Source of the DNA: an uncultured Planctomycetales bacterium | GTDB lineage: Bacteria > Omnitrophota > Gorgyraeia > Zapsychrales > Fredricksoniimonadaceae | Direction: 5' to 3' | DNA length: 64,000 nucleotides | Assembly: GCA_964572155.1 (NCBI GenBank) | Contig: CAZNDZ010000001.1 | Span: 15,300 to 79,299, forward strand | Part shown: piece after piece, positions 1 through 64,000 of the stretch | Position numbering within the stretch: position 1 is the first letter of the stretch | Layout of the letters: every line of letters starts with the position of its first letter | Notes under the pieces: model-generated | Seen by the model: only the letters and a program-made list of their open reading frames with translations | What the model was told of the DNA's origin: nothing | The model's database searches: none | Program-made: the position numbers and the translations under genes

Positions 1-170
1 TAATATACATGTTCAATGTCTTGACCAATACCGTCGATAAAAGAAACGTGATGCCCTGCATGACGCACGCTACTAGCCAAATAGGCAAGGCCGATGGGTG
101 GTGTAGCGCTTAAGGTCAATGCCCCAGCGGCAAATAAACTTGGTGAGCGGATAATGACAACGTTAGCCAT
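1..170 (-). CDS. B12-binding-domain radical SAM protein, N-terminal fragment (runs off the window edge)
   Basis: Reverse-complement of 1..170 translates from an ATG at 170..168 as MANVVIIRSPSLFAAGALTLSATPPIGLAYLASSVRHAGHHVSFIDGIG. The GLAYLAS...AGH.V..ID pattern is typical of the cobalamin-binding N-terminus of class B radical SAM enzymes. The ATG lies 3 nt after the stop of the upstream gene. Confidence 0.4.
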   Translation of the reverse strand, partial: MANVVIIRSPSLFAAGALTLSATPPIGLAYLASSVRHAGHHVSFIDGIGQDIEHVY

Positions 171-1911
171 TATGTACTTTCACGGTACGAAATTTATCCC
201 ATAAAATTCTTAGTGCAAATAATGTGCCATGCTTAATAACCAACGACTTTGCTTTACCACCGACGCGAGAACGTTCGTGAGATGGGATCTCAGTGATGGG
301 TTTACCTAAGCGTAATGTGTTAACCAATAACTCAATTTCTATCTCAAAATTTTGTGACGTATATTCATAATTCTTAAAAACTTCATGGTGAAAAACCTTA
401 TACCCATTGATCGCATCTGACAAATATCGACCATGCACCAAGCCAAAAAACCACGTTAAAATAATGTTACCAAATGCCCTAATTGGTGTATATTCCTCAC
501 TACCCCCTGTAATGCGCGAACCAACCACCATGCCTTGATGTCGACGAGCCTCTTCAATCAAACCAGATAGTTCCACAATATTGTGCGACAAATCTGCATC
601 CATCATAGCAATGTACTCACCTTGAGCTTGTTCAAAACCCGCTCGCAAGGCATGCCCTTTGCCTGGTTTGCGCAAGTTTTCTACTACCCTGACAAACGGA
701 TAAGACTTAGCCACCTCAACAGTTTTATCCGTTGAATGATCATTAACCACAATAACTTCTGTATTATATTGAAATGATGGCCGAGCCATCGCAATCTCAT
801 TTAACACTTTTGGTAATGACTCTTCTTCATTCCGTGCTGGGATCACAAGTGATATGTCAATGCGTTTGCCAACATATTGCTGACTATCCCTTAATTTCTT
901 AATCGTCTCTTTTTCTTCTTTAATCCACTCTAGTAAATGGTCGATGCCTTCTATCATTGAAACCTTAGGCGACCAATTTAAGATCTTTTTGACTTTACTA
1001 ATATCACAAATAAAGACCTTCTGATCATACAACCGCTCTGCTTCTTTAATCACTTTCTGAGTGATCGATAACTTCTTGTTGAGTAACGAAATCAATTCAT
1101 TAACGGACAATGCTTTATCTGGACCACCGCCGATATTTAACGCTTGCCCTTTGACCTTATCAATATTGATAATGGCTTTCTCGTAAGCATCTAATAGATC
1201 AGAAATGTAAAGAATATCCCTCACCTGAAAACCATCGCCATAAACCGTTACTTGATTTTTTAAGACAGCAGAACCAGCAAACCAAGCCACCCAACCCTGA
1301 TCCTCAAATCCGTACTGATAAGGGCCATAAATGCACGATTGGCGCATGACAACCGTCGGCACGCCATAGGTAGCAAAATAATCTAGAACATACTGATCCG
1401 CGGCGCCTTTTGAACAGCCATATGGGGTCTTAAACGATAACGGCACATTCTCATCATATCCCAAACGATCTGGCAAAGTATATCGACCATCTTTTAATAT
1501 CTCATTGCCGAGTGTTCCATAAACTTTATTGCTTGAAGCATAAATAACAATGGGCACAACCTTGGAAAGACGTGCAATTTCTAAAATATTAAGCGTTCCT
1601 AATACATTAGACGTGAAATCCCGCATCGGATTCGACACAGAGAGGGTCACCGCGACTTGCGCAGCTAAATGTAAGATAACATCTGGAGAAAACTCTTGGA
1701 CAATCGTCCTTAATGATTGCATGTGGCTAACATCAACGAGCACAAAAGGTATATTCCATGCCTTTAAATATGCCTGGGATATCTCCGTTCCCATGCGACT
1801 ACCATCATCGACGACTAGGACATGATTACGCTGACTAAAATGTTTTGCGGCGTTAAGCCCAATAAATCCAAAACCACCTGTAATTAGTATTTTTTTACCT
1901 TCCATACTCAT
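163..1911 (-). CDS. Bifunctional protein: N-terminal NAD-dependent sugar epimerase/dehydratase (SDR) fused to a C-terminal family-2 glycosyltransferase (DPM1/ArnC-like)
   Basis: N-terminus has the Rossmann motif GGFGFIG and a YGCSK (YxxxK) catalytic motif. The C-terminal half has GT2 hallmarks: ISLVIPARNEEE, VIVVNDHSTDKT, MDADLSH (DxD-like). Confidence 0.75.
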   Translation of the reverse strand: MSMEGKKILITGGFGFIGLNAAKHFSQRNHVLVVDDGSRMGTEISQAYLKAWNIPFVLVDVSHMQSLRTIVQEFSPDVILHLAAQVAVTLSVSNPMRDFTSNVLGTLNILEIARLSKVVPIVIYASSNKVYGTLGNEILKDGRYTLPDRLGYDENVPLSFKTPYGCSKGAADQYVLDYFATYGVPTVVMRQSCIYGPYQYGFEDQGWVAWFAGSAVLKNQVTVYGDGFQVRDILYISDLLDAYEKAIINIDKVKGQALNIGGGPDKALSVNELISLLNKKLSITQKVIKEAERLYDQKVFICDISKVKKILNWSPKVSMIEGIDHLLEWIKEEKETIKKLRDSQQYVGKRIDISLVIPARNEEESLPKVLNEIAMARPSFQYNTEVIVVNDHSTDKTVEVAKSYPFVRVVENLRKPGKGHALRAGFEQAQGEYIAMMDADLSHNIVELSGLIEEARRHQGMVVGSRITGGSEEYTPIRAFGNIILTWFFGLVHGRYLSDAINGYKVFHHEVFKNYEYTSQNFEIEIELLVNTLRLGKPITEIPSHERSRVGGKAKSLVIKHGTLFALRILWDKFRTVKVHNG

Positions 1912-1976
1912 TTATGCAATATACTTTTTTCTTTTTATATGGTCAACTGTTTTGTCCAACGTTATAATAAGATACC

Positions 1977-4900
1977 ATGTCAAAAAAGAAGCCTATTTGG
2001 ATTTTCGTTGTTATTGGAGTAATCGTACTTATCACCGGATTGACGATTTTTATCAATCGGGTTATCTTGCCTGTTCAAATTAAAAACATTGCCATCACAC
2101 AAGCCAAAAACTTTCTTAAACGTAACGTTGAAATAGGAAATCTGCGCTTTAGCTGGGTTAAAGGCCTGATGGTAGACGATGTGCGTATCTACCAAAAAGA
2201 TTCAACCGAACTCTTTTTCCAATCCCGACGCATTTCTGTTGGGATCATCTTTATCCCTGGTTTCAAACAACACCAGCTGACAATCCCCTTTGTCGATGTG
2301 CTTGAACCAGAAGTTCATTTATCACGTCAAAAAACCCAAGAATGGAACTTTAGCGACCTGCTTACTCCCCCCGTCGGTGATAACAAAACATCAAACATCA
2401 AATTTTCATTACTAGGGGTCAATATCATCGATGGGCATATCATCATTGATGATAAAAGCAGCACAGCTCCTTTTCACCAAGACTTAGAAGCGGTTAATGT
2501 GAAAGTTGGCCTTGGACTAAACGGCATTGCGATTGATGCGCGTGCTAATTTAAGCAAAACTAACGGGCTATTTAACATTCAAGGCACTTACCAACCCCTC
2601 GCCAAATCGCTTGATGCCCATGTGTATTTGAAAAATATACGACCTGCTCAATATTTATCGCTAGTCCCTGCCATACCAAACATTACACTCACTGATGCAC
2701 TGCTCAAAGAAATCAATGTTGATACGCATTACGACGCAAATCTCTTTTCCGTCAAAGGCGATATCAATGCGGCCGAGATCAATGTTCAATATGGCACCAT
2801 CAATATTGCTGGCAATTTAGAGGCCAACATCAACCAGTGCGATATTAAGAAAGGCTCCATTAATATTGATGCCAGTGTCAATGCCACCAAAGCATCCTTA
2901 AGCCTATCCCCGTCACAAGTCTTCAAAGGAAATGTGACATTAGAAAAAGTCAAAATTCGCCAAGATAAAGATGGCACACAACTGGTTGGCACCATCAGTG
3001 GACAAAATCTCGATGCCTTATTTAATGGTCAAACGCTTCGCGGCGATTTTCTAGCACGCCCCATCACCGTTGAAATGAAAAATGAAAATGACATCGACGT
3101 CAAAGGTGATTTCAAATCCAGCCACATTGAATTCGCATTGAATGATCAACAATCATTTAGCGGTAAAGTTGGGATCAGCGACGCCCACCTGCATTTAACG
3201 GATAAGAAAGACATCACCTTTGATGGCAAGATTGCATTAGATGACTTAGACCTTAAGCCGATGACAAACATGCACGCGGCAGGCAGCATAGATTTAAAAA
3301 ATGTTGCGCTGACACTCAAGAGTGACATCCTCAATGTCAAAACCAAGGGCGAATTAAATAATTGGCAGATCAATTTAGATAAAGATAAATCTATCGTCGC
3401 TGAGGCAGCATTTAGTGTGGATGCAACATGCCCCATCAAAGAGCCAAAGAATCTGACATATGCAGGAACATTCGAAATCCAACATGCCGATGTCTCTGGA
3501 TATCCATTTGGACCGTTTAACGCGATCGCTGCGAAAGGTGATTTTAAAACTGATCAAATATCCATTAAATTATTCTCCGTTGTGGCCATGGATAGCGCTT
3601 TTAAAGGTGCAGCCACCATCCTTAACCTCAAAGATCCTGTATTAAGTGTTGAGATAGCCAACGAAAGCATTGATTTGAGCAAACTTAAAGATGTAATTCC
3701 CGATATCTATAATCAATATGGCTTAGACACAAAAGGCAGTGCTTCATTCAATGCCTCTTTTGAAGGTCTTGTTTCAGCACCTTTAAGTGGCAAGATCAAC
3801 ATCAAAGCACAACTACAAGGCGTTGATGTGGCTAGTTCTAAATTTAATCAACGCGCCAGTAATATTACAGGCACCGTCGAAGGAACACCAGATTCCTTGA
3901 CATGGAATAACTTTAGCGGCACCTACCTCGATAAAAAATACACCTTAACAGGTTCATTAAACAATTTTAAATCGCCAAAGATCAAAACCACCCTTAATGG
4001 CGACGATATAAAAATTGATACGGACATTGAAAAGAAAAATAATGATTGGAGCATCAACAAACTCGTGGGTAAATATTTTGATATTGTCTTTGATGCCTCC
4101 GGTAAAATTAGTATGCCTGAGAATAAGCCACCGGTTTTAGATATTCAAACATCCATCAATACAAACATCGAAAAGATTCTGCCCCTGTTCCCTGCTGATC
4201 AACGCAAGGTCATAGAACCGCTCGGAATCACGGGAGACGTGGCCTTACAAGGTCATGTTGGCGGCAGTATCAGCGACTGGAAAAATCTTGCTTCAAACGC
4301 AACAATCAAAAGCAATCATTTAACCATCATGGGGTATCACATTGATGACTTAAGCGTCGTTGTTAACCAACAAGACGGAAAATTATCTAACTCGACGATC
4401 GATGCCATCGCTTACACCGGCAAAATTCATAGTGTGGTTAACTTAGATCTCAATGATGCCGCCATGCCTTTTGACATCGCACTCAATGTTGACGGCTTAG
4501 ACATGCAAGGCATCAAAAAAGACATCCCATCCCTAAATGGCAAAGAAATCAAAGGTAAGTTTTATTTAACCACCGTCGGAAAAGGAAAGGCAACCGATAT
4601 TACCAACATATCTGCAAAAGGTTCTTTAGCCATTCGAGAAGGTTTCTTAACGGAGTTTAAAATCTTTGAAGGATTGCTTGGCATCTTAAATGAAGCCATG
4701 CGTCTTGGCCAATTGACCATCACCGATGTGGATGGGAACTTTACGATTGAAAATAAAAAGATCACCACGCAAAACTTACGGTTGATTAGTCCAACGATTG
4801 TTTTGTTAACGGAAGGTTGGATTGACTTGGATCAAATGTGCGACTTAAACGTCAGTGTTGATATGACCTCAGGTGTGATTCCGCCGGTGGCTGAACAAGT

Positions 4901-5018
4901 CTTGCGGACACTTAGCATTCACATCTACGACAAAATAACTGCTCCAAAATTCACCAAAAAAATCTCAGTGCCTCAGGTGCTTAACAGCATCATTAAGACG
5001 ATCGGTATTTTTCAATAA
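1977..5018 (+). CDS. AsmA-family outer-membrane biogenesis protein (AsmA/TamB-like), N-terminal membrane anchor
   Basis: 1013 aa. N-terminus KKPIWIFVVIGVIVLITGLTIF..NIAITQAKNFLKRNVEIGNLRFSW matches the AsmA N-terminal signature. The rest is long beta-rich repeats typical of AsmA-like proteins. Confidence 0.65.
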   Translation: MSKKKPIWIFVVIGVIVLITGLTIFINRVILPVQIKNIAITQAKNFLKRNVEIGNLRFSWVKGLMVDDVRIYQKDSTELFFQSRRISVGIIFIPGFKQHQLTIPFVDVLEPEVHLSRQKTQEWNFSDLLTPPVGDNKTSNIKFSLLGVNIIDGHIIIDDKSSTAPFHQDLEAVNVKVGLGLNGIAIDARANLSKTNGLFNIQGTYQPLAKSLDAHVYLKNIRPAQYLSLVPAIPNITLTDALLKEINVDTHYDANLFSVKGDINAAEINVQYGTINIAGNLEANINQCDIKKGSINIDASVNATKASLSLSPSQVFKGNVTLEKVKIRQDKDGTQLVGTISGQNLDALFNGQTLRGDFLARPITVEMKNENDIDVKGDFKSSHIEFALNDQQSFSGKVGISDAHLHLTDKKDITFDGKIALDDLDLKPMTNMHAAGSIDLKNVALTLKSDILNVKTKGELNNWQINLDKDKSIVAEAAFSVDATCPIKEPKNLTYAGTFEIQHADVSGYPFGPFNAIAAKGDFKTDQISIKLFSVVAMDSAFKGAATILNLKDPVLSVEIANESIDLSKLKDVIPDIYNQYGLDTKGSASFNASFEGLVSAPLSGKINIKAQLQGVDVASSKFNQRASNITGTVEGTPDSLTWNNFSGTYLDKKYTLTGSLNNFKSPKIKTTLNGDDIKIDTDIEKKNNDWSINKLVGKYFDIVFDASGKISMPENKPPVLDIQTSINTNIEKILPLFPADQRKVIEPLGITGDVALQGHVGGSISDWKNLASNATIKSNHLTIMGYHIDDLSVVVNQQDGKLSNSTIDAIAYTGKIHSVVNLDLNDAAMPFDIALNVDGLDMQGIKKDIPSLNGKEIKGKFYLTTVGKGKATDITNISAKGSLAIREGFLTEFKIFEGLLGILNEAMRLGQLTITDVDGNFTIENKKITTQNLRLISPTIVLLTEGWIDLDQMCDLNVSVDMTSGVIPPVAEQVLRTLSIHIYDKITAPKFTKKISVPQVLNSIIKTIGIFQ

Positions 5019-5595
5019 CGCTCAAAAATTTTTTAAGCGCTCGCGCGCGGTGGGAAATGCTTGCCTTCAATGACGCGGGTAATTCTCCAAACGTCTTATT
5101 GTAGCGCTTAAGGATAAACAACGGGTCAAAACCAAAACCATTGCTCCCCTGCTCTTTTTCTGCGATCAAACCACTGCACGTGCCTTGCACCACCGCAATT
5201 TCTTTGCCTTTACCGTCGACAAAAGCAATCACACAACGATATCGCGCTTGTCGCTTTGATAAAGGAACGCCCTTTAACATCGCAAGCAACTTCTTATTTT
5301 TAGCATCCTCACTAGCGCCTTCACCGGCAAAACGTGCGGAATAAATACCAGGGGCATTGCCAAGCGCTTTGACTTCAAGTCCGGAATCATCGGAGATTGT
5401 AAGCTTGCCTGTGCACTTGGCTATCTCAATGGCTTTCTTTAAGGCATTAGCCCGATAGGTTTTACCATCTTCGACCACGTCGGGTAAATTGGGATATTCG
5501 AGCAATGATGTTACTTTGTAAGGCAGACCTGCGAGCAATTCTTTAATTTCCCCAACCTTACCCTTATTGCGTGATGCGACAATTAATTCTTTCAT
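4993..5595 (-). CDS. rdgB: Non-canonical purine NTP pyrophosphatase (dITP/XTP pyrophosphatase, Ham1/RdgB family)
   Basis: ELIVASRNKGKVGEIKELL..., SGLEV..LGNAPGIYSARFAG and FGFDPLF motifs of the Ham1 family. 200 aa. Confidence 0.85.
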   Translation of the reverse strand: MKELIVASRNKGKVGEIKELLAGLPYKVTSLLEYPNLPDVVEDGKTYRANALKKAIEIAKCTGKLTISDDSGLEVKALGNAPGIYSARFAGEGASEDAKNKKLLAMLKGVPLSKRQARYRCVIAFVDGKGKEIAVVQGTCSGLIAEKEQGSNGFGFDPLFILKRYNKTFGELPASLKASISHRARALKKFLSVIEKYRSS

Positions 5596-6311
5596 TAAAA
5601 TTTCAACCCCGGCAGATTTTTCTTCTGCATGGCAATCAATTCTTTAATGCCCTTCTTAGCCAATGCCGTCAACGCTGCCATTTGTTTATCAGAAAATGTG
5701 CCGCCCTCGCCGGTGCCTTGCACTTCAACAAATTCACCCTTACCCACCATCACAATATTCATATCCACTTCCGCTTTAGAATCTTCGATGTAATTTAAAT
5801 CCAAAACTGGAGTTCCTTTTGAAATGCCAACACTAATGGCCGCAATATAATCACGAAGTGGGATCGCATTGATCATTTCTTTCTTCTTCATCCACAATAA
5901 CGCATCTGCAAGTGCTATAAATCCACCTGTAATCGACGCGGTGCGTGTTCCTCCATCACCTTGCAACACATCACAATCAATGCGCAGTGTGCGTTCGCCC
6001 AACTGTTTCATATCCACAACACTGCGCAAGCTGCGCCCAACAAGGCGTTGGATTTCTTCGGTGCGGCCAGAAGTCTTTTCACGACGTATACGTGACGTAC
6101 AAGAACGTGGCAACATGCCATATTCTGCAGTAACCCAACCTTCGCCCTTGCCTTTGAGAAATGGTGGGACACCATCTTCAACCGATGCAGAACAAATGAC
6201 CTTGGTTTCACCAAATTCAATCAAACATGAACCTTCCGCATGCTTTAAATAATTTTTAGTAACTCGAATGGGTCGCATTTGATTGGCGCGACGTCCGTCT
6301 GGTCTTGGCAT
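5595..6311 (-). CDS. rph: Ribonuclease PH
   Basis: [43 protein letters not shown] and [27 protein letters not shown] are classic RNase PH motifs. 238 aa. Confidence 0.9.
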
Positions 6312-6715
6312 TATTTTTTCCTTGTGTTGGGGTATTCTGCGGTGACAATCGTACCTATCCCGCCTCGAGGATTCATCACAACTGTCACTTTCATATAACG
6401 GGGTTTGCAGGCTTTAACAAAATCATCCATCAAACGATTCACCAAATGCTCATGAAAGATACCTAATTGCCGATACTCTAAGAGATACATTTTCAATGAC
6501 TTAAGTTCCAAACAAACTTTTGATGGCTTATAAGAAACCTTGATCACCGCAAAATCTGGTAAACCTGTCTTAGGACAGATGCAGGTGAATTCCGGAATAT
6601 CTAAATCAATGACATACTCACGGTCATCGTATTGATTGGTCCAGACTTCGATAGCAGGCATTTTGAGATTGCGAATATTGCTTTGACGACCTTCGTATGA
6701 GCTTGGATTTTTCAT
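6311..6715 (-). CDS. queF: NADPH-dependent 7-cyano-7-deazaguanine (preQ0) reductase
   Basis: [14 protein letters not shown] active-site Cys motif and HEHL motif of type-I QueF. 134 aa. Start ATG coincides with the rph stop. Confidence 0.85.
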
Positions 6716-6718
6716 AAC

Positions 6719-7468
6719 TTACCTTAATTTCATGAATTTGTGTGTTTGAGGGATTATTCTAACATCGGTTAAATGTTTAGAACAATATTTCTGAAGCTCG
6801 ACAGATTGCGCAATGCACCCGTCGGCTTTCTTCATATCAAAATAATTGGGCTGCAAGATAAACGGCAAATGCGGGTCAATGCGTTTAACCAGATCAACGG
6901 CTTTATAGACCTCCGCTTCTAACGTATCTGCTGAAATCACCACCTTAATAAAGGTTGGTTTTGTAACGGCTATTTTTAAGAAAGCTTCATGTTCCTCCCA
7001 GAATGCTTGTTGTTGCGTCGAGGATGGCAACTTGATGTCCATGGCCACAATATCAACGTGTTTGATCAAACGTTGTAATTGATCGGGTAAGGTGCCGTTG
7101 GTTTCTAAATAAATCTTCATGCCCGCTTGATGCAACTGTGGCAAGAATGCTTCTAAGAAATCAACTTGTATCAACGGTTCTCCGCCGGTGATGCTAACGG
7201 AATGACACCCTTCATAAAGCGCCTTAACTTGACGTAACAGATCTTCTAATCCAACGTCTTTATAATTGCGGCTCGTATCACCAATAGATGCGGGCGTATC
7301 GCACCAGACACAATGCATGTTGCATTCAAAGAAACGCACAAAAACTTGGGGGCGCCCCATGTAAGGGCCTTCGCCTTGGATGGAACGAAACACTTCCAGT
7401 ATTTTAGCGTCAGGCGATGCCAGCATCGAGGAATCCTTGTTCACGCAAGCGGCAGCTATCACAAACAC
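6719..7468 (-). CDS. queE: 7-carboxy-7-deazaguanine synthase (radical SAM)
   Basis: EVFRSIQGEGPYMGRPQVFVRFFECNMHCVWCDTP gives the CxxxCxxC-type cluster motif of QueE. The real start may be the internal Met near 7426, which would reduce the overlap with queC. Confidence 0.85.
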   Translation of the reverse strand: MFVIAAACVNKDSSMLASPDAKILEVFRSIQGEGPYMGRPQVFVRFFECNMHCVWCDTPASIGDTSRNYKDVGLEDLLRQVKALYEGCHSVSITGGEPLIQVDFLEAFLPQLHQAGMKIYLETNGTLPDQLQRLIKHVDIVAMDIKLPSSTQQQAFWEEHEAFLKIAVTKPTFIKVVISADTLEAEVYKAVDLVKRIDPHLPFILQPNYFDMKKADGCIAQSVELQKYCSKHLTDVRIIPQTHKFMKLR

Positions 7469-8096
7469 CGCAGGGTTTTTGTTTTCCTTGATAGCACGAC
7501 CATGTCATGTGCAAAGGAACGTTGAGTTTTGCAGCTAATTGAATGATGCGAGCTTTGCTCAAATGAATGAGCGGTGTTTGCACCTTGATCGTCTTGCCTT
7601 GCACACCCGTCTTTAAACCTTGGGCTAACATGCTTTGAAAACTATCAATAAACGCTGGACGACAATCTGGGTACCCCGAATAATCAACCGCGTTAGCCCC
7701 AATAAAAATATGTTTAGCACCAATGGCTTCAGCAAATGATGCAGCGAAACTTAAGAAAATGATATTTCTCGCCGGAACATAGGTCACGGGAATATCCTTG
7801 CCTTCAAGTTTGCGATACTTAGGGACCACAATATTATTATCAAGCAACGCCGACCCCTTCCACGGCAACCCGATCGTCACCACATGAAACGGGCTTTTGG
7901 ACAATGTGGCAATTTTTTTAGCTGCGAGAATTTCTTTGCGATGGCGTTGGCCATAATCGAAAATCAGGCAATGCGTTTCATAGCCTTTGGATTTGGCATA
8001 ATACAATACGGTTGTGGAATCAAGCCCGCCGGAAAGCAGGACAACAGCTTTAGTCATAATAAATGATGCTGGCTGTATCCGATTCAAAGACTTCAA
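7410..8096 (-). CDS. queC: 7-cyano-7-deazaguanine synthase
   Basis: KAVVLLSGGLDSTTVL PP-loop and a C-terminal CGVCDSC zinc motif. 228 aa. Confidence 0.9.
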   Translation of the reverse strand: MKSLNRIQPASFIMTKAVVLLSGGLDSTTVLYYAKSKGYETHCLIFDYGQRHRKEILAAKKIATLSKSPFHVVTIGLPWKGSALLDNNIVVPKYRKLEGKDIPVTYVPARNIIFLSFAASFAEAIGAKHIFIGANAVDYSGYPDCRPAFIDSFQSMLAQGLKTGVQGKTIKVQTPLIHLSKARIIQLAAKLNVPLHMTWSCYQGKQKPCGVCDSCRLREQGFLDAGIA

Positions 8097-8412
8097 CAGA
8101 CTTTAATTGAAGCGGCGCCACCTGTGATTTTAACTGGGCGTGAATATACTTTGCTAGATTTTCCGTCGAAGGATTAACATTTTTAAATGCAGGGTGTTCA
8201 TTTAAATTTACATGGTCCAAGGGCTTTAAGACATCTTTGAGCTTCATCTTTAAAATCTTAAAATCCATCAACAAACCAATATTGTTTAATTGATCGCCTA
8301 TTAAGACAACTTCAACTTTCCATGTATGGCCATGCAATTGCGCGCACGGGCCATCATAACCGTTGAGCATATGTGCTGATGCGATATGATCTTTGACTTT
8401 TAACTCAAACAT
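8050..8412 (-). CDS. queD: 6-carboxy-5,6,7,8-tetrahydropterin synthase
   Basis: CAQLHGHTWKVEV and the PTPS-family fold. 120 aa. Sits in the queDCEF cluster. Confidence 0.85.
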   Translation of the reverse strand: MFELKVKDHIASAHMLNGYDGPCAQLHGHTWKVEVVLIGDQLNNIGLLMDFKILKMKLKDVLKPLDHVNLNEHPAFKNVNPSTENLAKYIHAQLKSQVAPLQLKSVEVFESDTASIIYYD

Positions 8413-9250
8413 TGACTTTTAAAACCTCTTTAACCCCGCCGCCTAAAAAACGCTGGGCCATGCGTTTAAAATTTTCTGGTTCGTCGCTGACTAAAAATGT
8501 ATGTTCTGCAGGGGACAACTGCATGCGCAACAACTTCTTCTCCAACAATATCTGCCTCACCTGCGCCGCCACTTCCTCGGCGGAATCGATGAGATTAACC
8601 TTCGGCCCCATGCAAGAGTGTAACACATTTTTAAGCAATGGGTAGTGCGTGCACCCTAGGATCAGGCTATCCACCTTGGCCTTCTTAATCGCCGCCAAGT
8701 ACTCTTCTGCCACCTTATAGGTAACAGCATGATTAAACCAACCCTCTTCGACCAAGGGCACAAACAAAGGGCAAGCCTGTGATGTCACGGCGATGCGTCG
8801 ATCTAAAGCCTTAATCTCTGCAGCATAAGCCCCACTTTTGATCGTCGAAGAAGTGGCTATAATACCAACTTTCTTGGTTTTTGTCGATAGCGCGGCTTTG
8901 CGCGCCCCTGGGCCAATTACCCCAATGATGGGGACCTTACATTCTTTTGATAAGACATTGAGTGCCAATGCAGATGCGGTATTACACGCCACAATGATCA
9001 CCTTCACCTTATGCTGTTGTAAAACCTTCACAATCTGACGGGAATAGCGGATGATTGTTTCCGCAGACTTTGTCCCATAAGGCACACGGGCGGTATCACC
9101 AAAATAAACAATGCGTTCATTAGGCAAAAATTGAATGACCTGTTTGACAACGGTTAAGCCGCCTAAACCTGAATCAAAAACTCCGATGGGGAAATTAGAT
9201 TTATGAGTCTGTGGCATATTTAATGATGCTGTGCGCGATGGCCTCAGCAA
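8405..9250 (-). CDS. murI: Glutamate racemase
   Basis: IGVFDSGLGGLTV and VIIVACNTAS and GCTHYPLL are the catalytic-Cys motifs of MurI. 281 aa. Confidence 0.85.
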   Translation of the reverse strand: MLRPSRTASLNMPQTHKSNFPIGVFDSGLGGLTVVKQVIQFLPNERIVYFGDTARVPYGTKSAETIIRYSRQIVKVLQQHKVKVIIVACNTASALALNVLSKECKVPIIGVIGPGARKAALSTKTKKVGIIATSSTIKSGAYAAEIKALDRRIAVTSQACPLFVPLVEEGWFNHAVTYKVAEEYLAAIKKAKVDSLILGCTHYPLLKNVLHSCMGPKVNLIDSAEEVAAQVRQILLEKKLLRMQLSPAEHTFLVSDEPENFKRMAQRFLGGGVKEVLKVNV

Positions 9251-10244
9251 TTTTTTGGCGGTATGCGAGTGAACTTAATTTCTTTTCTTCATGACGATTG
9301 GACAAATAACCGACTTCAACCAACACGGCGGGGATTAACGTATTACGCACTACAAAAAATCTACAATGTCGAGCCCCACGGTTAACGACTCCCGTTTCAC
9401 TGGCACTTTCTTTCACGATTCTTTTAGCCAACGTCTCTGATTGAGAAACTTTTTGTGCATACATCATATCGGCCACAATATCTTCTAAAATACCAGAGTA
9501 AGTACTATTTAATTTCTTAACAAATATTTTCTCATTCTTAGCACGTTGCTCCTCATCTAAATCCCGCTTTGATGTTGTCTTTGCATAATAAACCTCAATC
9601 CCCTCTGTTTTTCTAGCAGGATTAGAATTGGCATGAACACTTACGAATAAATCTGCGTCTGATTTTGTTGCAATTTCAGTTCGTTGAGGCAACGAAATAA
9701 ATTCATCACGATCACGTGTTAATATTACTTTTAAACCAGCTTCTTCTAGATAATCTTTCATATGACGGGCAATATCTAAAACAACTGTTTTTTCCTTAAT
9801 ACCCGTCGCTCCTTGCGTGCCTGGATCTTTACCCCCATGCCCCGCATCAATAACAACTGTCCTAATCCTAGTTCTACTCCAATCCACTTGTGCCCCGCCC
9901 TGTGGCGCAATCACGCCTAGCGGTACTAAAACCTTACTTTCAAAATCATCTGGAACAAAAATATTACTATTCACGCGACGCAATGGCGCACTAAGGGTAA
10001 CTCGGTCACGATTAACCATGACAACACGGCTGCCGACCAAGGCTTTGGCTTTATTGCCTTGAAATTCTAATAACACCACTTGCGTAACCCCATCCCATTG
10101 CCAGCTAACATGGTATTGATTACAAATCTCATTTAAATCAATGCCCATGGGTGGCGGTGGTGGTGGCGTCGGAGTTCCCGCGCAACCATGCAAGAACAAC
10201 ACCAACATGGTTACCAAGCATAATTTTAAAACATGCCTAAACAT
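9201..10244 (-). CDS. N-acetylmuramoyl-L-alanine amidase (Amidase_3 family, AmiC-like lipoprotein)
   Basis: Lipoprotein signal (LFLHGCAG), Pro-rich linker, then VVIDAGHGGKDPG...DLFVSVHAN...GYLSN, the characteristic Amidase_3 zinc-binding motifs. Confidence 0.8.
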   Translation of the reverse strand: MFRHVLKLCLVTMLVLFLHGCAGTPTPPPPPPMGIDLNEICNQYHVSWQWDGVTQVVLLEFQGNKAKALVGSRVVMVNRDRVTLSAPLRRVNSNIFVPDDFESKVLVPLGVIAPQGGAQVDWSRTRIRTVVIDAGHGGKDPGTQGATGIKEKTVVLDIARHMKDYLEEAGLKVILTRDRDEFISLPQRTEIATKSDADLFVSVHANSNPARKTEGIEVYYAKTTSKRDLDEEQRAKNEKIFVKKLNSTYSGILEDIVADMMYAQKVSQSETLAKRIVKESASETGVVNRGARHCRFFVVRNTLIPAVLVEVGYLSNRHEEKKLSSLAYRQKIAEAIAHSIIKYATDS

Positions 10245-10928
10245 CTATTGTCCCTTAGCCGTTAAAAATATGATTGTCTCAACGCGCTGCATTAATTTGC
10301 CTTTATTACGAAAAACTAATCCCACAATCGGCAAATCACCTAATAAGGGAAACTTGTGTGTTTTAGTAACTTCATGCTCATAAAAAATTGAACCCATGAC
10401 AATCGTCGATCTAGGTTTCAAATCAAGGCGCGTTGAACCAACTTTACTCTTGATGGTAGGCTGCAACATCAGCTGCTTTTCACCTTTGCTATCCATCGTT
10501 AATTCCACATCGAGAGCAATTGTATTTTTTACATCTTCTTTAAGAAATACTAACGTTTGTTTTTCATCTGCCGTTAAGGTTATGGTCTCCTGATCAACCT
10601 GGGTTACCTTACCAACTGCATCCAAGGCATCTAACAAAACCCCATAGTCTTCGTCGGATACTGAGCCAACGCTCAACTTTTTCTTATTCTCAAGTGCATC
10701 ATCACTCTTAAGCGTGACCGCATGAAAATCACTAACAATGGCTTCCCAATCAACGCCATCCCGGTGTTCGTCGTTTAAGATAATTGATACCACATGTGGT
10801 TGAAGGATAATTTGAGCCAACGGGGTCGTTGCATTCTCTTGCGCCCAAGCTGGTAACGCAAACAAAACACAACACAACAGAAGCCATGAAGCCTGTAACT
10901 TATGAAATCTCATTGTCGACATTCTCAT
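10245..10928 (-). CDS. Small secreted secretin-like protein: an N-domain-like region plus only the conserved secretin C-terminal tail
   Basis: Signal peptide (WLLLCCVLFALPAWAQE). The C-terminus FPLLGDLPIVGLVFRNKGKLMQRVETIIFLTAKGQ matches the invariant C-terminal motif of T2SS/T4P secretins. At 227 aa it is far shorter than a canonical secretin of over 400 aa. Confidence 0.45.
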   Translation of the reverse strand: MRMSTMRFHKLQASWLLLCCVLFALPAWAQENATTPLAQIILQPHVVSIILNDEHRDGVDWEAIVSDFHAVTLKSDDALENKKKLSVGSVSDEDYGVLLDALDAVGKVTQVDQETITLTADEKQTLVFLKEDVKNTIALDVELTMDSKGEKQLMLQPTIKSKVGSTRLDLKPRSTIVMGSIFYEHEVTKTHKFPLLGDLPIVGLVFRNKGKLMQRVETIIFLTAKGQ

Positions 10929-10945
10929 ACATTTTTACGTCTAGG

Positions 10946-11830
10946 TCAAGATGAAAACTTAGCTAAAAAGAAGCCTTCCATGACATCACTGGGCATAACC
11001 CGCAAACAGCCTGTGATGGTAGAAGGATATGATGACACACCTTTTATCTCAATTGGCTGCAACTTGAAACTACCATTCGTTTTCTTTAAAAACCAGTCGA
11101 CCACATCTTCATTCTCTTCTTTACCAAATGTGCACGTCGCATAAACCATGGTGCCGCCCTGCTTTAATAATTCACTAGCCTTTAACAACAATCCTTTTTG
11201 TTTATGCGCCATTTCATGGATCTTGCGCACCGACCAGAATTCATAACTTTTAGGACGATCCAACGAAAAGCGCCCCTCACTGCTACAGGGAGCGTCAACC
11301 AAAATGCTATCAAATAAATGTTCACCTCTAAAAAAGCGGCCATCCTTACTTGTCAACTTAACCTTAGCCTCTAACAATTCTGTGACAGCTTTTAACCTAA
11401 AGAAACGATTGCGCACCGGCTCATTGGCCATGATGCTGCCTTCATTGTTCATCATCGCCGCTATTTGTGTTGTTTTGCTGCCAGGCGCCGCACACAAATC
11501 CAAAACGTGCATACCAGGTTTTGGATCCAAAACAATTGGCGCCAACATACTCTCTAAACCCTGCGCATAAATCATCCCATGCTGACACAAAATCGATTCT
11601 AATAATTGAGCACTATGCGCAACATCAACAATAAAAGCATCCGCATACCAAGACACTTCTTGAAAAGGGATATCATGCTCCTTCAAATAAGCCCACACAT
11701 CATCCCGCTTCATCTTAAGCGTGTTCACACGAAATGATTTATGCGTTTTGGGCTTAAAATATTCTAAAACATCACCTTGGCATGGGACTGTTTGAGAAAA
11801 ACGTTGTAAGAATTCTTGAGGTAGTGCCAC
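10946..11830 (-). CDS. RNA cytosine-C5 methyltransferase, NOL1/NOP2/Sun (RsmB/RsmF) family
   Basis: VLDLCAAPGSKTTQIA SAM-binding motif and DAPCSSEG catalytic motif IV, then TC(T)..E..ENE at the C-terminus. Confidence 0.75.
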   Translation of the reverse strand: MALPQEFLQRFSQTVPCQGDVLEYFKPKTHKSFRVNTLKMKRDDVWAYLKEHDIPFQEVSWYADAFIVDVAHSAQLLESILCQHGMIYAQGLESMLAPIVLDPKPGMHVLDLCAAPGSKTTQIAAMMNNEGSIMANEPVRNRFFRLKAVTELLEAKVKLTSKDGRFFRGEHLFDSILVDAPCSSEGRFSLDRPKSYEFWSVRKIHEMAHKQKGLLLKASELLKQGGTMVYATCTFGKEENEDVVDWFLKKTNGSFKLQPIEIKGVSSYPSTITGCLRVMPSDVMEGFFLAKFSS

Positions 11831-11888
11831 GTAAACCTTCCCGACTATAAAGTTGCTAAATAAAACGTGTTAGTATATACTTTTAAGT

Positions 11889-13256
11889 ATGAAATGTCTA
11901 GAAAACCGTCGCGGTCAATCCATGATCGAACTGTCCTTTGTGGCTTTAGCTGTTATTGCTGGGATCGTCATAGGCGGGCCATATTTACTAGACTCGATCA
12001 ACAGCCATTTTAAAATTTGGGACACCGCTGTTAGTGATTCAACCAATGATCGTTTGGTTAAAGCCAATAAAGAAGATTTAAATATTCCGTCCCAAGCATG
12101 CGTTCCTCAAGGTAAGGCGCCAGGCAGTTGCGGAGATCCTCGGGGTAATTGTCAAGAAACACAACGATTCTTTACCCATCAATACACCCCTGTTGGTTGC
12201 CAGACAAACTTTTCCTGTGAAGATGACAGCGAATGTTGCTCCATCCCCCAGCTCACCCAACTCTGCTGGCGAAAGAATGACCCTCAAAATGGCGCACGCC
12301 TTTGGGCTTCTACCACTGACATTACTGCAGATGTTGCATCAAAAGGATTTATTTCATGTTACCCCAACGGTGTTTACACTCCCAGTGCTTCCAATTGCAA
12401 GAATGGCGATCAACTCTATCAATTCTCTTGTGGCAACAAAAAAAACATGTTTGTTGGCTTACCCAATCGGGATAAATGCTTGCCTGTTTGCAATTGGGAT
12501 GCCATCCCACCAAACTCGACCGCTTGTCCAAATCAAGGTAATGGTGATCTTATGGCTGATAGTCAAGATCCTAGTATTATCGAAACAAAAACCCCTTGCT
12601 CAACATTCAGTGGAGATTGTCAAGCCCAATGCAATGATGGATATAAACGAAATAACGGAACCTGTACAGAAACCGCCTGTGAACTCGTTACTACATTTAA
12701 TACTGGCGCTTCTCAAGGGTCGTATTACAGCTCAGCTAGGTATGATGAAGTAGTAAGATTTATTTCTGATGTTTGTGCAGATGATTTTAATTATTCCTAC
12801 AGGGTCGATGGTGGTCCGTGGCAAGGTAACTGTCCAGGCCCCATATGGACATGTAATTACTCAGATAAGAATAAACATGATGGTGGTGGCACCGCGCAAT
12901 GCGCCCGCATTAATGAACGAGGGCACCAGATTGAGATTTACCTTTGGGATGGTGGCGATGGACATGATAATACACAAATTTCAGGATATATTTATCTCGA
13001 TGGCGTATGTTCTGCAACAAGAAATGGAGGATGGGGCGAATGGGGACCTTGCACTGCGCCTTATGCTTACACTTGCTTAGGAGTTCAATATCGCTCCTGT
13101 AATAACCCCGCTCCTGCTTATGGCGGAGAAAACTGTCCTAATTTTGCCAATGCGTATTATCAAATCTGTAATCTCCCCATTGGAACACCTGCTTGTTTCT
13201 GTCGAGATAATCCTAATGATGCTAGCTGCCAATCTAGTGGCGGAGATGGCCGATAA
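11889..13256 (+). CDS. Type IV pilin-like (class III signal) protein with a large Cys-rich extracellular domain containing a thrombospondin type-1-like repeat
   Basis: N-terminus RRG|QSMIELSFVALAVIAGIVIGG has the prepilin-peptidase G/xxxxE pattern with Glu at +5. About 40 Cys. C-terminus WGEWGPCTAPYAYTCLGVQYRSCNNPAPAYGGENC resembles the TSP1 WxxWxxC...TC.G...R.C..P...GG..C consensus. Confidence 0.5.
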   Translation: MKCLENRRGQSMIELSFVALAVIAGIVIGGPYLLDSINSHFKIWDTAVSDSTNDRLVKANKEDLNIPSQACVPQGKAPGSCGDPRGNCQETQRFFTHQYTPVGCQTNFSCEDDSECCSIPQLTQLCWRKNDPQNGARLWASTTDITADVASKGFISCYPNGVYTPSASNCKNGDQLYQFSCGNKKNMFVGLPNRDKCLPVCNWDAIPPNSTACPNQGNGDLMADSQDPSIIETKTPCSTFSGDCQAQCNDGYKRNNGTCTETACELVTTFNTGASQGSYYSSARYDEVVRFISDVCADDFNYSYRVDGGPWQGNCPGPIWTCNYSDKNKHDGGGTAQCARINERGHQIEIYLWDGGDGHDNTQISGYIYLDGVCSATRNGGWGEWGPCTAPYAYTCLGVQYRSCNNPAPAYGGENCPNFANAYYQICNLPIGTPACFCRDNPNDASCQSSGGDGR

Positions 13257-13399
13257 ATTGTATCTTTAAAAAAACAGACCGTTTCTCTCTAAAGCTTTAA
13301 TAATTCACAACTTCCAGCAGATGTGTCCCCGTAAGTTGTTATTAATAACTTATTTTGCATTTTCATATTTTCTAAGAAACGGTCCATTCAAAAAAGGGG

Positions 13400-13774
13400 T
13401 TACAAAATGGTGGCGGTTAGCATCCCAACGCGAAAAAGGATTAATCCCAGCGAGATGCTGCCGAATAAGTATAGTAGGGCTTTGATCATTGCACCGGATT
13501 TGATTAGGGTGTAGCTTTCTAGGATGTAGGCAGAAAAGGTTGTGAAGGCGCCGCAGAAGCCGGTGATCATCATGAGCCGTACCGTCGATGGAACGGTGAA
13601 TTTACGTTCGATTAAAACATCCAAGAATCCCACCAAGAAGCATCCCAAAAGATTAACGGCCAACGTGCCATAAGGAAAGTCCATGCCTGTCTTGTGAAAG
13701 ATGGCGCCGGCTAAAGAATACCGTGCGATGGTTCCTGCAATACCACCTAAAATTAAGGCGATCCAATTATTCAT
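13400..13774 (-). CDS. crcB: Fluoride ion channel/exporter CrcB (Fluc)
   Basis: MNNWIALILGGIAGTIARYSL..., four TM segments, GFCGAFTTFS motif. 124 aa. Confidence 0.85.
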   Translation of the reverse strand: MNNWIALILGGIAGTIARYSLAGAIFHKTGMDFPYGTLAVNLLGCFLVGFLDVLIERKFTVPSTVRLMMITGFCGAFTTFSAYILESYTLIKSGAMIKALLYLFGSISLGLILFRVGMLTATIL

Positions 13775-13833
13775 GGCATATCTCCAAATTTTGAATATAA
13801 TACATTTCCTTTAAAAACCGCTAGGAGCATATT

Positions 13834-14487
13834 ATGTCAACCCCGATATCTACGCAAGATCTGCTTACACAATTAAACTGGCGCTACGCCGTTAAAAAGT
13901 TTGACTCAACACGCACGATCCCGCAAAATATTTGGCAGACATTAGAGCAATCCTTAATCTTAACCCCCTCTTCGTTTGGTTTACAACCTTGGAAATTCAT
14001 CGTCGTTAAAAATCCAGACCTTCGCGCTAAACTGCGTGGGTTTTCTTGGAATCAGGGTCAAATCACCGACGCATCACATTTGGTTGTCTTTGCTGTTAAG
14101 AAGAATGTCGACGGGATTGACATCGAGCACTTGATCAACCGCATTGCAACCGTACGCAAGATCCAAGAAGAGGCATTAGCGGGATACAAACAAATCATGT
14201 TGGGATTCGTCAACAACCCCGACAAAAATTTCGACATCAATGAATGGGCTTCCCGTCAGGTTTATATTGCCCTTGGAAACTTCTTAACATCTGCGGCCTT
14301 ATTGGGAGTTGATGCATGCCCCATGGAAGGATTGGATGCTGCTGCCTATGACCAAGCATTAGGCATTGAAGAAGAAGGTTATCACACCTTGTGCGTTGCA
14401 ACGGCAGGCTTTCGCGCCGACGATGATGAATACGCACGTCTCTCAAAGGTGCGTTTCGCTCAAAGCGATGTCATAACATACCGTTAA
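13834..14487 (+). CDS. Oxygen-insensitive NAD(P)H nitroreductase family protein (NfsB/NfnB-like)
   Basis: WRYAVKKFD and LTPSSFGLQPWKFIVV match the nitroreductase signatures RxSxRxF-like and APSxxNxQPW. 217 aa. Confidence 0.8.
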   Translation: MSTPISTQDLLTQLNWRYAVKKFDSTRTIPQNIWQTLEQSLILTPSSFGLQPWKFIVVKNPDLRAKLRGFSWNQGQITDASHLVVFAVKKNVDGIDIEHLINRIATVRKIQEEALAGYKQIMLGFVNNPDKNFDINEWASRQVYIALGNFLTSAALLGVDACPMEGLDAAAYDQALGIEEEGYHTLCVATAGFRADDDEYARLSKVRFAQSDVITYR

Positions 14488-14492
14488 TCTTT

Positions 14493-17400
14493 TTAGAATT
14501 TCTTCAAGACACTTAAGCGGAATAAATGCTGCGTTTCTAATACCGTCGAGGCGTAGTAAGCCAAACGCGGGTCATAGACATTGGTCGCCACATTATAAGC
14601 AGGACCGACGCCATACTCTAAACCTAACCAACTATCTGGCGCAAACACCCATCGGGTAGCAAAATATAAATTGTGATACCCGCGATATTCAATCTCCGGT
14701 GTTGCTTGACCTAATTTCACAAAATCATTCCAACGCGAATAGCTGTAACGGCCAAATAGCCCCCAGTTTTTGGTGATCAAATAACTGCTTTCAATCCCAA
14801 AATGGTTCATGTTATCGTCGATATTACCGGCAAAAACATTAGAATTGCGGGTATAATCAAGGTAAATGTGCCACTTATCCGTCGGGACTAATTCCAAACC
14901 TGTTTTCATAATGCTAAAGTAGTCATATGGTGGGGTGTCAAACAAACCACCAGAATACACAAATGGCACTTGCTTTGTATAAAGCCGTGTTTCATCGCGG
15001 AAGGTTGTGATAAAGGAACTGTTTAAGTCTGCTTGTGGAAAATTATCCGCTGCTAGTGTTGAGTCATTGGTATATTCCCACACCCCATTTAACGCTGCCC
15101 ATTGGGTTAATTGATAACGCGCGCCAACAGATGTGGTGGTTGTGCTTGGATCTTCCCCGCCCCTAACAGCTGCATTCTGCAATGCCTCACCTGTATCACC
15201 ATCATAAACATAAGGGTCGATCCCTTGCGTAGTTTTAGGTAACTTATCCCAAATAAATAAAAACTTGGTGGTTAATTCATCGGTTGCTTTATAATCCCAA
15301 TGTGTTTGGCTGACAGTTTCAATTTTTTTCTGATGTTGCCCCTCAACATTAACAACTTGGCGTATATCGGTCGTTCCTTTTAATCGCCCATCAAGCATGC
15401 CAACATCATAACGCCACCCATAAGCCATGCGGCCATAGTCTAAGCCATCACCTATCGCAAAAGGTGAAAGATCATCTTCACTGGCATAAGCCATTTGGGC
15501 AACACCTGGCAAATATCTAAACGTCGACGGATAAAACGTCAAATGACGATTCCAAAATGCATCTTTGCGGGTTGAATGATAGTTGGATAATGTTGATTCA
15601 AAGTCTTGATCCATACGTCCAATATAGGCACGGGTCTTATAGAAGTTTGTGTCCTTAGAACCTGACGCAATACCATAATAATCTTTTCGATTCATCATGT
15701 AAGGATCAGATGTAGCGGTGATCGACGTGTAATAGGCATTTCCATATTTCTTAGTTTGCCACTTAGCATCGGTTGCATCATATTGGCTCGATGAAAAACT
15801 GTATTGAGCATTCCACTTCACATTTTCAAAAGGCATAATCCCTGTGTCAATGCTCCCGACGTAGTTACGACCATCTTGGCTGGACTTGACAAACCCTTCG
15901 TGATCTGCGGCAGTACCACCGATATAAAATCCTTCATCAAAATAATGCTTTAAGCGGGCACTTGCAGCCAATGTGTCAAAATCACTATAGTTTTGCCATA
16001 ATGTTTTTGGTGATGCAATCACAAAATCTAACGATGTATCTGGTTCGGGATTAAATGCAAATTTGGCCCCGCGCAACGCTGTCAAACGCTGACCAGAACT
16101 ATCCCTCGTCCCAAAACTTAATGAACGATCCCAATAACCTTTTGTGTAACTACCAGCTAAGTCATTAAAATTTCCTGGTTGCCAGCTGCGTAACCATGGG
16201 CTTTCTTCCCAATAAGAACGGTTATTGGATAACTTTAATGGATCGTCCGTTGTTAATGCTTGATTCTCATACGCCATTGGGAAAGCGCGGAAGAAAACAC
16301 TGTCCGTTGGTTTAAAATCTAACCATGCTTCACGGATCGGCATGAATGTATATTCTAGCTTTTGCTCAGGGAGATTAAAGAAACCACCAAAGGTTGTCCC
16401 GACGCGGTTGGCAGGAATAATGTTACCATTTTGAATCTTAATTTCTGGAAGAGCTAGAGCATCCCCCGTACGTGTGGTTCTTAAAATACGGCCAATTGTG
16501 TAGGTATTGCTTCCAATGCTTAAATATTGCAATTTCACAATGTCGCCGCTACCTTGCTGCACATAAACTTCTTTGGATTTCCCTGTCAAGCTCCATGGAT
16601 CTAGGGTTACATTAATATGGGTTGCCACCGACGATGCCACCGACGCATCCACGACAAATTTCATGCGCGAATATAGAGCCGGGTCAAAGGTTTCAAGACG
16701 ATTATTTAAGGCCTTATCTGACAAAATGCGATAATTACGTTCATTTAAATCCGCATTAGCGCGATTGAAACGCACACGGCCGTTGGGATAGATACCAATC
16801 GATGAATACAATTCACCTGAAACTTTAAATTTATTTTTCTTAGAAGATCGTTTACGATCTTTAGCCAAAGCTTCTGCAAATGTTTGCGGTCTTTCATTTA
16901 CACCTGTATTTGGTAAATCTGTCACTACTTCTTCCGTCGCTGATTCATCATCTACTGCTACTTCAGCAACATAATCTTGAGGATTAGCTTGAGCTTGAAC
17001 AATGATTTCAGGTGATTGCGCGGTAATCGTATCATCCAAGCGTTTAATTGTTTGGGCTGACGCCAAGGTTGGCATCACATTGGTCTTTGTCACAATCGGC
17101 AGCGGCGCTTGTGCAACTACTTTTTGTGTCGACGGCACAAGATTAGTCTTAACAACTGGCGCATCGCTCTTGATAACAGGCACGACCACAGGTTTATTGA
17201 CAGGTGTAGCACTTATCGGTTTTACAGCAGCCACATTTACTACCGGCTCAACCGTTTTTGTAACTGTCGGAATAACTGGCAAAGTAGTTGCTATTATAGG
17301 AGTAGACGGTGCTGTTGTTGACTGAACAACGCTGGGCGTTGATAAATTATCTAAACTTGTGTTAACCGCATTAATGACAGTGGCTGACACAGGAACCGTC

Positions 17401-17651
17401 TTTGCATCACTACAAGGCTTCTCTGGGCACTCTGGACATGCTGGGCATGGTGGGCAAGGCGCTTGTCTTAACGTAATGCCACCGCCATTTGGTATTTCTA
17501 AAAGGTCTAAAATCTCTAGGATTAACTTATCACGATTAGGCTTACTAAAATTCTCAATTTCAGCCGCATAAGACACAGACGGGCCAATGCTTAAAATTAG
17601 GCAAAGAAAAAATAAAATAAACCGCTTATATGGCGCTACTTTTGAGTTCAT
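14493..17651 (-). CDS. Very large secreted protein with a C-terminal beta-barrel-type signature (putative outer-membrane or surface protein)
   Basis: Signal peptide (FLCLILSIGPSVSYAAE). CPPCPACPECPEKPC Cys-Pro motif. About 150 aa of Thr/Pro/Val-rich low-complexity linker. A roughly 800-aa Tyr/Gly/Asp-rich domain ending in alternating hydrophobic residues and a terminal Phe (RLSVLKKF), typical of OMP beta-barrels. Confidence 0.5.
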   Translation of the reverse strand: MNSKVAPYKRFILFFLCLILSIGPSVSYAAEIENFSKPNRDKLILEILDLLEIPNGGGITLRQAPCPPCPACPECPEKPCSDAKTVPVSATVINAVNTSLDNLSTPSVVQSTTAPSTPIIATTLPVIPTVTKTVEPVVNVAAVKPISATPVNKPVVVPVIKSDAPVVKTNLVPSTQKVVAQAPLPIVTKTNVMPTLASAQTIKRLDDTITAQSPEIIVQAQANPQDYVAEVAVDDESATEEVVTDLPNTGVNERPQTFAEALAKDRKRSSKKNKFKVSGELYSSIGIYPNGRVRFNRANADLNERNYRILSDKALNNRLETFDPALYSRMKFVVDASVASSVATHINVTLDPWSLTGKSKEVYVQQGSGDIVKLQYLSIGSNTYTIGRILRTTRTGDALALPEIKIQNGNIIPANRVGTTFGGFFNLPEQKLEYTFMPIREAWLDFKPTDSVFFRAFPMAYENQALTTDDPLKLSNNRSYWEESPWLRSWQPGNFNDLAGSYTKGYWDRSLSFGTRDSSGQRLTALRGAKFAFNPEPDTSLDFVIASPKTLWQNYSDFDTLAASARLKHYFDEGFYIGGTAADHEGFVKSSQDGRNYVGSIDTGIMPFENVKWNAQYSFSSSQYDATDAKWQTKKYGNAYYTSITATSDPYMMNRKDYYGIASGSKDTNFYKTRAYIGRMDQDFESTLSNYHSTRKDAFWNRHLTFYPSTFRYLPGVAQMAYASEDDLSPFAIGDGLDYGRMAYGWRYDVGMLDGRLKGTTDIRQVVNVEGQHQKKIETVSQTHWDYKATDELTTKFLFIWDKLPKTTQGIDPYVYDGDTGEALQNAAVRGGEDPSTTTTSVGARYQLTQWAALNGVWEYTNDSTLAADNFPQADLNSSFITTFRDETRLYTKQVPFVYSGGLFDTPPYDYFSIMKTGLELVPTDKWHIYLDYTRNSNVFAGNIDDNMNHFGIESSYLITKNWGLFGRYSYSRWNDFVKLGQATPEIEYRGYHNLYFATRWVFAPDSWLGLEYGVGPAYNVATNVYDPRLAYYASTVLETQHLFRLSVLKKF

Positions 17652-17839
17652 GATCCCAATTTTCTATGGTTAAGGGGAAACTATAGGGAAAGTGTACACT
17701 ACAACCGGCTGTTTTGCCAATTTATGAGGCAGACACCTATATGCTTCAAAATATTAAAACAACGCCATAACCTCATAAGCCCCTAAGGTTTAAGGCTTTG
17801 GATCAAGAATACGCTTTCTTACATAAAAAAAATATTTCG

Positions 17840-18877
17840 TTATTTAGGTAATTCTTCTTTGGAAAGAGGTTTTGAAGGGTGGTAAAAAATCTGTTCGTTG
17901 GTCACACGGCCATCAGGGTCATACTCACGCTGATATCGAAGGACATCATCTTTAAACTCATGCTCAGCAATTTTCTTGCCATCATCATTAAATTCCTTAA
18001 AAATACCTTGGCGTTTATCATCTTTAAATAAACCCGCTGTCTTAACTTTCCCATTGGGGTAAAATTCACGTGCAATACCTTGCTTTAAATCATCAACAAC
18101 CTTTACCTCTGACTTAACCTCACCGGTGTCATAATATTGTTGCCACGATGGATCATTTTTCTTGCCAGCTTTGTAATGAACTTTGGAGAGCTTTTTGCCA
18201 TTTTCATAGAAACTTACTACATCACCTTCCCATAGATCATTTTTCATTTTTCCTTCACGAGAAATTGTCCCTGTCTTAAAATATTCTTTAGCTATGCCCG
18301 TGCGTATGCCGTCGATGGCTGAATATGTCCCTTTAACTTGACCATTACCCCAATATTCACGGATAAGACCTGTTTGTATGCCATCTTTAAATTCATATTC
18401 ACGTATCAAGGCTGCTGTTACAGGATCAAATTGTTTTGTCGTCCCTACCTCTTTACCCGACTTAAAATGACGCTCCCATACCAAACGTCCCTGCTCATTG
18501 TATTCTCTTGTCGGCCCATCTTGCACGCCTTTGATATATTCAATTTCTGCTTGAACACGGCCATTATTGTAATACAGCGTCGATGTGCCATGCAGACGAC
18601 CTTCATTGTAAAATGATTTTATTTTCATCGTCCCATCTGGCCAAAATCCTAAGGCTATGTCATCCATCTTACCATCGACCAATTTACCTGTACCAGATAT
18701 CCTGCCGTCGGGATAGAAATTGCGAAAGAGGCCATTGGGGACGCCTAATTTGTATTGGACAATGCGCGATAATTTTCCGTCTTTATCATATTCATTGATA
18801 AAGCCGTCTTTGATCGGCTCAGCCGCCCACGCAGGGGAAAACAAAAAGAAGAGGGCTAAAAACAAGCAGACATTCAT
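17840..18877 (-). CDS. Secreted MORN-variant repeat protein (YwqK-like repeats)
   Basis: Signal peptide, then about 12 repeats of the Y.NG...E..Y.nG..dG....y..nG type (for example LYYNNGRVQAEIEYIKGVQDGPTREYNEQGRL). 345 aa. Confidence 0.7.
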   Translation of the reverse strand: MNVCLFLALFFLFSPAWAAEPIKDGFINEYDKDGKLSRIVQYKLGVPNGLFRNFYPDGRISGTGKLVDGKMDDIALGFWPDGTMKIKSFYNEGRLHGTSTLYYNNGRVQAEIEYIKGVQDGPTREYNEQGRLVWERHFKSGKEVGTTKQFDPVTAALIREYEFKDGIQTGLIREYWGNGQVKGTYSAIDGIRTGIAKEYFKTGTISREGKMKNDLWEGDVVSFYENGKKLSKVHYKAGKKNDPSWQQYYDTGEVKSEVKVVDDLKQGIAREFYPNGKVKTAGLFKDDKRQGIFKEFNDDGKKIAEHEFKDDVLRYQREYDPDGRVTNEQIFYHPSKPLSKEELPK

Positions 18878-18920
18878 ACCTGTAATTTAGCCCCCTAAAC
18901 GCCTTTAGACAAGCATAAAA

Positions 18921-19511
18921 TCATTTAACTGTAATTTTTTGTACTGCAGGTGCTGGTACTTTTGCAATACGATTGAGTTTGATTGTTAAAACTCCTTTGT
19001 CGTACTGCGCATCAATCCCTGATGTTTCGACATCGTCGGGTAATGGCATCGATCTAACAAAATGCCCAAACGATCGTTCTTGTCTAAAGTATTTATCCTG
19101 CGCTTTTTCTTCTTTAGCGCTATTACGCTCCCCAGAAATAATTAAATAATTGTCTTTTACAGTGACTTCAATATTATTTTTATCCATCCCAGGGATATCC
19201 ATGGTGATCGTATATTGCTTATCAGATTCTTTGACATCAATGCGCGGGTTGAAATAATTCTGATAATCTAATTGTTTCAACATGCGCTGCATATCGTGCA
19301 TTTGGGCAAATGGATCCCATGCATCAAAGTCTTCCATGACTGGCTGTTGAGCGTTTCGTTGTTCTAATTGTGATAAGCGTTGTTTTAATAACTGAATTTC
19401 TTTCTTAAGTGCCATCGTGTCTTCTGCAGCAAAGGATGTCGTCGCGACACCTAATGCCGTTGCAGTGGCAATGATCATTAAAGCGGCATTCTTATAAACG
19501 GTGATTTTCAT
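18921..19511 (-). CDS. Hsp20/alpha-crystallin-family small heat-shock protein with an N-terminal Sec signal peptide and coiled-coil segment
   Basis: Alpha-crystallin domain motifs PRIDVKESDKQYTITMDIPGMDKNNIEV and GVLTIKL. The N-terminus KNAALMIIATATALGVATTSFA|AED looks like a cleavable signal peptide. A strong RBS (AAGGAGGG) lies 31 nt downstream of clpB. Confidence 0.75.
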   Translation of the reverse strand: MKITVYKNAALMIIATATALGVATTSFAAEDTMALKKEIQLLKQRLSQLEQRNAQQPVMEDFDAWDPFAQMHDMQRMLKQLDYQNYFNPRIDVKESDKQYTITMDIPGMDKNNIEVTVKDNYLIISGERNSAKEEKAQDKYFRQERSFGHFVRSMPLPDDVETSGIDAQYDKGVLTIKLNRIAKVPAPAVQKITVK

Positions 19512-19542
19512 CGTACCCTCCTTGTATGATGATTGTGTTGGT

Positions 19543-21672
19543 TTAAATAAAGACTAAATCCTCACCTTGGGCATCCACCGCGATCGCTTGACCTTCTTTT
19601 AATTCACCTTGCAATAAACGCATGGCAATGGGGTCTTGCAATAGTTTCTGCATCACGCGTTTTAGCGGCCTTGCCCCATAGATTGGATCATAGCCTTGAT
19701 GAACTAACAAATCTTTGGCTTTTGTAGTCACGTCAATTGTGATCTTACGATCTTCCAAGCGTCGTGCCAAAAGACCTAGTTGCACGTCAACAATCTTTCT
19801 GACTTCATCTTGTCCTAAACGGTTAAAGACAATGATGTCATCCAACCGATTTAAGAATTCTGGCTTAAAGTGCTGACGCATGGCTTGTAAAATGATTTGA
19901 CGCACGTCTTTGCTGCTTTTAATATCAGCTGTTTCTGCCGTGCCAATATTTGATGTCATGATCACAATGGTGTTTTTAAAATTGACCACGCGACCTTGAG
20001 AATCTGTTAAGCGCCCGTCGTCTAACAATTGCAACAATACATTAAACACGTCGGGATGTGCTTTTTCAATCTCATCAAATAAAACAACCGCATATGGCCT
20101 GCGACGCACGGCCTCGGTTAATTGACCGCCTTCTTCAAAGCCAACATACCCTGGGGGCGCCCCAATCAAGCGGGCAACGGAATGTTTTTCCATATACTCG
20201 CTCATATCAATGCGCACCATGGCATTTTCATCGTCAAACAAGAACCATGCCAAAGATTTGGCGAGCTCTGTCTTACCGACACCCGTGGGCCCAACAAAAA
20301 TAAACGATCCCAAAGGTCGACGAGGATCACTTAATCCTGTGCGTGAGCGACGGATACAAGATGCAATGCTATCAATCGCATCGCTTTGCCCAATGACCCG
20401 CACCTTCATTGCCTTCTCCATATCAATGAGCTTTTGTGTCTCAGCTTGCATGAGCTTTGATAAGGGGATTTTTGTCCATTTCGAAATAATTTCGGCAACA
20501 TCGCTCTCGTCGACTTCTTCTTTAAGCAAAGCGCCACCCGATTGAACCTTAGCTAATTCTTGATTCTTAGCTTCTAATTCCTTTTGTAAAAGCCCAATGG
20601 TGCCATAACGGATCTCAGCGACTTTATTTAAATCACCGATTTTTTCCGCCTTGGCTTCTTCCAAACGGCTCGATTCGATTTTTGCTTTAATGGCACGGAT
20701 GCGATCAATGACCGCTTTTTCATTTTGCCAACGCACGCGCATTTCTTTGTTCTTTTCTTTTAAAACGCTTAAATCAGCCTCGATTTTATTTGATCGCTCT
20801 TTAGATGCCGCATCTGTTTCTTTGCGCAATGCTTGGCGTTCAATTTCTAAACGCCTGATCTCACGTTCATTCTGATCTAATTCTTGGGGCATGCTGTCAA
20901 TTTCGATGCGCAATTTTGAAGCAGCCTCGTCGATCAAATCAATGGCTTTATCTGGTAAGAAACGTTCGGTGATATAGCGATCACTCATGACCGCGGCTGC
21001 GACGATGGCCGCATCTTGAATGCGCACCCCATGATGCACTTCATATTTTTCCTTAAGACCACGCAAAATGGTGATGGCATCTTCAACCGATGGTTCATTG
21101 ACCATGACCTGTTGAAAACGTCGCTCCAAGGCCGCATCTTTTTCAATATATTGCCTGTATTCGTCAAGCGTTGTTGCGCCAATGCATTTTAAAGAACCGC
21201 GCGCTAACGCGGGCTTAAGCAAGTTAGCGGCATCGACGCTGCCTTCGGCGCGTCCGGCCCCAACAATTGTATGTAACTCATCAATGAATAAAATAATGGA
21301 TCCATCATTGCCTTCAACCTCCTTTAAAACAGCTTTTAAACGATCTTCAAACTCCCCACGAAATTTTGCACCTGCCACCAACGCTCCCATATCTAAAACA
21401 ATGACGCGTTTGTGCTTTAATCCTTCTGGGACATCCCCAGTAAAAATACGTTGCGCTAAGCCTTCAACAATGGCTGTCTTACCAACCCCTGGTTCTCCAA
21501 TCAACACCGGATTGTTTTTCGTACGGCGTGACAATACTTGTATCACCCGACGGATTTCTTCCTCGCGCCCAATCACCGGATCTAACTTACCCTTAGCCGC
21601 TAAGTCCGTTAAATCCCGACCAAAACGTTCTAAAGCTGGTTTCTTTTCATCTTCATTTGGAATGATCTGCAT
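19543..21672 (-). CDS. clpB: ClpB-type AAA+ disaggregase lacking the N-terminal domain (NBD1-middle coiled coil-NBD2 only)
   Basis: Walker A motifs [15 protein letters not shown] (NBD1) and [15 protein letters not shown] (NBD2), a long coiled-coil M-domain between them, and the sensor motif GARPLKR. The ORF starts with GAGGAGG-N4-ATG directly at the position where NBD1 begins. 709 aa against about 860 for full-length ClpB. Confidence 0.85.
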
Positions 21673-21729
21673 ACATCCTCCTCACATGTCGGGCATAGTC
21701 ACACGTGAAAACATTGTGACGAAGCCTGA

Positions 21730-21756
21730 TTAGCACTCATGCTTCTCGTCTGCTAA
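21730..21756. promoter_or_regulatory. CIRCE-like inverted repeat (HrcA operator-like), copy 1, in the clpB leader
   Basis: Plus strand TTAGCACTC-N9-GTCTGCTAA; on the clpB strand it reads TTAGCAGAC-N9-GAGTGCTAA. CIRCE consensus is TTAGCACTC-N9-GAGTGCTAA, so 2 mismatches. It lies 58 nt upstream of the clpB ATG. Confidence 0.5.
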
Positions 21757-21786
21757 AAACTGATCAAAAAAATATGAGCGCCTTGA

Positions 21787-21813
21787 TTAGCACTCTAAGT
21801 ATTACACTGCTAA
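21787..21813. promoter_or_regulatory. CIRCE-like inverted repeat, copy 2, overlapping the -10 box of the clpB promoter
   Basis: Plus strand TTAGCACTC-N9-CACTGCTAA; on the clpB strand it reads TTAGCAGTG-N9-GAGTGCTAA, so 2 mismatches to consensus. Confidence 0.5.
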
Positions 21814-21839
21814 TATATCACTTTATTGTTTTTTGTCAA
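21812..21839 (-). promoter_or_regulatory. Sigma70-like promoter of clpB-hsp20 (TTGACA-N16-TATATT)
   Basis: On the minus strand a perfect -35 TTGACA (plus-strand coordinates 21834..21839), a 16-nt spacer, then the -10 TATATT (21812..21817). CIRCE copy 2 begins within the -10 element. Confidence 0.5.
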
Positions 21840-21843
21840 GAGC

Positions 21844-23223
21844 CTAAAATATCCAGCACCCCCACGGTACATGTGAGAACCATAGGGCAAATATGATCAT
21901 GGCGCTTAATATTGCTTTTAAACATGCGGCAACGAGAGTGGCTAAAGGCGGAGAAAAACTCACGGCGATTAAACATAAACCTAACGCCATCACCATGTCT
22001 GCCAGCGGCACGACGGGGATATTGGCCAAGATGGATATCGGTGTGATCATGTGAAAGTGATATAGGATAATTGGTGCGGTTGCTATGAATGCTGCGATGG
22101 ATACGGCGATGGGTAATGCAATGAGCTTTGGGAGAAATGTTATTACACCTTCGATGGACTTAGTTAATACTAAGATGCCTAAAACCGCAGCAAAAGACAA
22201 TTGAAAGCCCACATCGAACAGATTATTTGGATCAAGGCACAATAAAATTAACGCAGCAAACCCTAATGTATTTAATGCATCCCCCTCGTATTCCCATGCA
22301 AATGTGGACAATAACACGGCGCTCATGATCGTGGCCCGCACAACCGATGGCGACCAGCCACTGGTATAGGCATATGCAAATAGAAAAATGGCTGTCATGA
22401 TAAACTTCCATCGTCGTGTAAACGGCATTAATTGGAATATAAAGAAAATTACTGTCACAACCACCGCCATATTCATCCCACTGATGGCAAGGATATGTGC
22501 TGTTCCTGTATTAACGAAAACTTCTTTAAGATCTTTAGGCATTTTATGACGATCACCAATCACCAACGCTGAAACAAAGGCCGCTTCACGAGGTGCAAGA
22601 TAGACGTCAAAAATTTGATTGATGTAAGCGCGCAAATTGTTAGCGCTGGCAATCATGGCATTGCCCTGATGAAAACCTAATGACTCAACTCCATCTTTTT
22701 GTGGGGAAAACATCCAATATATGCCGCGTTCTTGCAAATACTGACGATATGAGAAACTACCTGACCTCATATCATAGATTGGAAACATTTTGCCCTTAAT
22801 ACGCACACGTTGCCCATACCTCACATCCAATTGAGTTTCTCCCCATACCCTTAGTTTTACCGACCCGCTGACCTTGCGCCAATCTTCACCTACCTTTATT
22901 TGATAAACATTCACAAGTAAGTCATCAACAGACCGAACCACACCCTCAATGGCTTCACAATGTATAGCATTCCTATATGATAAAAATCCTAAGGAATCGT
23001 TGGGTAATAAATGACGCTGTGTGATCCAAACCATTCCCAAAACAAAAACAAGCACGTAAATGATCACCTGCATTTCTTTGAAAACATATAGAAGTAAAAA
23101 TGCACTGCCCCCTAAGAACAACCACCATAACGGCATCATCAACCACTTGCCTACAACGATCCCTAAGGCAAAGACAATGCACAGCATCAGACATGGACGA
23201 TGTGTTTTAATGTTCATGCCCAT
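21844..23223 (-). CDS. comEC: DNA internalisation competence protein ComEC/Rec2 (short form without a metallo-beta-lactamase domain)
   Basis: Polytopic membrane protein with the competence-domain motif GDRHKMPKDLKEVFVNTGTAHILAISGMNMAVV. 459 aa. Confidence 0.8.
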   Translation of the reverse strand: MGMNIKTHRPCLMLCIVFALGIVVGKWLMMPLWWLFLGGSAFLLLYVFKEMQVIIYVLVFVLGMVWITQRHLLPNDSLGFLSYRNAIHCEAIEGVVRSVDDLLVNVYQIKVGEDWRKVSGSVKLRVWGETQLDVRYGQRVRIKGKMFPIYDMRSGSFSYRQYLQERGIYWMFSPQKDGVESLGFHQGNAMIASANNLRAYINQIFDVYLAPREAAFVSALVIGDRHKMPKDLKEVFVNTGTAHILAISGMNMAVVVTVIFFIFQLMPFTRRWKFIMTAIFLFAYAYTSGWSPSVVRATIMSAVLLSTFAWEYEGDALNTLGFAALILLCLDPNNLFDVGFQLSFAAVLGILVLTKSIEGVITFLPKLIALPIAVSIAAFIATAPIILYHFHMITPISILANIPVVPLADMVMALGLCLIAVSFSPPLATLVAACLKAILSAMIIFALWFSHVPWGCWIF

Positions 23224-23578
23224 TTGCCTCTACATAAAATGCTTTGATTTTTTGGAAATTCTTTTTGGTTATGCCTTTGACTTTTTTAAGATCTTCCAGT
23301 GACTGAAAAGCCCCATGAGTTTGGCGATACTCAACAATGCGTTGTGCCGTCTTTGGACCAATACCGTCGATGCGTTCAATAAATTTCGCATCATCGCGAT
23401 TAATATCCGGCAGTCGTTTCTTGATTTTCTGACTTGAGGTTTTTACCCAACGTAGTGGCTTGGCATTAAACATCAATGCAGCATGGATGACCTGCCCAAG
23501 CAAACAAATGACAATAAACCCAACAATGACCTGACGTTCTTGAGGTGTTAGATGCAACATGAAATAAAACGGGGGCAT
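23207..23578 (-). CDS. comEA: Competence protein ComEA (helix-hairpin-helix DNA-binding)
   Basis: N-terminal TM, then the tandem HhH motif ININRDDAKFIERIDGIGPKTAQRIVEYRQTHGAFQSLEDLKKVKGI. Confidence 0.8.
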   Translation of the reverse strand: MPPFYFMLHLTPQERQVIVGFIVICLLGQVIHAALMFNAKPLRWVKTSSQKIKKRLPDINRDDAKFIERIDGIGPKTAQRIVEYRQTHGAFQSLEDLKKVKGITKKNFQKIKAFYVEANGHEH

Positions 23579-23626
23579 TAAAATAGAACGCCACGGGGGA
23601 TGGCGTTTGAAACAACAATATATTAC

Positions 23627-24907
23627 CTAAAACAACTGCATTTGTCCATGATCTGCTTGCGCCTGCTTCTTAAATTTTTTTGGACTTTCATGAATGTCAG
23701 GTAAAAATGGTGATGGGCTTAATTGCACGGGCTTACCAAAAAGTTGTCGACGATGTGCATAGGTTAAATATAAACATTCCTTGGCACGCGACATGCCAAC
23801 AAAAAATAAGCGACGCTCTGCTTCTATATCAGCTTTCATATGTTCTACGTCTAAGGGCAATAGTTTATCTTCACAGCCAATGATAAACACAACAGAAAAT
23901 TCTAAACCTTTCGCCGCATGTATCGACAATAAGACAACTTTTGCTGACGCATATTCTAATGTGTTTTCATCTTGATGGGGAATGCCCAAATGATCCAAAG
24001 CCTGCGTCATAACATGTCGCAGCGCATCTAAACGATACAAGATAGCAATGTCAGCAAGAATACGGTGCGTGCCCATCATCTTTTCAATTTGAGATGCGAC
24101 ATAATCCGCTTCCGCACGATCACTCATAGACGCATGCGTGATTATTTTTCTATTTCTAAAATAACGCAGGTTTTCGTTTAATTTTAATACCGTCGCCCCA
24201 TCAAAGTCTTGCTCAAAACGATGGATTAAAGAAACTTTCGCCGCATGACACCTGTCAATGCTTTGATCAGGATCTCCAAACGCCGTGACAATGCCTGTAT
24301 TGCCCGCCAAACGTTTTAACAACGCATGTTGCACAACATTAATATCTTCATATGCGTCGATAAAAATATAAGGATATTGCTGTTGCAATGTATTACAAAT
24401 AGACTCATCTTCCAGCAATTCTAAGGCTTCCCGCAAGATATCATCCGCATCAATCAGCCCTGCTTGGCGTAAAGCGCGTGTATACATTTTAAATTCTTCA
24501 TCAGGATTAATGACTAATTGGGTGGACTTGATCAAGCTAATGCGTTCACGCATGGACTTATCAAAATTTTTTAAATCATCATCAGACGCCACCTTGAAAT
24601 CTTTAGGAAGAGCCGTCTTATCTAAATGAGTGCGTAATAGTTCTAAACAAAATGCATGAAATGTCCCTGCAAACACATGACGTTTGGCCACATCAAGGGC
24701 CATCAATTGATATTCTAACTGTGCCGCTGCTTTATTAGTAAACGTTATAGCAAGAACTTGCTTATCTGCTTTTAGATAAGTTACAAAACGTGCGATGCGA
24801 TGCGCCAAGATATACGTCTTACCCGTGCCTGGACCACCCACAATTAAAACATGGCCGCCGCAATGATCAATCGCTTGCTGTTGTGCAGGATTTAATTGAT
24901 TTGCCAT
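23627..24907 (-). CDS. Short UvrD/PcrA-family superfamily-1 DNA helicase (motor domains only)
   Basis: LNPAQQQAIDHCGGHVLIVGGPGTGKT (Walker A), ...ILAITFTNKAA, a DEDQ-like box (GDPDQSI), and C-terminal VGMSRAKECLYLTYA (motif VI). 426 aa. Confidence 0.75.
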   Translation of the reverse strand: MANQLNPAQQQAIDHCGGHVLIVGGPGTGKTYILAHRIARFVTYLKADKQVLAITFTNKAAAQLEYQLMALDVAKRHVFAGTFHAFCLELLRTHLDKTALPKDFKVASDDDLKNFDKSMRERISLIKSTQLVINPDEEFKMYTRALRQAGLIDADDILREALELLEDESICNTLQQQYPYIFIDAYEDINVVQHALLKRLAGNTGIVTAFGDPDQSIDRCHAAKVSLIHRFEQDFDGATVLKLNENLRYFRNRKIITHASMSDRAEADYVASQIEKMMGTHRILADIAILYRLDALRHVMTQALDHLGIPHQDENTLEYASAKVVLLSIHAAKGLEFSVVFIIGCEDKLLPLDVEHMKADIEAERRLFFVGMSRAKECLYLTYAHRRQLFGKPVQLSPSPFLPDIHESPKKFKKQAQADHGQMQLF

Positions 24908-26193
24908 TACACTATTGCCATCTGACGATCGATGGCGTCGCGTTCTTGATCTGAGAATATTTTAATCGTACCAAATTCCCCGTCGTATCCGGGGGCAATC
25001 TGGACTTTACCTTCACGCGTGCGACGTATGCCCTCAGCGATAATATCACCTGCAGCTTTCTTGATTTGATCAATGGGCATATCGCACAAGATATGAAATT
25101 CACTACCTAAATTTTTTAACATGTCCTGATAAACAGCTTGCACGGCTTTAGAGGCGGAGCCTACATCTTTGGCTTCGGAAATGATTTCTGGTAGCGGGAT
25201 TAAACTTTTATACGGTCGTGCACGTGGTGCTTTGCGACCTTCGGGATGATCGGCTAGCTCCTCAACACGGGCCATAACACCGACTGTCACTTCTTTTTTA
25301 CAGACGGGACATAGGCCCTTATGCTTGATTGTTTCTTGAGGGTGCAAACGGGTTTGGCAATTGCGATGGCCGTCATAATGATACTTCCCTTCTTCTGGGA
25401 AAAATTCTAGTGTACCAACTAAACCTTTATCTTTCACGTCAGACAATGCTTTATAGATGGCCGAATAAGAAAGCTCTGTATCAAAAATATTGGCTTCACG
25501 TCCTAACTTCGACGGTGAATGCGCATCAGAATTCGAAATCGAGATATAAGGATCCAATTGTTTCAAACGCCAATTCATGACAGGGTCCGACGATAAGCCC
25601 GTCTCAACGGCATAGATATGCTTGGTTAAATCGGCAAAACAATCTTCCATACGGTCAAACCCACCCATAGAACCTAAAGCGGAAAACCATGGCGTCCAAA
25701 TATGTGCAGGGACAAATAAATTCTTAGGATCTGCCTCTAATGCGATCTCTAATAAATCCCGCGAATCAAGCCCTAAAATTGGTCGCCCGTCAGATTTGAT
25801 ATTTCCTATAGCATTTAATTTTGCTTGGACACGCTTCGCCGATTCAAATGATGGGAACCAAATTAAATTATGGACCTTACGTACTTTATCTAACCGCTTA
25901 TAAATATTTGAAATCTCGACGGTCAACATGAAACGCACCGGCATGCGGCACGCAGGTGGAACCTGAGCTTCCATGGGCTTTGCAAACGTGTCTTTGAGTT
26001 TAAACAATCCCTCTTCAGCAGGCTCTAGTTTCGTTTCTAATTCTTTAAGCCATTGAGGATGAACACAATCTCCGGTGCCAACCAGATGAATACCTTTGAG
26101 CTGGGCCCAAACATATAAATTTTCTAAATCTAAATTTTTTGCCGTGGCTCGGGAATAGTGGGAATGGATGTGCAGGTCGGCGTAAAACTTCAT
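24907..26193 (-). CDS. PHP-domain phosphoesterase (TIGR00375-like) with a C-terminal zinc-ribbon-like motif
   Basis: N-terminus [16 protein letters not shown] (PHP HxH motif). Further His/Asp clusters (NSDAHSP). [11 protein letters not shown] near the C-terminus. The start coincides with the helicase stop, which suggests translational coupling. Confidence 0.7.
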
Positions 26194-28649
26194 ACTACTA
26201 TACTAACAAGTTTATTCGGCACAACAATGATCTTTTTGATGGTCTGATTTTCGAGATATTTAACAACATTAGGTTCTGCGATGGCGGCTGCTTGTATGAC
26301 GTCTTGGGCGCTTCCCGCTGGCATTAAAATCTGGCCGCGAACTTTGCCATTAACTTGAACAGCATAATTGATATTACTTAAAACCAAAGCGCTTTCATCT
26401 ACAAGCGGCCAATTAACACGACACACTGTTTTTTCTGTCTTACCCATCATCTGCCACATTTCTTCGGCGACATGCGGAGCAAATGGGGTTAATAACAAAA
26501 CCAATGTTTCGATGGCTTGATTTAATAAAGCATTATTTGTTTTATATTTATCAATTGCATTGGCCAAGACCATCATATGGCTGATCGCTGAATTAAATTT
26601 ATACCCTTCATCAAAACTTGCAGCAATTTTCTTAATCGCACTATTACGTTCACGTTCTAATTCTTTGGCAGCATCGTCAGCAACTTGAAGAGCATCTTTA
26701 ATATCTTTGTTATAACGTTTCTCAACCATCATATACACACGGTTTAGGAAGCGCCATGCACCTTCTAACCCGTCGCTATTCCATTCCAATTGATCTTCGG
26801 GAGGCGCCGCAAATAAAATAAACAAACGCAATGTGTCTGCGCCATACTTCGACAACACTTCATCAGGATCGACCGTATTCCCACGGGATTTTGACATAAC
26901 CTCACCATCTTTGAGCACCATGCCCTGCGTCAATAATCTATCAAATGGTTCACTCACATCAACTAAACCTAAATCTTTTAGGAACTTTGTAAAGAAGCGC
27001 GAATACAGCAAATGCAAGATCGCATGTTCAATGCCGCCGATATATTGATCAACGGGCATCCAATATTTGGCTTCATTTTTATCAAAGATGACTTTATCGT
27101 TATGCGCAGAGCAAAAACGCAAAAAATACCAGGATGAATCAAAAAAGGTCGCCATAGTATCCATTTCACGACGGGCTGGTTTATTGCATTTTGGACATTT
27201 ACAGTCGACAAACTCTTTAACCTTAGCCAGCGGTGAACCACCTTCACCGGTGATTTTCACATTTTTAGGCAACTCAACAGGCAATTGTGCATCAGGCACA
27301 GGAACCACGCCGCAGGTATCGCAATAAATCATCGGGATGGGCGCACCCCAATATCGCTGACGAGAAATCAACCAATCACGCAAGCGCCAATGGACAGAAA
27401 CCTTGCCCATGTTTTGTGCTTCAATCCATTTGGCAATCTGTTCTTTAGCCGCTTCATTGGCAACACCATCAAATTGTTTGGAATTAACAAGCACACCTTC
27501 GTCGACAAAAGCTTCTGTCATTTGCTCAAGCGTAGCATCAGGGGCTTTAGGATTTTTAATGACAACGCGCATCGGCAGCTTATGCTCTTTAGCAAATTCA
27601 AAATCACGTTGATCATGAGTCGGCACCGCCATGATCGCACCCGTCCCATATTCCATGAGGACATAATCTCCGATGAAAACCGGAATGCTCTCACCATTGA
27701 CGGGATTAATGGCATTAACACCCAACGCCATACCTTCTTTGCGTTGATCACCGGACATGCGCATGGACTTTGATTTGTTGGCGGTCTTTGCGATAAAATC
27801 TAAGATGGCTTTTTCTTGCGGCTTCCCAGCTATTAATTTCTTAACCAAAGCATGTTCTGGGGCGAGCACAACGTAGGTTGCACCAAAAATCGTGTCAGCA
27901 CGGGTCGTAAAAACGCGGATGACGTCAGCAGAATCTTTGACTTTAAAATGAATCTCAACGCCGTAACTTTTGCCAATCCAATTTTCCTGCATGGCCTTCA
28001 CGCGACTGGGCCAATTATTCAATTGCTTTAAATCTTCGAGCAAGGTTTGTGAATATTGTGTGATCTTTAAATACCATTGCTCTAAATCTTTTTGAACAAC
28101 TTCCGTTTTACAACGCCAACAGGCTCCATTGATGACTTCTTCATTGGCGAGCGTCGTCGCACAACTCGAACACCAATTAACCGGCGAGGCTTTGCGATAC
28201 GCTAAGCCACGCTCAAACATCTTTATAAAAATCCACTGATTCCACTTATAGTAGCTGGCATCGCACGTCGAGATCTCACGATCATAGTCGTAAGAGAAAC
28301 CCATCTTAAGCAATTCATCATGCATTTGACCAATACACTTATAGGTCCAGTCACTTGGGTCGGTGTTATGTTTAATCGCGGCATTTTCAGCAGGTTGGCC
28401 AAAAGCATCGTAGCCGATGGGGTGCAACACATTAAAGCCTTGCATCATCTTATAACGGGCGATCACATCCGCGATTGTGTAGTTACGGACATGACCCATG
28501 TGAATCTTACCCGATGGGTATGGGAACATTTCAAGGCAGTAATATTTCTTCTTTGACGGATCAGCATCAACCTTAAAGGTTTTGTGATCACGCCAAAACT
28601 TCTGCCATTTCTGCTCTATATGCTTGATGTCATTGGTTGTGTAGGGCAT
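26190..28649 (-). CDS. leuS: Leucine--tRNA ligase
   Basis: [22 protein letters not shown] (HIGH motif region), a CP1 editing domain, and the KMSKS-equivalent VMSKSRGN. 819 aa. Confidence 0.95.
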
Positions 28650-28673
28650 GATGCTCTATCGGAACTTAAAGAC

Positions 28674-29093
28674 TTATTTTGCGCTAAGGGCTTTGGCGGG
28701 AGCCTCTGCGTCAGCGTAATAACTAAGTCCACGTTCGACAAATTGCGATTCGACTTTCTTTGGACCAAAGAAACGTTTGCAGAAATCTTCAGCCTTCTTT
28801 TTGTCAAATTCACGGCAGCAATAAATGTCTACGGTGATAAAATCTTTAGGGGTTAAGGTATGGATAACAATTGAGCTTTCGATCAATGGCACCCAACCGG
28901 AAAGGCCTGCTTTATCTGGAAAACGCACATCGTCACTTTTGAAAATAGATGGTGGCGCTTGTTTCTCCATCCCCAAAAAACCCACAATCTCGTCGAGGAA
29001 ATTGTAGCAAAGTGTGAGGTCGTCACAAACACCTGGTTTGCAACCATACAGATCAACTAATAATTCATACCCGAATACCCCGGCTTTGCTCAT
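28674..29093 (-). CDS. speH: S-adenosylmethionine decarboxylase proenzyme, class 1A (pyruvoyl-dependent)
   Basis: GYELLVDLYGC...VPLIESSIVIHTLTPK contains the E|S self-processing site and matches SpeH/SpeD class 1A enzymes. 139 aa. RBS AAGGAG upstream. Confidence 0.85.
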   Translation of the reverse strand: MSKAGVFGYELLVDLYGCKPGVCDDLTLCYNFLDEIVGFLGMEKQAPPSIFKSDDVRFPDKAGLSGWVPLIESSIVIHTLTPKDFITVDIYCCREFDKKKAEDFCKRFFGPKKVESQFVERGLSYYADAEAPAKALSAK

Positions 29094-29194
29094 GGGCTTG
29101 TGCGCTCCTTGTAAACTACGTTAATAAACGGTTTATTATACAAAAAATTCTTCTCTTGCAAAGATATATTTTATTACACAATGCTAAAAGAACT

Positions 29195-29242
29195 CCCTAC
29201 TAAATAACTCCTGCTAGCGGACCTGCCTGCCGGCAGGTAGGA
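29195..29242 (-). terminator. Putative intrinsic terminator downstream of the small membrane-protein gene
   Basis: GC-rich hairpin (stem ACCTGCC/GGCAGGT with a 4-nt loop, extended by CTCCT/AGGAG), followed on the minus strand by a U-rich tract (UUAUUUAG). Confidence 0.4.
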
Positions 29243-29272
29243 GAGCTTTGCAACTGGTTGCAAACAGAAAGA

Positions 29273-29662
29273 CTACTTTCCAGCACCTTTATTACACAAA
29301 TTTAAATAAACAATCCAAAGAGGTAGAAATAGAAATAAATATATGCCTCCGCATGCTAGCAGAGCAAAACCCCTGCTAGTTTCTAATTGATCTTGATACA
29401 TAAAAATAAGGCAAAACAAAGTAATAACTACTAGACCAATAAGTAACGCTAAACTAATCTTTGGTTTAGATAAAGACATCGAGCGATCATTGAACAAATT
29501 CATTAAAAAAGGACCTGTGAAAAAAACTATTACACCTATTAATATAGGCCCATCAATATAAGATTGAACTTCTTTAGGAAGATTTTTCAAAGCCCAAATA
29601 AAAACTAAATTAGCTACGATTGCCGTTAAATTAAGAATTTTAATCATTTCATCTCCGATCAC
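29273..29662 (-). CDS. Hypothetical small integral membrane protein (3-4 TM helices)
   Basis: 129 aa and highly hydrophobic (LTAIVANLVFIWAL, ILIGVIVFFTGPFLMNLF, LIGLVVITLFCLIFMY, GGIYLFLFLPLWIVYL). Sits in an AT-rich islet. No recognisable motif. Confidence 0.4.
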   Translation of the reverse strand: MIGDEMIKILNLTAIVANLVFIWALKNLPKEVQSYIDGPILIGVIVFFTGPFLMNLFNDRSMSLSKPKISLALLIGLVVITLFCLIFMYQDQLETSRGFALLACGGIYLFLFLPLWIVYLNLCNKGAGK

Positions 29663-29732
29663 TTAACATAAAAGACCCGTTGCAAATGTATCAATTACAG
29701 CGGGTTTTGATATAGCCCCTCTAGTTAATTTG

Positions 29733-29981
29733 TTAAACGTGCACTAAAGGATGTTTCTTAGGATTTAAAAGCGCATCAACAGAAAGGTCTTCGTCAATCA
29801 ACGGCCAATGAATTCCATAACCTGAGGGTGATACTTTATATGTTTCGCGTTCTTTCTTGGACGCCTTAAGAAGCCTTTTAGATGCTTTGGTTAAATTAAC
29901 AACCACCTCTGTACCATCCACCTTCATCTTCATAAGCGAACCGGAAAAGACTATTTTCTGAACTTTATGAATCGCTTTCAT
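29733..29981 (-). CDS. DUF2442-family small protein
   Basis: 82 aa. ...YKVSPSGYGIHWPLIDEDLSVDALL matches the conserved C-terminal IHWP..DEDLS motif of DUF2442. Immediately downstream of a DUF4160 gene with no gap. Confidence 0.55.
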   Translation of the reverse strand: MKAIHKVQKIVFSGSLMKMKVDGTEVVVNLTKASKRLLKASKKERETYKVSPSGYGIHWPLIDEDLSVDALLNPKKHPLVHV

Positions 29982-30233
29982 TTATTTTCTCCTCTCAAAT
30001 TCGTTCCATTGATCAATTATATAATCAAAATGATCAAAAATAATGCGACGAATTTGTCTTTTATCATTCGCTTTCAAGCCAGACGCATAAGCTTCTTCAA
30101 TATCAAACTTTTTAACATCTAGCCAAAACTTACATTCCATTTCTGCTTTTCTTGCATGAATATGGATCGGCTCATTATTTTCATTTGAATAAAAGAACAG
30201 TCTCCATCCTAATATTTCTAATATCGTCGGCAT
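29982..30233 (-). CDS. DUF4160-family small protein
   Basis: 83 aa. NEPIHIHARKAEMECKFWLD matches the DUF4160 EPPHVHV-like core. Classic adjacent pairing with DUF2442. Confidence 0.55.
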   Translation of the reverse strand: MPTILEILGWRLFFYSNENNEPIHIHARKAEMECKFWLDVKKFDIEEAYASGLKANDKRQIRRIIFDHFDYIIDQWNEFERRK

Positions 30234-30249
30234 AGCTAAACTATATCAC

Positions 30250-30290
30250 AACAAAAAAGACGCTGCAAACTTAATGTTTACAGCGTCTTA
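30250..30290 (-). terminator. Rho-independent terminator downstream of the methyltransferase gene
   Basis: A 14-bp stem with one mismatch (AAGACGCUGUAAAC / GUUUGCAGCGUCUU on the minus strand), followed by UUUUGUUGUG. Confidence 0.5.
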
Positions 30291-30312
30291 GGATATTGAC
30301 TCACCGTAGTGG

Positions 30313-30924
30313 CTAAGAAGATTCTGCCTGAAATTCTTTGATGTGTTGTTTGACAACACCTAAAGGAATATCGGCAGATTCGGCGCCGAATTTATTGTTG
30401 TGAGAATGGATGAGCAGTTTGTCTAATTCTTCGTCGGTGACATGCTTGACCTTGCGGCCAGTGTAGCGGATGTTGAGGCCTTTGGTTACAACGGTGACAG
30501 GTTCAAAGCCAAATTGCCTTAAAAACTCCGTAAGCGTCTTTTGGGAATAGCCCCACTTATGATTGCCAAAGTGTCCGATGTAAATCTTCGATCCCCATAA
30601 ATTCTCGCCGAAGATGGTGTCCATGAGATCGTCGAATTTAAATTTAAAATAGCGATTAAATAATATTTTCTTAAAATCCGGTAGCTCCAAATGCATCAGG
30701 CCGCCAACTTTAAGCACACGCGCCCAATCGGATACAACCACATAGCGCATGTATTTATCAAAATGCTCTAAGACCCCCTCGGCTTTCAGCTCATCTGCCA
30801 CTTGGGTATCATAAGGCAAAGGTTTTGCTAAATCATGAATGAGATCAGGATTGCAACTGGCGACCGAATCAATGTTGACCCAGCCTGGAATTTTATTGGT
30901 GCCGCAGCCGACGTGTAGTTTCAT
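30313..30924 (-). CDS. Class I SAM-dependent methyltransferase (Methyltransf_11/23-like)
   Basis: MKLHVGCGTNKIPGWVNID is a motif-I-like glycine-rich start typical of small MTases. 203 aa. Substrate unknown. Confidence 0.55.
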   Translation of the reverse strand: MKLHVGCGTNKIPGWVNIDSVASCNPDLIHDLAKPLPYDTQVADELKAEGVLEHFDKYMRYVVVSDWARVLKVGGLMHLELPDFKKILFNRYFKFKFDDLMDTIFGENLWGSKIYIGHFGNHKWGYSQKTLTEFLRQFGFEPVTVVTKGLNIRYTGRKVKHVTDEELDKLLIHSHNNKFGAESADIPLGVVKQHIKEFQAESS

Positions 30925-31024
30925 ATCGATAATGTAGCATCGTCAAAAGAGCTCTGCAAGGGTTTAAGTTTGCTTTTTAGAAGCAATTCATCTAAAATAA
31001 TTTCCTTCAACCCAAGGAGGCTTT

Positions 31025-31225
31025 ATGCAGTTAGTCATTAATGGAATTCTCAAAGAAATCAATAACGGCCAAACAATTGCCGATACGATTAAACAATTCT
31101 CAAAAACCGATAAACATTTGATTGCTGAGCTTAATGGCGCCATCATCCCAACCAATGCGTGGGGCACAACAGCGCTAAAAAGCGGTGATACACTTGAACT
31201 TGTGGCTTTTGTTGGTGGTGGCTAA
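31025..31225 (+). CDS. thiS: Sulfur-carrier protein ThiS
   Basis: 66 aa with a ubiquitin-like beta-grasp pattern ending in VGGG-stop (C-terminal GG). RBS AAGGAGG 6 nt upstream. First gene of the thi operon. Confidence 0.8.
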   Translation: MQLVINGILKEINNGQTIADTIKQFSKTDKHLIAELNGAIIPTNAWGTTALKSGDTLELVAFVGGG

Positions 31226-32014
31226 ATGTCTGATCCATTAATCATTGCCGGTAAAACTTTCAAAAGTCGCTTCTTCCTCGGCACTGGTAAATTCAAAAAT
31301 AAAGAAGATTTAAAGAACGCCATTGATCAAAGTGGTAGCGAGCTTGTGACCGTGGCGCTGCGTCGCATTGACTTGGAACACCATGAAGACAATATCATGG
31401 ACTATATTCCAAAACATGTGACGCTGTTGACCAACACGTCGGGTGCTAGGGACGCCAAAGAAGCCATCCGCATCGCACGTTTGGCCAAAGCATCTGGGTG
31501 TGGCAACTGGGTTAAGATTGAAGTCATCAATGATAGCAAATACCTCCTTCCCGACAATCAAGAAACAATTCGAGCAACCGAAGTGCTAGCTGCTGAAGGC
31601 TTTATTGTCCTGCCTTATGTGACACCGGACCTGTATGCCGCACGAGCACTAGTCAAAGCTGGCGCTGCAACGGTCATGCCACTAGGATCTTTGATTGGCA
31701 GCAATCAAGGATTACTCACCAAAGAATTCATTCAAATTTTAATCAATGAACTGGATATCCCCATCGTTGTGGATGCGGGCATCGGTGCACCATCGCAGGC
31801 GGCAGAGGCCATGGAGATGGGCGCGGCTGCTGTTTTGGTCAATACCGCCGTTGCCACCGCAGAGCACCCCCCACGTTTGGCCAAAGCATTTGCACAAGCA
31901 GTTGACGCAGGACGTACGGCATTCTTGAGTGGCTTACCTGCCAAACAAAGCTTAGCAAACCCAAGCTCTCCTCTGACGGGATTTTTGTATGACCACGCTA
32001 AAACAAATCACTGA
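31226..32014 (+). CDS. thiG: Thiazole synthase
   Basis: [19 protein letters not shown]...VMPLGS.IGS..G..., the ThiG TIM-barrel signature. 262 aa. Confidence 0.9.
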
Positions 32015-33011
32015 TATTTTAAACGACAGGCGACCTGAAAGCGTTGAAGCCTTAGCCCAAGAAGCTAGCCGCATCACCCGTCAGCAATTTGGCCGTGCGA
32101 TTGGTTTGTATACACCGCTCTATTTATCTAATTTCTGCTCAAGCCATTGCACCTATTGTGGGTTTCATAGTCAAAATAAAATTGAACGCGTCAAATTAAA
32201 CCCCGAACAATACACCAAAGAAATGCAGCACATCCATGCACAGGGCATACGTAATATTTTAATGTTAACCGGTGAAAGCTATAAGCACACACCTGTCCCT
32301 TATTTAAAAGAAGCCGCGACTCATGCCAGCCAATATTTTCAAGGCATTGCTTTAGAAGTTCATCCCATGCAAACCGATGAATACAAAGAATTATTTGCGG
32401 CTGGGGTCGATGGGATCACCGTTTATCAAGAGACATATGACCGCACCCGTTATGCAGAAGTTCATTTATCGGGCTATAAAAAAGATTATGATTTTAGATA
32501 CGCCACACCCGCGCGAGCCGCAGAAGCTGGTATGCGTCAAATTGCCATGGGGATACTGTTGGGATTATCTGAGAATTTGTCCGAGGACCTCTTTGCGCTC
32601 TTTGCACATTTGCGCACATTGGAAAGATCGTACCCAGGGGTTGAGTATGCCTTGTCTTTCCCGAGGCTGCGCACGATCAAATCCAAAGAATTTGCCCGTT
32701 GCGACATTGATGATATCACCTTCACCAAGATCTTATGTTTAACACGCATCCTGTTCCCACGTGTGGGAATTAATTTATCTACACGCGAAGATGCGATGCT
32801 GCGTGATCATTTATTGGAGCTAGTCATCACCCGCATGTCCGCTGGTTCAAATACGGCTGTCGGTGGCTATTCATTATTCGAAGAAGAAAAACAAGATCCA
32901 CAATTTGACATTAAAGATGATCGCACGATCGCTCAAGTTGTTCGACTTCTTAAAAACAAAAACTTCGACCCCGTCTTTACCGACTGGCGTCGCATCGAGA
33001 ACGGCATATGA
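31989..33011 (+). CDS. thiH: 2-iminoacetate synthase (radical SAM tyrosine lyase)
   Basis: [10 protein letters not shown] radical-SAM cluster motif and the thi-operon context. 340 aa. Confidence 0.75.
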
Positions 33012-33631
33012 ACGTCTTTGAACAGGGATTATTAAGATATTTAAAACCCGAACAACTGGCCGTGATCCAATCGAAAAAAGTTGGGATCGGCGGTGCAGGT
33101 GGCTTAGGAAGCAATTGCGCCATGATGCTCGTGCGCAGTGGTTTTAAACATTTAGAAATCATCGACCAAGATGTGATCGACGCCTCCAACCTTAATCGTC
33201 AGCAATTTTTTACCGCCGAGATCGGTCAACCCAAGGTCAACATCACCAAAAAACGCCTACTCGACATCAATCCCGACGCCCACATCATCACCCATCATAT
33301 TCAATGGAATGAAACAATTGGGGTTAACTTATTCAAAAATTATGATTTTATTGTCGAAGCCTTCGACAATGCTGAGTGGAAATTCAGATTCGTGCAATTT
33401 TACGCAAACAAGTTTCCCGTGGTCGTCAGTGGTGTTGGCATGGCAGGTTTATTAGAAAAGAAACCAATGCAAAAGAAGAAAGTCGGAAACATTTATTTCT
33501 GCGGCGATTTATCGACGGATTCAGCGCAAGGACATCCCCCAATGGCGCCAAGGGTTTCACAATGCGCCGGCATGATGGCAGAAGTTGTTTTAGATTTGAC
33601 CTTAGGACTTACTTCTGTTTCATCCCACTAA
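33008..33631 (+). CDS. thiF: Sulfur-carrier protein adenylyltransferase (short ThiF/MoeB family)
   Basis: VGIGGAGGLGSNCAMMLVRSGFKHLEIIDQDVIDASNLNRQ is the E1-like Rossmann motif. ATGA overlap with thiH. Confidence 0.75.
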   Translation: MNVFEQGLLRYLKPEQLAVIQSKKVGIGGAGGLGSNCAMMLVRSGFKHLEIIDQDVIDASNLNRQQFFTAEIGQPKVNITKKRLLDINPDAHIITHHIQWNETIGVNLFKNYDFIVEAFDNAEWKFRFVQFYANKFPVVVSGVGMAGLLEKKPMQKKKVGNIYFCGDLSTDSAQGHPPMAPRVSQCAGMMAEVVLDLTLGLTSVSSH

Positions 33632-34346
33632 TCTTCCCTCCACCCTTCACCGACAGACGCGGAGTCCCCGCCAAATAAATCGCACTAACCTCAGCCTGAG
33701 TCAATGCACGGCTATAAATACGGACATCATCTAACAAACCAGGGAAAGGTGCTACTACTCCACGACCACCCATATAAAAAGTACCCGTACCATATGTTGG
33801 AGATCCATGACTTGCCTCATTTGTATCATTTCTAGCATCAATATACACGGCTCCACTAACAGAAGTAACAACAAAAACAACATGATGCCATAAACCATCA
33901 TTATTTAAACCCAATGTAGATGAAGTGATTCGATCGCCTGCACCGGTGCCCCCAACATTCAACAAAACTTTTCCCGCATTTACTCCTGAAAATGTTTGAA
34001 ATGAATACCCCGAATTTGAATCCTTCTCTAAGATTACGGTATTATTAACTGTAGTGGTATTAATCCACGCACTTACTGAAAATGGAAATGACATTTCAAG
34101 GATACTTGTATCAGGAACAGTAATATAATCGTTGTTCCCATCAAAATTAATAGATCCGTCTCTTTTACCACTAGTCCACGTCGGTCCATTGGTCAATGTG
34201 CCGGTATTGCCCTGACCACTGGAATCATTGGCTGTTGTGCCACTACCCTCATCCAACTTCCACCACCCCACCAACCCATCGGTAACATCAGCACGTGCGG
34301 GTTGGATTGTGAGGATGAATAATATTATTATAAGAAATCTGGTCAT
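33609..34346 (-). CDS. Secreted LamG-like (concanavalin A-like lectin/glucanase fold) domain protein
   Basis: Signal peptide, then DGLVGWWKLDEGSGTTANDSSGQGNTGTL...SINFDGNNDYITVPD...LLDDVRIYSRALTQAEV, the typical Laminin_G_3 pattern. 245 aa. Confidence 0.65.
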   Translation of the reverse strand: MTRFLIIILFILTIQPARADVTDGLVGWWKLDEGSGTTANDSSGQGNTGTLTNGPTWTSGKRDGSINFDGNNDYITVPDTSILEMSFPFSVSAWINTTTVNNTVILEKDSNSGYSFQTFSGVNAGKVLLNVGGTGAGDRITSSTLGLNNDGLWHHVVFVVTSVSGAVYIDARNDTNEASHGSPTYGTGTFYMGGRGVVAPFPGLLDDVRIYSRALTQAEVSAIYLAGTPRLSVKGGGKISGMKQK

Positions 34347-34348
34347 AT

Positions 34349-34639
34349 TTATTTCTTAGCGATAAATGAAATTCTTAACTCTGCATTACAAGCTGATGCA
34401 ATTTTTGAGAGCAATGATACACTATAACCGTTATACACATTACTTTCGTATCTAGAGATTGCTGATTTTGTTGTCCTAATTTTTTTAGCCAACTGCTCTT
34501 GTGTCAATTGTGCTTTATGACGTATCTGAGCTATTTTCTCAGAAATTACTAAATTACGATACTCTAATTCAAACTTGTCTTTAAACTCCTTATTCTCAAA
34601 TAATTTATCTGAATATGTCCTAAACTTACTTATTTTCAT
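34349..34639 (-). CDS. HTH XRE-family antitoxin (HigA-like)
   Basis: Helix-turn-helix LTQEQLAKKIRTTKSAISRYES. The longest ORF extends to 34741, but the Met at 34639 gives a 96-aa product with only a 14-nt overlap with the upstream toxin gene. Confidence 0.6.
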   Translation of the reverse strand: MKISKFRTYSDKLFENKEFKDKFELEYRNLVISEKIAQIRHKAQLTQEQLAKKIRTTKSAISRYESNVYNGYSVSLLSKIASACNAELRISFIAKK

Positions 34640-35030
34640 AATAACTTCCCTCCTTAACTCTTTGTTCATAATCTCTCTTATATTTAATTGCTCTAGCAAG
34701 CTCCTGCCCATCAACTTTTTGCGTCTTCTTGTGATACGCATGCGTTATGATAATTTTCTTCCCTTCATGAAAAAAACTAAAGAACCTGTCATGTTTTGGT
34801 TTAAACTCATAAAGCTTTTCATGCTTATCAACCAATCTAAACTTATTCTCATCATAAAGCCTTCCATTCTCTGAAATATATTTAACAAGTGCTAATAACT
34901 TAACTTGTACTTGAGAATCACTGTCTTGGAAATACTCTTTTGCAAACATCCTGCCTTTTTCCGAAAAGTAAAATTCTACCCTGTAATGCTCCCCCACATA
35001 AAACACAAAGTCTTCTGTCTTAGGCACCAT
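34626..35030 (-). CDS. HigB/Gp49-family (RelE/ParE superfamily) toxin
   Basis: KLYEFKPKHDRFFSFFHEGKKIIITHAYHKKTQKV matches the Phage_Gp49_66/HigB pattern (LYE.R...RI.YFF..G..IVLLH.F.KKTQK). 134 aa. Toxin-first gene order as in higBA. Confidence 0.6.
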   Translation of the reverse strand: MVPKTEDFVFYVGEHYRVEFYFSEKGRMFAKEYFQDSDSQVQVKLLALVKYISENGRLYDENKFRLVDKHEKLYEFKPKHDRFFSFFHEGKKIIITHAYHKKTQKVDGQELARAIKYKRDYEQRVKEGSYYENK

Positions 35031-35044
35031 TCTTTCTCTCCTTT

Positions 35045-35068
35045 AAGGTTAGCATATATGCTAACCTT
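35045..35068. promoter_or_regulatory. Perfect 24-bp palindrome AAGGTTAGCATATATGCTAACCTT, candidate HigBA operator
   Basis: Perfect inverted repeat centred on TATATA, 15 nt upstream of the toxin start codon. Confidence 0.5.
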
Positions 35069-35176
35069 TGTCAAAAATAATTGTCTTCTGTGTATTTAAT
35101 TTTTCGGGGGAGATTTACTAAACTACGGCCATGCTAATGGGGGATTAACATAGCCGTAGTAAATGTATTAAAAAGG

Positions 35177-36112
35177 CTAACTACGATATTCCGCAAACAA
35201 ATCTGTCGATAAATAGCGTTCGCCGGTTGAGGGGATGATGGCGACGATTAGCTTGCCTTTGTTCTCTGGGCGTTGCGCGACTTTGATGGCGGCAGCGACG
35301 TTACCACCAGATGAAATGCCACACAAGATGCCTTCTTCTTTGATCAATCTTTTGGCCATGGCGAAGGCTTCGTCATTTGTGATAGGAAGAATTTCATCGA
35401 TTAACTTTGTGTCAACGATGCTTGGGATAAAACCAGCGCCAATACCTTGAATCTTATGAGGTCCTGGTTGTCCGCCAGCGAGCACTTGGCTAGTGGCTGG
35501 TTCAACTGCAACAGCTTTAAATGACGGCTTACGTGATTTGATCACTTGTGAGACACCCGTGATTGTTCCACCTGTTCCAACACCTGCAACGATAAAATCA
35601 ACTGTACCATCGGTGTCTTTCCAAATTTCTTCCGCCGTGGTTAAACGGTGAATCTCGACGTTGGCTTGATTGTCGAATTGTTGTGGCATGTAATATTTAT
35701 TAGGATCTGAGTCATACATTTCTTTCGCTTTTTTAATCGCACCCTTCATGCCTTCTGGGCCTGGGGTTAAAATCAAATCCGCGCCTAAGGCTTTAAGCAA
35801 CGCGCGACGCTCTAAGCTCATTGTTTCAGGCATGGTTAAAACCAAGCGGTAACCTTTGACAGCACAAACAAACGCTAAGGCAATACCCGTATTCCCTGAT
35901 GTTGGCTCGACGATGACAGTGTCTTTTTTGATCTTGCCAGCTTTTTCAGCGCTGCGAATCATGTTAAAACCAATGCGGTCTTTAACGGATGATAAAGGAT
36001 TGAAAAATTCCAACTTTGCAACAACCGTTGCATGGCAGCCGGCGGTTACTTTATTTAATTTGACTAAAGGTGTGTTGCCAATTAATTCCGTGATGTCATT
36101 AGCGATTCTCAT
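35177..36112 (-). CDS. cysK: Cysteine synthase A (O-acetylserine sulfhydrylase)
   Basis: [10 protein letters not shown] (PLP-lysine motif), [22 protein letters not shown]. 311 aa. Confidence 0.9.
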
Positions 36113-37943
36113 TAACCTTTTCTCCTCTTTGTTCTGCTTTGTATTTTTTTAAAAAGATCATCAACACGGTGATCGCCGCGGGTGTTACACCAGAAATTCG
36201 ATTGGCTTGGCCCAATGTTGTAGGCTCGAAACGTTTAAGCTTTTCTTGAATCTCTTTCGATAAGCTTGGAACAATCTTATAATCGAAGCCACTTGGAATC
36301 TTAATATATTCGATATGCGCAAATTTCTCAATCTCTTTTTGCTGACGATGGATAAAACCCTCGTATTTGATTTCATACTCAACTTGGTCAATGATATTGC
36401 GTGGATAATTTTTTAAATTCCCGTCGTATGCAGCGATATCATCATAGCCAACTTCCGGACGTTTCAATAAATCATACAAAGTTTTACCTTCTAGCTTTAT
36501 TTCCCGCAAATGATCAATTTCTTTGCCAATGGCTTCATATTTCTGGCAGACAGCTTCATATTCTTTCGTCGACAATAACCCAAATTGATGGCCATACTTG
36601 GCTAAACGTTTATCCGCATTGTCTTCGCGCACGATCAAACGATACTCGACGCGTGAGGTGAACATGCGATAGGGTTCTTCCGTGCCTTTGGTGACTAAAT
36701 CATCGATCAACACACCAATGTAAGATTCATGGCGACCCAAAATAAAAGGTTCTTTGCCTTGCACTTGTAAGGCCGCATTGATGCCTGCGATCAACCCTTG
36801 GGCACCTGCTTCTTCATAACCGGTTGTACCATTGATTTGCCCTGCCAAATATAAACCCGCAATCTTTTTTGTCTCAAGCGTTGGCTTTAATTCCGTCGCT
36901 GGAACAACCCCATGTTCGATGGAATAGCCTGGACGAACAATCACAACTTTTTCTAAGCCTGGAATCGAACGCACAAATGCTTCTTGAACATCGGCCGGTA
37001 AACCTGTTGAAATGCCATTGGGATAATATTCATCGGTGTCTAAACCTTCCGGTTCTAAGAACACATGATGCGTTGACTTGTCAGCAAACTTCTTTAATTT
37101 ATCTTCGATCGACGGGCAATAGCGCACGCCGGTTGCTTTAATTTGACCGCTATACATGGGAGACAAATGAAAACTCGCGCGAATAATGTCATGCGTCTTC
37201 TCAGTTGTCTTCGTAATATGGCATGGCAATAACTTTTGTTCTTTAGGAATAAATGGTGTGCGAAATGAAAATGGCACCGGTGGATTATCAGAATCTTGGC
37301 GCTCTAAATTGGTAAAATCAATTGTTTTTCCGTCGATGCGTGGCGGTGTACCTGTCTTAAACATCACCACATCTAAACCTAAACCACGGATCGATTCAGC
37401 CAAACTATTTGATGCCACCTCACCCACACGACCACCTGGGGTAATGCTTGGGCCCACGTGAATGCGGCCATTTAAGAATGTGCCGGTTGTGATCACAATG
37501 GCTTTGGTGGTGAGCTTCAAACCTGAATTGGTGGTGAGCCCTACGATGCGGCCACTTTCAACTTCTAAAGTCTTAACCTTATCTTCAATGACGGTTAAAT
37601 TAGATTGGTTTAATACAACCTGTTGCATATATAGGCGATATTGTTTGCGATCGCTTTGGCAGCGTGACGAACGGACAGCTTGGCCTTTGGATGCATTGAG
37701 TTGACGAAACTGAATACCGGTGCGGTCTGCGGCTAAACCCATTTCACCACCCAGCGCATCAATTTCTTTAACCAATTGGCCCTTGCCTACCCCGCCAATG
37801 GCAGGATTACAGCTCATCTGACCTATGGTTTCTTTTGATAGTGTCACCATGGCCGTTTTAACGCCCATACGAGCACTTGCTAAGGCAGCTTCGACGCCAG
37901 CATGGCCAGCACCAATAATAATTGTGTCAAAATGGGTTTTCAT
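36099..37943 (-). CDS. mnmG: tRNA uridine 5-carboxymethylaminomethyl modification enzyme MnmG (GidA)
   Basis: [26 protein letters not shown] motif, [17 protein letters not shown], and a C-terminal RPGYAIEYD-like segment. 614 aa. Confidence 0.9.
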
Positions 37944-37983
37944 AAGTCCTATAATGTACCCTGAAAATGGGGAAAAGTCAATG

Positions 37984-39000
37984 TTAAGACGACGGAGGAG
38001 CGCAGGATTCGCGGACGATGAGTTCAGGGGTTAACAGCTTTTGAACCACGCCTGTTTGCTTGCCAGAAATGATGTCAGATAAGACTTTAACAGCCTCTTC
38101 ACCCATGGAAAACAAGGGTTGTTTAATCGTAGTTAAACTCACAGGACCAAATAAACCAACAGGGTTATCATCAAAACCAATAACCGAAATATCTTCAGGA
38201 ACTTTGATGCCATTTTCCATCGCAACCGAGATAATTTCCAAGGCCATGTCATCGCTCGCGGCAAATACAGCTGTTGGTGGATTATCTAAACCAAAGAAAC
38301 GTTCGGCCGCAGAACGCGCAGAGCGACGGGAATAATCGCCTTTATAAAAATATTCTGGCTCAAACGTTAAATCTTTTTTCATCAAGGTCTTTTGGAAACC
38401 TTCAAAACGTTCAATACCCGCTTGTGTTTGCATATTTCCGGTGACAGTCGCAATGCGTTTATGCCCTAAGTTCATCAAATATTCTGCAGCAATGACCCCG
38501 CCTTTGAAATTATCAACGGCGATATAGCTAACATTTAAATCCTTAACCACATAATTAAGGACAAGCGCTGGGATGCCATCTTCAATCGCATCTTCCACTT
38601 GTGAACGATTCTCAATGATATCCGCAAAAATTAATCCACCTGCATAATTGGACTTCAATGGATTTCTTCCGTCGGTGATGTGAAAAATCATGTCCAAACG
38701 GCCAACTTCACAGCCATGACCAATACCACGGATGAGTTCAACCGCATAAAAGGAATGAAAAATACCAGGGTATCCAGGGATCACAAAACCGATTGCAGAA
38801 CTGCCAGAACCTTTGGCTAAACGTTGCGCGGTTGGATTTGGTTTAAATTTAAGTTCAGCAATGGCTGATTCAACACGGGAGGTGATTTCTTTATTGACGG
38901 TATTGACTTTATTGATGACACGCGAAACAGTGGTGATCGAGACATTGGCTTTCTTAGCCACGTCGGTGATGCTAATTTTCTTCTTAGGTTTTGGGACCAT
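37984..39000 (-). CDS. LacI/GalR-family transcriptional regulator
   Basis: N-terminal HTH ISITDVAKKANVSITTVSRVINK and a periplasmic-binding-protein-like effector domain. 338 aa. Confidence 0.85.
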   Translation of the reverse strand: MVPKPKKKISITDVAKKANVSITTVSRVINKVNTVNKEITSRVESAIAELKFKPNPTAQRLAKGSGSSAIGFVIPGYPGIFHSFYAVELIRGIGHGCEVGRLDMIFHITDGRNPLKSNYAGGLIFADIIENRSQVEDAIEDGIPALVLNYVVKDLNVSYIAVDNFKGGVIAAEYLMNLGHKRIATVTGNMQTQAGIERFEGFQKTLMKKDLTFEPEYFYKGDYSRRSARSAAERFFGLDNPPTAVFAASDDMALEIISVAMENGIKVPEDISVIGFDDNPVGLFGPVSLTTIKQPLFSMGEEAVKVLSDIISGKQTGVVQKLLTPELIVRESCAPPSS

Positions 39001-39002
39001 AA

Positions 39003-40442
39003 TTAATTATACCGGACGATATCACCAACACGTAATGCACCATTAGATTCTTTGATGTCTGCCGCGGAAATATCTTTGCGCACTTGGATCACTTCTAATG
39101 AACCAACAGGATTATTATCGCGCATGACCGTCATTTTGCGGCCTACTTGCGACCCATCCCCTTCGCCTAAATCAACAATGACAAAATTATTGGGCTCATT
39201 GATGCTAATGATGGTGCCTTGATCTTTATTTGCAACAGCGACGGGTTGAGGAGCGCTTTGTGCACGTTTCTTATCTTTTGATTGTTGAGCAGCTTGGGGC
39301 TTTGGCGCTTGCTGTGGCATGTCATTGGCATTAGGATTCACAACAATCGGTGACAACTCAACTTCTGGTGTCGCAACGCGCGTGGTTACATTGCTCGGTG
39401 CTGGATTAGATGGTAATTGTGAAATCTTTTGATCTAAGTTTTGTTTAATCTTCCAAATCTCGTCGATACGACCTTGGATGGCACCTTCGGTTTGATCCAA
39501 ACGTTTTTGCATGCTAATCTTTTCTTGATTAATTTGTGCAATCGTTTTTTCTAATGCCAACTTTGTTGAGCTTAATTGACGGATTTGATCTTGCAAGGCC
39601 ATGCTATCTTGTTTGTATTTCTCAGCACGTGCAGCATCGTCTTTTTGATCTGAATGTGCACGAGCCACTTCCATCGACAAACTATTGGCTAAATCTTCGC
39701 TATATTTAACCTTGCGTTCATATTCTTTACGTTCAGCGGCTAATTGATTTTCTAAATCTTCTTTATCGCGCGCTAATTTTTTCTCGAGATCATCTTTTAA
39801 ATCCGTCAAATTCTTTAATTGCATTTGAATATCATTATTTTGTTTCTTTAACTCGACAACTTGTAAAGCGCTTTGATCCAATTCACTTTGAGCTTTTTGT
39901 AAATCTAATTTTAACGATTCTTTTTCCTTCAAAACATTCGCCCAATATTGATCACCTTTTTCAATACCAGAATCTTCAGCAACAGCAGTGTCTGATGTTG
40001 CATCTGACTCTCTATCTTTATAGACAATTTTCTCGACGATCTTTTCTTTTTGATTCTTTAAGCGCTCAACCAAATCATCGCGTTCTTTGCGCATCGTATC
40101 AACGCGACCCTTATAGTCATCACGGTCTTGGCTTAGTTGTGAAATTTGATTATTTAAGTCATCAACCTTAGACTTTAAACCATCGTAGGCTTGTTGTGCT
40201 TGATCACGTTCTTTTTCTTTTTGACGAATTTTATCGTTCAAATCTTGTTGATCACGCTCGAGCTTCTTAGCTTTACTTAAAAGATCATTTTCTTTATTTT
40301 GGAATTCTTGAATTTGTGATTGGAATGATTGATTTTCTTGGGCGAGCTTTTGATTTTGTAATAAAAAATAACCCGCAATGCCGGCGCTACCGACTAAGAG
40401 CACAAATAAAATTATAACTGCAGCCTGCATTGGCTTAGACAT
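39003..40442 (-). CDS. Membrane-anchored long coiled-coil protein with a C-terminal beta-rich domain
   Basis: One N-terminal TM, about 300 aa of heptad-like Q/E/K/L-rich sequence, a Pro/Gln-rich linker, and a C-terminal roughly 80-aa domain (TIISINEPNNFVIVDLGEGDGSQVGRKMTVMRD...LRVGDIV). No confident family assignment. Confidence 0.45.
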   Translation of the reverse strand: MSKPMQAAVIILFVLLVGSAGIAGYFLLQNQKLAQENQSFQSQIQEFQNKENDLLSKAKKLERDQQDLNDKIRQKEKERDQAQQAYDGLKSKVDDLNNQISQLSQDRDDYKGRVDTMRKERDDLVERLKNQKEKIVEKIVYKDRESDATSDTAVAEDSGIEKGDQYWANVLKEKESLKLDLQKAQSELDQSALQVVELKKQNNDIQMQLKNLTDLKDDLEKKLARDKEDLENQLAAERKEYERKVKYSEDLANSLSMEVARAHSDQKDDAARAEKYKQDSMALQDQIRQLSSTKLALEKTIAQINQEKISMQKRLDQTEGAIQGRIDEIWKIKQNLDQKISQLPSNPAPSNVTTRVATPEVELSPIVVNPNANDMPQQAPKPQAAQQSKDKKRAQSAPQPVAVANKDQGTIISINEPNNFVIVDLGEGDGSQVGRKMTVMRDNNPVGSLEVIQVRKDISAADIKESNGALRVGDIVRYN

Positions 40443-40541
40443 ACAATCTCCTTAAAATAAAATCAATAAAAAAAATATAACAAAGATATGTTACTTACAC
40501 AAGGAATTTTCGGTATTTTATTTAACAGAAAGGAGTTACAA

Positions 40542-41180
40542 CTATTCGTAACGAATGTCGTCGAGGTAAAAGATGCAGGTTTCGGTATTATTTTCTACAT
40601 TAGCAACCCAGGCAAATCCGCCGCTAATATATGATAAATCGCGCCCGCGCAAATCTATAGAATATTGTTTCCACGCTTTAGATAATATGACTGGTCCAAT
40701 GCCAACCGTATCAGAATCTGGGAATTCACGGCTAATGCCAACACCACCCACTTTAAATTCAGCGATGGTTTCACCACCTTTTTCACCACGGGCCCAGAAC
40801 GTAAGCTTTTTAGCACCAGTGAGATTGAAGCCACCTTTGCGGTCACCCCAATTATCTGCAGGGTTTAACCAATAAACACCAGCCCAGCCATTTCCTTTAG
40901 TTGAACAGGTAATGTCGTATTCAACCTTAATGCAGCTCTTGCCTTGTTGGCAACTTTCTTGCCATGAATCTTTTTGTCTAATGCATTGTCCATCTGGCAT
41001 ATAACCTGATGGCACAAAATGATTTGAGCCGCTTTTATCTTGGTAAACGATAAATGGCTTAAATGGCTTTTCTTCTTGAGCAACAGCAGGCGCAATGCTT
41101 GCCATCATCAGAAAAAATAACGTCGGGGCCAATAGTACTTGACCCCGACGGTTATATGATTCGGTCAAACGATTAGACAT
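40542..41180 (-). CDS. Secreted beta-sandwich (carbohydrate-binding-module-like) protein
   Basis: Signal peptide. Trp/Gly-rich segments (GWAGVYWLNPADNWGD, KLTFWARG, YLDDIRYE) reminiscent of CBM/CIA30-like domains. 212 aa. Assignment is tentative. Confidence 0.35.
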   Translation of the reverse strand: MSNRLTESYNRRGQVLLAPTLFFLMMASIAPAVAQEEKPFKPFIVYQDKSGSNHFVPSGYMPDGQCIRQKDSWQESCQQGKSCIKVEYDITCSTKGNGWAGVYWLNPADNWGDRKGGFNLTGAKKLTFWARGEKGGETIAEFKVGGVGISREFPDSDTVGIGPVILSKAWKQYSIDLRGRDLSYISGGFAWVANVENNTETCIFYLDDIRYE

Positions 41181-42213
41181 TGTCTAATTCGCCTAACTTT
41201 TGTTGTGCAGCTTCTGCAGGTTTCCAGAACCAACCATTAGGATCCCAGCATTGTGCGTAGAAGTATTCATCAATCAATTGCTTATAAGCCTTTGAAGCTT
41301 CTTCTTTATTTTCAGATAAGCGGTAAGCTTCGCCTAAGATAAACAAGCTGGTGCCCACATCATTCAAAGCCCAGTAGCTCATTGTTTTTTCTTTAGATTC
41401 CCATGCATATTCTTTCAAAGAATCTTGCATTTCTTTGGCTTTTGCGCCGTAGAGTTCAACGTTCTTCTTAACTAAGGCAATAACTGTTGGGTAATCTTTT
41501 GCATTTAATGCGCCCCATGCCTTTGTTGTTAAGGTGCTGGAGGTATAATCACCGTAATCAACATCAACACCGCTTTCAACAGCTGCTAACTTTTCTTTTG
41601 CTGCTTCAGATGGTTTCCAAAACCAACCCTTTGGATCCCATGCTTGGCCGTATGTATATTCATTGATGACTTTATTGTAAGCTTCTTTCGCTTCATCCTT
41701 CATCTTGGCTTTGCGGTATGCTTCGCCTTGGATATAATAGGAAGTCGCAACATCGTTTAATGCCCATTTCTTAAAGACATCGTCGTTGCTACCAGACACA
41801 TAATCTTTAAGTTCAGCTTGCATCTTACCGGCTTGTTCGCCGTATAATTCAATGGCTTTATTAGTATATGCTAAGACAGCTTCAACATCGCCTTTAGCTA
41901 AAGCGCCCCATGCTTTTGTTGTTAAGGTGCTAGATTTATAATCACCAAAGTTAACTGCAACTTTGGATTCTGCTGCGGCAGGAGCAACTTCTTCCTTTGC
42001 TTCTGGCTTTACTTCCGCATCTTCTGCTGCAGGAGTCTCGGCATTTTCTTCAACAACCGCATTGTCAGTATCTTCAACAGCAGCTTCTTCCTTAACAGCT
42101 TCATCTTGAGCCGCAGCCGCATTATCAGTAACTTGAGGTTCTTCTTCATCTGCATATGCAGGGATAAATCCGATTGTTAATAAAAGACTTAATACAATTC
42201 CTAACTTCTTCAT
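41173..42213 (-). CDS. Secreted protein with an acidic N-terminal region and two tandem roughly 150-aa TPR-like repeats
   Basis: Signal peptide. Two repeats sharing WALNDV.TS..I.GEAYR......EA..AY...I.EY.Y.Q.WDP.GWFWKP.EAA..KL. The same module recurs at the N-terminus of the adjacent glycoside hydrolase. Confidence 0.5.
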   Translation of the reverse strand: MKKLGIVLSLLLTIGFIPAYADEEEPQVTDNAAAAQDEAVKEEAAVEDTDNAVVEENAETPAAEDAEVKPEAKEEVAPAAAESKVAVNFGDYKSSTLTTKAWGALAKGDVEAVLAYTNKAIELYGEQAGKMQAELKDYVSGSNDDVFKKWALNDVATSYYIQGEAYRKAKMKDEAKEAYNKVINEYTYGQAWDPKGWFWKPSEAAKEKLAAVESGVDVDYGDYTSSTLTTKAWGALNAKDYPTVIALVKKNVELYGAKAKEMQDSLKEYAWESKEKTMSYWALNDVGTSLFILGEAYRLSENKEEASKAYKQLIDEYFYAQCWDPNGWFWKPAEAAQQKLGELDNV

Positions 42214-42333
42214 ACTTCCTCCTGACCTATTGGTTATTGAGTGCTACGAGACTTACTAAATGTAAATTAAGTATACACTATATATACGGTGTAATGCAAG
42301 TTTTACCTTCGAAGGAGTGAATTTTCTGCGATG

Positions 42334-44628
42334 CTACTTGGCGGGATTCCAAAGTGCTTGATATGTGTCAATGACCTTGCGCTTTTCACGTAAGAACGGA
42401 GAATTTTTTCCTTCACCTTGACCAAATAAACCAAACCATTCTTCATAATAGTAGCCACCTGCAAAAGGTCCCACCACATCGGCCTTTGTATCATGGGCTA
42501 AAGGCTCATAGTTCTTCCACCACTCATCCATCCATTCAAAAGCCACTCCACCTATAGAATTTCCAACACTTACTTCATCAAAACCAGCACCATTATGTAA
42601 AATATCTAACCAATTACCGCGATGATAATCTGCTTGCGCTTGTTGCGCCTCTAGATAGGTCATATGGTCCCCGCCAAATGATGGCGCACCATATTCTGAA
42701 ATAAACGCAGGTCGATCAGCAATTTCTGCCACTTGATCCCAGAATGAACCAAATCCAAAATCACCACGATACACATTGGATGCATACACATCAACAGCAG
42801 GCGCATACTTGGCAAACTTATCTAAAAATAACGTGTCCCCATTACAAATAGCGACGGGATGATTCTTATCAATTGATTTGATCATCTTTGCCACTTCATT
42901 GACAAATTTAAAATATGCTTCTGGTTTTTTATCCGCATTGGATGCAACGCCATAATTATTTTCATTACCAAGCAACCACAACAAAATAAATGGCTCATCT
43001 TTATATTCCATCACTAAATCTTTAACACTCTGCATCATGGCTTTTTGATGTGCAGGATTGGCATAATCCGTACCTTCCGACCAAGATGCACCAGACCCAA
43101 TGGCATACTTACCCAAGAAATCGCCCATGATGACCCTTAAGCCATGTTCTTTATACATTTGACGCAATACTTCCTTATTAGGCTTTAACGGCTGATGATA
43201 CAAACGAATGGTGTTAACACCCATATCCTTCATTAACTTAAAATCACCAACTGCAGGTTCATCGGCATCTTGAACACCATTGCCATTTTGATCAACCCAA
43301 CTATCATATGGACCATCAGCTTTGCCATTATGATTGAAATCATCATCCATCCAACTGGTCATGGTATTTTTATCTGGACTTTGTCCAATCTTGGTCGAAC
43401 TATACGTGATGCCCTTGATCATATATGGTTTACCCTTAACCAATAATTGCCAATGACCATTGGTATATTTAACCAAACGCACTGTACCTTCGCCGATTTG
43501 TTTGACAACTTTTCCAACATGAATGGGCGCATGTTTCAACGCTTTGATGCGGGCAAATTCACGTTCGCTTAATTGCGTTAATCTTCCTGGGGATGTGATC
43601 GTCACATCATTCTTTGGATCATTATCATATGCGTTTAGGATGCGCACCTTTGCACCTTTATAAACTAAACGTAATTCTGGATGATCATAAATAATGTGAT
43701 TGATTTTCGCTATAGCCGCTTGACCTGGATACCATGGCGTTTGCCAATATGTCCATGCAATGGTATTTGGGAAAAATACTACAAGCGTCTGATAACACTT
43801 GATAGCTTGGGCATACATTTTTGCTCGTTCAAAAATCACGCCCATGTAAAACAATCGCACACCTGGAGGCTCTGGAGCAGTCGCCCATTTATAAATGGCA
43901 GCTTGCATATCGTCGGAATCAACAAAATCCCAATGCTTGCCTTTTAAGCGCCCCTCTTGTAAGGCTTTTTTATATTCCGGATCTTTATAGATGTCCGATA
44001 AATTTGGATAAATCCCCTCGCCTTGTGCGGCAACTAAACCGGCATTATCTATTAAGGAATAATGAAAATTTTGCGTACCTTCATTTTGAAACTTGCCATA
44101 CTTGGTAAAATCAACGAAATCTGATCCTGGGAATGCTAACGTGGGTTTGGTACGAGGGGCCTTATGTTTTACTTTTTCTTCACTTACCTTACCATCGATC
44201 GCATCAATACTTGCCTGTGACTTTTCTTTAATAGACCAATATGAACCACGACTAGGATCCCATGCTTGCGCCCATGGGTATTGCTTGATTGCAGCATTAA
44301 ATACTGTTTTTGCCTCTTCGCTCTTACCTTGATGCATCAAATATTCTGCTTTCACGAATATGATAGTAGCTACATCATTCATGATGCGATAATTCTCTAT
44401 GGCGTCACGTGCAGGGAAGTTATTAAGGGATTGCGCTTGCTCTAATGCTTGAGCTTCATATGCCGACATCATTTGTTGGTATAACTTTTCTAATGAAGCT
44501 AAATCACTATCATTCGATGCCTTCCAACCCAATCGTAGAATTTCTTTAGATGGTGTCTCTTCTGCCCACGATGGAACACTGCCCAACATGAACATCAGCG
44601 CGATTACTATGGATAGATATTTACGCAT
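42334..44628 (-). CDS. Secreted clan GH-A (TIM-barrel, GH5/GH2-like) glycoside hydrolase with an N-terminal TPR-like module
   Basis: Signal peptide. N-terminal module ending AQAWDPSRGSYWS. The catalytic region has LLGNENNYG (acid/base Glu of the NEP motif) and FISEYGAPSFGG (nucleophile Glu), plus GVNTIRLYH. 764 aa. Confidence 0.6.
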   Translation of the reverse strand: MRKYLSIVIALMFMLGSVPSWAEETPSKEILRLGWKASNDSDLASLEKLYQQMMSAYEAQALEQAQSLNNFPARDAIENYRIMNDVATIIFVKAEYLMHQGKSEEAKTVFNAAIKQYPWAQAWDPSRGSYWSIKEKSQASIDAIDGKVSEEKVKHKAPRTKPTLAFPGSDFVDFTKYGKFQNEGTQNFHYSLIDNAGLVAAQGEGIYPNLSDIYKDPEYKKALQEGRLKGKHWDFVDSDDMQAAIYKWATAPEPPGVRLFYMGVIFERAKMYAQAIKCYQTLVVFFPNTIAWTYWQTPWYPGQAAIAKINHIIYDHPELRLVYKGAKVRILNAYDNDPKNDVTITSPGRLTQLSEREFARIKALKHAPIHVGKVVKQIGEGTVRLVKYTNGHWQLLVKGKPYMIKGITYSSTKIGQSPDKNTMTSWMDDDFNHNGKADGPYDSWVDQNGNGVQDADEPAVGDFKLMKDMGVNTIRLYHQPLKPNKEVLRQMYKEHGLRVIMGDFLGKYAIGSGASWSEGTDYANPAHQKAMMQSVKDLVMEYKDEPFILLWLLGNENNYGVASNADKKPEAYFKFVNEVAKMIKSIDKNHPVAICNGDTLFLDKFAKYAPAVDVYASNVYRGDFGFGSFWDQVAEIADRPAFISEYGAPSFGGDHMTYLEAQQAQADYHRGNWLDILHNGAGFDEVSVGNSIGGVAFEWMDEWWKNYEPLAHDTKADVVGPFAGGYYYEEWFGLFGQGEGKNSPFLREKRKVIDTYQALWNPAK

Positions 44629-45473
44629 TATCCGACGACAGCTCCTGAAGATAAACCTTTGACAATATGTTTTTGCATGGCCAAATAAATTATCACAATC
44701 GGTGCTGCGGTGATTGTTAAACCCGCCATCAACACTGGATAGTCATAACTGTTGGCACCTTGAAACACCATGAGCCCGCGTTGCAATGGCATAAGCTCTG
44801 TCTTGCCTAATAACAAATTCGCCAAGATGTATTCGTTCCATACATTCAAAGAATTGAAAATCACAATAACAGCGATGGCGGGTGCAGCTAAAGGCAATGC
44901 CACATGTCGCCAAATGCCAAGCTTGGTACATCCGTCGATGCGCGCGGCATCTTCAAGGTCTTTAGGCATCTTATCAAAGAAAGGCTTTAAGATCATGATG
45001 CTCATTGATAACCCAACATTGATCATACATAGGATATACCCTAAACGTGTATTAATCAAATGGAGCTTGCTCATCATCAAGAATAATGGCACAAAACTAC
45101 CTGGCAATGGGATCATCATAGCAGCCAGGAAAACAGCAAAAACAACATCCTTGCCCCAAAATTTTAGACGAGAAAATGCATATGCAGCTAATGACGAAAT
45201 GATCACAATGCCGAACACAACGCTGGTTGTATAAATGACACTGTTTAAGAAATACATGCCAAAATTTCCCTTAGTCCAAGCAACCGCATAATTATTAAAA
45301 TTAATGACTGCCGGGATTAAAGATTTTTCGGTAAAAATGGTGTCCATGCTCATCAAAGAACAACGGATCATCCAGACGATTGGAAAAAGGCAAGTTAACG
45401 TCACACTTAATAAGAAGGTGTGGATCAAAATAGATTTAAGCGACGCAAATACGTAATATTTATTTAGTTTCAT
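44628..45473 (-). CDS. Carbohydrate ABC transporter permease (MalG/UgpE-like)
   Basis: Six TM helices and the EAA loop DLEDAARIDGCTKLGIWRHVALPLAAP. 281 aa. Confidence 0.85.
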   Translation of the reverse strand: MKLNKYYVFASLKSILIHTFLLSVTLTCLFPIVWMIRCSLMSMDTIFTEKSLIPAVINFNNYAVAWTKGNFGMYFLNSVIYTTSVVFGIVIISSLAAYAFSRLKFWGKDVVFAVFLAAMMIPLPGSFVPLFLMMSKLHLINTRLGYILCMINVGLSMSIMILKPFFDKMPKDLEDAARIDGCTKLGIWRHVALPLAAPAIAVIVIFNSLNVWNEYILANLLLGKTELMPLQRGLMVFQGANSYDYPVLMAGLTITAAPIVIIYLAMQKHIVKGLSSGAVVG

Positions 45474-46381
45474 GCTTGTTTAATCTTATCTGAGAATTTC
45501 TTAACACCAAAAGATATGGCCACCAAGATAGCCCCAAACACAATGGCTTGCGCACATGCGTATCCAAACTGCTTTGTCCCTGACATCGACGACAAAATTC
45601 GTGTAACTGGAACTTCGGTATGAAAACCTAAACCATTTTGAACCATGGAGATGATTAAAGCAAAGACTTGCATAGAACCTAAGATGGTTAAAATCATGAC
45701 CATCATGATGACCGGCAACATCATGGGGATGGTCACATTGGTAAATGTTTTCCAAGCACCCGCACCATCAACCTTAGCTGCTTCATAAAGTTGTTTATCA
45801 ATCGTTTGTAAACCAGCAAGCAAGATGATAAAGCCCCAACCAAAACCTTTCCAACTATGTACGATGGAAATGCATGTCAACGCCGTCTTAGGATCACCTA
45901 GCCAATTGTGCACCAATTGTGGTAAACCCGTTGAATACAATAAATGATTAAGTAACCCGATGTGTTGGCCGTTTTGCATGCCTGGATCTAAGATCCAATT
46001 CCACAACATCCCAACAACAACTTCGGATAATACCGGCGGGATAAAGAAAACAACACGATAAAACCGTTTGGCACGAATTTCACGATCACAGGCCAGCGCC
46101 AACGCAAAGGCCAACATATTTTGAAATGTTAACGCAATGAGGGTGATATACCCTGCATGACCGATCGATTCCCACCAATGTGTGTCCCCGATCATATCTT
46201 TAAAGTTTCCAAGACCAACAAACTTCATCGCGCCAATGCCGTTCCAATCAAACATGGAAAGTCGGAACATATCAAAGAAAGGATAAATATAAAATGCAGA
46301 AAATATCGCGATCGCGGGAAGAACAAAAAGAAAATTCTCGAAACCATCAAAGAGACTTTGTCTTTTTTTATTTTTAGGCAT
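45470..46381 (-). CDS. Carbohydrate ABC transporter permease (MalF/UgpA-like)
   Basis: EAA loop LYEAAKVDGAGAWKTFTNVTIPMMLP. Six TM helices. 4-nt overlap with the downstream permease gene. Confidence 0.85.
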   Translation of the reverse strand: MPKNKKRQSLFDGFENFLFVLPAIAIFSAFYIYPFFDMFRLSMFDWNGIGAMKFVGLGNFKDMIGDTHWWESIGHAGYITLIALTFQNMLAFALALACDREIRAKRFYRVVFFIPPVLSEVVVGMLWNWILDPGMQNGQHIGLLNHLLYSTGLPQLVHNWLGDPKTALTCISIVHSWKGFGWGFIILLAGLQTIDKQLYEAAKVDGAGAWKTFTNVTIPMMLPVIMMVMILTILGSMQVFALIISMVQNGLGFHTEVPVTRILSSMSGTKQFGYACAQAIVFGAILVAISFGVKKFSDKIKQA

Positions 46382-46383
46382 TG

Positions 46384-47673
46384 TTATTTTTGTTTCGCCA
46401 TTTGTTTAAGCTTGACGGCTTGAACATCTGCAGCCACTTGGGCTGGGGTCTTCTCGCCGATGATGATCGCCTGTATGCCTTTTGTAAACGCTTCACTAAC
46501 CAATGGATCTTCATTTAAAGGCCAAATGGTTGGATGTGTGGAGCTTTCCATACCCTTGGCAAAACTTTCCAATACCGGCGGAATCAAATCCATGGCCCCG
46601 CGGTTGGCAGGCAAATTATTTGTTTCTTTAGCTAATACTGCTTGCTGTTCTTTCGCGGTTAACCACTTTAAGAATGCAATCGCTTTGTCTTTATTGGGCG
46701 ATTCATTGTTAACCATAAATGATGAGCCTGCCCCACCCCAGATCTTTAATGCAAATGGAGATGTGACCGGTGGTGGCGGGATAACACCATATTCTAAATT
46801 CTTATTCATTTCCTTATAAACATTCACGCACCATGAACCGTTGAATGTAAATGCAGCGCGTTCCAAAGCAAAATCTTGTTCGGCATATTTGTTACCTTTG
46901 GTCACGATGCCATCGATCAAGGCGCCTTCATCACGCAATTGACGGAAAATATCTAAAACCTTCACCCAATCTGGATCGGTATAAGAAACCTTGCCACGAT
47001 AGGTGTCCATGATTTTTTGTTCACCCATGATATTAAAAGCATAGTTGGAAGCAAAACATTCTGCCAACCACAATTCGCCCCATCCAGAAACAAAGGCAGG
47101 TACGCCAATGCGTTTGAGTGATTTAACGGCTTTGATGAATTCATCGAAAGTCTTTGGTGGCGTAGCAATTCCAGCTTTGCTTAAAAGTTTTTTGTTATAC
47201 AACATTTGCATGTTGGTCACATCAATGGGCACGCCATAAATCCCTGGCTTGATATTGTACATATTGCCAACTTCAAAACGGTTGGTGGCAAGGGCTTGAT
47301 CAAACATACTTTTTTCCCATGCACCGTTGTCAGCAGCAAAATCTGCTGTTAAATCAGCAATCTTATTCGCCGTAATAAAATCAGCGAGGATGGATTTTTT
47401 ATCGAGGATGCCGAAAATTTCAGGTAAAACACTGGCTTGCGCTGAGGCGATGATTTTTTGGGAATATGCTTCTGATGGGGCGAATAATTCTACGTCTATT
47501 TCAATACCGGTTAATGTTTTATATTCTGCTGCTAGTTTCTTTAACGTTTCATCTCTGTCTGTCATCCAGTGCCAGAGAACAATTTTGTTGGAAGGTTTTT
47601 GAGTTTGAGAACATCCGCTAAAGATAAGGGTCAAGCTACATAGTAAACACAGCAGGAAAGTTAATTTGCGCAT
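46384..47673 (-). CDS. Extracellular solute-binding lipoprotein, family 1 (sugar ABC transporter)
   Basis: Lipoprotein signal (LTLIFSGCSQ), 429 aa, family-1 sugar SBP sequence pattern. Located immediately upstream of the two permeases. Confidence 0.8.
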   Translation of the reverse strand: MRKLTFLLCLLCSLTLIFSGCSQTQKPSNKIVLWHWMTDRDETLKKLAAEYKTLTGIEIDVELFAPSEAYSQKIIASAQASVLPEIFGILDKKSILADFITANKIADLTADFAADNGAWEKSMFDQALATNRFEVGNMYNIKPGIYGVPIDVTNMQMLYNKKLLSKAGIATPPKTFDEFIKAVKSLKRIGVPAFVSGWGELWLAECFASNYAFNIMGEQKIMDTYRGKVSYTDPDWVKVLDIFRQLRDEGALIDGIVTKGNKYAEQDFALERAAFTFNGSWCVNVYKEMNKNLEYGVIPPPPVTSPFALKIWGGAGSSFMVNNESPNKDKAIAFLKWLTAKEQQAVLAKETNNLPANRGAMDLIPPVLESFAKGMESSTHPTIWPLNEDPLVSEAFTKGIQAIIIGEKTPAQVAADVQAVKLKQMAKQK

Positions 47674-47726
47674 GAAGAATTGGCTCCCAAATGATTTAAG
47701 TGTAAGCTAAAAATCTAACACAGTCG

Positions 47727-50438
47727 CTATTTTGCGTCAAGTAAAACCTTGATCGCACGGACGCCTTTAATCTGCTCTCTTGCAATACAAACACCGCCAT
47801 CAAGATGCGGTATAAAATCTAATGATCTGCCATCAGCGCTGATCGCCTTAATGGCATACTTACCAAATTCCAATCGCTTGGGGTTTTGATATTCAACGAC
47901 AACTTGCGTTTGAGCAAATTGACAGCTCACGGCAGCTAAACCCTTGGCATTAAACTGGTTTTTAACCAGCTTCGGATCCAGCCATAAATCACCATATGAC
48001 CCTCTGACACCAAAACTTTGAGTTAATAGCGTCAAGACCAACCAGCTCGCTGAACCTGTTAAATAGTGGTACATGCCTTGGCCATTGGAATCAAAATATT
48101 CTGGGATGCCTGGGTAAATCTTACTCGTATTGCCATCAACAGCCATTTTATAAATGGAATCAATGACATCATAACCTTCTTGCGCAAAACCGCGCACATA
48201 TAAGGCATATGCATACATGACATTCATGTGCGAGAAAAACGCACCATTTTCTTTGGTGCCATAGGCAAAACCAAATGCTCGCCCTAAATCTAAATAATGG
48301 CGCACGCCAAAATCGGTGTTTAAGCGATAACCGCCATGCTTTTTATCTTTCAAGAACCGACGGACAGAGACAATCACATCCTTGGCTTCATCTTCTTGGG
48401 CTAAGGTGCTCATCAATGTAAAGACTTGACCCGTTAACGTCATGCGAACATTGTCATCGATCTTACCTTCAACACGACGGGCTTGATTATCATAGTAACC
48501 ATTGAACCACTGATATTTCTTACCTTCATGCGTCACAGAAATTTTTTCTTGATGACGGATGTGTTGAAATATCCAATGCCCTTTCTTACGCAAATCTTGG
48601 GCAATTAGTTCTAAAGAAACTTCCACATGCTCGCCGCTAATGGCAGGTTGCACATGATGGCAATAATTTTCAAATAAGTACGCTTTCTTGTCTTGCCAAC
48701 GATCATAATTAACAGGATGCTCGCCTAAGGTATCAAGCAAAATGACAATTTCTTTGGCCAAACGCACGACACTTATCTTTTTGGCAGTACCTAACGCTTC
48801 AATCAAATCTGCCAACTTCAATAAATTGCCCGCATAAAGCGCCGTAAACGCAACACTTTCGCCGCGATCAAAAGCCATATCAAGACCGTCATTCCAATCC
48901 GCATTTTCTAGACGGATGATATTATGTTCACCAACATTAAAGAATTGTGTCAAATGCTGCACTAATAAATGCTCGAGGATTGTTCCTTCGTGCACGTGAC
49001 CTTTTTTATCGAGCAATTTATTACCATAGGCCGAAACCCATGCAATGTCTTTGTCATACGTGCGCGACAATTGTGGATCACGGAAATACGTTTGTCTCTG
49101 CAGTAATAAATCAAAATCGCCCGTTTGATGAATATATAACAGCGTCGTTAAAAATGGCCAGCTGCCATGATCCATCCATACGCGGGTAATGGCATTACGA
49201 TCAGCAAAAAATTCACCGAGTTTATTGCCGATGATCGTGGCATTGCTACCGTCGATGCGAATACCAGAAAAGTTATTGATTAAACCATCTCTAACCAAAT
49301 GTGGTTCGATTAAAATAAGCGACAACAAATCTTGCCATAAGTCACGCCAACCTTTACCGCCTTTGCCATAATCATGGTCGGGCAAGAAGGAACAACCAAA
49401 AATGCGACGCAATACCGGTTGCACGGTGACCCAACGCATCCAACCGTTGAACGTTTCATCACCGGTCTTAAAACCAATCGTTGATGTTTTTTCGCTCCAA
49501 AATTTCTTATTTTCTATTAAAGCAGCGTCAAACTTTGAGCTGCTGCTAAATTTCTTAAATGTGCTATGCGCCTCTTTAGCGTCGGATACAACACCAACAG
49601 CAATGATAAAATCTTTCGATTGTTTGGATTTAAGCGTTACATCTTTAAAACGCAAAGCCCCAACCACTTCCTTGCCTTGCATTTCGGCGGGCGTTAATCG
49701 ACGTGGTTTTACATTTTCAATCACTGCGTGTGGCGCAATCATTGTGCCGACATCGCCATAAAAAACATCCACCGTCGGAAATGTTCCAAGCGGTAATGCA
49801 TTTTTATCATCCACCCCAAAGACAAAATAACTCGAATGAATTTCTTTGTGCCCCTCTTCATTAAATGCCATGGTGGGCTCAACTAAGATGCCCTCAGATA
49901 ATTGCACTGTACGATTGAGCAACGCTGTTACATGCTCATGATCATGCTTGTTGGCCAAGGACCTACCAAAGATGGGCACGGCCGCTGTGGGGGTGAATGT
50001 GATTGTCTTTTTAGAAATATTCTTAACCGTCACACGCATGAGCTCAACAGGCTCATTGCTCGACGGAATAAAATTAATGGCGGATAATTCAATGCCGCTT
50101 TTTTTATCGCTGCGCACCAAGCTGTGCCACAATTGACCAACCGTGATGGTTGCTTGATCATCAAAACCAAAACCTGCCAATGACAATGTCGACTTACCCT
50201 TAATATGGACAAAGAAATTACGCACAGGATAACGCAGATCTTCACGAGAAGCGGGTTTGGTCACGTAATGAAATTTATCGGTCTTGATATCCCCACTTAA
50301 AGACGGCGTAATAGCCGACTTTAAGCTTGTCGCTTCAGCTCCGCACAAAGGCGCATACATAGTTTTCATCTTGGCCGCTTGTGTACTTACAAACGTCGCC
50401 TGATCATCAATAAAATTAAAAAATGGTTTCGTTGGCAT
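47727..50438 (-). CDS. GH94-like glycoside phosphorylase / (alpha/alpha)6-barrel glycosidase (cellobiose/cellodextrin/beta-1,2-glucan phosphorylase-like)
   Basis: 903 aa with no signal peptide, so cytoplasmic. Motifs GKGGKGWRDLWQDLL and NADWNDGLDM resemble the conserved Arg/Asp catalytic regions of GH94 phosphorylases. Sits behind the sugar ABC importer. Confidence 0.5.
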   Translation of the reverse strand: MPTKPFFNFIDDQATFVSTQAAKMKTMYAPLCGAEATSLKSAITPSLSGDIKTDKFHYVTKPASREDLRYPVRNFFVHIKGKSTLSLAGFGFDDQATITVGQLWHSLVRSDKKSGIELSAINFIPSSNEPVELMRVTVKNISKKTITFTPTAAVPIFGRSLANKHDHEHVTALLNRTVQLSEGILVEPTMAFNEEGHKEIHSSYFVFGVDDKNALPLGTFPTVDVFYGDVGTMIAPHAVIENVKPRRLTPAEMQGKEVVGALRFKDVTLKSKQSKDFIIAVGVVSDAKEAHSTFKKFSSSSKFDAALIENKKFWSEKTSTIGFKTGDETFNGWMRWVTVQPVLRRIFGCSFLPDHDYGKGGKGWRDLWQDLLSLILIEPHLVRDGLINNFSGIRIDGSNATIIGNKLGEFFADRNAITRVWMDHGSWPFLTTLLYIHQTGDFDLLLQRQTYFRDPQLSRTYDKDIAWVSAYGNKLLDKKGHVHEGTILEHLLVQHLTQFFNVGEHNIIRLENADWNDGLDMAFDRGESVAFTALYAGNLLKLADLIEALGTAKKISVVRLAKEIVILLDTLGEHPVNYDRWQDKKAYLFENYCHHVQPAISGEHVEVSLELIAQDLRKKGHWIFQHIRHQEKISVTHEGKKYQWFNGYYDNQARRVEGKIDDNVRMTLTGQVFTLMSTLAQEDEAKDVIVSVRRFLKDKKHGGYRLNTDFGVRHYLDLGRAFGFAYGTKENGAFFSHMNVMYAYALYVRGFAQEGYDVIDSIYKMAVDGNTSKIYPGIPEYFDSNGQGMYHYLTGSASWLVLTLLTQSFGVRGSYGDLWLDPKLVKNQFNAKGLAAVSCQFAQTQVVVEYQNPKRLEFGKYAIKAISADGRSLDFIPHLDGGVCIAREQIKGVRAIKVLLDAK

Positions 50439-50452
50439 AGAGAGGGATTACT

Positions 50453-50776
50453 TTAGGCGAGGGAATATTTCATCAGACGCGACATCTTTAATAAATTTAT
50501 TTTAGGAAAATTAACACCCACATCCCACATATTGGCGCTTGCTGGTTTACTCCATGCAACGCGACCTGTAAGGATTAAGGGAGAACCACCATCTGGCATT
50601 TGCACTTCTATCGATACAGGATCATCAAGGAACATGCGTTCACGGGTGCTAATGCGAATACCAGAAGCCGATGCGTCTCTTAAAAAAACTTCAACCCCAT
50701 AATCCGCACGAAAATCTTTAAAGCGCGTCGGAAAACGAGTCGAGAATCGCTCAAATATGCGGCGTTCTTGATCCAT
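50453..50776 (-). CDS. Standalone PilZ-domain protein (c-di-GMP receptor-like)
   Basis: RRIFERF (RxxxR) and DASASGIRIS (DxSxxG), the two c-di-GMP-binding PilZ motifs. 107 aa. Confidence 0.65.
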   Translation of the reverse strand: MDQERRIFERFSTRFPTRFKDFRADYGVEVFLRDASASGIRISTRERMFLDDPVSIEVQMPDGGSPLILTGRVAWSKPASANMWDVGVNFPKINLLKMSRLMKYSLA

Positions 50777-50779
50777 AGG

Positions 50780-51109
50780 TTATACTGTTTTCAAATATTT
50801 ATTCAAACGTGTTGCTGAACCTGCTAAAACTTCTTGGAAATTCATGCCAATGCGGTATTGCTTTGATTCTTCAATCTTACGCACCCATTTGACAACACCC
50901 AAAACCAACACCGGCGCTGTATCAGGCTGTAATTGGATTTCAATCGCTACTTTTTCATTGATCTCATGTGCGTGGCTCGAGATAAAACCAATGCCGTTCT
51001 TGCTAATGTCAACCGTTCTGGTTTGATCAAAAGCAGAACCTTCTTTCCCTTCTACCGGAACAATACAACCATGACGCGATTCAGTGCGTTTGTTAGCGGC
51101 AGATTTCAT
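50780..51109 (-). CDS. Standalone PilZ-domain protein (c-di-GMP receptor-like)
   Basis: KRTESRH (RxxxR) and DISKNGIGF (DxSxxG). 109 aa. Tandem with the previous PilZ gene. Confidence 0.65.
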   Translation of the reverse strand: MKSAANKRTESRHGCIVPVEGKEGSAFDQTRTVDISKNGIGFISSHAHEINEKVAIEIQLQPDTAPVLVLGVVKWVRKIEESKQYRIGMNFQEVLAGSATRLNKYLKTV

Positions 51110-51312
51110 ATGGACCTCTTCTATTTAAATATAATAACAGTGATTGGGGTTGAAAACGCTTTCTTATTTCTAATTGTAAAACATTTTCCCAAAAGTGCAA
51201 TAAAATTTCATAAAAACTTATTGTACGGGTATAACCTTAGGCAAAATAGCCACTTATAAAGAATTCTTGAGTTTATATTGCTCACGCATTCCTAAATGCT
51301 ATAATAAATTTT

Positions 51313-51510
51313 ATGGCAAAGAAACCCGCACCTGCAAAAGTAAAATTCAATATTGCTGAATACAATAAAGGAAAAGATCTGCGCGAAAAGAACAGATTAA
51401 AGCTGTTTTACCCTACCTTAGTGAAGGTTTTGGTAGCCATTCCTGTCGTCTACTTCTTATTTTTGATTATTTACTTCTTAACCACTGCGAAGAACCTGCC
51501 TGAACGTTAA
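51313..51510 (+). CDS. Hypothetical small Lys-rich protein with one C-terminal TM helix (only plus-strand gene in this region)
   Basis: 65 aa, MAKKPAPAKVKF...VKVLVAIPVVYFLFLIIYFLTT. A TATAAT box ends 8 nt before the ATG and there is no SD, so possibly leaderless. Could also be a spurious ORF. Confidence 0.3.
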   Translation: MAKKPAPAKVKFNIAEYNKGKDLREKNRLKLFYPTLVKVLVAIPVVYFLFLIIYFLTTAKNLPER

Positions 51511-52787
51511 AACTTGTAGATAAAAACGATGAAGTATCTGGATCTTGACTTATAGAATCCAAAGGTATTGCTGGGATCTCCGGCGAAGATATCCATACCA
51601 ATCTTAACTTGCCAATGGCTATTGATATTGTATTTTAAACTGGGGCGATAGAGGAAATCGGGGCTGTCAAGGCTTGCCAACATCATAAATTCGGCATCAA
51701 GCTTGTGATTTAAGAAGTCGCGCGATACTCGAAACGATGCACCATTAGAAAACCGATGTTCATTATAGAACGATTCATTGTAATCCAAGACCACCTTTTG
51801 AAAATATTGTACGCCCACATTGATCTTATCGAAAAACGTCTTATCCATCCCCAAAACATAGGTTAAATCATCACTGCGTGCCACCCCATCGTCATCACTT
51901 GGATCTAAAGAGGAAAAATAATTGTCTTTATTAAAAACAAACTCACCGCTGATGACGGTCTCACCGACTTCTTTTGAAAAAGAACCGCCAAATGAATTAA
52001 GACGCTTATATTGAGGATCGAAATTATAAACACCACTGCCGCTAATCGTGCGAAATGCCACGGGCGCATGCGTCCAACTATACACATAAAATGCCCCAAG
52101 ATCGTAGCCGCCAAGTAAGTAAGATACACGCGCACCAGCCTTGGCATCACTAAAACCATAAGGTTGTTTTGGGTCAGCTGTTGTAAAGGAAACACCTGGC
52201 GGCACTGGCAAAGGATTAGCAAATTCAGCCCCATCAACACCCATCCGATCAAATTCTGGAGCAGGGATGATAAATGTTTCCGCATGAAATTTATCGCGCG
52301 TATATTCCACATCTGCACCCCACTCAGGAGTTCGGATTTGATCGAAATCCATGAGTGTATTCTTGCGATAATCCTTGGCATTCACAATATCGGCAACAAA
52401 AGCGCCAACCGCATCACCCCAAACAATTTGCTGTTTGCCTAGACGCACGTCCCAAGGACCGTTGGAATAATCCAGATAGGTGTCGCGCAGATCAGCTTGC
52501 AGGCGTTCATCGGAGGCCGCATTGACCGAATAATTGTCTTGATCAAACGCCGCGTCATAATTAAATCTACCGCTAACACGATAATGCAAGGTTTTTGTCA
52601 AATCACCGGAGCCATCTAAAATCACTTGTGATTGGATGTTGGAAAATTTATCTGAGGCATACATGTGACGCGCCAAGGTTTGCGACATCGAACCATGCAA
52701 GACAAAAAGATTCTCATCCGCTGCAGCTAAAGTGCTGCATGCGCAAACCATCAACAACAAACCAAATGCACGGATTTGAATTTTCAT
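51507..52787 (-). CDS. Putative outer-membrane beta-barrel protein
   Basis: Signal peptide (LLLMVCACSTLAAADE). Tyr/Gly/Asp-rich alternating pattern. C-terminus YFIVFIYKF ends in Phe. 426 aa. Confidence 0.5.
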   Translation of the reverse strand: MKIQIRAFGLLLMVCACSTLAAADENLFVLHGSMSQTLARHMYASDKFSNIQSQVILDGSGDLTKTLHYRVSGRFNYDAAFDQDNYSVNAASDERLQADLRDTYLDYSNGPWDVRLGKQQIVWGDAVGAFVADIVNAKDYRKNTLMDFDQIRTPEWGADVEYTRDKFHAETFIIPAPEFDRMGVDGAEFANPLPVPPGVSFTTADPKQPYGFSDAKAGARVSYLLGGYDLGAFYVYSWTHAPVAFRTISGSGVYNFDPQYKRLNSFGGSFSKEVGETVISGEFVFNKDNYFSSLDPSDDDGVARSDDLTYVLGMDKTFFDKINVGVQYFQKVVLDYNESFYNEHRFSNGASFRVSRDFLNHKLDAEFMMLASLDSPDFLYRPSLKYNINSHWQVKIGMDIFAGDPSNTFGFYKSRSRYFIVFIYKF

Positions 52788-52805
52788 GCGTATAAAAAGA
52801 CTGCG

Positions 52806-53549
52806 TTAATAAGCCAATTTTTTTAAATACTCTTTGGAAAAATATTTTTCTGGAATTTCTTGTATCGTAATATCGCCATATTCAATCGTCGAATATTGAC
52901 CTTTCATAACGGCATCAGACAATACCAGCTTTGATGGACGCTCTGCACCTCCCAATGTCTTATAATTCTCATAACTACATGTCTTCAAAAACCTACCACT
53001 GATGGCATAAAATTCTGCTTTTAATGGCCAAAATGTATCATGTTCAGCCCATAAAATGACTTTGCCGTAGGTCGCCGTATCTGTTTTAGCTTTTAATTCC
53101 AATACATAATATTTTTTACCATTAATATCATCATCACGTAGCATGGTGGCATTATAGTCGCCGGAAAAATTGGTGCGGGCTATATCGCCATTGCTCACAT
53201 CCCCTGTTAACTTTTCTTGTAGTGAAATGCGCAAAGGTTTGGCAACTTCGGGAAAGAATGCCCAGAAATCTGGGCCACGCATTAATAATGATCGCCCTCG
53301 TTCCGTTTGAGGCTCTATGGTCTTGATGATGGTATTATCTTTCCCCTTTAACAATACTTCATACTTTGCCATGCGCTGCGCACGATTGGGCTTATAGCTA
53401 GTCACCGTGGCAATGCTCGAATGATCCTCAGCCACATTACGCACCCCGTCAACCTTAGCCACAATCTCATCCGGTGTTAATTGTGCCCATGTTGCCGTCG
53501 ATAAAATACATGCCGCAATGGTGGTAACCATCAAAAATGAATGTCTCAC
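52806..53549 (-). CDS. Outer-membrane lipoprotein-sorting protein (LolA-like fold, PF17131-type)
   Basis: Signal peptide, then QLTPDEIVAKVDGVRN...F.P......ISLQEKL, the characteristic start of LolA_like proteins that accompany FtsX-type ABC transporters. 247 aa. Confidence 0.55.
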   Translation of the reverse strand: MRHSFLMVTTIAACILSTATWAQLTPDEIVAKVDGVRNVAEDHSSIATVTSYKPNRAQRMAKYEVLLKGKDNTIIKTIEPQTERGRSLLMRGPDFWAFFPEVAKPLRISLQEKLTGDVSNGDIARTNFSGDYNATMLRDDDINGKKYYVLELKAKTDTATYGKVILWAEHDTFWPLKAEFYAISGRFLKTCSYENYKTLGGAERPSKLVLSDAVMKGQYSTIEYGDITIQEIPEKYFSKEYLKKLAY

Positions 53550-53553
53550 AAGT

Positions 53554-54423
53554 TTACTCCGTCTTTAATGTTAGCGAATAAATCATGCGTTTTAAACGTT
53601 GTAAAGGGCTTTTCATCCCTAAAGGATAATATCGTTGATTCACCTGTTGGGTGAACATATCAAACTGATAAATATGCGGCGCATAATCAACCTTGGCTTT
53701 GCCTGTTAACATCTTGACGGTTTCTGTGCTCGACAAAGCCCCAACCAGCATAAGCCCAGGGCAAACACTAGCCCCTCGACGCTGCTTCGGATTCAATACC
53801 CGAGAGCGATCAAGGTATTTTAAACAAAATGGATTTGGATTTAAGCCCGCAATCATGGTTAAAATTTTTTGAGTAGGATCAAGCTTGTCGGAAAAATCAA
53901 AATATTCATCAAAGCTCATGCCTGTTGGAGAAAACATGATCATCGTCGCCCCAAAACCCATGGGTGCACATGTTAAAGACGGGATGCCTTTAAGCCGCGT
54001 GTGACGAAAGAATAAACGTTTGACCTCGATCTCATAGAGATCAATTCCATCTAATGCCACATCAACACCGTCTAAGAATGCTGTGATATTTTCTGGGTTA
54101 ATGCCTTTGGAAAAAACTTCCACCTTCGCTTGTGGATTGATATCTAAGATCATCTGACGCATGACCTCGCATTTGTCCACACCGATCGTCGACATCGTCG
54201 CACCCATTTGTCGATTCATATTGGTCATATCAAAGGTATCTAAATCCGCAATGCGAAAAGCACCGACACCTAAACGTGCTAAAGCCTGAGCTTGGTATCC
54301 ACCGGCCCCACCAACACCGGCAATGGCCACAAGCGAGCTTTTTAATTTAGCTTGTTGCTCCTCGGTGAGCCAACCTAAATTGCGATCAAATGCTTTTTCA
54401 TAAACAAATTCATTAGCCGGCAT
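53554..54423 (-). CDS. ThiF/MoeB/HesA-family E1-like adenylyltransferase
   Basis: SLVAIAGVGGAGGYQAQALARLGVGAFRIADLDTFDMTNMNRQ is the nucleotide-binding Rossmann motif of E1-like enzymes. 289 aa. Not part of the thi operon. Confidence 0.7.
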   Translation of the reverse strand: MPANEFVYEKAFDRNLGWLTEEQQAKLKSSLVAIAGVGGAGGYQAQALARLGVGAFRIADLDTFDMTNMNRQMGATMSTIGVDKCEVMRQMILDINPQAKVEVFSKGINPENITAFLDGVDVALDGIDLYEIEVKRLFFRHTRLKGIPSLTCAPMGFGATMIMFSPTGMSFDEYFDFSDKLDPTQKILTMIAGLNPNPFCLKYLDRSRVLNPKQRRGASVCPGLMLVGALSSTETVKMLTGKAKVDYAPHIYQFDMFTQQVNQRYYPLGMKSPLQRLKRMIYSLTLKTE

Positions 54424-54425
54424 GA

Positions 54426-54914
54426 TTATGAGCTTTCCGTCTTAGGTGAATATTTTTCTTTATAATATTTTTTCAAATCTTGGGGCGTATGGTTATGTTG
54501 CAAAAAATTTGCGCGCCATGTTTTGGCTTTATGGCAATGAGGCAAATCTTTATTTTGTATCGGGCAGTAGCGTTTTTCTATTTCATTGGTGATGGCCAAG
54601 GTCCATTGCAAGGTGCCGTTCGCCCACTCGCAATATTCACACCACATCTTATCCATGAATCCCATGTGAGGCACTTTGTGACGATCATATTGAAAAAAGT
54701 TTTTAGGATCGACGGGTTTTTGCCCACGCAGGCTAAAATACGCCCAATTAAAAAAGAACGTGTACAAATATAAGGGCAACAAAAATATGGCAAAAGAAAC
54801 CATGACGGGATAACCCAATAACGGGGTTAAAGGCCCGAGGGGTTGTTTGTGACCTTCACAACAACTAAGCTCTTTTAAACAAGCTTGGACACTTACTTTT
54901 TCTGTATTAGACAT
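54426..54914 (-). CDS. Cys/His-rich single-pass membrane protein of unknown function
   Basis: 162 aa, one TM (GYPVMVSFAIFLLPLYLYTFFF). Cys/His clusters (CLKELSCCEGH, CEYCEW, CP...HCH). 2-nt gap to the ThiF-like gene. Confidence 0.4.
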   Translation of the reverse strand: MSNTEKVSVQACLKELSCCEGHKQPLGPLTPLLGYPVMVSFAIFLLPLYLYTFFFNWAYFSLRGQKPVDPKNFFQYDRHKVPHMGFMDKMWCEYCEWANGTLQWTLAITNEIEKRYCPIQNKDLPHCHKAKTWRANFLQHNHTPQDLKKYYKEKYSPKTESS

Positions 54915-54973
54915 AGGAAACCTTTCTATGGTTAGAATACCATAGCCTCGGCGTGAATTAATAAATAATTTGA

Positions 54974-56194
54974 TTAAATTTCGTAGATTTCTTTAAGGTA
55001 AGCTTGATGCTCGGGCTTGAAGTTATTCCAGAATGTGCTGTTTTTAACAAGGCCTTGTACAAACGGTTTAGACAAGGTGAAATCCATGTTAAAGGTGCGT
55101 GGGTATTTCGTTTCTTTAAAGAAGTACATGCCTGGGCCTTCTTTAAGCAACATCGTATGGCGATAAGCATCCGGGATGCTTAATTTCATCAACACCGCCG
55201 GAGCAGCGTTGGCACCATGATAGGCTTTTGCTGGGCTGATGGTTTCAAAATTCAAATATTTGTATAAGAATTCATGGCGTGGATGACAACCGATGATAAA
55301 ATCCGTAACCTTATTCGACGCACGTGCATAATCGAACATCGTCTTGTATAACTTATATAGATACGCTTGTTTCTGGAAATTCTTAAACGAGTATTGCTTC
55401 ATGTTCACATGTTGAGAATTTAACGCCAATGCGCCTACTTCCGCAATCTTCTTGCCTTGTGCACGCAGGTTCTTAATTTCTTCAGGAAAAATTGTTTCCA
55501 TCGGAATGCCCATCGGTGAATCTGCCACCAAACACATGGTCCCTAAAAGTTTTTCATCTTTGCGAAGCAAGAAGGTGCGTGATCCGGGAACAAAACTATA
55601 AGAATTATAAAACATGTTTTCTTGATTAGGCACACACAACTTGCGTGACAAATATTCTTGATACACCAACGCATATGCCGCTTTTAATTCATCCAAATCA
55701 TCGACGTCTAAACCACTACAATCTGCCGTATATTTTTCTAAGAACCAGCTATTAATATCAGCCAAACTCCAAAGCACATTATTTAATTGATGAAATTTGA
55801 TCGCTTTTTCTTTAAACGCAATGTGACATAGGTTCTGATTATTTTTACCTGTAGAAAAACCAACAACCTTGCCCGTTAATTTAAAAACTTCACGGACATT
55901 CATATTCTTCTTGGGTATCTCAACATCAATGGCTTCTCCAACTTCAACCAAACCACTAACTTCAATGCACATACCGCTACGAGAAATATTAACCGTCTTT
56001 GACATTTCCCACGTAGGATTAACTTGATTTGATAATTGGTAATATATAGGAATGACTTTATTAATGCGGTTTTCGCGGCGTAATTCATCCACAAAAACAG
56101 TTTTCATAATACTGGAAGATAACTGCTGAAGCCCTTCTTCCAAATGTTCGAAGGGATTGCTTGATTCTGTAGTATGGTCCAACTTGAATTTCAT
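54974..56194 (-). CDS. Fusion of an N-terminal PilZ domain with a C-terminal GNAT-fold N-acyltransferase of the FeeM/OlsB/autoinducer-synthase-like family (Acetyltransf_5)
   Basis: PilZ motifs ELRRENRI (RxxxR) and NISRSGMCIEV (NxSxxG). The C-terminal about 250 aa (LKAAYALVYQEYL..., FLLRKDEKLLGTMCLVADSPMGIPME, IAEVGALAL) fits the N-acyl-amino-acid synthase family pattern. Confidence 0.5.
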   Translation of the reverse strand: MKFKLDHTTESSNPFEHLEEGLQQLSSSIMKTVFVDELRRENRINKVIPIYYQLSNQVNPTWEMSKTVNISRSGMCIEVSGLVEVGEAIDVEIPKKNMNVREVFKLTGKVVGFSTGKNNQNLCHIAFKEKAIKFHQLNNVLWSLADINSWFLEKYTADCSGLDVDDLDELKAAYALVYQEYLSRKLCVPNQENMFYNSYSFVPGSRTFLLRKDEKLLGTMCLVADSPMGIPMETIFPEEIKNLRAQGKKIAEVGALALNSQHVNMKQYSFKNFQKQAYLYKLYKTMFDYARASNKVTDFIIGCHPRHEFLYKYLNFETISPAKAYHGANAAPAVLMKLSIPDAYRHTMLLKEGPGMYFFKETKYPRTFNMDFTLSKPFVQGLVKNSTFWNNFKPEHQAYLKEIYEI

Positions 56195-56298
56195 GGGTAC
56201 TCCCTCTTTTCCACATACGTCCCGCTAACATTAGTTTAGCATGCAGGAACCCAAAAACAAGGTCTGGAGGCTGTATTTGAGAAAGCGGTTTCTTGAAA

Positions 56299-57564
56299 TT
56301 ATCGATGTCTTAGCGCGTCGGTGATGACGAGTTTGGAGGCGCGGTAGGCGGGACATAAGGAGGAAATGGCGCCGATGATAACGCAGAGGATAAAAGTGGT
56401 TAAAAGGACGCTTGGAACGATGCTGGGTTGGGATAACCAGTTCATGGTGCCGCCTGGTGCGGGGGGCATGACAATGCCGATAGCGGCAATTGAGGATACA
56501 ATGCCACTGCCAATCGCTAACCCTAAGGCCCCACCAATCGACCCCAACAATAAACCTTCCAATAAAAATAATTTCATGATGCCGCTACTCCTGATCCCTA
56601 AGGCCATAAGTGTACCTATCTCACTAATCCGCTCTAATACGGCCATATTCATGGTATTAAAAACACCTAAGATCACCACAATGGACACAACCACGCGCAT
56701 GATCAAATGGAACATGTCAAACAATTCAACGGTCTTTGTATAAAAGTCGGTGATTTCTCTCCAGTCTAAAACTTCTAAATCTAAATGATTCTCCTGGAAG
56801 ATGGCTTGAAGTTTTTTCTTCATAGCAACCGTATCATCGTCGTTGCGCAAATAAACAACCAACGTTTGCACAGAATCTGTGCCTAACAATTTCTGAGCTG
56901 TCTTTAAAGGAACACGCAAGAAAATGTCATCAAAACTTTTTACCCCTGAATAAAATACCGCCTTGGTATTTAAGTCCATGGCATTGGATGATCCGTTGAC
57001 GGTATTGGTCAATAACGTCACATTCATGCCCGGGTGCGCGTCCATGGTTTGCGCCAACCCTCTGGCTAGAGCAACTTCTTTAAAGTCGTCCGCCGCTAAA
57101 CTCTGCCCCTCTTCGACAATCGGTAAGCCTACACTCTCCCCCTTATATAACTTTCTTAAATTGAGTGTATCTGCCTTAAGGAGCATTTTCTCATATACTG
57201 GATTAACCCCTTGTCCATAAAATGAGACCGTAGTTTCCCCAGTACTTAAAAGACCCGCAAAAATAATGCGCGGTGCCACATAATCCACATCAGGGACAGC
57301 CTTAACCAATGCCTCTACTTTAGAAAGATCCTCGATAAAATAGCTATATGGATCAGTTTTGCCGTATTGAATAAAGCCCTTCTTATTGATCTGCAAATGA
57401 CCTGTTTGACTCTTAATGTAACTGGCGCGCATTTGCCAGAAGGTGTTTTCAAAGAAACCCCCAACAAAAATGAGCGCGGTACAGCCAAAGACAATCGTCG
57501 ACAACGTAATAAGCGACCTTGCCCGATGACGAAATATATTGCGAAATGCTAATTTAAACATCAT
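56299..57564 (-). CDS. FtsX-family ABC transporter permease (MacB/LolE-like) with a large periplasmic domain
   Basis: [34 protein letters not shown]-terminal TM1 signature, about 230-aa periplasmic domain, three C-terminal TMs. 421 aa. Confidence 0.8.
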   Translation of the reverse strand: MMFKLAFRNIFRHRARSLITLSTIVFGCTALIFVGGFFENTFWQMRASYIKSQTGHLQINKKGFIQYGKTDPYSYFIEDLSKVEALVKAVPDVDYVAPRIIFAGLLSTGETTVSFYGQGVNPVYEKMLLKADTLNLRKLYKGESVGLPIVEEGQSLAADDFKEVALARGLAQTMDAHPGMNVTLLTNTVNGSSNAMDLNTKAVFYSGVKSFDDIFLRVPLKTAQKLLGTDSVQTLVVYLRNDDDTVAMKKKLQAIFQENHLDLEVLDWREITDFYTKTVELFDMFHLIMRVVVSIVVILGVFNTMNMAVLERISEIGTLMALGIRSSGIMKLFLLEGLLLGSIGGALGLAIGSGIVSSIAAIGIVMPPAPGGTMNWLSQPSIVPSVLLTTFILCVIIGAISSLCPAYRASKLVITDALRHR

Positions 57565-59318
57565 GCGGTGATAACCCCATCCCAGATGCGCACCAATCGA
57601 TCGGCCTCATCCATGACTTTTTGATCGTGGGTTGAAAATATGTAAGTGATCTTCTTTTCACGACTGCTCTTCTTCATTAGCGCAATGATCTCTTCGCCTG
57701 TTTTATGATCGAGGTTCGCTGTTGGCTCGTCGGCTAAGATGAATAGTGGCTCACGCACCATGGCACGGGCAATGGCCACTCGTTGCTGTTGGCCGCCACT
57801 TAACTCTAAGGGCTTATGGTTGGCATGCTTCGATAAACCAACTGCATCCAATGCCGCCAACGCTTTACGTCGACGCTCTTGCGGTGTCATAGTCTTTTGT
57901 AACAATGGAAACTCAACATTCTCAACAGCTGAAAGCACAGGCAACAAATTAAAATTCTGAAAAATAAAACTAATCTTATGCGCCCGCAAATCAGCCAACG
58001 CATCGGGCGATAATTTCGACACATCTTGACCATCGATGATCACCTGTCCGGAACTAGCCGTGTCAATGCAACCAATGATATTGAGCAACGTCGTCTTACC
58101 GCTGCCCGACGGGCCAGCAATGGCTAAAAATTCCCCACGGCCAACGCTTAAATTGATGCCTTTAAGCACATCGACGCGGTTCTTGTTTAAAAAATAGCTT
58201 TTATTAACATTGCTGATATTAATTAACGACATATGATTATCCTTATTGACGGCATCTTTGACCATGATCTCATTTAACGACAGCCGAATTGACCGTGATG
58301 TTTTAGGTTTAGCAAATCCAACCCGCCCCATCCACACCAAATTCTTACGAATACTGTCACTCCCTAACAATGTTGATAAGTCCTCTTTAATATCCATCGC
58401 TTTTTCTTTTACATGCGGCATGGTCGACAAAACCTTACCCTCATCAAGATACTTTGAAAAAAGCATGGGTGTATACGACGGCTGATGCGACAATCCTTGG
58501 GATGTTAGTGCCAACCAAAAGCGTTGGATAGCTCTACCCGCCGCTATCCAATCCTCAGGCGTTGTAGGTGTTTTATCAGTGACGATGGCAATGCCAGCAG
58601 AGCACATGATGTTGGGCAATAATTCCAACTTCAATGCGGTCATATAATGACCTAACATCAAACGGTTATAGGCTTCCATGCGTTGCGGTTTACCTAAGAA
58701 CCAACGCATGATCGGCAAGAATAGTGTTGGCATACCTAAAGCCTTAGACGGAATTCGATCAGGACTTAAGTCGTGTTCCCAATCAACAATCTTGCTGTGC
58801 ACATCAAACATTTCTGGAATTAAATACCGTAACGCTGCTGATTTGAAAATGAGCGAAGCAAAATCCATTTTTTGTTTATCTTCAAACCATAAAATCTTAT
58901 ACCCCGACGGCATTTGTGCTTCTATATTTTTCTTTTCCGTATCTTTTAACGGTGTCATGGCATATGTGAAACGATTGACCATCCGGTGTTCGATGAAACG
59001 GGCTAATGGATCAACCTTAGGATTTTGTGATTTTGAAACAACGACACGATAAACCGGCGCTTTGCCTAGTTGTGGTGGATCTACCTTATCAACAACGATA
59101 TCAAATCCCAAAGCCCCTGCTGCTGTATGCATATTTTCCAAAAAACAGCCTAAGGCAATATGATCAGAATGTCGATTTAGATGAAAGATGGTGTCGAGCA
59201 AATACCCCGTTGTGACCTCACAAGCATCCTCCGCGATCATCTTAACCCGCCATGCCTGTTCATTGTCTCCGCTGGGCGCCCATCGAGCTTTATCTAAAAG
59301 TTTTTCAATATGTGTCAC
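57561..59318 (-). CDS. Fusion: N-terminal nitroreductase-like domain (about 360 aa) + C-terminal LolD/MacB-type ABC ATPase
   Basis: N-terminus [13 protein letters not shown] matches the nitroreductase APSxxNxQPW signature, plus HRMVNRFTY (RxSxRxF-like). C-terminus [13 protein letters not shown] (Walker A), [14 protein letters not shown] (ABC signature), ILADEPT (Walker B). ATGA overlap with the downstream FtsX gene. Confidence 0.65.
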
Positions 59319-59339
59319 AATAAACCTCCCCCAATCAAA

Positions 59340-60608
59340 CTACCTGTAACGCAATGCTTCGACAATATTAAGCCGCGATGCCCTGCATGCAGGAAACCAC
59401 GACGATATTCCGCCAATCATGGTTGATAAAAAAAATGTAAATACCATCACCGAAGGCACAATGACTGGCTGAGAAATCCAACTCATGGTGGTTCCCGGCG
59501 ACGGCGGCATCACAATCCCAACCTTGCTAATACCAAAAACAATCACACATCCCATGCTCACACCAATCAAACCACCGACCATCCCCAAGAGGATGCCTTC
59601 GTATAAAAACAATGTCAAAATGCCTTTGCGTTTAACACCCATGGCCATGATGGTGCCAATTTCACTAAAACGTTCCATGACCGACATGTTCATGGTGTTA
59701 AAAATTCCCAAAATAACGGCGATGGATATAACAATGCGCATCACCCAATGGAATGTATTAAATAGATCTGCTGTCTTTACATAGAAATCAGAAAGCTCGT
59801 CCCATGTTTTAATTTCTAAATCATAGTGATACAACTTAAACAAGCGCTCTAGCCCTGCTTTCACCTTTAAGGTATCGTTGGTATTATGCAACTTCACAAC
59901 AATGTTTTGAACCGATGTTGTATTGAGCATTGATTGCGCTGTGGCTAAGGACATTCTAACGGTCATGTCATCATAATTCTTATCTGACGTTGCCATTACG
60001 CCTTTGACGTGCATGTCCATGGCATTAACACCGCCATGGACGGTATTGGTCATCACCGTCACAAATGCCCCTGGCTTCACATTAAGCGCTTCTGACAAAC
60101 CTTTGCCAATGATCAACGTTTCTGGCACATCTTGGGCGCTTAAACCATCCCCCACAATGATTTCACCTAATCCATTATCATCAGGACTTATCGATGTCGA
60201 TTTTCGGTCTTTGTATTTTGACGTTAAGAAGGTGCGGTCAAAATCAATGTTAACACCTTGACCCATGCATGGCAGTGAAGCATCGCCCAAATTGATAAGA
60301 CCAGAAAACTGCAAACGCGAACCAACCGATTTTACTTGTGGGATCTTATGAATCACATCCGCAATGGCTTGCGGGTCGCTAATGAGATAACTATAGGGCG
60401 AAATCTTGCTGTTTTTTTCGTAACCCGCTTTGAATATCTGAAGATGTCCAATTTGAGCATTGATGTAACTTTCTTTCATTTGAGTTAACGCATCGGTGAA
60501 GAATCCAGCGACAAACATGAGAGCGACACAACCAAAAGCAATCGTTGATAATGAAATGATCGATCGCGCTTTATGTCTAAAAATATTTCGCAAGGCAATA
60601 TTAAACAT
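59340..60608 (-). CDS. FtsX-family ABC transporter permease (LolC/MacB-like), paralog of 56299..57564
   Basis: MFNIALRNIFRHKARSIISLSTIAFGCVALMF and the same architecture as the paralog. The longest ORF extends to 60653, but the Met at 60608 aligns with the paralog start. Confidence 0.75.
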   Translation of the reverse strand: MFNIALRNIFRHKARSIISLSTIAFGCVALMFVAGFFTDALTQMKESYINAQIGHLQIFKAGYEKNSKISPYSYLISDPQAIADVIHKIPQVKSVGSRLQFSGLINLGDASLPCMGQGVNIDFDRTFLTSKYKDRKSTSISPDDNGLGEIIVGDGLSAQDVPETLIIGKGLSEALNVKPGAFVTVMTNTVHGGVNAMDMHVKGVMATSDKNYDDMTVRMSLATAQSMLNTTSVQNIVVKLHNTNDTLKVKAGLERLFKLYHYDLEIKTWDELSDFYVKTADLFNTFHWVMRIVISIAVILGIFNTMNMSVMERFSEIGTIMAMGVKRKGILTLFLYEGILLGMVGGLIGVSMGCVIVFGISKVGIVMPPSPGTTMSWISQPVIVPSVMVFTFFLSTMIGGISSWFPACRASRLNIVEALRYR

Positions 60609-62190
60609 CGGAGTACCTTCCCGGAGACATGATGCCTTTAGGATCAAGGGCATGCTTAATGGAACGCTGTACTTTCCAAAATGTATCCTCAGGGTTTACC
60701 AAATCATGCATCATATCAACACCTGTGCGATAAGGATATACACCCATCTTACGCCCACCTTCTAACAATGCTTCAAAACAGGCCTTGGCGCGTTGTGTTT
60801 GATCTTCGTTGTTTAAATCAAAAAGAATTGGGACCGTACTATCAAAACATTTTTCAGAAACACTCGATAACGTGATCAATGGCTCCATTTGATACTGCGC
60901 ACATGTGCGCTCGACAAAATCAATATAACGTCTAACAAGTGCCGCTTTCATGGGAACTAATGGTGCGTACCATAAAAGACCACAACCATCCCGTGCTGGA
61001 TTTAACGTAACCCCTTGGGGAACACCTTGCCGCAACTGACGATAACATAAACTTAATGCCCCACCGTTGGGACGCCCCTCAGATAGATCTAATGGGATCA
61101 GCATTTTTTGAAACTGCACAAATAAGGCTTTTGGAATAATAAACCCCAATGGTTTTAAAATCGACTGCAGCAAGAGCACACGCGAACGTGTTAAGAAAAT
61201 CACCCGATTCACATCTGGTTTAATGCGTGCTTTGAGCGCATGCTTAGCTGCTTTGATGATCGATTTCTTTCCATAAAAAGAACCAATGCATGTCCACGGC
61301 GCATATCCTGCTTGCTTGGCCTGTTGCTTTAAGTGTGCAATAAAATTATTTGGGGATGCCGCAACCTCATCAAAAGGAAACGGAAGTGTCATGGATAGCA
61401 ATTGCAATGAACTGATCATTTTAATTGAACCAATCAAAGCACCATGTTCAATCAGAACATTTCGCACCAGGTCAACAGTCTTTTCCAAATCAGCATCTGA
61501 GGAAATGTCAAAATAAAATGTTTCCACATGTTCTGGTCGTGGGGCTAAGGCAATGGTCATTTCTGTGACAATGCCATAATTGCTTTGTGAAAATATACCA
61601 TCAATATATGGGCCTATCCCCCATTTAAAAACCTTGTCGACCTGATGACATCCTTTCGCATAAATCGCTGAACGATATATGGTCCCATTGGCCAATACCG
61701 CTTCTAAATTCATGACAGCGAAGAAATGGTCCGCAAGAGGAACCAAGCCATAGCCGCGCTCTAAAGCATTCCCTAGAATACTAGCCTCAGGACCTGCACC
61801 TGTTGTTGGCATAAGATACTCATCACCATGTTCTAATAAAAATGTCGCTAGTTGCCCTTGCGTTACCCCTGGCTCTACAGTGATCACTCCCAAATCAGCA
61901 TCATAGCCACTAATTTTTGTCATGCCTGAAAGATCAACAATCACACAACCATCCGTTGCTGGATTAGCAGTACCATAACCCCAATTATTGCCTTTGCTAA
62001 TAGGATATAAAGCAATGTTATGTTGATTAGCAATTTTAACAATATCCACGACTTCTTGTCGTGTGGTCGGGGCAACAACGCCTAATATTTCACGTTTGGC
62101 ACCTGTTGTATCAGCATGGTATTTTTCAAGATCTTGCGGATTTGTTTTCACATGGATACTACCAAATATGTGCATCATTTTATCAATCAT
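60601..62190 (-). CDS. FAD-linked oxidase (PCMH-type FAD_binding_4 domain, VAO/GlcD superfamily)
   Basis: N-terminal FAD-binding domain (VVAPTTRQEVVDIVKIANQHNIALYPISKGNNWGYG...VIVDLSGMTKI), C-terminal substrate-binding domain ending SPGRY. 529 aa. Confidence 0.65.
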   Translation of the reverse strand: MIDKMMHIFGSIHVKTNPQDLEKYHADTTGAKREILGVVAPTTRQEVVDIVKIANQHNIALYPISKGNNWGYGTANPATDGCVIVDLSGMTKISGYDADLGVITVEPGVTQGQLATFLLEHGDEYLMPTTGAGPEASILGNALERGYGLVPLADHFFAVMNLEAVLANGTIYRSAIYAKGCHQVDKVFKWGIGPYIDGIFSQSNYGIVTEMTIALAPRPEHVETFYFDISSDADLEKTVDLVRNVLIEHGALIGSIKMISSLQLLSMTLPFPFDEVAASPNNFIAHLKQQAKQAGYAPWTCIGSFYGKKSIIKAAKHALKARIKPDVNRVIFLTRSRVLLLQSILKPLGFIIPKALFVQFQKMLIPLDLSEGRPNGGALSLCYRQLRQGVPQGVTLNPARDGCGLLWYAPLVPMKAALVRRYIDFVERTCAQYQMEPLITLSSVSEKCFDSTVPILFDLNNEDQTQRAKACFEALLEGGRKMGVYPYRTGVDMMHDLVNPEDTFWKVQRSIKHALDPKGIMSPGRYSDV

Positions 62191-63791
62191 CGAGAGTACC
62201 TGCCTGGAGACATGATATTGTTAGGATCTAATGCCTGCTTGATCGATGCTTGTACATTCCAAAATGAATGTTCTGGATCAACCACGTCTTTCATCATGCC
62301 AATGCCCGCCCGATGAGGGTATGCCCCTCGCAAACGCCCCCCTTCAATCAGCGCCGCTAAACACTCTTTGGCTCGCCGAGACTGATCTGTATTCATCGGA
62401 TCAAATAAAATAGGTATTGGGCTAATGATGCAACGTTCCGAGATGCTGGTCAATGTTACTAATGGTTCAATGCCGTAATGCTCACATGTGTTTTCTACAA
62501 ATTGAACATACGCACTTGCGGTATGCGGCTGTAATGGTAAAAGTGGTGCATACCAATAAATACCACATCCATCCGCTGCTGGATTTAGATTCTTTCCTTT
62601 GGGAACACCTTGACGCAGTTGTCGATAACATATGTGCAACGTTTCCTGCCGCGGCTTACCTGACAAAATATCGAGCATCATGGTCATCTTTTCAAAACGA
62701 TTCCTAATTTTCGAAAACAAATTCTTCGGTAAACGTGAAAATAACGCATCAATGAATAAAATTTTCTCTTTAGATAAGAACAAAACCCGTCGAGATCGTT
62801 CTCTAACTATTTTGACCAATTCTTTTTTAACAGCTTGGATGACATACTTATGTCCGTAAAGTGATCCCATGCAAGTCCACGCATAAAATCCATTTTCTTT
62901 GGCTTTACGCTTTAAAATACTTTTGGCTTTATCTGGCGTGGCATCAATTTCATCAAAAGGATAATCTGCGGTCACAGCTGATAATCGTAAATCACTCATG
63001 ATATTGATTGACCCAGAAAACACACCAACATCTTTAAGTATTTTTCTAACCGTCACTATCGCATCCTCTAAATCTTCTTCCTTTGAGAATTCAATGAAAA
63101 ATATTTCGATGCATTCTGGCTTGGGTCGCAAGGCAATCGTTGCTTTTGTCACAATACCAAAATTACTTTGAGAGAACAAACCATCGAGATATGGGCCAAT
63201 GCCCCATTTGAAGACCCCATCAACATCTTCACATTCTTTAGCATGGATGGCAGAATGATAGATACTACCATCAGCTAATACAACTTCTAAACTCATGACA
63301 GCAAGAAAATGATCCGCAATCGGCACTAAACCATAACCACGTTCTAAAGAATTTCCTAAGATCGTGCCATCAGGACCAGTGCTGGTCGTTGGGGTTATAT
63401 ATAAATCATCGTGTTTTAAAAGAAATGCCGCAAGCTGTTCTTGAGTAACGCCTGGCTCTAATGTCACAACCCCTAATTGTGGGTCGTAGCCACTAATAGT
63501 ATTCATGCCAGATAAGTCCACAATGACAGAACCACTTTGTGCAGGATTTGCCGAACCATATCCCCAATTATTTCCCTTACTAATAGGATATAGCGCAATG
63601 CCGTATTCCGACGCGATCTTAACAATCGCAACAACTTCAGTTGACGTGATTGGCCTTAAAACACCTGAAATGATGCGGGATGAATTTGTTGTATCAGCGT
63701 GGTACTTTTGCAAGTCAAACGCTTGTGTTTTTACGCGTTCAGCGCCAAGCAAATTTTGCCATGCAGTTAAAGCTACTGATAAGTTATCCAT
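62187..63791 (-). CDS. FAD-linked oxidase (PCMH-type FAD_binding_4), tandem paralog of 60601..62190
   Basis: VLRPITSTEVVAIVKIASEYGIALYPISKGNNWGYG...VIVDLSGMNTI, about 50% identical to its neighbour across the full length. ATGA overlap with the downstream paralog. Confidence 0.65.
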   Translation of the reverse strand: MDNLSVALTAWQNLLGAERVKTQAFDLQKYHADTTNSSRIISGVLRPITSTEVVAIVKIASEYGIALYPISKGNNWGYGSANPAQSGSVIVDLSGMNTISGYDPQLGVVTLEPGVTQEQLAAFLLKHDDLYITPTTSTGPDGTILGNSLERGYGLVPIADHFLAVMSLEVVLADGSIYHSAIHAKECEDVDGVFKWGIGPYLDGLFSQSNFGIVTKATIALRPKPECIEIFFIEFSKEEDLEDAIVTVRKILKDVGVFSGSINIMSDLRLSAVTADYPFDEIDATPDKAKSILKRKAKENGFYAWTCMGSLYGHKYVIQAVKKELVKIVRERSRRVLFLSKEKILFIDALFSRLPKNLFSKIRNRFEKMTMMLDILSGKPRQETLHICYRQLRQGVPKGKNLNPAADGCGIYWYAPLLPLQPHTASAYVQFVENTCEHYGIEPLVTLTSISERCIISPIPILFDPMNTDQSRRAKECLAALIEGGRLRGAYPHRAGIGMMKDVVDPEHSFWNVQASIKQALDPNNIMSPGRYSR

Positions 63792-64000
63792 GATGCCCTT
63801 ATCATCTCAAATTATCAGACAATAAACAAAACTCTTTTTGGATTTTTACTTGCCGATGCAGAAAGCAGAAAAGATTTTATCGAGCAGATCTTGATCAATA
63901 TTGCGACCGGTAATGGCATCGCATTGATTAACCGCATCTTTGATATTGTGTGACACAATCTCCCATGAGGCATTTGTCTTAATCAAGGCTGTGCTTTCTT

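Follow-up and report, generated by a model that had tools for sequence, protein, structure and literature searches.

The window, by which the whole 64 kb stretch of DNA that was analysed is meant, carries on its forward strand the complete ORF 11889–13256, the letters of which were found to be identical to those quoted in the first-pass annotation. The ORF encodes a protein of 455 residues, and its parts and the neighbouring elements are listed in Table 1. The protein had been described as containing about 40 cysteines; the cysteine richness was confirmed, but the count is 33 (7.25%), of which 32 follow the leader. By cysteine content this ORF is far ahead of the runner-up in the window (4.3%).

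Table 1. Features of the pilin-like gene, its product and adjoining elements in the window (aa, residue numbers of the protein).
Feature	Position	Strand	Basis or remarks
Cys-rich modular pilin-like protein	11889..13256	+	Complete ORF, 455 aa plus stop
Putative leader peptide MKCLENRRG, aa 1–9	11889..11915	+	Short, basic, Gly-terminated; read from the sequence
Predicted α1 helix, aa 10–53	11916..12047	+	AlphaFold2, family conservation and hhalign
Family-defining Cys-rich β domain, aa 71–265, 19 Cys	12099..12683	+	AlphaFold2, pLDDT mostly >90
Middle β-sandwich-like domain, aa 266–372	12684..13004	+	AlphaFold2, strands within 265–370, pLDDT ∼60–90
Thrombospondin type-1 repeat (TSR), aa 378–437	13020..13199	+	HMM and phmmer comparison
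C-terminal tail CRDNPNDASCQSSGGDGR, aa 438–455	13200..13253	+	Two further Cys; conserved in P0002
Promoter-like site TTGCTA-17-TATACT	11853..11881	+	Consensus scan only; putative
Mini-secretin, 227 aa	10245..10928	−	Pfam Secretin, E = 7e-14, profile positions 70–166 of 169

The ORF is a real gene under purifying selection and is syntenic across related Candidatus Omnitrophota genomes. The orthologue at locus L001 shares 68% identity with an overall dN/dS of ∼0.12 and keeps every cysteine; pN lies far under pS in each module, and synonymous sites are close to saturation in the orthologue comparison. An identical protein was found on seven public contigs and the GC content of the gene is ordinary for the window. 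Two overlapping ORFs (12193–12753 on the + strand and 12078–12287 on the − strand) were rejected as genes, as it is the main frame that purifying selection conserves. The gene shares a divergent intergenic region of 58 bp with an rsmB-like gene, and the promoter-like site is located in this region. The −10 hexamer ends 8 nt 5′ of the ATG and no Shine–Dalgarno sequence was found upstream of the ATG at 11889; the mRNA may therefore be leaderless.

The protein is a member of an undescribed family of modular pilin-like proteins that is restricted to one phylum (Candidatus Omnitrophota) and comprises about 100 or more clusters at 50% identity. Conservation within the family peaks in the N-terminal helix (53% mean pairwise identity versus 17–35% elsewhere), and the C-terminal modules (TSR, PA14, Hint, Gly_rich_2 and others) are swapped between members. 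Related loci were located via a degenerate DNA motif; a metagenome scan with the whole protein yielded 0 relatives. The family core has no curated domain assignment in any cluster and its only public name is ‘hypothetical protein’. An NCBIfam scan of 41 family members gave nothing relevant, and a tblastn search of annotated plasmids with one N-terminus of the family gave no match.

The protein begins with MKCLENRRG↓QSMIE (predicted cleavage site marked ↓) followed by LSFVALAVIAGIVIGGPYLL; counted from Gly9, Gln is at +1 and Glu is at +5, and the sequence predicts a prepilin-peptidase site between G9 and Q10. The Glu +5 region is followed by a hydrophobic stretch of ∼20–21 residues, and residues 12–30 (mean Kyte–Doolittle value 2.25) constitute the sole hydrophobic segment in the whole protein. 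A lipoprotein was rejected because a lipobox is absent and MK precedes Cys3. AlphaFold2 modelled an N-terminal helix of 42 residues (12–53, pLDDT ∼80–89), which is composed of a hydrophobic α1N part (QSMIELSFVALAVIAGIVIGGPYLL, with Glu +5, Gly +16 and Pro +22) and an amphipathic, conserved α1C part (DSINSHFKIWDTAVSDS).

The prepilin class III geometry claimed by the first-pass annotation was borne out, since 87 of 100 family representatives share the layout x-Q-(S/T)-x-x-E. Among these 87 the median leader is 7 aa long, Gly is at −1 in 66 and Ala in 20 (∼23%), and Tyr is at +6 in 69, while the clade of the window protein has Leu there (G↓QSMIEL); Ala at −1 is also found in the orthologue P0002. 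Pro at +22 occurs in ∼75 representatives. When the family N-terminus was aligned by hhalign with 30 PF07963 pilins, a match of 92.6% (E = 4.4e-7) was obtained in which G−1 lies on G−1 and E+5 on E+5. The score of 36.4 compares with 10.5 ± 2.4 for column shuffles, none of 200 of which attained the real score. The window N-terminus alone, when compared with a pilin N-terminus HMM, scored 16.4 bits and had its predicted site in register with G↓F of the PF07963 pilins; 0 of 1000 full shuffles and 0 of 1000 shuffles of the hydrophobic block attained this score. Judged by these comparisons, the stretch from the leader to α1N shares homology, position by position, with the corresponding part of genuine prepilins (class III signal and α1N).

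The PF07963 (N_methyl) match that had been proposed as a check was obtained neither with the full protein nor with the isolated 60-residue N-terminus (E ≤ 10), and the Flp_Fap and TadE HMMs likewise gave no match to the window protein at E ≤ 10; the N-terminus of P0008, used as a positive control for PF07963, scored 27.2 bits against a cutoff of 21.2. The nearest curated N-terminal families of the relatives are Flp_Fap and TadE (type IVc), with matches that are in register and below threshold: Flp_Fap (PF04964) scored 14.6–23.6 bits against a gathering cutoff of 32.2 (nine of 100 members at E ≤ 1e-3, best 4.6e-5; protein residues 2–38 on profile positions 4–40 of 46) and TadE (PF07811) scored at most 18.5 bits against 22.9. 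The silence of the curated pilin HMMs on the window protein counts against a pilin, as does Ala at −1 in about 23% of members, a residue that is unusual there among bacterial prepilin peptidase substrates. The conservation of α1C (NAHFKLWD) is atypical for pilins, also counts against this reading and could reflect another interaction.

The first four strands of the Cys-rich β domain (72–81, 92–100, 107–112 and 121–126 in the AlphaFold2 model) are predicted to come directly after α1, as in the pilin fold. C71, C81, C88, C104, C110, C116, C117 and C126 are invariant across 41 members. No sequence match to this domain was found in Pfam, NCBIfam or the PDB, and no significant structural match to it by Foldseek in the PDB. 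The middle domain contains four cysteines, with C374 just beyond it, and gave weak Foldseek matches of ∼110–125 residues to PPC, CBM and KP-43 C-terminal sandwiches (E ≥ 3e-3); it was also found in P0002, P0003 and the distant P0067, with a dN/dS of ∼0.09. With the full model, Foldseek returned only generic β-sandwich matches from the PDB (∼115 residues, nothing below 1e-3) and no pilin, which counts against the pilin reading. PDB sequence searches with the family profile and the N-terminal profile gave nothing meaningful.

The TSR is an adhesion module that is best known in animals and malaria parasites. The C-terminal module of this type named in the first-pass annotation was upheld by sequence: it reads NGGWGEWGPC-TAPYAYTC-LGVQYRSC-NNPAPAYGGENC-...QIC-...PAC and contains the WxxW motif, six cysteines and one central-strand Arg. 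A phmmer search of the PDB sequences with residues 372–455 retrieved the TSRs of thrombospondin-1 (E = 6.5e-10), and the top 21 matches were TSR proteins throughout (ADAMTS13, properdin, UNC5). A custom TSR HMM built from 300 units of unrelated proteins scored 33.1 bits on the window protein; the top scores were 8.4 bits among 98 further Cys-rich members of the family and 6.0 bits among 1000 composition-preserving shuffles. With PF00090 (TSP_1) the isolated segment reached 20.7–20.8 bits (E = 4.5e-4 to 4.9e-4), 0.9 bits short of the gathering cutoff of 21.6. The full-length protein had no matches in Pfam and NCBIfam because the HMMER filters miss a short domain within a long protein. The TSR is present in only two of 100 family representatives.

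The canonical Cys1–Cys6 correspond by alignment to C388, C396, C404, C416, C427 and C436 (or C447), all of which are kept in P0002, and the dN/dS of the TSR against P0002 is ∼0.10. One MAFFT alignment placed C447 under the canonical Cys6; one tail cysteine may thus serve as Cys6 of the TSR or contribute to a fourth disulfide. Of the Trp–Arg ladder two Trp and one Arg are left: W382-G-E-W385 and R402 fall in the Trp and Arg columns when aligned to TSP-1 TSR3 and to the units of P0006 and P0008. The protein does not end with the TSR string, as had been stated: WGEWGPC...GGENC spans residues 382–416 and is followed by 39 residues with four more cysteines. AlphaFold2 gave a pLDDT of ∼30 for the TSR in the full model and of 46.6 for the isolated module with a seven-sequence alignment, which is too low for a fold search, so that the elongated, three-stranded TSR fold is putative here. 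The designation ‘eukaryote-like’ proved misleading, as the closest single TSR units belong to proteins of prokaryotic type, namely subtilases and a prepilin that has 15 TSRs. An indexed homology search with an 84-residue TSR fragment gave 0 candidates, and a metagenome scan with a TSR DNA motif gave mostly eukaryotic exon fragments and 0 new orthologues.

Two genes upstream, on the opposite strand, lies the mini-secretin, which consists of a signal peptide and the C-terminal half of the secretin domain only. Its position is kept in L001, L002, L005, L009 and L031, and it is 32% identical over 68 residues to the PilQ-like secretin of L011; from the synteny, it may be functionally linked to the pilin-like gene. 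The mini-secretin apart, the conserved neighbours in the window clade are housekeeping genes (rsmB-like, crcB, amidase and murI), which counts against the pilin reading. A further point against it is that no prepilin peptidase, pilus assembly ATPase, platform protein or major pilin was found in the 64 kb window, Pfam searches of 30 other ORFs included. Other pilin-like ORFs, Flp-sized ones included, were likewise not found in the window. Four loci (L007, L011, L012 and L013) have the family gene as their sole pilin-like ORF, oriented divergently from genes for PilM_2 (4e-38), PilN, PilO and a full secretin (4e-44). Tad genes (tadA/B/C, rcpA and tadV) adjoin no family member examined, the only assembly genes nearby being pilM/N/O and that of the PilQ-type secretin. 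A PDB search with an HTTM-like membrane gene in L002 gave no match. Both T4a pili and Tad systems have a wide distribution among the Omnitrophota (PMC10066038), and small genes with class III signal peptides have been noted in the phylum near T2SS/T4P-like loci (bioRxiv 10.1101/2023.11.21.568195).

On balance, the gene of this Candidatus Omnitrophota bacterium probably encodes a modular subunit of the type IV pilin-like kind, either a minor pilin or a pseudopilin. Sequence and model predict an architecture of a helix and Cys-rich core, then a β-sandwich-like domain and then a single distal TSR. The N-terminal hydrophobic segment would insert the protein into the inner membrane, a prepilin peptidase of the PilD or TadV type, the gene of which would lie elsewhere, would cut between G9 and Q10, and a type IV filament machine (T4a-like or Tad-like) would extract the subunit via α1N into a pilus or a short pseudopilus. 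We infer a location at the tip or in a pseudopilus, the tip being the most likely position because of the bulk of the mature protein (446 residues). The 32 cysteines would pair as disulfides and stiffen the exposed part, and the β-sandwich and TSR would attach to a partner cell, a prey cell or a particle by binding a glycan or a protein there. A wider proposal, which we offer tentatively, is that the Omnitrophota-wide family represents disulfide-rich, polymorphic filament tip subunits of hybrid character, with an Flp-like signal but PilMNOQ-type neighbours, the swappable modules of which are determinants of host or prey recognition in these ultra-small, probably epibiotic or predatory bacteria. 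In this proposal, the present lineage would have taken its TSR from a prokaryotic pool of such repeats, and the module would be one with which apicomplexan parasites, too, attach to their hosts.

Of the other explanations, the one that survives best, although we consider it unlikely, is a bitopic envelope protein with an uncleaved signal anchor (N-in, C-out) and a periplasmic Cys-rich ectodomain, tethered to the inner membrane and acting with the mini-secretin, Amidase_3 and MurI rather than in a filament. The single hydrophobic segment with positive charges N-terminal to it would suit such an anchor, as would the synteny kept in the clade (envelope and housekeeping genes, no pilus genes), the lack of a curated pilin HMM match, the 23% of members with Ala at −1 and the Foldseek results without a pilin. 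The near-invariant G/A(−1)-Q-S-x-x-E(+5) and Pro +22 in ∼100 diverged proteins would, however, be left unexplained, and so would the controlled in-register profile match to genuine prepilins and the adjacency to pilMNO and a secretin in four genomes. Moreover, to have a charged Glu at the fifth residue of the transmembrane helix is a hallmark of type IV pilins that is not usual for anchors.

A Tad-type (type IVc) pseudopilin like TadE, TadF or TadG, processed by TadV and working in a Tad apparatus and not with T4a-like PilMNOQ, is improbable and is a sub-variant of the main explanation more than a true alternative. The G↓xxxxEY motif of Flp/TadE substrates does occur in most of the family (Tyr +6 in 69 of 87), the only curated N-terminal matches of the relatives are to Flp_Fap (nine of 100 at E ≤ 1e-3) and TadE (18.5 bits), and many Omnitrophota have Tad systems (PMC10066038). 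Every one of these matches is nevertheless under its curated cutoff (Flp_Fap 32.2, TadE 22.9), the window clade has Leu at +6 and no match at all, and the only assembly genes seen near the family members examined are pilM/N/O and that for a PilQ-type secretin instead of tad genes.

It is very improbable that the protein is Sec-secreted, soluble and Cys-rich, with a type I signal peptide cut by signal peptidase I and its TSR on a free or outer-membrane-associated adhesin or toxin. The N-terminus is basic and then hydrophobic, as in any signal peptide, and the 32 conserved cysteines are clearly those of an extracytoplasmic protein, but the hydrophobic stretch of ∼21 residues, which runs into the predicted 42-residue helix, is too long for a Sec h-region; an h-region is shorter than this. 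An Ala-x-Ala-type c-region is absent after the stretch, and conservation is centred on Gly9 to Glu14 and not on the end of the hydrophobic region. That the TSR is a chance product of a Cys/Gly/Pro/Trp-rich sequence, or the gene a eukaryotic contamination or very recent eukaryotic transfer, is hardly credible: the TSP_1 score 0.9 bits under the gathering cutoff, the unmatched full-length protein and the mostly eukaryotic TSR proteins of the databases speak for it, whereas chance is opposed by the custom HMM (33 bits versus ≤8.4 in 98 equally Cys-rich relatives and ≤6 in 1000 shuffles), the phmmer match in the PDB (E = 6.5e-10) and a dN/dS of ∼0.1 in an orthologue near synonymous saturation, and a eukaryotic origin by the window-typical GC content, the nearest single TSR units in prokaryote-type proteins and the conserved bacterial synteny, for which contamination was rejected.

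The pilin-like reading bears on the biology of the Omnitrophota, which are abundant, uncultured, mostly ultra-small and suspected of attachment to or predation on other microbes, with type IV pili as leading candidates for partner contact (PMC10066038). The family supplies concrete candidate adhesins with interchangeable binding modules, and its TSR-bearing member leads to a ligand hypothesis: by analogy with eukaryotic TSRs, the ligands would be surface proteins or glycans that are sulfated or acidic. It also adds to the evidence that TSRs move between surface proteins of prokaryotes and became joined to pilins on at least two independent occasions. Were the product only an inner-membrane-anchored envelope protein, there would remain a new family of Cys-rich domains and, in one of its members, a TSR of a kind rare in bacteria.

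The design of a pilin plus a TSR has rare precedents; the family itself is undescribed. A survey of modular type IV pilins covered >1,200 proteins with 264 architectures (Raynaud et al. 2021, PMC8179133); two examples, both of Streptococcus sanguinis, are PilB, which bears a vWA module, and PilC, which bears a lectin module. Dataset S1 of that survey lists one IPR012902-IPR000884x2 architecture, so that the ‘unusual surface structure’ of the first-pass annotation is overstated: modular pilins are an established class in which a pilin with two TSP1 repeats is already recorded. The window protein resembles them in having a class III signal and an α1 carrier, with non-pilus-specific adhesion modules placed C-terminally for predicted display at the tip; PA14, a frequent module of known modular pilins (PMC8179133), is found in both sets. 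By the definition of Raynaud et al. 2021 the carrier and the non-pilus-specific domains are present, while the formal IPR012902 assignment is lacking. The window protein also differs from these pilins in being without the PF07963 signature, in having Gln at +1 and in its large family-specific core of 19 cysteines between the helix and the modules. Neither the phylum Omnitrophota nor this protein family is discussed in PMC8179133.

Flp, TadE, TadF and TadG are similar in their short leader, in the G↓xxxxE(Y/F) motif that most family members share and in HMM alignments that are in register. The family scores are below cutoff, however, the window clade has Leu at +6 and no match, and the assembly genes neighbouring the relatives are of the pilM/N/O/Q type and not tad. 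Mature Flp has ∼50 residues compared with 446 here; TadG-type pseudopilins are large too.

In the TSR, the WxxW motif, the six cysteines in canonical order, the central-strand Arg and the NPxPxxGGxxC strand are shared with animal repeats such as TSP-1 TSR2/TSR3 (PDB entry 1LSL) and those of properdin, ADAMTS13 and UNC5, with ∼40–47% identity to individual repeats. It differs from these in having two Trp (not three) and one Arg (not two or three), a four-residue insertion between Cys1 and Cys2 and a Cys5–Cys6 spacing of 9 versus ∼5 residues, and in occurring once only, towards the C-terminus of a bacterial protein. The eukaryotic machinery for C-mannosylation and O-fucosylation is not to be expected for this TSR.

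The type IVb minor pilins CofB and TcpB are likewise large, with β-sandwich domains C-terminal to the pilin module for which a tip location and a binding role have been proposed (PMC8179133). Sequence and Foldseek searches found no relationship between them and the window protein; they differ in signal class and are without a TSR and a dense disulfide core.

The closest single TSR unit (BLOSUM62 local score 143) is found in P0008, a metagenomic prepilin of 1392 residues (ENA contig) in which a prepilin-type N-terminus is also fused to TSP_1, in this case to 15 copies. Unlike the window protein, P0008 lacks the Cys-rich core and has tandem repeats; its N_methyl signal is canonical (G↓FTLVE) and the globular domain of its pilin part is unrelated. 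Its pilin module is a member of a 260-residue PF07963 family of Rickettsiales, Nitrospira and Pseudomonadota MAGs; P0008 is thus from a different lineage and its fusion of a pilin with TSRs therefore arose independently.

The ORF proposed in the first-pass annotation was present, with a 455-aa product identical in sequence to that quoted there. The product contains 33 cysteines (7.25%), 32 of them downstream of the leader, rather than the approximately 40 originally counted; this is by far the highest Cys content of any ORF in the window, the runner-up having 4.3%. The TSR-like string with which the protein was said to end occupies aa 382–416 and is followed by 39 residues with four more Cys. 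The GC content of the window is uniform at ∼42% and the gene is flanked by an rsmB-like methyltransferase gene (divergent) and crcB (convergent). Because the −10 hexamer of the only promoter-like site upstream ends 8 nt from the ATG and no Shine–Dalgarno sequence was found in the upstream sequence, a leaderless transcript is possible; the stop codon is not followed by a terminator-like hairpin. Cys3, inside the predicted leader, is invariant in five close homologues (M-x-C...R-x-G/A-Q-S), is not kept across the wider family and is not preceded by a lipobox.

Positions of the features described, in the window and at related loci (L-numbers) in other genomes or contigs
Sequence	Position	Strand	Feature
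Window	10245-10928	-	227-aa mini-secretin; signal peptide plus C-terminal half of the Pfam Secretin domain only (profile positions 70-166 of 169, E=7e-14)
Window	11853-11889	+	Promoter-like site
Window	11889-13256	+	Cys-rich pilin-like gene
Window	11895-11897	+	Codon 3 (Cys3) of the pilin-like gene
Window	14493-17651	-	1052-aa protein with signal peptide
Window	21844-23223	-	ComEC/Rec2-type competence channel (Pfam Competence 1.7e-59, plus DUF4131)
Window	54974-56194	-	PilZ domain (c-di-GMP binding) fused to FeeM-type N-acyl amino acid synthase domain
L002	6953-9501	+	Two multi-pass membrane genes (443 and 406 aa)
L005	1847-4375	-	Family member, 842 aa, 74 Cys
L019 (68.5-kb metagenome contig)	12005-14605	-	Prokaryote-looking ORF, more than 867 aa, TSR-like units

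A type IV prepilin signal of class III had been proposed for the N-terminus, with an N_methyl (PF07963) match as the criterion; none was obtained, even for the isolated 60-aa N-terminus at E ≤ 10, and the Flp_Fap and TadE HMMs gave no match to the window protein, including the same fragment at the same threshold. The family of the protein, which a word-indexed search had missed, was found by exhaustive search, and about 100 representatives were used for N-terminal statistics. The motif x-Q-[S/T]-x-x-E lies no more than a few residues from the start in 87 of them, with Gly (66) or Ala (20) at position −1 and Tyr (69) or Leu (13) at position +6; the leader has a median length of 7 residues, mature positions 21–23 are GPY or GPF in 68 members and the 13 representatives without the motif are mostly truncated gene calls. 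An alignment of the family N-termini (A3) was compared by hhalign with 30 genuine PF07963 prepilins (A7) gathered via the pilin module of the metagenome protein P0008. The match (probability 92.6%, E=4.4e-7, 45 columns) places Gly−1 on Gly−1 and Glu+5 on Glu+5, and scores 36.4 compared with 17.4 for a reversed-alignment control and 10.5 ± 2.4 (maximum 19.1) for column shuffles, 0/200 of which reached 36.4. The window N-terminus alone scored 16.4 bits against an HMM of the N-termini of these PF07963 prepilins, a value attained by 0/1000 full shuffles (maximum 9.1) and 0/1000 hydrophobic-block shuffles (maximum 14.6). Relatives with the EY motif align in register with Flp_Fap (14.6–23.6 bits, below the cutoff of 32.2) and TadE (18.5 bits, below the cutoff of 22.9). 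Taken together, these results indicate homology of the N-terminus to class III signals, with a motif closest to the Flp/TadE type and a divergence too great for the curated models.

The AlphaFold2 model comprises a continuous helix (12–53) followed by strands 72–81, 92–100, 107–112 and 121–126, with a confident Cys-rich core (pLDDT above 90). Mean pairwise identity within the family drops from 53% in the helix to 35, 27 and then 17% along the globular part, as is usual for pilins, whose N-terminal helix is conserved and whose globular part varies. The design is nested: the helix and a 19-Cys core (aa 1–265) are common to all close homologues, a middle β domain (aa 266–372) is also present in the 68%-identical orthologue P0002, the homologue P0003 and the distant P0067, and the TSR is limited to the window protein and P0002 (2/100 family representatives). 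Elsewhere in the family (P0045, P0012, P0013 and others) the C-terminus is a PA14, Hint/intein-like, Gly_rich_2 or BclA_C module, or consists of long Cys-rich extensions or repeats without an assignment; because these C-terminal modules differ, the family looks like a polymorphic display scaffold. No significant relative was found by a Foldseek search of the whole model against the PDB; the weak matches obtained, ∼115 residues long, were to sandwiches of the PPC, CBM and KP-43 types and probably reflect the middle domain.

Related loci were located in a species-level genome collection using a degenerate DNA motif designed on the invariant stretch GPYxLxSxNxHFKxWD. The ten loci found belong to Candidatus Omnitrophota MAGs or to assemblies labelled 'uncultured Planctomycetales' (L005, L009 and L007), of which L005 and L009 have the synteny of the window's clade and L007 has the pilMNO adjacency of the Omnitrophota loci. 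In the context shared by the window's clade, L005 and L009, the order is murI, Amidase_3, mini-secretin and rsmB-like, followed by the family gene on the opposite strand and then crcB. The second context, at L007, L011, L012 and L013, places the family gene divergently to pilM–pilN–pilO–secretin-type genes, and it is the sole pilin-like ORF at each locus; the neighbours at L011 match PilM_2 (4e-38), PilN (1e-6) and PilO (4e-8), and the secretin there is complete, with both STN and Secretin_N domains (4e-44). Searches of the 64-kb window for a prepilin peptidase, a pilus ATPase, a platform protein and another pilin gave no match. T4a pili occur in nearly all Velamenicoccia and are common in other Omnitrophota classes, Tad systems are present in many Omnitrophota (PMC10066038), and many small class III signal-peptide genes of the phylum adjoin T2SS/T4P-like loci (bioRxiv 10.1101/2023.11.21.568195).

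Several other genes were recorded. The mini-secretin is too short for a normal secretin, is only 32% identical to a PilQ-type secretin over 68 aa and is retained next to the family gene, rsmB-like, Amidase_3 and murI in L001, L002, L005, L009 and L031 (diverged Omnitrophota). The ComEC/Rec2-type gene, which has an L001 counterpart at the same relative position, suggests a capacity for DNA uptake, a process dependent in other bacteria on type IV filament pseudopili. The 1052-aa protein has no Pfam match; the motif CPPCPACPECPEKPC occurs close to its N-terminus, and its C-terminus (...LKKF) resembles that of outer-membrane proteins. Its syntenic counterparts in L001, L002, L003/L014 and L009 have 948–1244 aa. 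The PilZ–FeeM gene precedes an ABC transporter operon of the MacB/FtsX type. The two membrane genes of L002, inserted directly 3′ of P0003, have no Pfam on record; the first (443 aa) starts with the putative HTTM-like string DLRSLALFRIGLG and gave no match in a PDB sequence search.

We lean, with modest confidence, towards a modular type IV pilin-like subunit that is cleaved and assembled and displays a β-sandwich and a TSR. The observations behind this reading are the class III-type N-terminus, the long predicted α1 helix, the distal TSR, purifying selection on a disulfide-rich extracytoplasmic body, the modular family C-termini and the pilMNOQ adjacency in relatives. The protein would insert into the membrane, prepilin peptidase would cut at G9|Q10 and a type IV filament machine would extract and polymerise the subunit, probably as a tip or pseudopilus component because of its size; the β-sandwich and TSR would bind a surface ligand. 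The key steps of this scheme, namely cleavage, filament incorporation and ligand binding, are putative. The main rival, an uncleaved signal-anchored envelope protein, is clearly less probable; the housekeeping synteny of the window's clade and the absence of filament machinery from the window speak for it, the conserved G/A-Q-S-x-x-E motif and the in-register homology to pilins against it. A specifically Tad-type pseudopilin, a sub-variant of the pilin-like reading, is more doubtful still, and a plain Sec-secreted protein is very improbable.

The full-length protein gave zero matches to Pfam and NCBIfam. With the TSP_1 HMM (PF00090), isolated aa 372–455 scored 20.7 bits (E=4.9e-4), 0.9 bits below the gathering cutoff of 21.6. 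A phmmer search of all PDB sequences with this segment returned the TSRs of thrombospondin-1 (1LSL, E=6.5e-10) as the best match, followed by ADAMTS13, properdin, ADAMTS-5 and UNC5, the best 21 matches all being TSR proteins; exhaustive phmmer against 1.84 billion representatives returned dozens of multi-TSR proteins aligned to residues ∼373–430 alone. As a control for Cys-richness, a TSR HMM was built from 300 canonical units of unrelated proteins. It scored the window protein at 33.1 bits with the full model covered (aa 379–428) and P0002 at 27.2 bits, compared with maxima of 8.4 bits among 98 other equally Cys-rich family members and 6.0 bits among 1000 C-terminus shuffles; a TSR arising by chance or from a contaminant is the least credible of the alternatives. 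In the alignments the six Cys follow the canonical order, and WxxW, the NPxPxxGGxxC strand and the central Arg are all present. Unlike canonical TSRs, the unit has two Trp and one Arg; four residues are inserted between Cys1 and Cys2, and Cys5 and Cys6 are further apart. Between the window protein and its orthologue the module has pN 0.164, pS 0.688 and dN/dS ∼0.10, with dS near saturation, and 9/9 C-terminal Cys are conserved. AlphaFold2 gave no confident fold for the TSR, with pLDDT values of ∼30 when it was modelled within the whole protein and 46.6 when modelled by itself. Assignment of the C-terminal module as a TSR is well supported at the sequence level.

The source of the module was examined by comparison with 1039 TSR-like units cut from multi-TSR matches. 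The closest lies in P0008, an ENA metagenome protein of 1392 aa whose prepilin signal is the canonical G|FTLVE (N_methyl 27.2 bits, cutoff 21.2) and is followed by 15 Pfam TSP_1 repeats. The pilin module of P0008 falls in a family of 1368 prepilins of ∼260 aa each, the best 120 of which contain no TSR, and P0008 is an independent pilin–TSR fusion. The next closest units are in the Peptidase_S8 subtilases P0143 and P0065 (ENA metagenome proteins), which contain several divergent TSR-like units (NGGWSAWGSCGC...GIQYRSCTNPAPSGGG) for which Pfam TSP_1 gives no match at E ≤ 1e-3. These have a long Cys1–Cys2 loop and a G(I/V)QYRSC strand in common with the window TSR, and the common long loop suggests a prokaryotic TSR subtype. 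Further prokaryote-type architectures were CARDB+TSP_1 and lipoprotein+TSP_1+Peptidase_C39_2. The label 'eukaryote-like' given to the module is misleading, the nearest single units being in prokaryote-type proteins (P0008, P0143 and P0065); because both the closest units and the other architectures are prokaryote-type, recruitment from a small pool of prokaryotic TSRs would be a better description of the module than a fresh 'eukaryote-like' origin. Among matches to a TSR DNA motif, the ORF of L019 and a 269-aa open frame in L020, the latter with a signal-peptide-like N-terminal stretch (KMIKRGAIYCLILVFLFTGIFSVNA), both look prokaryotic and contain TSR-like units with an NPAPAYGGANC strand; the other 14 were eukaryotic exon-like fragments.

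Family members in public sources are unnamed or only 'hypothetical protein', and a literature search for thrombospondin type-1 repeats and Omnitrophota returned no paper connecting the two. The window protein is a solid, checkable lead for Omnitrophota cell–cell contact biology, not a categorical surprise. In functional terms the protein fits the 'modular pilin' concept described by Raynaud et al. (2021; PMC8179133), who reported more than 1,200 proteins in 264 architectures, with PA14 and vWA among the frequent modules, and proposed tip display. Because one protein in their Dataset S1 combines IPR012902 with two IPR000884 (TSP1) repeats, the pilin–TSR combination has a precedent. What is new is that the carrier is a phylum-restricted Cys-rich family without a curated model, that this family has a Flp-like and not an N_methyl signal, yet PilMNOQ-type neighbours, and that its C-termini are polymorphic, together with the arrangement of a β-sandwich and a single TSR.

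What the first reader, a model, noticed from the sequence alone, without database searches (positions are those of the whole stretch)
50453..63791. PilZ-dense locus combining a LolCDE-like transporter, a LolA-like carrier, an acyltransferase, an E1-like enzyme and two FAD oxidases
Eleven co-directional, tightly packed minus-strand genes, several with ATGA overlaps:
- two standalone PilZ proteins
- an outer-membrane beta-barrel protein
- a LolA-like periplasmic carrier
- a ThiF-family E1
- a Cys/His-rich membrane protein
- a PilZ::FeeM/OlsB-like N-acyltransferase
- an FtsX-ABC(ATPase)-FtsX set in lolC-lolD-lolE order, whose ATPase carries a nitroreductase-like N-terminal domain
- two paralogous FAD-linked oxidases

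Three PilZ domains within 6 kb and enzyme fusions not seen in characterised Lol or MacAB systems point to a c-di-GMP-controlled pathway. My hypothesis is that the pathway builds and redox-tailors an N-acylated (amino)lipid or peptide-like product and moves it to the outer membrane. I do not recognise this gene combination as a described system. The window ends at 64000, so the locus may continue.
Basis: partly seen in the sequence, partly recalled or inferred. Interest (0 to 1): 0.85.

Follow-up and report, generated by a model that had tools for sequence, protein, structure and literature searches.

The report
Acyl-oxazolone lipid cluster with dedicated exporter
This locus, from an uncultured Omnitrophota bacterium, most likely makes a recently described lipid (an N-acyl-tyrosine-derived oxazolone), but unlike described examples it sits next to its own Lol-like export machinery and its first enzyme carries a c-di-GMP-sensing domain.

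Summary
[quoted passage not shown] That pathway makes acyl-oxazolones and N-acyl-dehydrotyrosines. The ThiF protein is 39% identical, and the nitroreductase-like flavin oxidase (FDO) 35% identical, to the two halves of a Rheinheimera OxzB-type fusion.

New here:
- **Conserved module.** NAS, ThiF, FDO, two FtsX permeases, an ABC ATPase, a LolA-like protein and a DUF1302 outer-membrane protein recur together. I found them in Omnitrophota-like metagenomes and in about a fifth of related beta/gammaproteobacterial loci.
- **PilZ on the NAS.** The domain is N-terminal and keeps intact c-di-GMP-binding motifs.
- **Two VAO/PCMH-type 4-phenol oxidases.** These point to a tyrosine-derived substrate.
- **A conserved 162-aa membrane protein** with no annotated family.

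Corrections:
- The FDO::ATPase fusion is a stop-codon loss seen only in this species.
- The locus ends at 63791, because mnmE lies upstream.
- The two standalone PilZ genes sit beyond an opposite-strand gene and 14 bp from a GH94 sugar operon, so their membership is doubtful.

Verdict: a new variant of a known kind, of moderate to high interest.

The parts
62187..63791 (-). FAD_a: VAO/PCMH-family (4-phenol oxidoreductase-like) flavoprotein, 534 aa. First gene of the locus.
   Evidence: Pfam FAD_binding_4, 77.9 bits. PDB p-cresol methylhydroxylase 1dii, E 5.8e-57; vanillyl-alcohol and eugenol oxidases, E 1e-40 to 1e-50. It keeps the GYG Tyr but has YPHR where PCMH has Tyr-Arg. 84% identical in L006.
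60601..62190 (-). FAD_b: paralogous VAO/PCMH-family flavoprotein, 529 aa.
   Evidence: 56% identical to FAD_a. PDB 1dii, E 5.3e-60. The equivalents of PCMH Tyr95 and Tyr473-Arg474 are conserved (GYG; YPYR). The covalent-FAD Tyr384 aligns with Asn.
59340..60608 (-). FtsX_a: MacB/LolC-type permease. The ORF runs to 60653, but the likely start is Met16 at 60608.
   Evidence: Pfam MacB_PCD plus FtsX. NCBIfam lolCE, 100.7 bits against a cut-off of 362. 48% identical to FtsX_b, with the alignment starting at Met16.
58233..59318 (-). FDO domain (aa 1-362 of the 585-aa ORF): flavin-dependent oxidase of the nitroreductase superfamily, like TyzC and the C-terminal half of OxzB. Predicted N-acyl amino acid desaturase.
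   Evidence: NCBIfam Acg-family, 97 bits; Rv1355c family, 92 bits; PRK14851 C-terminal part, 78 bits. 35% identical over 355 aa to the C-terminal half of the Rheinheimera pacifica ThiF-FDO fusion. ThiF is adjacent or fused in 75 of 82 homologous loci.
57561..58232 (-). ABC ATPase (aa 363-585), LolD/MacB-like. Fused in frame to the FDO by loss of a stop codon. It keeps its own Met and an AAGGA Shine-Dalgarno-like sequence.
   Evidence: Pfam ABC_tran, 112.9 bits. LolD TIGR02211, 225 bits, below the 307.75 cut-off. Junction compared with L006 and L005. No other 585-aa fusion among 48 homologues.
56299..57564 (-). FtsX_b: second MacB/LolE-type permease, 421 aa.
   Evidence: Pfam MacB_PCD plus FtsX. 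lolCE, 88.8 bits against a cut-off of 362. 33-38% identical to the FtsX genes in proteobacterial oxazolone loci.
54974..56194 (-). PilZ::NAS: N-terminal PilZ (aa 38-128) fused to a FeeM-type N-acyl amino acid synthase (aa 172-338). OxzA/TyzA equivalent and first committed step.
   Evidence: Pfam FeeM, 123.9 bits; PilZ, 31 bits. PDB FeeM 2g0b, E 4.5e-13. RRENR and NISRSG motifs are present. R43, S71, G74 and E252 (the Glu of the IAEVGAL motif, proposed catalytic residue) are invariant in 17 homologues.
54426..54914 (-). p162: small single-pass, Cys-rich membrane protein of an unannotated family. Function unknown. Conserved between the NAS and ThiF genes.
53554..54423 (-). ThiF-like adenylating enzyme, 289 aa. 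Equivalent to TyzB and the N-terminal half of OxzB. Predicted ATP-dependent oxazolone cyclase.
   Evidence: Pfam ThiF, 137.7 bits. NCBIfam NF006077, 343 bits, above the 266 cut-off; also matches the ThiF part of the PRK14851/PRK14852 fusions. 39% identical over 277 aa to the R. pacifica OxzB-type fusion.
52806..53549 (-). LolA-like (PF17131/TP_0789-like) periplasmic carrier with a signal peptide.
   Evidence: Pfam, 155 bits. PDB 3buu, Nitrosomonas europaea NE2245, E 8.6e-65. 38-47% identical to LolA-like genes in proteobacterial oxazolone loci.
51507..52787 (-). DUF1302 outer-membrane protein with a signal peptide. Last gene of the biosynthesis-export operon.
   Evidence: Pfam DUF1302, 51.7 bits. 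30-35% identical over about 390 aa to DUF1302 genes in proteobacterial oxazolone loci.
51313..51510 (+). Conserved 65-aa opposite-strand gene (one predicted TM helix), convergent with DUF1302. Marks the operon boundary.
   Evidence: Called as a gene in L001-L003. Its translation is about 85% conserved in L006 by eye.
50453..51109 (-). Two standalone PilZ genes (50780-51109 and 50453-50776). Membership doubtful: they are probably co-transcribed with the downstream GH94/sugar-uptake genes.
   Evidence: PilZ, 43.8 and 46.8 bits. RxxxR and DxSxxG are present. They lie 14 bp from GH94 and 397 bp from DUF1302. The same layout occurs in L006. They are absent from L087, L095, L097 and L106.
63846..64000 (-). 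3' end of mnmE, a housekeeping gene. Left border of the locus.
   Evidence: 82% identical over 50 aa to the C-terminus of L006 MnmE. mnmE also precedes the cluster in L005 and L006.

Best explanation
The nine to ten genes at 51507-63791 form a biosynthesis-and-export cluster for an N-acyl aromatic amino acid lipid of the acyl-oxazolone / N-acyl-dehydrotyrosine class. The host is an uncultured Omnitrophota bacterium.

**Proposed steps**
1. The PilZ::NAS protein transfers a fatty acyl group onto an aromatic amino acid, most likely tyrosine. c-di-GMP binding to its N-terminal PilZ domain gates this first committed step.
2. The flavin-dependent oxidase (FDO) domain desaturates the C-alpha/C-beta bond.
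3. The ThiF-like enzyme adenylates the carboxylate and closes the oxazolone ring. The ring may later hydrolyse to the dehydro-acid.
4. The two VAO/PCMH-type flavoproteins further oxidise the 4-hydroxybenzyl part.
5. The FtsX-ABC-FtsX transporter (type VII ABC, with LolCDE/MacB-like mechanics) extracts the lipid from the inner membrane. It passes it to the LolA-like periplasmic carrier, which delivers it to the DUF1302 outer-membrane protein.

**Shown here:** domain identities, homology to characterised enzymes, motif conservation and conserved synteny.

**Inferred:** the substrate, the reaction order, the role of the VAO-like enzymes, the direction and endpoint of transport, the effect of c-di-GMP, and the role of the 162-aa membrane protein.
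For: **Biosynthetic core**
- The NAS is a FeeM-family enzyme (123.9 bits; PDB 2g0b E 4.5e-13). The Glu of its IAEVGAL motif (E252) is invariant in 17 homologues. By motif comparison with the Nas354 mutagenesis primer I equate it with the catalytic Glu103 of Nas354 / Glu95 of FeeM (PMC4897644).
- ThiF is 39% identical over 277 aa, and the FDO 35% over 355 aa, to the two halves of the R. pacifica ThiF-FDO fusion. A GNAT/FeeM-like gene lies directly upstream of that fusion. R. pacifica is one of the species whose oxzAB pair de Rond et al. PCR-amplified to test its function.
- NCBIfam models PRK14852 (FeeM+ThiF+nitroreductase) and PRK14851/Rv1355c (ThiF+nitroreductase) show that the same three domains occur fused.
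- The triad makes acyl-tyrazolones in Mtb (PMC10404671). It is also linked to stieleriacines, thalassotalic acids and kyonggic acids (PMC12479983).

**Export module**
- Gene order is identical in L006. Variants occur in L005, L087 and L095.
- Of 46 proteobacterial FDO loci of at least 18 kb, 10 carry FtsX+ABC+LolA-like within 10 kb. Seven of those also carry DUF1302, and 15 carry a LolA-like gene.
- The transport proteins are full-length homologues at 30-61% identity, similar to the enzymes at 34-44%.

**Tyrosine substrate**
- Both FAD proteins match p-cresol methylhydroxylase and vanillyl-alcohol/eugenol oxidases at E 1e-40 to 1e-60. FAD_b keeps the phenolate-binding Tyr/Tyr-Arg.
- NAS::PilZ enzymes made N-myristoyl-tyrosine in E. 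coli (PMC4897644).

**c-di-GMP**
- The NAS PilZ domain has RxxxR and [D/N]xSxxG motifs. R43, S71 and G74 are invariant across the family.
- The Mtb trzAS locus lies next to c-di-GMP turnover genes (PMC12856293).
Against: - No product has been detected and no activity measured. The organism is uncultured.
- The window NAS shows no significant BLASTP similarity to the R. pacifica OxzA-like protein. The two share only family-level HMM hits, so the amino-acid specificity is unproven.
[quoted passage not shown] The end product may therefore be the open dehydro-acid (PMC12479983).
- Most proteobacterial oxzAB-type loci (about 36 of 46) have no full FtsX+ABC+LolA-like set within 10 kb (31 of 46 have no LolA-like gene), so export by this system is not obligatory for the pathway.
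- FAD_a lacks one residue of the phenolate triad, and neither the covalent-flavin residue nor the catalytic base of PCMH aligns. The VAO-like genes are confined to the window/L006 clade.
- No component is known that would flip the lipid to the periplasmic leaflet.
Confidence: 0.7

Rival explanations
1. Same biosynthetic core, but the FtsX/ABC/LolA-like/DUF1302 set is a self-protection or secretion pump. It would expel a surfactant or antibiotic N-acyl-tyrosine derivative into the medium rather than deliver a structural or signalling lipid to the outer membrane.
For: N-acyltyrosines are biosurfactants with antibiotic and haemolytic activity (PMC4897644). Stieleriacines act on other bacteria in biofilms (PMC12479983). 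The permeases have MacB-type architecture (MacB_PCD plus FtsX), and the ATPase is also close to the darobactin and bacteriocin export ATPase models.
Against: There is no MacA-type adaptor or TolC-type channel in the locus. Instead there is a soluble LolA-fold carrier and a DUF1302 outer-membrane protein, a layout that resembles shuttle-type lipid trafficking. Sequence alone cannot tell release from outer-membrane insertion.
Confidence: 0.2
2. The ThiF-like and nitroreductase-like enzymes modify a ribosomal peptide (a RiPP pathway, as with MccB/PaaA-type ThiF enzymes or McbC-type dehydrogenases). The ABC system exports that peptide.
For: ThiF-like enzymes are common in RiPP clusters that include transporters (PMC12596934). 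Small ORFs exist in the locus: p162 and the 65-aa ORF.
Against: ThiF and the FDO are full-length homologues (39% and 35%) of the small-molecule enzyme OxzB. An NAS with a conserved active-site Glu motif is always adjacent. p162 is a membrane protein from a widespread family found in unrelated contexts. I saw no precursor-like peptide or RRE domain in the Pfam results.
Confidence: 0.04
3. The FtsX-ABC-FtsX set and the LolA-like protein are the organism's housekeeping lipoprotein-sorting (Lol) system, and merely sit next to unrelated biosynthetic genes.
For: The gene order resembles lolC-lolD-lolE. The best NCBIfam names are lolCE and LolD. A LolA-fold protein lies adjacent.
Against: Scores are far below the equivalog cut-offs: 88.8 and 100.7 against 362, and 225 against 307.75. 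The carrier matches PF17131, not the LolA family. The same transport set recurs beside NAS/ThiF/FDO genes in distant Omnitrophota-like and proteobacterial lineages.
Confidence: 0.03
4. All three PilZ proteins act on this pathway. The two standalone PilZ proteins would be c-di-GMP adaptors for the transporter or enzymes.
For: The PilZ pair is conserved at the same position in L006, and both proteins carry canonical motifs.
Against: The pair is separated from DUF1302 by 397 bp and a conserved convergent gene, and lies 14 bp from GH94. It is absent from the other PilZ::NAS clusters: L087, L095, L097 and L106.
Confidence: 0.2

Closest known systems
OxzAB oxazolone synthetase pathway (Pseudoalteromonas rubra, Rheinheimera pacifica and others; de Rond et al., bioRxiv 10.1101/2020.06.11.147165)
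   Same: An N-acyltransferase, a ThiF-like domain and a nitroreductase-like domain are clustered. The window ThiF and FDO are 39% and 35% identical to the two halves of an R. pacifica OxzB-type fusion.
   Different: Here ThiF and FDO are separate genes, and the FDO is fused to an ABC ATPase. The NAS carries a PilZ domain and is not BLAST-similar to the R. pacifica OxzA-like protein. OxzAB was described as a two-gene operon, and that preprint does not contain the words 'transporter' or 'ABC'.
TyzABC and TrzAS acyl-oxazolone clusters of Mycobacterium tuberculosis (PMC10404671, PMC12856293)
   Same: The three-enzyme logic is split in the same way: acyltransferase, FDO desaturase, ThiF cyclase. 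A membrane transporter gene lies nearby (mmpL9). trzAS sits next to c-di-GMP turnover genes.
   Different: The host phylum and envelope differ. The transporter is of a different type (MmpL/RND against FtsX-ABC with LolA-like and DUF1302). In Mtb the c-di-GMP link is by adjacency only, whereas here PilZ is fused to the enzyme. The Mtb clusters have no VAO-type oxidases.
N-acyl-dehydrotyrosine clusters (stieleriacines in Stieleria, thalassotalic acids, kyonggic acids; PMC12479983)
   Same: NAS, ThiF and nitroreductase genes are clustered, with several NAS paralogues and a UbiE-like methyltransferase in some. L005 and L087 show the same features.
   Different: That paper does not mention PilZ, transporters or export. 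The products seen there are open dehydro-acids, not oxazolones.
Nas343/Nas354, metagenomic NAS::PilZ N-acyltyrosine synthases (PMC4897644)
   Same: A FeeM-type NAS is fused to a PilZ domain. The same IAEV(S/G)AL active-site Glu motif is present. Those enzymes make N-acyl-tyrosine.
   Different: The domain order is reversed (NAS N-terminal and PilZ C-terminal there), which implies an independent fusion. Those genes were reported as not lying in a biosynthetic operon.
LolCDE-LolA-LolB lipoprotein trafficking and MacAB-TolC efflux
   Same: Two FtsX/MacB_PCD permeases flank one ATPase. A soluble LolA-fold periplasmic protein and an outer-membrane partner are present. By analogy, a lipidic cargo would be extracted from the inner membrane.
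   Different: Scores fall below all Lol equivalog cut-offs. The carrier is PF17131, not LolA. The outer-membrane partner is DUF1302 rather than LolB. There is no MacA or TolC. The system is embedded in a small-molecule biosynthetic cluster.
NE2245 of Nitrosomonas europaea (PDB 3buu), an uncharacterised LolA-superfamily protein
   Same: Closest solved structure to the window's LolA-like protein (E 8.6e-65 over residues 23-245). Nitrosomonadaceae loci carry the same seven-gene module (L028).
   Different: No function or ligand is recorded for NE2245. I could not inspect its own gene neighbourhood.

Membership tests
OxzAB/TyzABC-type acyl-oxazolone (N-acyl-dehydro aromatic amino acid) pathway | N-acyl amino acid synthase of the FeeM/GNAT-like fold with a catalytic Glu | tested here: met
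   PF21926, 123.9 bits. PDB 2g0b, E 4.5e-13. E252 in the IAEVGAL motif is invariant. I equate it with Nas354 Glu103 by motif comparison with the mutagenesis primer (PMC4897644).
OxzAB/TyzABC-type acyl-oxazolone (N-acyl-dehydro aromatic amino acid) pathway | ThiF-like adenylating/cyclising enzyme homologous to TyzB or the N-terminal half of OxzB | tested here: met
   39% identity over 277 aa to the R. pacifica ThiF-FDO fusion. NF006077, 343 bits, above the 266 cut-off. The GxGxxG and DxDxxxxxNxNRQ motifs are visible in the sequence.
OxzAB/TyzABC-type acyl-oxazolone (N-acyl-dehydro aromatic amino acid) pathway | Flavin-dependent oxidase of the nitroreductase superfamily that is associated with ThiF (FDO-A type) | tested here: met
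   35% identity over 355 aa to the C-terminal half of the same fusion. Matches the Rv1355c and PRK14851 models. 75 of 82 homologous loci have ThiF adjacent or fused. Assignment to a named FDO-A subcluster of PMC10404671 was not made.
OxzAB/TyzABC-type acyl-oxazolone (N-acyl-dehydro aromatic amino acid) pathway | The three genes are clustered in one orientation | tested here: met
   All three lie within 53554-59318 on the minus strand. They are conserved together in L005, L006, L087, L095, L097 and L106.
OxzAB/TyzABC-type acyl-oxazolone (N-acyl-dehydro aromatic amino acid) pathway | The product is an acyl-oxazolone or N-acyl-dehydro amino acid | not testable with these tools
   Requires expression and LC-MS/NMR.
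LolCDE/LolA lipoprotein-sorting system | Permeases and ATPase reach the LolC/LolE/LolD equivalog thresholds | tested here: not met
   TIGR02212, 88.8 and 100.7 bits against 362.45. TIGR02211, 225 bits against 307.75. The LolC and LolE exception models score 34-74 bits against 439-540.
LolCDE/LolA lipoprotein-sorting system | The periplasmic carrier belongs to the LolA family proper | tested here: not met
   Only PF17131 LolA_like/TP_0789-like was hit. No NCBIfam LolA model matched.
MacAB-TolC tripartite efflux pump | MacB-type permease (MacB_PCD plus FtsX) with a cognate ATPase | tested here: met
   PF12704 plus PF02687 in both permeases. The ATPase scores 211 bits to the MacB model's N-terminal part, far below the full-length cut-off.
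MacAB-TolC tripartite efflux pump | A membrane-fusion adaptor (MacA/HlyD type) and a TolC-type channel encoded with it | tested here: not met
   No such domain appears in any of the twelve genes or in the downstream genes.
VAO/PCMH 4-phenol oxidoreductase subfamily | FAD_binding_4 domain and full-length similarity to PCMH, VAO or eugenol oxidase | tested here: met
   E 5e-57 to 5e-60 to 1dii/1wve, and 1e-39 to 1e-50 to VAO/EUGO. By contrast, alkyl-DHAP synthase scores about 3e-7 and D-lactate dehydrogenase about 1e-11.
VAO/PCMH 4-phenol oxidoreductase subfamily | Phenolate-binding Tyr / Tyr-Arg triad (PCMH Tyr95, Tyr473, Arg474; numbering from my own knowledge) | tested here: inconclusive
   FAD_b keeps all three (GYG; YPYR) in the HMMER alignment. 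FAD_a has His in place of the second Tyr (YPHR). The covalent-FAD Tyr384 aligns with Asn in FAD_b.
PilZ c-di-GMP receptors | PF07238 above threshold with RxxxR and [D/N]xSxxG motifs | tested here: met
   All three domains exceed the 22.5-bit cut-off. Motifs: RIFER/DASASG, RTESR/DISKNG and RRENR/NISRSG. R43, S71 and G74 are invariant in the PilZ::NAS family.
PilZ c-di-GMP receptors | Binds c-di-GMP and changes the partner's activity | not testable with these tools
   Requires a binding assay and enzyme kinetics.

The most novel reading that the evidence does not exclude
NAS, ThiF, FDO, two FtsX permeases, ABC ATPase, LolA-like (PF17131) and DUF1302 form an ancient, horizontally shared cassette. 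In it, a Lol-like machine has been recruited to carry a small acyl-oxazolone or N-acyl-tyrosine lipid across the periplasm to the outer membrane or cell surface. If so, this would be the first functional assignment for the PF17131/DUF1302/FtsX-ABC systems, including structural-genomics protein NE2245, and the first described trafficking route for oxazolone lipids. In the Omnitrophota-like lineages, production would additionally be switched directly by c-di-GMP through an N-terminal PilZ domain on the first enzyme.
Probability: 0.4. Interest if true: 0.75.

Novelty: new variant of a known kind. Interest (0 to 1): 0.58.

Why it matters
Acyl-oxazolones and N-acyl-dehydrotyrosines were discovered only in 2020-2025. 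Their cellular fate and function remain open questions. The Mtb papers state that where the lipid goes is unknown and point only to a neighbouring mmpL9 gene.

This locus and its relatives link the pathway to a complete envelope-crossing transport set and to a c-di-GMP sensor. That gives concrete hypotheses which can be tested in cultivable Proteobacteria carrying the same module, such as Nitrosovibrio, Thiobacillus and Rubrivivax.

It also proposes a cargo for two uncharacterised families, PF17131 LolA-like and DUF1302, and for the solved but unexplained structure 3buu. Finally, it extends the pathway to Omnitrophota, a phylum of uncultured bacteria.

Tried and rejected
**Uninformative or unavailable**
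- Promoter and terminator scans found no more sites than shuffled sequence.
- Rfam found no RNA family in the window, so no c-di-GMP riboswitch.
- Exact-sequence cluster look-ups returned no names or taxa. I inferred the taxon from MnmG homologues instead.
- The afdb50 fold library was unavailable.

**p162**
- It has no Pfam or NCBIfam family.
- The neighbourhoods of three distant family members share no theme.

**Alternative roles considered and rejected**
- The FAD oxidases as GlcD-type 2-hydroxy-acid dehydrogenases or alkyl-DHAP synthase (ether lipids). PCMH/VAO hits are 40-50 orders of magnitude better.
- Canonical LolCDE, on HMM cut-offs and synteny.
- A RiPP pathway, because of full-length homology to OxzB, the constant NAS partner, and no precursor or RRE.
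- The FDO::ATPase fusion as a conserved architectural feature. It is a single stop-codon loss unique to this species.

**Negative comparison**
- BLASTP of the window NAS against the R. pacifica OxzA-like protein was not significant. The link between them rests on shared family HMMs.

Full report
**1. What is in the sequence**

The minus strand between 50453 and 63791 carries twelve ORFs.
- Two standalone PilZ proteins.
- A DUF1302 outer-membrane protein.
- A LolA_like (PF17131) protein.
- A ThiF-family protein.
- A 162-aa protein with no family.
- A PilZ+FeeM fusion.
- Two MacB_PCD+FtsX permeases flanking an ABC ATPase whose ORF begins with a nitroreductase-like region.
- Two FAD_binding_4 proteins. 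These are 56% identical paralogues. The two permeases are 48% identical.

All top named homologues of the window's MnmG, at 71-78% identity, are Candidatus Omnitrophica/Omnitrophota MAGs. The exact proteins occur in several independent assemblies but carry no names. The window is therefore chromosomal DNA of an uncultured Omnitrophota bacterium. It also encodes LeuRS, MnmG, a ClpA/B-like ATPase, ComEC and an AsmA/DUF748 protein.

**2. Borders**

Left border:
- Upstream of 63791, the last 50 codons of the neighbouring ORF are 82% identical to the C-terminus of the MnmE gene that precedes the same cluster in relative L006.
- The locus therefore starts at 63791 and does not run off the window.

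Right border:
- DUF1302 ends at 51507.
- A 397-bp spacer follows. It holds a 65-aa plus-strand ORF (51313-51510) with one predicted hydrophobic helix. The ORF is about 85% conserved in L006 by eye and was called as a gene in independent assemblies.
- Only then come the two standalone PilZ genes, which end 14 bp before a GH94 gene. A sugar-binding protein, two ABC permeases and a GH2/TPR protein follow.
- This layout places the PilZ pair with the sugar operon rather than with the cluster. The pair is also missing from the more distant PilZ::NAS clusters.

**3. The biosynthetic core is a known pathway**

Family matches:
- The ThiF protein passes the NCBIfam equivalog NF006077 (343 bits against a cut-off of 266). 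It also aligns to the ThiF parts of PRK14851 and PRK14852.
- The FeeM domain aligns to the N-terminus of PRK14852.
- The first 362 residues of the 'ATPase' align to the Acg-family, Rv1355c-family and PRK14851 C-terminal models.
- These three activities therefore occur as natural fusions elsewhere.

Literature:
- A search on FeeM and ThiF found Grigg et al. 2023 (PMC10404671). [quoted passage not shown]
- The earlier OxzA/OxzB system of Pseudoalteromonas and others works the same way.
- The same triad is linked to N-acyl-dehydrotyrosines: stieleriacines, thalassotalic acids and kyonggic acids (PMC12479983).

Direct comparison:
- The window ThiF is 39% identical over 277 aa to the N-terminal half of a 655-aa ThiF-FDO fusion in Rheinheimera pacifica (L079). 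The FDO is 35% identical over 355 aa to its C-terminal half.
- A GNAT/FeeM-like gene lies directly upstream of that fusion. R. pacifica is one of the species whose oxzAB pair de Rond et al. PCR-amplified to test its function.
- The window NAS is not BLAST-similar to that OxzA-like protein. It is, however, a strong FeeM-family member (123.9 bits; PDB 2g0b E 4.5e-13).
- The Glu of its IAEVGAL motif is invariant. By motif comparison with the mutagenesis primer I equate it with Glu103 of Nas354, shown there to be essential (PMC4897644).

**4. The nitroreductase::ATPase fusion**

- Among 48 homologues of the FDO domain, only the window's own protein is 585 aa. The rest are standalone proteins of about 350 aa or larger proteins that also carry a ThiF domain.
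- In L006 (57% identical) the FDO and ATPase genes are in the same frame, separated by one TGA and 18 nt. In L005 they are in different frames.
- In the window the stop is gone. The ATPase's own Met and an AAGGA sequence a few nucleotides upstream of it remain.
- The fusion is real, since it appears in several assemblies. But it is young and species-specific, and the ATPase may still be made separately.
- It is not a conserved architectural feature.

**5. The transporter link is conserved and is the main new observation**

Close and intermediate relatives:
- L006 has exactly the same order: mnmE | FAD, FAD, FtsX, FDO, ABC, FtsX, PilZ-NAS, p167, ThiF, LolA-like, DUF1302 | PilZ, PilZ, GH94.
- L005 swaps the oxidases for a nucleotidyltransferase and an RmlD-like epimerase. 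It adds a second PilZ-NAS and a UbiE-like methyltransferase.
- L087 has four PilZ-NAS paralogues (plus a fifth FeeM-domain ORF cut by the locus end), a ThiF-FDO fusion, ABC, FtsX and a LolA-like gene.
- L095 has PilZ-NAS, FDO, ThiF, LolA-like, FtsX and ABC.

Species-representative genomes:
- A scan with an FDO alignment returned 80 loci, nearly all Beta- or Gammaproteobacteria.
- Of the 46 with at least 18 kb retrieved, 43 have ThiF next to or fused with the FDO. Ten have FtsX+ABC+LolA-like within 10 kb, seven of those also have DUF1302, and 15 have a LolA-like gene.
- PF17131 genes are rare in a genome. By my own estimate, a chance neighbour within 20 kb would occur in about 1% of loci, so this rate is far above chance.
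- The transport proteins in these loci are full-length homologues of the window's: FtsX 33-38%, ABC 54-61%, LolA-like 38-47%, DUF1302 30-35%. That is about as similar as the enzymes: ThiF 39-44%, FDO 34-37%. This fits inheritance of the whole set as a unit.
- The closest solved structure to the LolA-like protein is NE2245 of Nitrosomonas europaea (3buu, E 8.6e-65), an uncharacterised structural-genomics target.

Canonical Lol and prior literature:
- The permeases and ATPase score far below the LolC/E/D equivalog thresholds. No MacA or TolC is present.
- None of the oxazolone or N-acyl-tyrosine papers I read mentions an ABC transporter, a LolA-like protein or PilZ in this context. Only mmpL9 next to tyz is noted.
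- A search for LolA-like, FtsX and nitroreductase together found nothing.

**6. c-di-GMP**

- All three PilZ domains have RxxxR and [D/N]xSxxG motifs.
- In an alignment of 17 PilZ::NAS proteins (29-81% identical), the second Arg and the Ser and Gly of these motifs are invariant. This argues that ligand binding is under selection.
- The fusion family is small: 17 hits, all from uncultured organisms, the one named hit being Omnitrophica. It consistently heads NAS-FDO-ThiF operons.
- A NAS-PilZ link is already published. Nas343 and Nas354 from a biofilm metagenome have the NAS N-terminal and PilZ C-terminal, and make N-myristoyl-tyrosine in E. coli (PMC4897644). The reversed order here implies an independent fusion, which strengthens the functional link.
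- In Mtb, trzAS sits next to c-di-GMP turnover genes (PMC12856293).

**7. The FAD oxidases**

- Both proteins match p-cresol methylhydroxylase (E about 1e-57 to 1e-60) and vanillyl-alcohol, eugenol and 4-allylsyringol oxidases (1e-39 to 1e-50). They match GlcD, D-lactate dehydrogenase and alkyl-DHAP synthase far less well.
- FAD_b conserves the equivalents of the PCMH phenolate-binding residues Tyr95 and Tyr473-Arg474 (residue numbering from my own knowledge). It has Asn at the covalent-flavin Tyr384 position. FAD_a has His-Arg in place of Tyr-Arg.
- No cytochrome subunit is encoded nearby.
- Enzymes of this subfamily attack the benzylic carbon of para-substituted phenols. The 4-hydroxybenzyl group of N-acyl-tyrosine is such a substrate.
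- I infer a tyrosine-derived product, and beta-hydroxylation, beta-oxidation or an alternative desaturation as their role. This step is inference only, and these genes are confined to the window/L006 clade.

**8. p162**

- The 162-aa protein has one long hydrophobic helix followed by a CxYCxW/YANG...CPI motif. It has no Pfam or NCBIfam family.
- An exhaustive search found 201 representatives at E <= 1e-3. R78, C92, C95, E113 and C117 are invariant.
- The neighbourhoods of three distant members share no theme.
- In the Omnitrophota clade it always sits between the NAS and ThiF genes. Its role is unknown.

**9. Mechanism proposed**

1. c-di-GMP binds the PilZ domain of the NAS and permits N-acylation of tyrosine.
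2. The FDO desaturates, and ThiF adenylates and cyclises to the oxazolone, which may hydrolyse to the dehydro-acid.
3. The VAO-like pair tailors the aromatic side chain.
4. The FtsX2-ABC2 complex extracts the lipid from the inner membrane by MacB/LolCDE-type mechanotransmission. The LolA-like carrier ferries it to DUF1302 in the outer membrane.

Homology and synteny are shown. The chemistry, the direction of transport and the regulation are inferred. I give the overall reading 0.7. The main alternative keeps the chemistry but sees the transporter as a secretion or self-protection pump (0.2). RiPP, canonical Lol and chance juxtaposition are each below 0.05.

**10. Verdict**

The core is a new member of the oxazolone/N-acyl-dehydrotyrosine pathway family.

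The following together make it a new variant of a known kind:
- The conserved coupling to a Lol-like, LolA-like and DUF1302 export set.
- The N-terminal PilZ gate.
- The phenol oxidases.
- The Omnitrophota host.

These features give testable leads on what oxazolone lipids are for and where they go.

Noticed in passing
window 51313-51510 (+): A conserved 65-aa ORF with one predicted hydrophobic helix (MAKKPAPAKVKF...TTAKNLPER). It is convergent with DUF1302 and overlaps its 3' end by 4 nt. About 85% conserved in L006 by eye. Function unknown.
   Followed up: partly
window 57561-59318 compared with L006:10001-11743: The FDO is the least conserved protein of the cluster between the window and L006 (57%, against 73-92% for the other genes). 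Divergence may have accelerated around the time of the stop-loss fusion to the ATPase.
   Followed up: no
window 54426-54914; alignment A2: p162 belongs to an unannotated family of small membrane proteins with about 200 representative clusters and the motif CxYCxYANG...TExYWCPIKH. The AF2 model is confident, but there is no Pfam family and no structural neighbour. It could be a candidate for a new domain family.
   Followed up: partly
window 42334-50438 (-): A sugar-utilisation operon directly downstream: GH94 (903 aa), a solute-binding protein, two ABC permeases and a TPR+GH2-like protein. No ATPase gene lies in the stretch. The two standalone PilZ genes precede it by 14 bp, which hints at c-di-GMP control of glycan uptake or phosphorolysis.
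   Followed up: partly
window 14493-17651 (-) and 11889-13256 (+): Large ORFs of 1052 aa and 455 aa with no Pfam match at E <= 1e-5.
   Followed up: no
window 23627-24907 and 24907-26193 (-): Two abutting ORFs of 426 and 428 aa. The first has UvrD N- and C-terminal helicase domains. This could be a split or two-part UvrD/Rep-like helicase. The second ORF was not scanned.
   Followed up: no
L079:11163-11987 (-): In Rheinheimera pacifica, the gene next to the OxzA/OxzB-like pair encodes a PEP-CTERM protein. This echoes the reported genetic link between some N-acyl amino acid synthases and PEP-CTERM/exosortase systems.
   Followed up: no
L005:8284-9973 and 15722-16399; L087:8236-13823: Relatives vary the tailoring set around the same core. 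L005 has an RmlA-like nucleotidyltransferase, an RmlD-like epimerase and a UbiE-like methyltransferase in place of the FAD oxidases. L087 has four tandem PilZ::NAS paralogues (and a fifth FeeM-domain ORF at the locus end). This suggests a family of differently decorated products.
   Followed up: partly
window 1977-5018 (+): A 1013-aa AsmA/DUF748 protein, consistent with a diderm envelope that has bulk lipid-transfer machinery.
   Followed up: no

Follow-up and report, generated by a model that had tools for sequence, protein, structure and literature searches.

Acyl-oxazolone pathways share an enzyme set consisting of a synthase of N-acyl amino acids (NAS), a ThiF-family enzyme and a nitroreductase-superfamily flavin oxidase (FDO), and in the OxzAB, TyzABC, TrzAS and stieleriacine pathways ThiF acts on an N-acyl amino acid, which it adenylates and cyclises to the oxazolone (bioRxiv 10.1101/2020.06.11.147165; PMC10404671; PMC12856293; PMC12479983). 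The products of OxzAB are tyrazolones and phenazolones, and its ThiF substrate is a small molecule, not a polypeptide (bioRxiv 10.1101/2020.06.11.147165; PMC12596934). TrzAS makes short-chain tryptazolones, with cyclisation preceding desaturation, and TyzB, OxzB and TrzS group together in a ThiF sequence-similarity network (BLAST ≤1e-40) (PMC12856293). The N-acyl-dehydrotyrosine clusters of Stieleria, Thalassotalea and Massilia combine NAS, methyltransferase, ThiF and nitroreductase genes, and the role of ThiF has been called 'enigmatic' where no oxazolones were seen (PMC12479983). TcdA, too, uses ATP to cyclodehydrate an N-carbamoyl/acyl amino acid into an oxazolone, and it lacks the zinc cysteines of MoeB and ThiF (PMC12596934). 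For the tyz genes of Mycobacterium tuberculosis, a link with resistance to oxidative stress and with survival in macrophages has been reported (PMC10404671).

We analysed a 64,000-nt stretch of DNA, hereafter the window, in which an initial annotation had reported an orphan E1-like (ThiF-family) gene beside a Cys/His-rich membrane protein and had hinted at peptide-modification chemistry. Homology and gene neighbourhood suggest, with a probability that we put at about 0.75, that this gene encodes an ATP-dependent cyclodehydratase of an N-acyl amino acid lipid pathway (acyl-oxazolone / N-acyl-dehydro-amino-acid). The cluster around it is most likely an acyl-oxazolone pathway inside an operon that senses c-di-GMP and carries export machinery of its own. 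This assignment makes the "orphan E1" a testable enzyme and extends the pathway, earlier characterised only in Pseudomonadota, Actinomycetota and Planctomycetota, to uncultured Omnitrophota-like bacteria. Partners in export and regulation are useful as clues to the physiological role of acyl-oxazolones.

Organization of the gene cluster

The cluster genes are tightly packed on one strand, with intergenic gaps of 2-104 nt. From the first gene to the last, followed by two neighbours, they are:

62187..63791, minus strand: VAO/PCMH-type FAD oxidase 1, at the start of the cluster (PF01565 and PF02913)
60601..62190, minus strand: VAO/PCMH-type FAD oxidase 2, 4-alkylphenol oxidase-like (PF01565)
59340..60653, minus strand: FtsX/MacB_PCD permease a, LolC/E-like (PF02687 and PF12704)
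58233..59318, minus strand: FDO domain, residues 1-362 of a 585-aa protein (NCBIfam matches)
57561..58232, minus strand: LolD/MacB-type ABC ATPase domain, forming an in-frame fusion with the FDO domain (PF00005, 112.9 bits)
56299..57564, minus strand: FtsX/MacB_PCD permease b, LolC/E-like (PF02687 and PF12704)
54974..56194, minus strand: PilZ::FeeM NAS, 406 aa (PF21926 and PF07238)
54426..54914, minus strand: Cys/His membrane protein, 162 aa, uncharacterised family (80 homologues)
53554..54423, minus strand: ThiF-family adenylating enzyme, 289 aa (PF00899, 137.7 bits)
52806..53549, minus strand: LolA-like periplasmic lipid/lipoprotein carrier, 247 aa (PF17131, 155 bits)
51507..52787, minus strand: DUF1302-like predicted outer-membrane protein, 426 aa, at the end of the cluster (PF06980, 51.7 bits)
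50780-51109 and 50453-50776, minus strand: two single-domain PilZ proteins (precomputed PF07238 on identical genes in loci L001-L003)

The ThiF and Cys/His genes were recovered as initially annotated, with the TAA stop of the Cys/His frame at 54426, the ThiF ATG at 54423 and 2 nt between them. Permease a likely starts at 60608, which gives 422 aa and agrees with the public gene call of 422 aa. Upstream of the cluster come the housekeeping genes mnmE, folC and purH, and a 397-nt gap follows the DUF1302-like gene. RxxxR and DxSxxG motifs can be read off the translations of both single-domain PilZ proteins; they are neighbours whose membership in the cluster is uncertain. A promoter and terminator scan of 50.3-64 kb gave counts at or below the shuffle expectation and did not yield operon boundaries. 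The window has no methyltransferase gene.

The ThiF-family enzyme

The ThiF protein has 577 homologues at E ≤1e-5, and an exact copy occurs on six contigs. Among 32 family members the GxGGxGG motif (G36, G38, G39, G41, G42) and residues D60, D62, N68, R71, Q72, K84 and D125 are invariant, and likewise R50; the ATP-binding/adenylation site is intact. By motif position, D125 would be the equivalent of TrzS D217. Neither a conserved cysteine nor a four-Cys (CxxC) zinc site was found in the family alignment, and since the cysteine is missing no thioester step is expected.

The protein passes the NCBIfam model NF006077/PRK08223 (343 bits, cut-off 266) and matches the fusion models PRK14851 and PRK14852 at 255 and 198 bits. 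Against the curated ThiF, MoeB and TcdA models it reaches 74-91 bits, far below their cut-offs: 91 versus 275 for TIGR02356 (ThiF), 65-79 versus 266-449 for the MoeB models (79 versus 449 at the top), and 74.4 versus 304 for the TcdA model NF011696, of which the match covers only residues 25-154 of the query. Its score of just 75.5 bits with the Rv1355c/TrzS model is no improvement on those with the ThiF or MoeB models, and its placement in the TyzB/OxzB clade therefore rests on the fusion models, synteny and the literature; on these grounds a TyzB/OxzB-type N-acyl-amino-acid cyclodehydratase is the most likely assignment.

The enzyme might instead be a second TcdA, or a MoeB/ThiF sulfur-carrier adenylyltransferase, that sits at this locus by chance. 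TcdA is indeed the nearest solved structure (74 bits with the single sequence, 97.6 bits with the family profile), followed closely by ThiF (93 bits) and MoeB (85 bits), and the TcdA matches span only the Rossmann half (residues ~23-156). However, the low model scores, the missing zinc site and the synteny described below make such a housekeeping role very improbable. The window has its own thi-operon thiF (33008-33631, also PF00899), and the two proteins share 38% identity over 95 residues only, which bears out the view that the genes are distinct. The only ThiS-like frame ending in GG (31001-31225) also belongs to the thi operon, and the ThiF gene at 53554-54423 has, as first noted, no visible ubiquitin-like partner. 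The initial annotation had named membership in a TcdA or MoeB housekeeping clade, with no co-conserved neighbours, as the opposing outcome; the enzyme scores far below the cut-offs of those models, and its neighbours are strongly co-conserved.

A peptide substrate, as first hinted at, would mean adenylation of the C-terminus of a ribosomal peptide or protein, as in MccB, PaaA and TOMM partner proteins; the nitroreductase would then be a SagB-type dehydrogenase acting on the modified peptide. ThiF and nitroreductase domains co-occur in RiPP systems too, and the family profile finds PaaA at 70 bits and MccB at 54 bits. However, the Rossmann fold begins at about residue 24, with residues 24-109 aligning to MccB 110-195 and PaaA 127-215, and the enzyme thus appears to lack the N-terminal peptide-binding clamp of roughly 100 residues. 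In agreement with the initial annotation, no YcaO gene came up in Pfam and NCBIfam profile searches, and neither the 2-104 nt gaps nor the region before the cluster's first gene holds a plausible precursor-peptide frame. The neighbouring gene encodes a FeeM synthase, and the FDO domain matches the Acg/Rv1355c lipid-desaturase group, not SagB. The peptide reading is largely refuted, and we consider it scarcely credible; of the substrates first suggested, an amino-acid carboxylate is probable.

A PilZ-fused synthase and flavin enzymes in the ThiF operon

The gene at 54974-56194, upstream of the Cys/His gene on the same strand as ThiF, had been overlooked as a synthase. Its product carries a FeeM/OxzA/TyzA-type domain (PF21926, 123.9 bits; NAS domain at ~55181-55681) and a PilZ domain (PF07238, 31 bits; ~55811-56083) whose translation contains the c-di-GMP-binding motifs RRENR and NISRSG. 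It also matches the N-terminal segment of PRK14852 (71.8 bits). Since this synthase completes the NAS, ThiF and FDO set, the likely substrate of ThiF is an N-acyl amino acid, a small lipid, and not a peptide.

The nitroreductase-like domain reported downstream is confirmed: it makes up residues 1-362, the N-terminal part, of the 585-aa protein encoded at 57561-59318, and is an FDO-type (~340-aa) oxidase. It matches the NCBIfam Acg/Rv3131 FMN oxidoreductase model (97 bits), the C-terminal region 377-718 of the Rv1355c family (92.2 bits) and region 330-678 of PRK14851 (78 bits). Its homologues are stand-alone proteins of 350-390 aa or are fused to ThiF (2 of 48 carry a ThiF domain). The functional tie to ThiF that the initial annotation proposed finds support in the shared operon and in natural fusions. 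The segments of PRK14852 (FeeM 37-202, ThiF 312-583, FDO 623-747) and PRK14851 (ThiF 22-295, FDO 330-678) were matched separately, and the window NAS, ThiF and FDO proteins are collinear on a 989-aa fusion of the Desulfovibrio vulgaris plasmid pDV1 (E = 4e-25, 9e-62 and 4e-5). In the window FDO is not adjacent to ThiF, though in the same operon; the two are directly adjacent in L038-L040.

In the closest relative, L005, FDO and the ABC ATPase are separate genes. An assembly artefact was considered for the fusion and rejected because the identical 585-aa product is recorded on five contigs, at least one of which belongs to a Logan run assembly and is distinct from the NCBI contig; we treat the fusion as real. 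The ABC part could possibly also be translated separately from an internal ATG. An FDO fused to a transporter ATPase hints at coupling of synthesis and export.

Oxidase 2 matches p-cresol methylhydroxylase (PCMH; 207 bits) as well as VAO and eugenol oxidase (137-153 bits). In an alignment to 1WVE, the positions of PCMH Tyr95, Tyr473 and Arg474, which we take to be the phenolate-binding triad, are occupied by Y, Y and R, and that of the covalent-FAD Tyr384 by Asn. This score and the retained triad suggest a tyrosine-derived substrate. A 44% identical homologue of oxidase 2 adjoins the Cys/His gene in L027.

A Lol/MacB-like export module

The ABC ATPase domain scores 225 bits against the LolD model (cut-off 307.75), and the FtsX permeases score 88.8 (permease b) and 100.7 bits against the lolCE model (cut-off 362). 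Because these equivalog cut-offs are not reached, we classify the predicted module as Lol/MacB-like and not as LolCDE itself. The translation of the DUF1302-like protein shows a signal-peptide-like N-terminus. Given the DUF1302 and biosynthetic partners, the cargo is probably lipid rather than lipoproteins, and a Lol/MacB-like route with a LolA-like carrier and a DUF1302 protein suggests that the lipids reach the outer membrane or leave the cell. Both this module and the FDO::ABC-ATPase fusion look new.

Conservation of the locus

ThiF is strongly co-conserved with its neighbours, and its synteny with NAS, FDO and Lol-like genes spans phyla. L039 (named Omnitrophota by its source) and L040, which has the same flanking genes, encode PilZ-FeeM, FDO, ThiF (50-54% identity), LolA-like, FtsX and ABC proteins; L038 has the same set without NAS. 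In these three loci the LolA-like gene lies directly downstream of ThiF, as in the window. L036 contains ThiF, Cys/His, FDO, FeeM+cNMP, FtsX and ABC genes. Thiohalobacter has a methyltransferase-ThiF beside FDO and two NAS genes, and a methyltransferase is also associated with the relatives L004, L005 and L013-L017. In Methylococcales relatives, a cNMP-binding domain takes the place of PilZ on the synthase. Homologous clusters occur repeatedly in PEP-CTERM/exosortase loci.

The Cys/His membrane protein

The description of the 162-aa protein as single-pass agrees with its single hydrophobic stretch (~residues 28-60) and with an AF2 model (pLDDT 87) that has a long helix at 27-62 and a second at 86-116. 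The protein has 80 full-length homologues of ~165 aa. Neither Pfam nor NCBIfam models match it, and comparison with the PDB, both by sequence profile and with Foldseek, gave no match either. Among its 484 distant relatives, 10 are without a Pfam domain and 7 without a meaningful NCBIfam match. It looks like a new conserved family without a described relative. Of the CxxC, CC and HCH clusters initially pointed out, the CxxC is conserved; the N-terminal CC and the HCH occur in the window protein and are not conserved across 38 sequences. Invariant in these 38 are D77, R78, H79, C92, C95, E96, W97, A98, N99, G100, E111, E113, R115, Y116, C117 and P118. The protein is probably a membrane-anchored accessory that binds metal through His79, Cys92 and Cys95, perhaps with Cys117 as a further ligand.

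ThiF adjoins the Cys/His gene in 10 of 30 species-level loci. It lies within 250 nt in L005 (Omnitrophota) and in L013-L017, L019, L023 and L026 (Methylococcales), while in Sulfurovum L028 a ThiF-FDO fusion lies directly upstream; three more loci (L018, L025, L027) have an NAS gene nearby. In the other 17 there is no ThiF or NAS within reach, and the Cys/His gene is missing from all four ThiF loci sampled (L004, L038-L040). The protein is thus recruited to NAS/ThiF loci frequently but not always, and is no fixed part of the pathway. The family is widespread, and this repeated recruitment gives a first functional lead. As a best guess, it would hold the soluble ThiF step at the membrane, or help it there, at the site of the lipid substrate.

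The adjacency may instead be incidental, if the Cys/His protein has a function unrelated to that of ThiF, such as a general membrane or metal-homeostasis factor would have. We regard this as unlikely but deserving of real weight. The 17 loci without ThiF or NAS include those of the relatives that are 61-65% identical to the window protein, most of which have an ammonium-transporter gene on one side and a TPR-protein gene on the other; among the 484 representatives of the wider superfamily there is no consistent context in the few places looked at, where contigs were too short or uninformative. However, the repeated proximity to ThiF and NAS genes speaks against it, and the order varies (ThiF-Cys/His in L036 and L028, Cys/His-ThiF elsewhere), which argues for selected proximity. 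The role of ThiF in the NAS/FDO pathway stands either way.

A closer partnership can also be imagined, in which ThiF activates the N-acyl amino acid for transfer and not for ring closure. The adenylate or oxazolone would pass to a nucleophile, such as an invariant cysteine of the Cys/His protein acting as an E2-like factor or carrier, and yield an exported lipid-, polysaccharide- or protein-linked conjugate. The 2-nt translational coupling of the two genes, the adjacency in three lineages with varying gene order, the invariant RYCPI cysteine besides the CxxC, and the PEP-CTERM/exosortase loci, whose attachment chemistry is unsettled, are consistent with it, as is the lack of oxazolones in several ThiF-carrying producers (PMC12479983). 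Characterised ThiF homologues, however, cyclise without a partner (bioRxiv 10.1101/2020.06.11.147165; PMC12856293). Most sampled ThiF/NAS/FDO loci are also without the Cys/His gene, the protein has no similarity to E2, ThiS or carrier proteins, and the window contains no PEP-CTERM-type C-terminal tails. We give transfer a slim chance.

Proposed pathway

We then propose a model for the cyclodehydratase reading, built on homology and synteny. PilZ::FeeM would N-acylate an aromatic amino acid, most likely tyrosine, with c-di-GMP on PilZ modulating its activity. After activation by ThiF, attack of the amide oxygen would close the 5(4H)-oxazolone ring, and FDO would desaturate C-alpha/C-beta to give a conjugated oxazolone or, after hydrolysis, an N-acyl-dehydro-amino acid. 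The two PCMH/VAO-type flavoenzymes may oxidise the 4-hydroxybenzyl group further. The product would be passed to the LolCDE/MacB-like ABC exporter, whose ATPase is fused to FDO, and with the LolA-like carrier and DUF1302 protein it would reach the outer membrane or the surface of the cell. The end product could be either an oxazolone or a ring-opened dehydro-amino acid. Relatives of the cluster belong to lineages that are often anaerobic, and the O2 need of characterised FDO desaturation may not fit them.

As a speculative extension, to which we assign a low probability, the Cys/His proteins would be a new kind of partner for oxazolone-forming ThiF enzymes, a family anchored in the membrane and working through metals or thiols. 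They might capture the activated N-acyl-aminoacyl group, either as the adenylate or as the reactive azlactone, for a membrane or surface acceptor, or act in anaerobes as a redox relay with which the flavin desaturase could do without O2. The cassette would then be a c-di-GMP-gated line placing reactive acyl-oxazolone lipids in the outer membrane via the Lol-like route, and, if so, could explain the long-noted, unexplained link between NAS and PEP-CTERM/exosortase loci.

Comparison with known systems

OxzAB of Pseudoalteromonas rubra, like the window, combines NAS, ThiF and nitroreductase chemistry (bioRxiv 10.1101/2020.06.11.147165; PMC12596934), and PRK14851, a ThiF+FDO di-domain model, presumably represents the OxzB family. 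TyzABC of M. tuberculosis (Rv2336, Rv2338c, Rv2337c; PMC10404671) belongs to another phylum, has no PilZ domain, Cys/His protein or PCMH-type oxidases, and has mmpL9 as the nearby lipid exporter where the window has a Lol-like ABC system. Unlike in TyzABC, the window FDO is fused to an ABC ATPase. For TrzAS (Rv1356c/Rv1355c; PMC12856293), both halves of the NCBIfam model NF005901 'Rv1355c family' are matched (ThiF 90-225, 75.5 bits; FDO 377-718, 92.2 bits), far below the family cut-off of 476, which makes the window proteins homologues and not members; by motif position, the conserved adenylation Asp is D125. Compared with the Stieleria, Thalassotalea and Massilia clusters, the window lacks the methyltransferase and has an export module and a Cys/His protein that are undescribed there (PMC12479983). 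TcdA/CsdL, the tRNA ct6A dehydratase (PDB 4D79, 4D7A, 4RDH), is the nearest solved structure, and its substrate is tRNA.

The uncharacterised WP_011176612.1 of D. vulgaris Hildenborough pDV1 (989 aa, PRK14852) joins NAS, ThiF and FDO in one chain. Its gene belongs to an XrtA/PEP-CTERM exopolysaccharide locus and has genes for a PilZ protein and an ABC permease close by; the 19 kb examined has no annotated Cys/His gene. With LolCDE-LolA and MacB-type exporters the window shares a pair of FtsX/MacB_PCD permeases, an ATPase resembling LolD and a periplasmic protein resembling LolA; unlike in those systems, a DUF1302 outer-membrane protein and biosynthetic genes accompany the module. In the NAS-PilZ fusions Nas343 and Nas354 the PilZ domain is C-terminal, whereas it is N-terminal in the window synthase, and NasP is cited in the same paper as cAMP-activated (PMC4897644). 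With PilZ in the window and a cNMP-binding domain in Methylococcales, second-messenger control appears to be built into the synthase itself.

Gene organization of the ThiF cluster

As the initial annotation had it, the ThiF-family gene lies on the minus strand next to a gene for a 162-aa protein rich in Cys and His (the Cys/His protein), with 2 nt between the TAA of the latter and the ATG of the former. Both are real genes, since the ThiF protein matches PF00899 (137.7 bits) and has 577 homologues at E≤1e-5 in a collection of 5.8 billion proteins, and the Cys/His protein has 80 full-length homologues of ~165 aa each. They belong to ten genes packed on the same strand from 63791 down to 51507, with gaps of 2–104 nt and several overlaps.

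Genes of the cluster, from first to last
62187–63791, minus strand, FAD_binding_4 oxidase 1
60601–62190, minus strand, FAD_binding_4 oxidase 2
59340–60653, minus strand, FtsX/MacB_PCD permease a
57561–59318, minus strand, 585-aa protein with a nitroreductase-like N-terminal domain and a LolD-like ABC ATPase
56299–57564, minus strand, FtsX/MacB_PCD permease b
54974–56194, minus strand, PilZ::FeeM protein, 406 aa
54426–54914, minus strand, Cys/His protein, 162 aa
53554–54423, minus strand, ThiF-family protein, 289 aa
52806–53549, minus strand, LolA-like protein
51507–52787, minus strand, DUF1302-like protein

The housekeeping genes mnmE, folC, purH and rpsU lie 5' of the first cluster gene, and the last is followed by a 397-nt gap, then by a pair of single-domain PilZ genes and one gene of the GH94 family. 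The two PilZ proteins (50453–51109, minus strand) carry canonical RxxxR/DxSxxG motifs. Directly downstream of them lie the GH94-family gene, which is glycoside phosphorylase-like, and a sugar ABC transporter (47727–50438, minus strand). The pair brings the number of PilZ domains within 6 kb to three. The 397-nt gap contains an opposite-strand ORF of 65 aa (51313–51510, plus strand) with a Lys-rich N-terminus, one hydrophobic helix and no Pfam match, which public assemblies (L001–L003) annotate as a gene.

The ThiF protein is set apart from housekeeping E1-like enzymes

The window ThiF passed the cut-off of NF006077/PRK08223 (343 bits; cut-off 266). It scored 255 bits against PRK14851 (cut-off 1170), 198 against PRK14852 (1337), 91 against ThiF TIGR02356 (275), 79 against MoeB NF006444 (449) and 74 against TcdA NF011696 (304), and the Rv1355c/TrzS model gave only 75.5 bits in its ThiF part. 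Judged by these curated NCBIfam models, the window ThiF is clearly separate from housekeeping E1-like enzymes. It also differs from the second thiF of the window (33008–33631, also PF00899), with which it has only the common nucleotide-binding region in common (38% identity over 95 residues).

Across 32 family sequences, GxGGxGG, D60, D62, N68, R71, Q72, K84 and D125, the residues of adenylation, do not vary, and the family has no conserved cysteine or CxxC zinc site. This combination fits direct cyclisation and not thioester or sulfur-transfer chemistry. Among solved structures TcdA comes nearest (74 bits from the single sequence, 97.6 bits from the family profile), itself the catalyst of an ATP-dependent, oxazolone-forming cyclodehydration; the E. 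coli ThiF and MoeB structures score close behind, and PaaA and MccB lower. Its placement in the TyzB/OxzB/TrzS clade is our inference, based on the fusion models, conserved synteny and published work rather than on a tree.

NAS, ThiF and FDO probably form an enzyme set

The PilZ::FeeM gene encodes an FeeM-type synthase of N-acyl amino acids (NAS), and residues 1–362 of the 585-aa protein form a nitroreductase-superfamily flavin-dependent oxidase (FDO). The window NAS domain matches positions 37–202 of PRK14852, ThiF positions 312–583 and FDO positions 623–747, while FDO also matches positions 330–678 of PRK14851. By these segments, PRK14851 represents di-domain proteins of ThiF+FDO, and PRK14852 represents tri-domain proteins of NAS+ThiF+FDO. 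FDO further scores 92 bits against the C-terminal half (377–718) of the "Rv1355c family" and 97 bits against the Acg/Rv3131 FMN oxidoreductase model. WP_011176612.1, a 989-aa protein of the Desulfovibrio (Nitratidesulfovibrio) vulgaris Hildenborough megaplasmid, is collinear with the window FeeM domain (E = 4e-25), ThiF (E = 9e-62) and FDO (E = 4e-5). Three proteins encoded separately in the window are thus domains of one chain elsewhere, a classic fusion argument for NAS, ThiF and FDO acting together.

The 989-aa protein (8062–11031 of locus L043, NC_005863.1, pDV1) is annotated merely as "ThiF family adenylyltransferase", and is actually an NAS+ThiF+FDO fusion. Its surroundings are those of an XrtA/PEP-CTERM exopolysaccharide locus, where PEP-CTERM proteins, one PilZ protein and sigma-54 regulators are also encoded. 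As the organism is open to genetics, the protein offers a tractable candidate for an oxazolone synthase.

ThiF homologues at 38–55% identity retain the same partner genes. PilZ-FeeM, FDO, ThiF, LolA-like, FtsX, ABC and an unknown 416–450-aa protein are found in L039 (Omnitrophota by source name) and in L040, which has the flanking genes of L039; FDO, ThiF, LolA-like, FtsX and ABC adjoin exosortase EpsH-EpsI in L038. In a PEP-CTERM exopolysaccharide locus of Thiohalobacter sp. IOR34, methyltransferase-ThiF adjoins an FDO and a pair of FeeM-like genes. L036, with the gene set of the Methylococcales loci, encodes ThiF, Cys/His, FDO, FeeM with a cNMP-binding domain, FtsX, ABC and an HlyD-like protein. 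The closest relative, the Omnitrophota locus L005, has the window gene set with FDO and the ABC ATPase as separate genes, and also two PilZ-FeeM paralogues and a methyltransferase. Two further L005 genes (1864–3553) between permease a and FDO, not present in the window, were assigned by eye, on their translated sequences, as RmlA-like (glucose-1-phosphate thymidylyltransferase) and an NAD-dependent sugar epimerase/reductase. Related cassettes can be plasmid-borne, since a 39%-identical ThiF homologue lies on a 48-kb plasmid of Bdellovibrio sp. HAGR004 (L044, AP029178.1), 3' of genes that encode an ABC ATPase, an ABC permease and a hypothetical protein of 388 aa. The outcome that would have refuted the initial annotation, placement in a housekeeping clade without co-conserved neighbours, is contradicted by the NCBIfam scores and this synteny.

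The initial observation stands, and its interpretation holds in part: the proposal of an orphan adenylating E1 tied to a nitroreductase-like domain is borne out. The proposal also held that no GG partner is near ThiF, and the sole ThiS-like ORF with a GG end lies in the thi operon (31001–31225). Its hint at peptide-modification chemistry did not hold: no precursor-peptide ORF fits in the cluster gaps or upstream of the cluster, and the NAS, ThiF and FDO set is found instead. This is the enzyme set of acyl-oxazolone pathways (bioRxiv 10.1101/2020.06.11.147165; PMC10404671; PMC12856293). We put at about three in four the probability that ThiF acts as cyclodehydratase in a pathway for N-acyl oxazolone/dehydro-amino-acid lipids, probably derived from tyrosine, and that a c-di-GMP-responsive operon encodes this pathway together with a dedicated Lol-like system for export.

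A hint at the substrate comes from oxidase 2, for which a PDB search gave p-cresol methylhydroxylase (PCMH) as closest (207 bits), followed by vanillyl-alcohol and eugenol oxidases. Aligned to PDB 1WVE, oxidase 2 keeps the residues equivalent to PCMH Tyr95 and Tyr473-Arg474, which form the phenolate-binding triad, and has Asn at the covalent-FAD Tyr384 position. Enzymes of the p-cresol methylhydroxylase/vanillyl-alcohol oxidase subgroup act on 4-alkylphenols, so a tyrosine-derived (4-hydroxybenzyl) intermediate would fit. A 44%-identical oxidase homologue adjoins a Cys/His gene in Methylobacter (L027, 10706–12280).

The Cys/His protein is a probable facultative accessory

In a 38-member alignment, D77, R78, H79, D88, W91, C92, Y94, C95, E96, W97, A98, N99, G100, W104, E111, E113, R115, Y116, C117, P118, I119, K131, W133 and R134 are invariant, and the N-terminal CC and the HCH cluster highlighted by the initial annotation are not conserved. 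Two topologies are possible, because the single hydrophobic stretch (~28–60) has K/R at both flanks. The AlphaFold2 model (mean pLDDT 87) has a long helix (27–62) and a C-terminal domain that is also helical and includes a helix of 31 residues (86–116). In its secondary-structure string, C92 and C95 are at the start of the latter helix, near H79, and C117 is at the far end; given these opposite ends, the three cysteines may not form one site in the monomer.

The family has no match in Pfam, NCBIfam or PDB (the last by sequence profile and Foldseek). Another 484 relatives, more distant and sharing DRH...CxYCxYANG...E-x-(Y/W)-(W/Y)-CPI, emerged from a profile search; the 10 tested against Pfam and the 7 tested against NCBIfam gave no meaningful match. 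Three distant relatives (P0207, P0257 and P0265; 246–348 aa) have internal tandem duplications, with two transmembrane and CxxC modules per chain.

Neighbors were scored by HMM at 30 species-level genome loci with a family member. ThiF is adjacent to the Cys/His gene at 10 of these. At the loci from Omnitrophota (L005) and Methylococcales (L013–L017, L019, L023, L026) it is encoded on the same strand, no more than 250 nt away; at the Sulfurovum locus (L028) the gene directly upstream encodes a ThiF-FDO fusion. An FeeM-type NAS lies within 8 kb at 11, in three cases without ThiF (L018 from Sphingomonas natans, L025 and L027); ThiF or NAS is present at 13, and neither shows up within 6–10 kb at the other 17. 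Gene order varies, with ThiF first in L036 and L028 and Cys/His first elsewhere. A fixed pathway role is disfavoured, since the gene is absent from four independently sampled ThiF loci (L004, L038–L040) and 61–65%-identical relatives mostly have an ammonium transporter on one side and a TPR protein on the other. We conclude that NAS/ThiF loci have repeatedly recruited the Cys/His protein, as a facultative accessory.

Regulation and export

The N-terminal PilZ domain of the window NAS has canonical RxxxR (RRENR) and (D/N)xSxxG (NISRSG) motifs, and Methylococcales relatives have a cNMP-binding domain in place of PilZ. In L013 (8796–9935), L014, L016, L017 and L036 (15681–16799), this cyclic-nucleotide-binding domain is C-terminal on the FeeM synthase; in Methylococcales-type loci the gene lies directly upstream of Cys/His-ThiF-methyltransferase, flanked by PEP-CTERM proteins.

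Neither the two FtsX/MacB_PCD permeases nor the LolD-like ATPase nor the LolA-like protein reaches the LolCDE equivalog cut-offs, and their predicted assembly is a Lol/MacB-like exporter, not LolCDE itself. We infer that it carries the lipid made by the pathway.

Among 48 FDO-domain homologues, only the window's own protein is fused to the ABC ATPase, and the identical 585-aa product is recorded from 5 contigs. The join reads ...[18 protein letters not shown]... in the protein, in one reading frame, apparently through loss of the stop codon upstream. In L005 the genes are separate, and FDO (3581–4642) and the ABC ATPase (4651–5322) are parted by a stop codon and 8 nt.

Comparison with known pathways

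In the Pseudoalteromonas rubra system OxzAB, Tyr or Phe is N-acylated by OxzA, and OxzB, a ThiF-NTR di-domain protein, carries out ATP-dependent oxazolone formation (bioRxiv 10.1101/2020.06.11.147165). The ThiF cyclase TyzB and the FDO TyzC are separate in TyzABC of M. tuberculosis (PMC10404671). In TrzAS, cyclisation precedes desaturation and a ThiF-motif Asp is essential (PMC12856293). A 2025 review names OxzB as the sole validated ThiF-like enzyme with a small-molecule substrate (PMC12596934). A cAMP-activated NAS and NAS-PilZ fusions have also been described, the latter with PilZ at the C-terminus (PMC4897644); in the window it is N-terminal. The core chemistry is already known, and the variations on it that are new are the accessory family of the Cys/His protein, the export module, the fusion of FDO to the ABC ATPase and the phylum.
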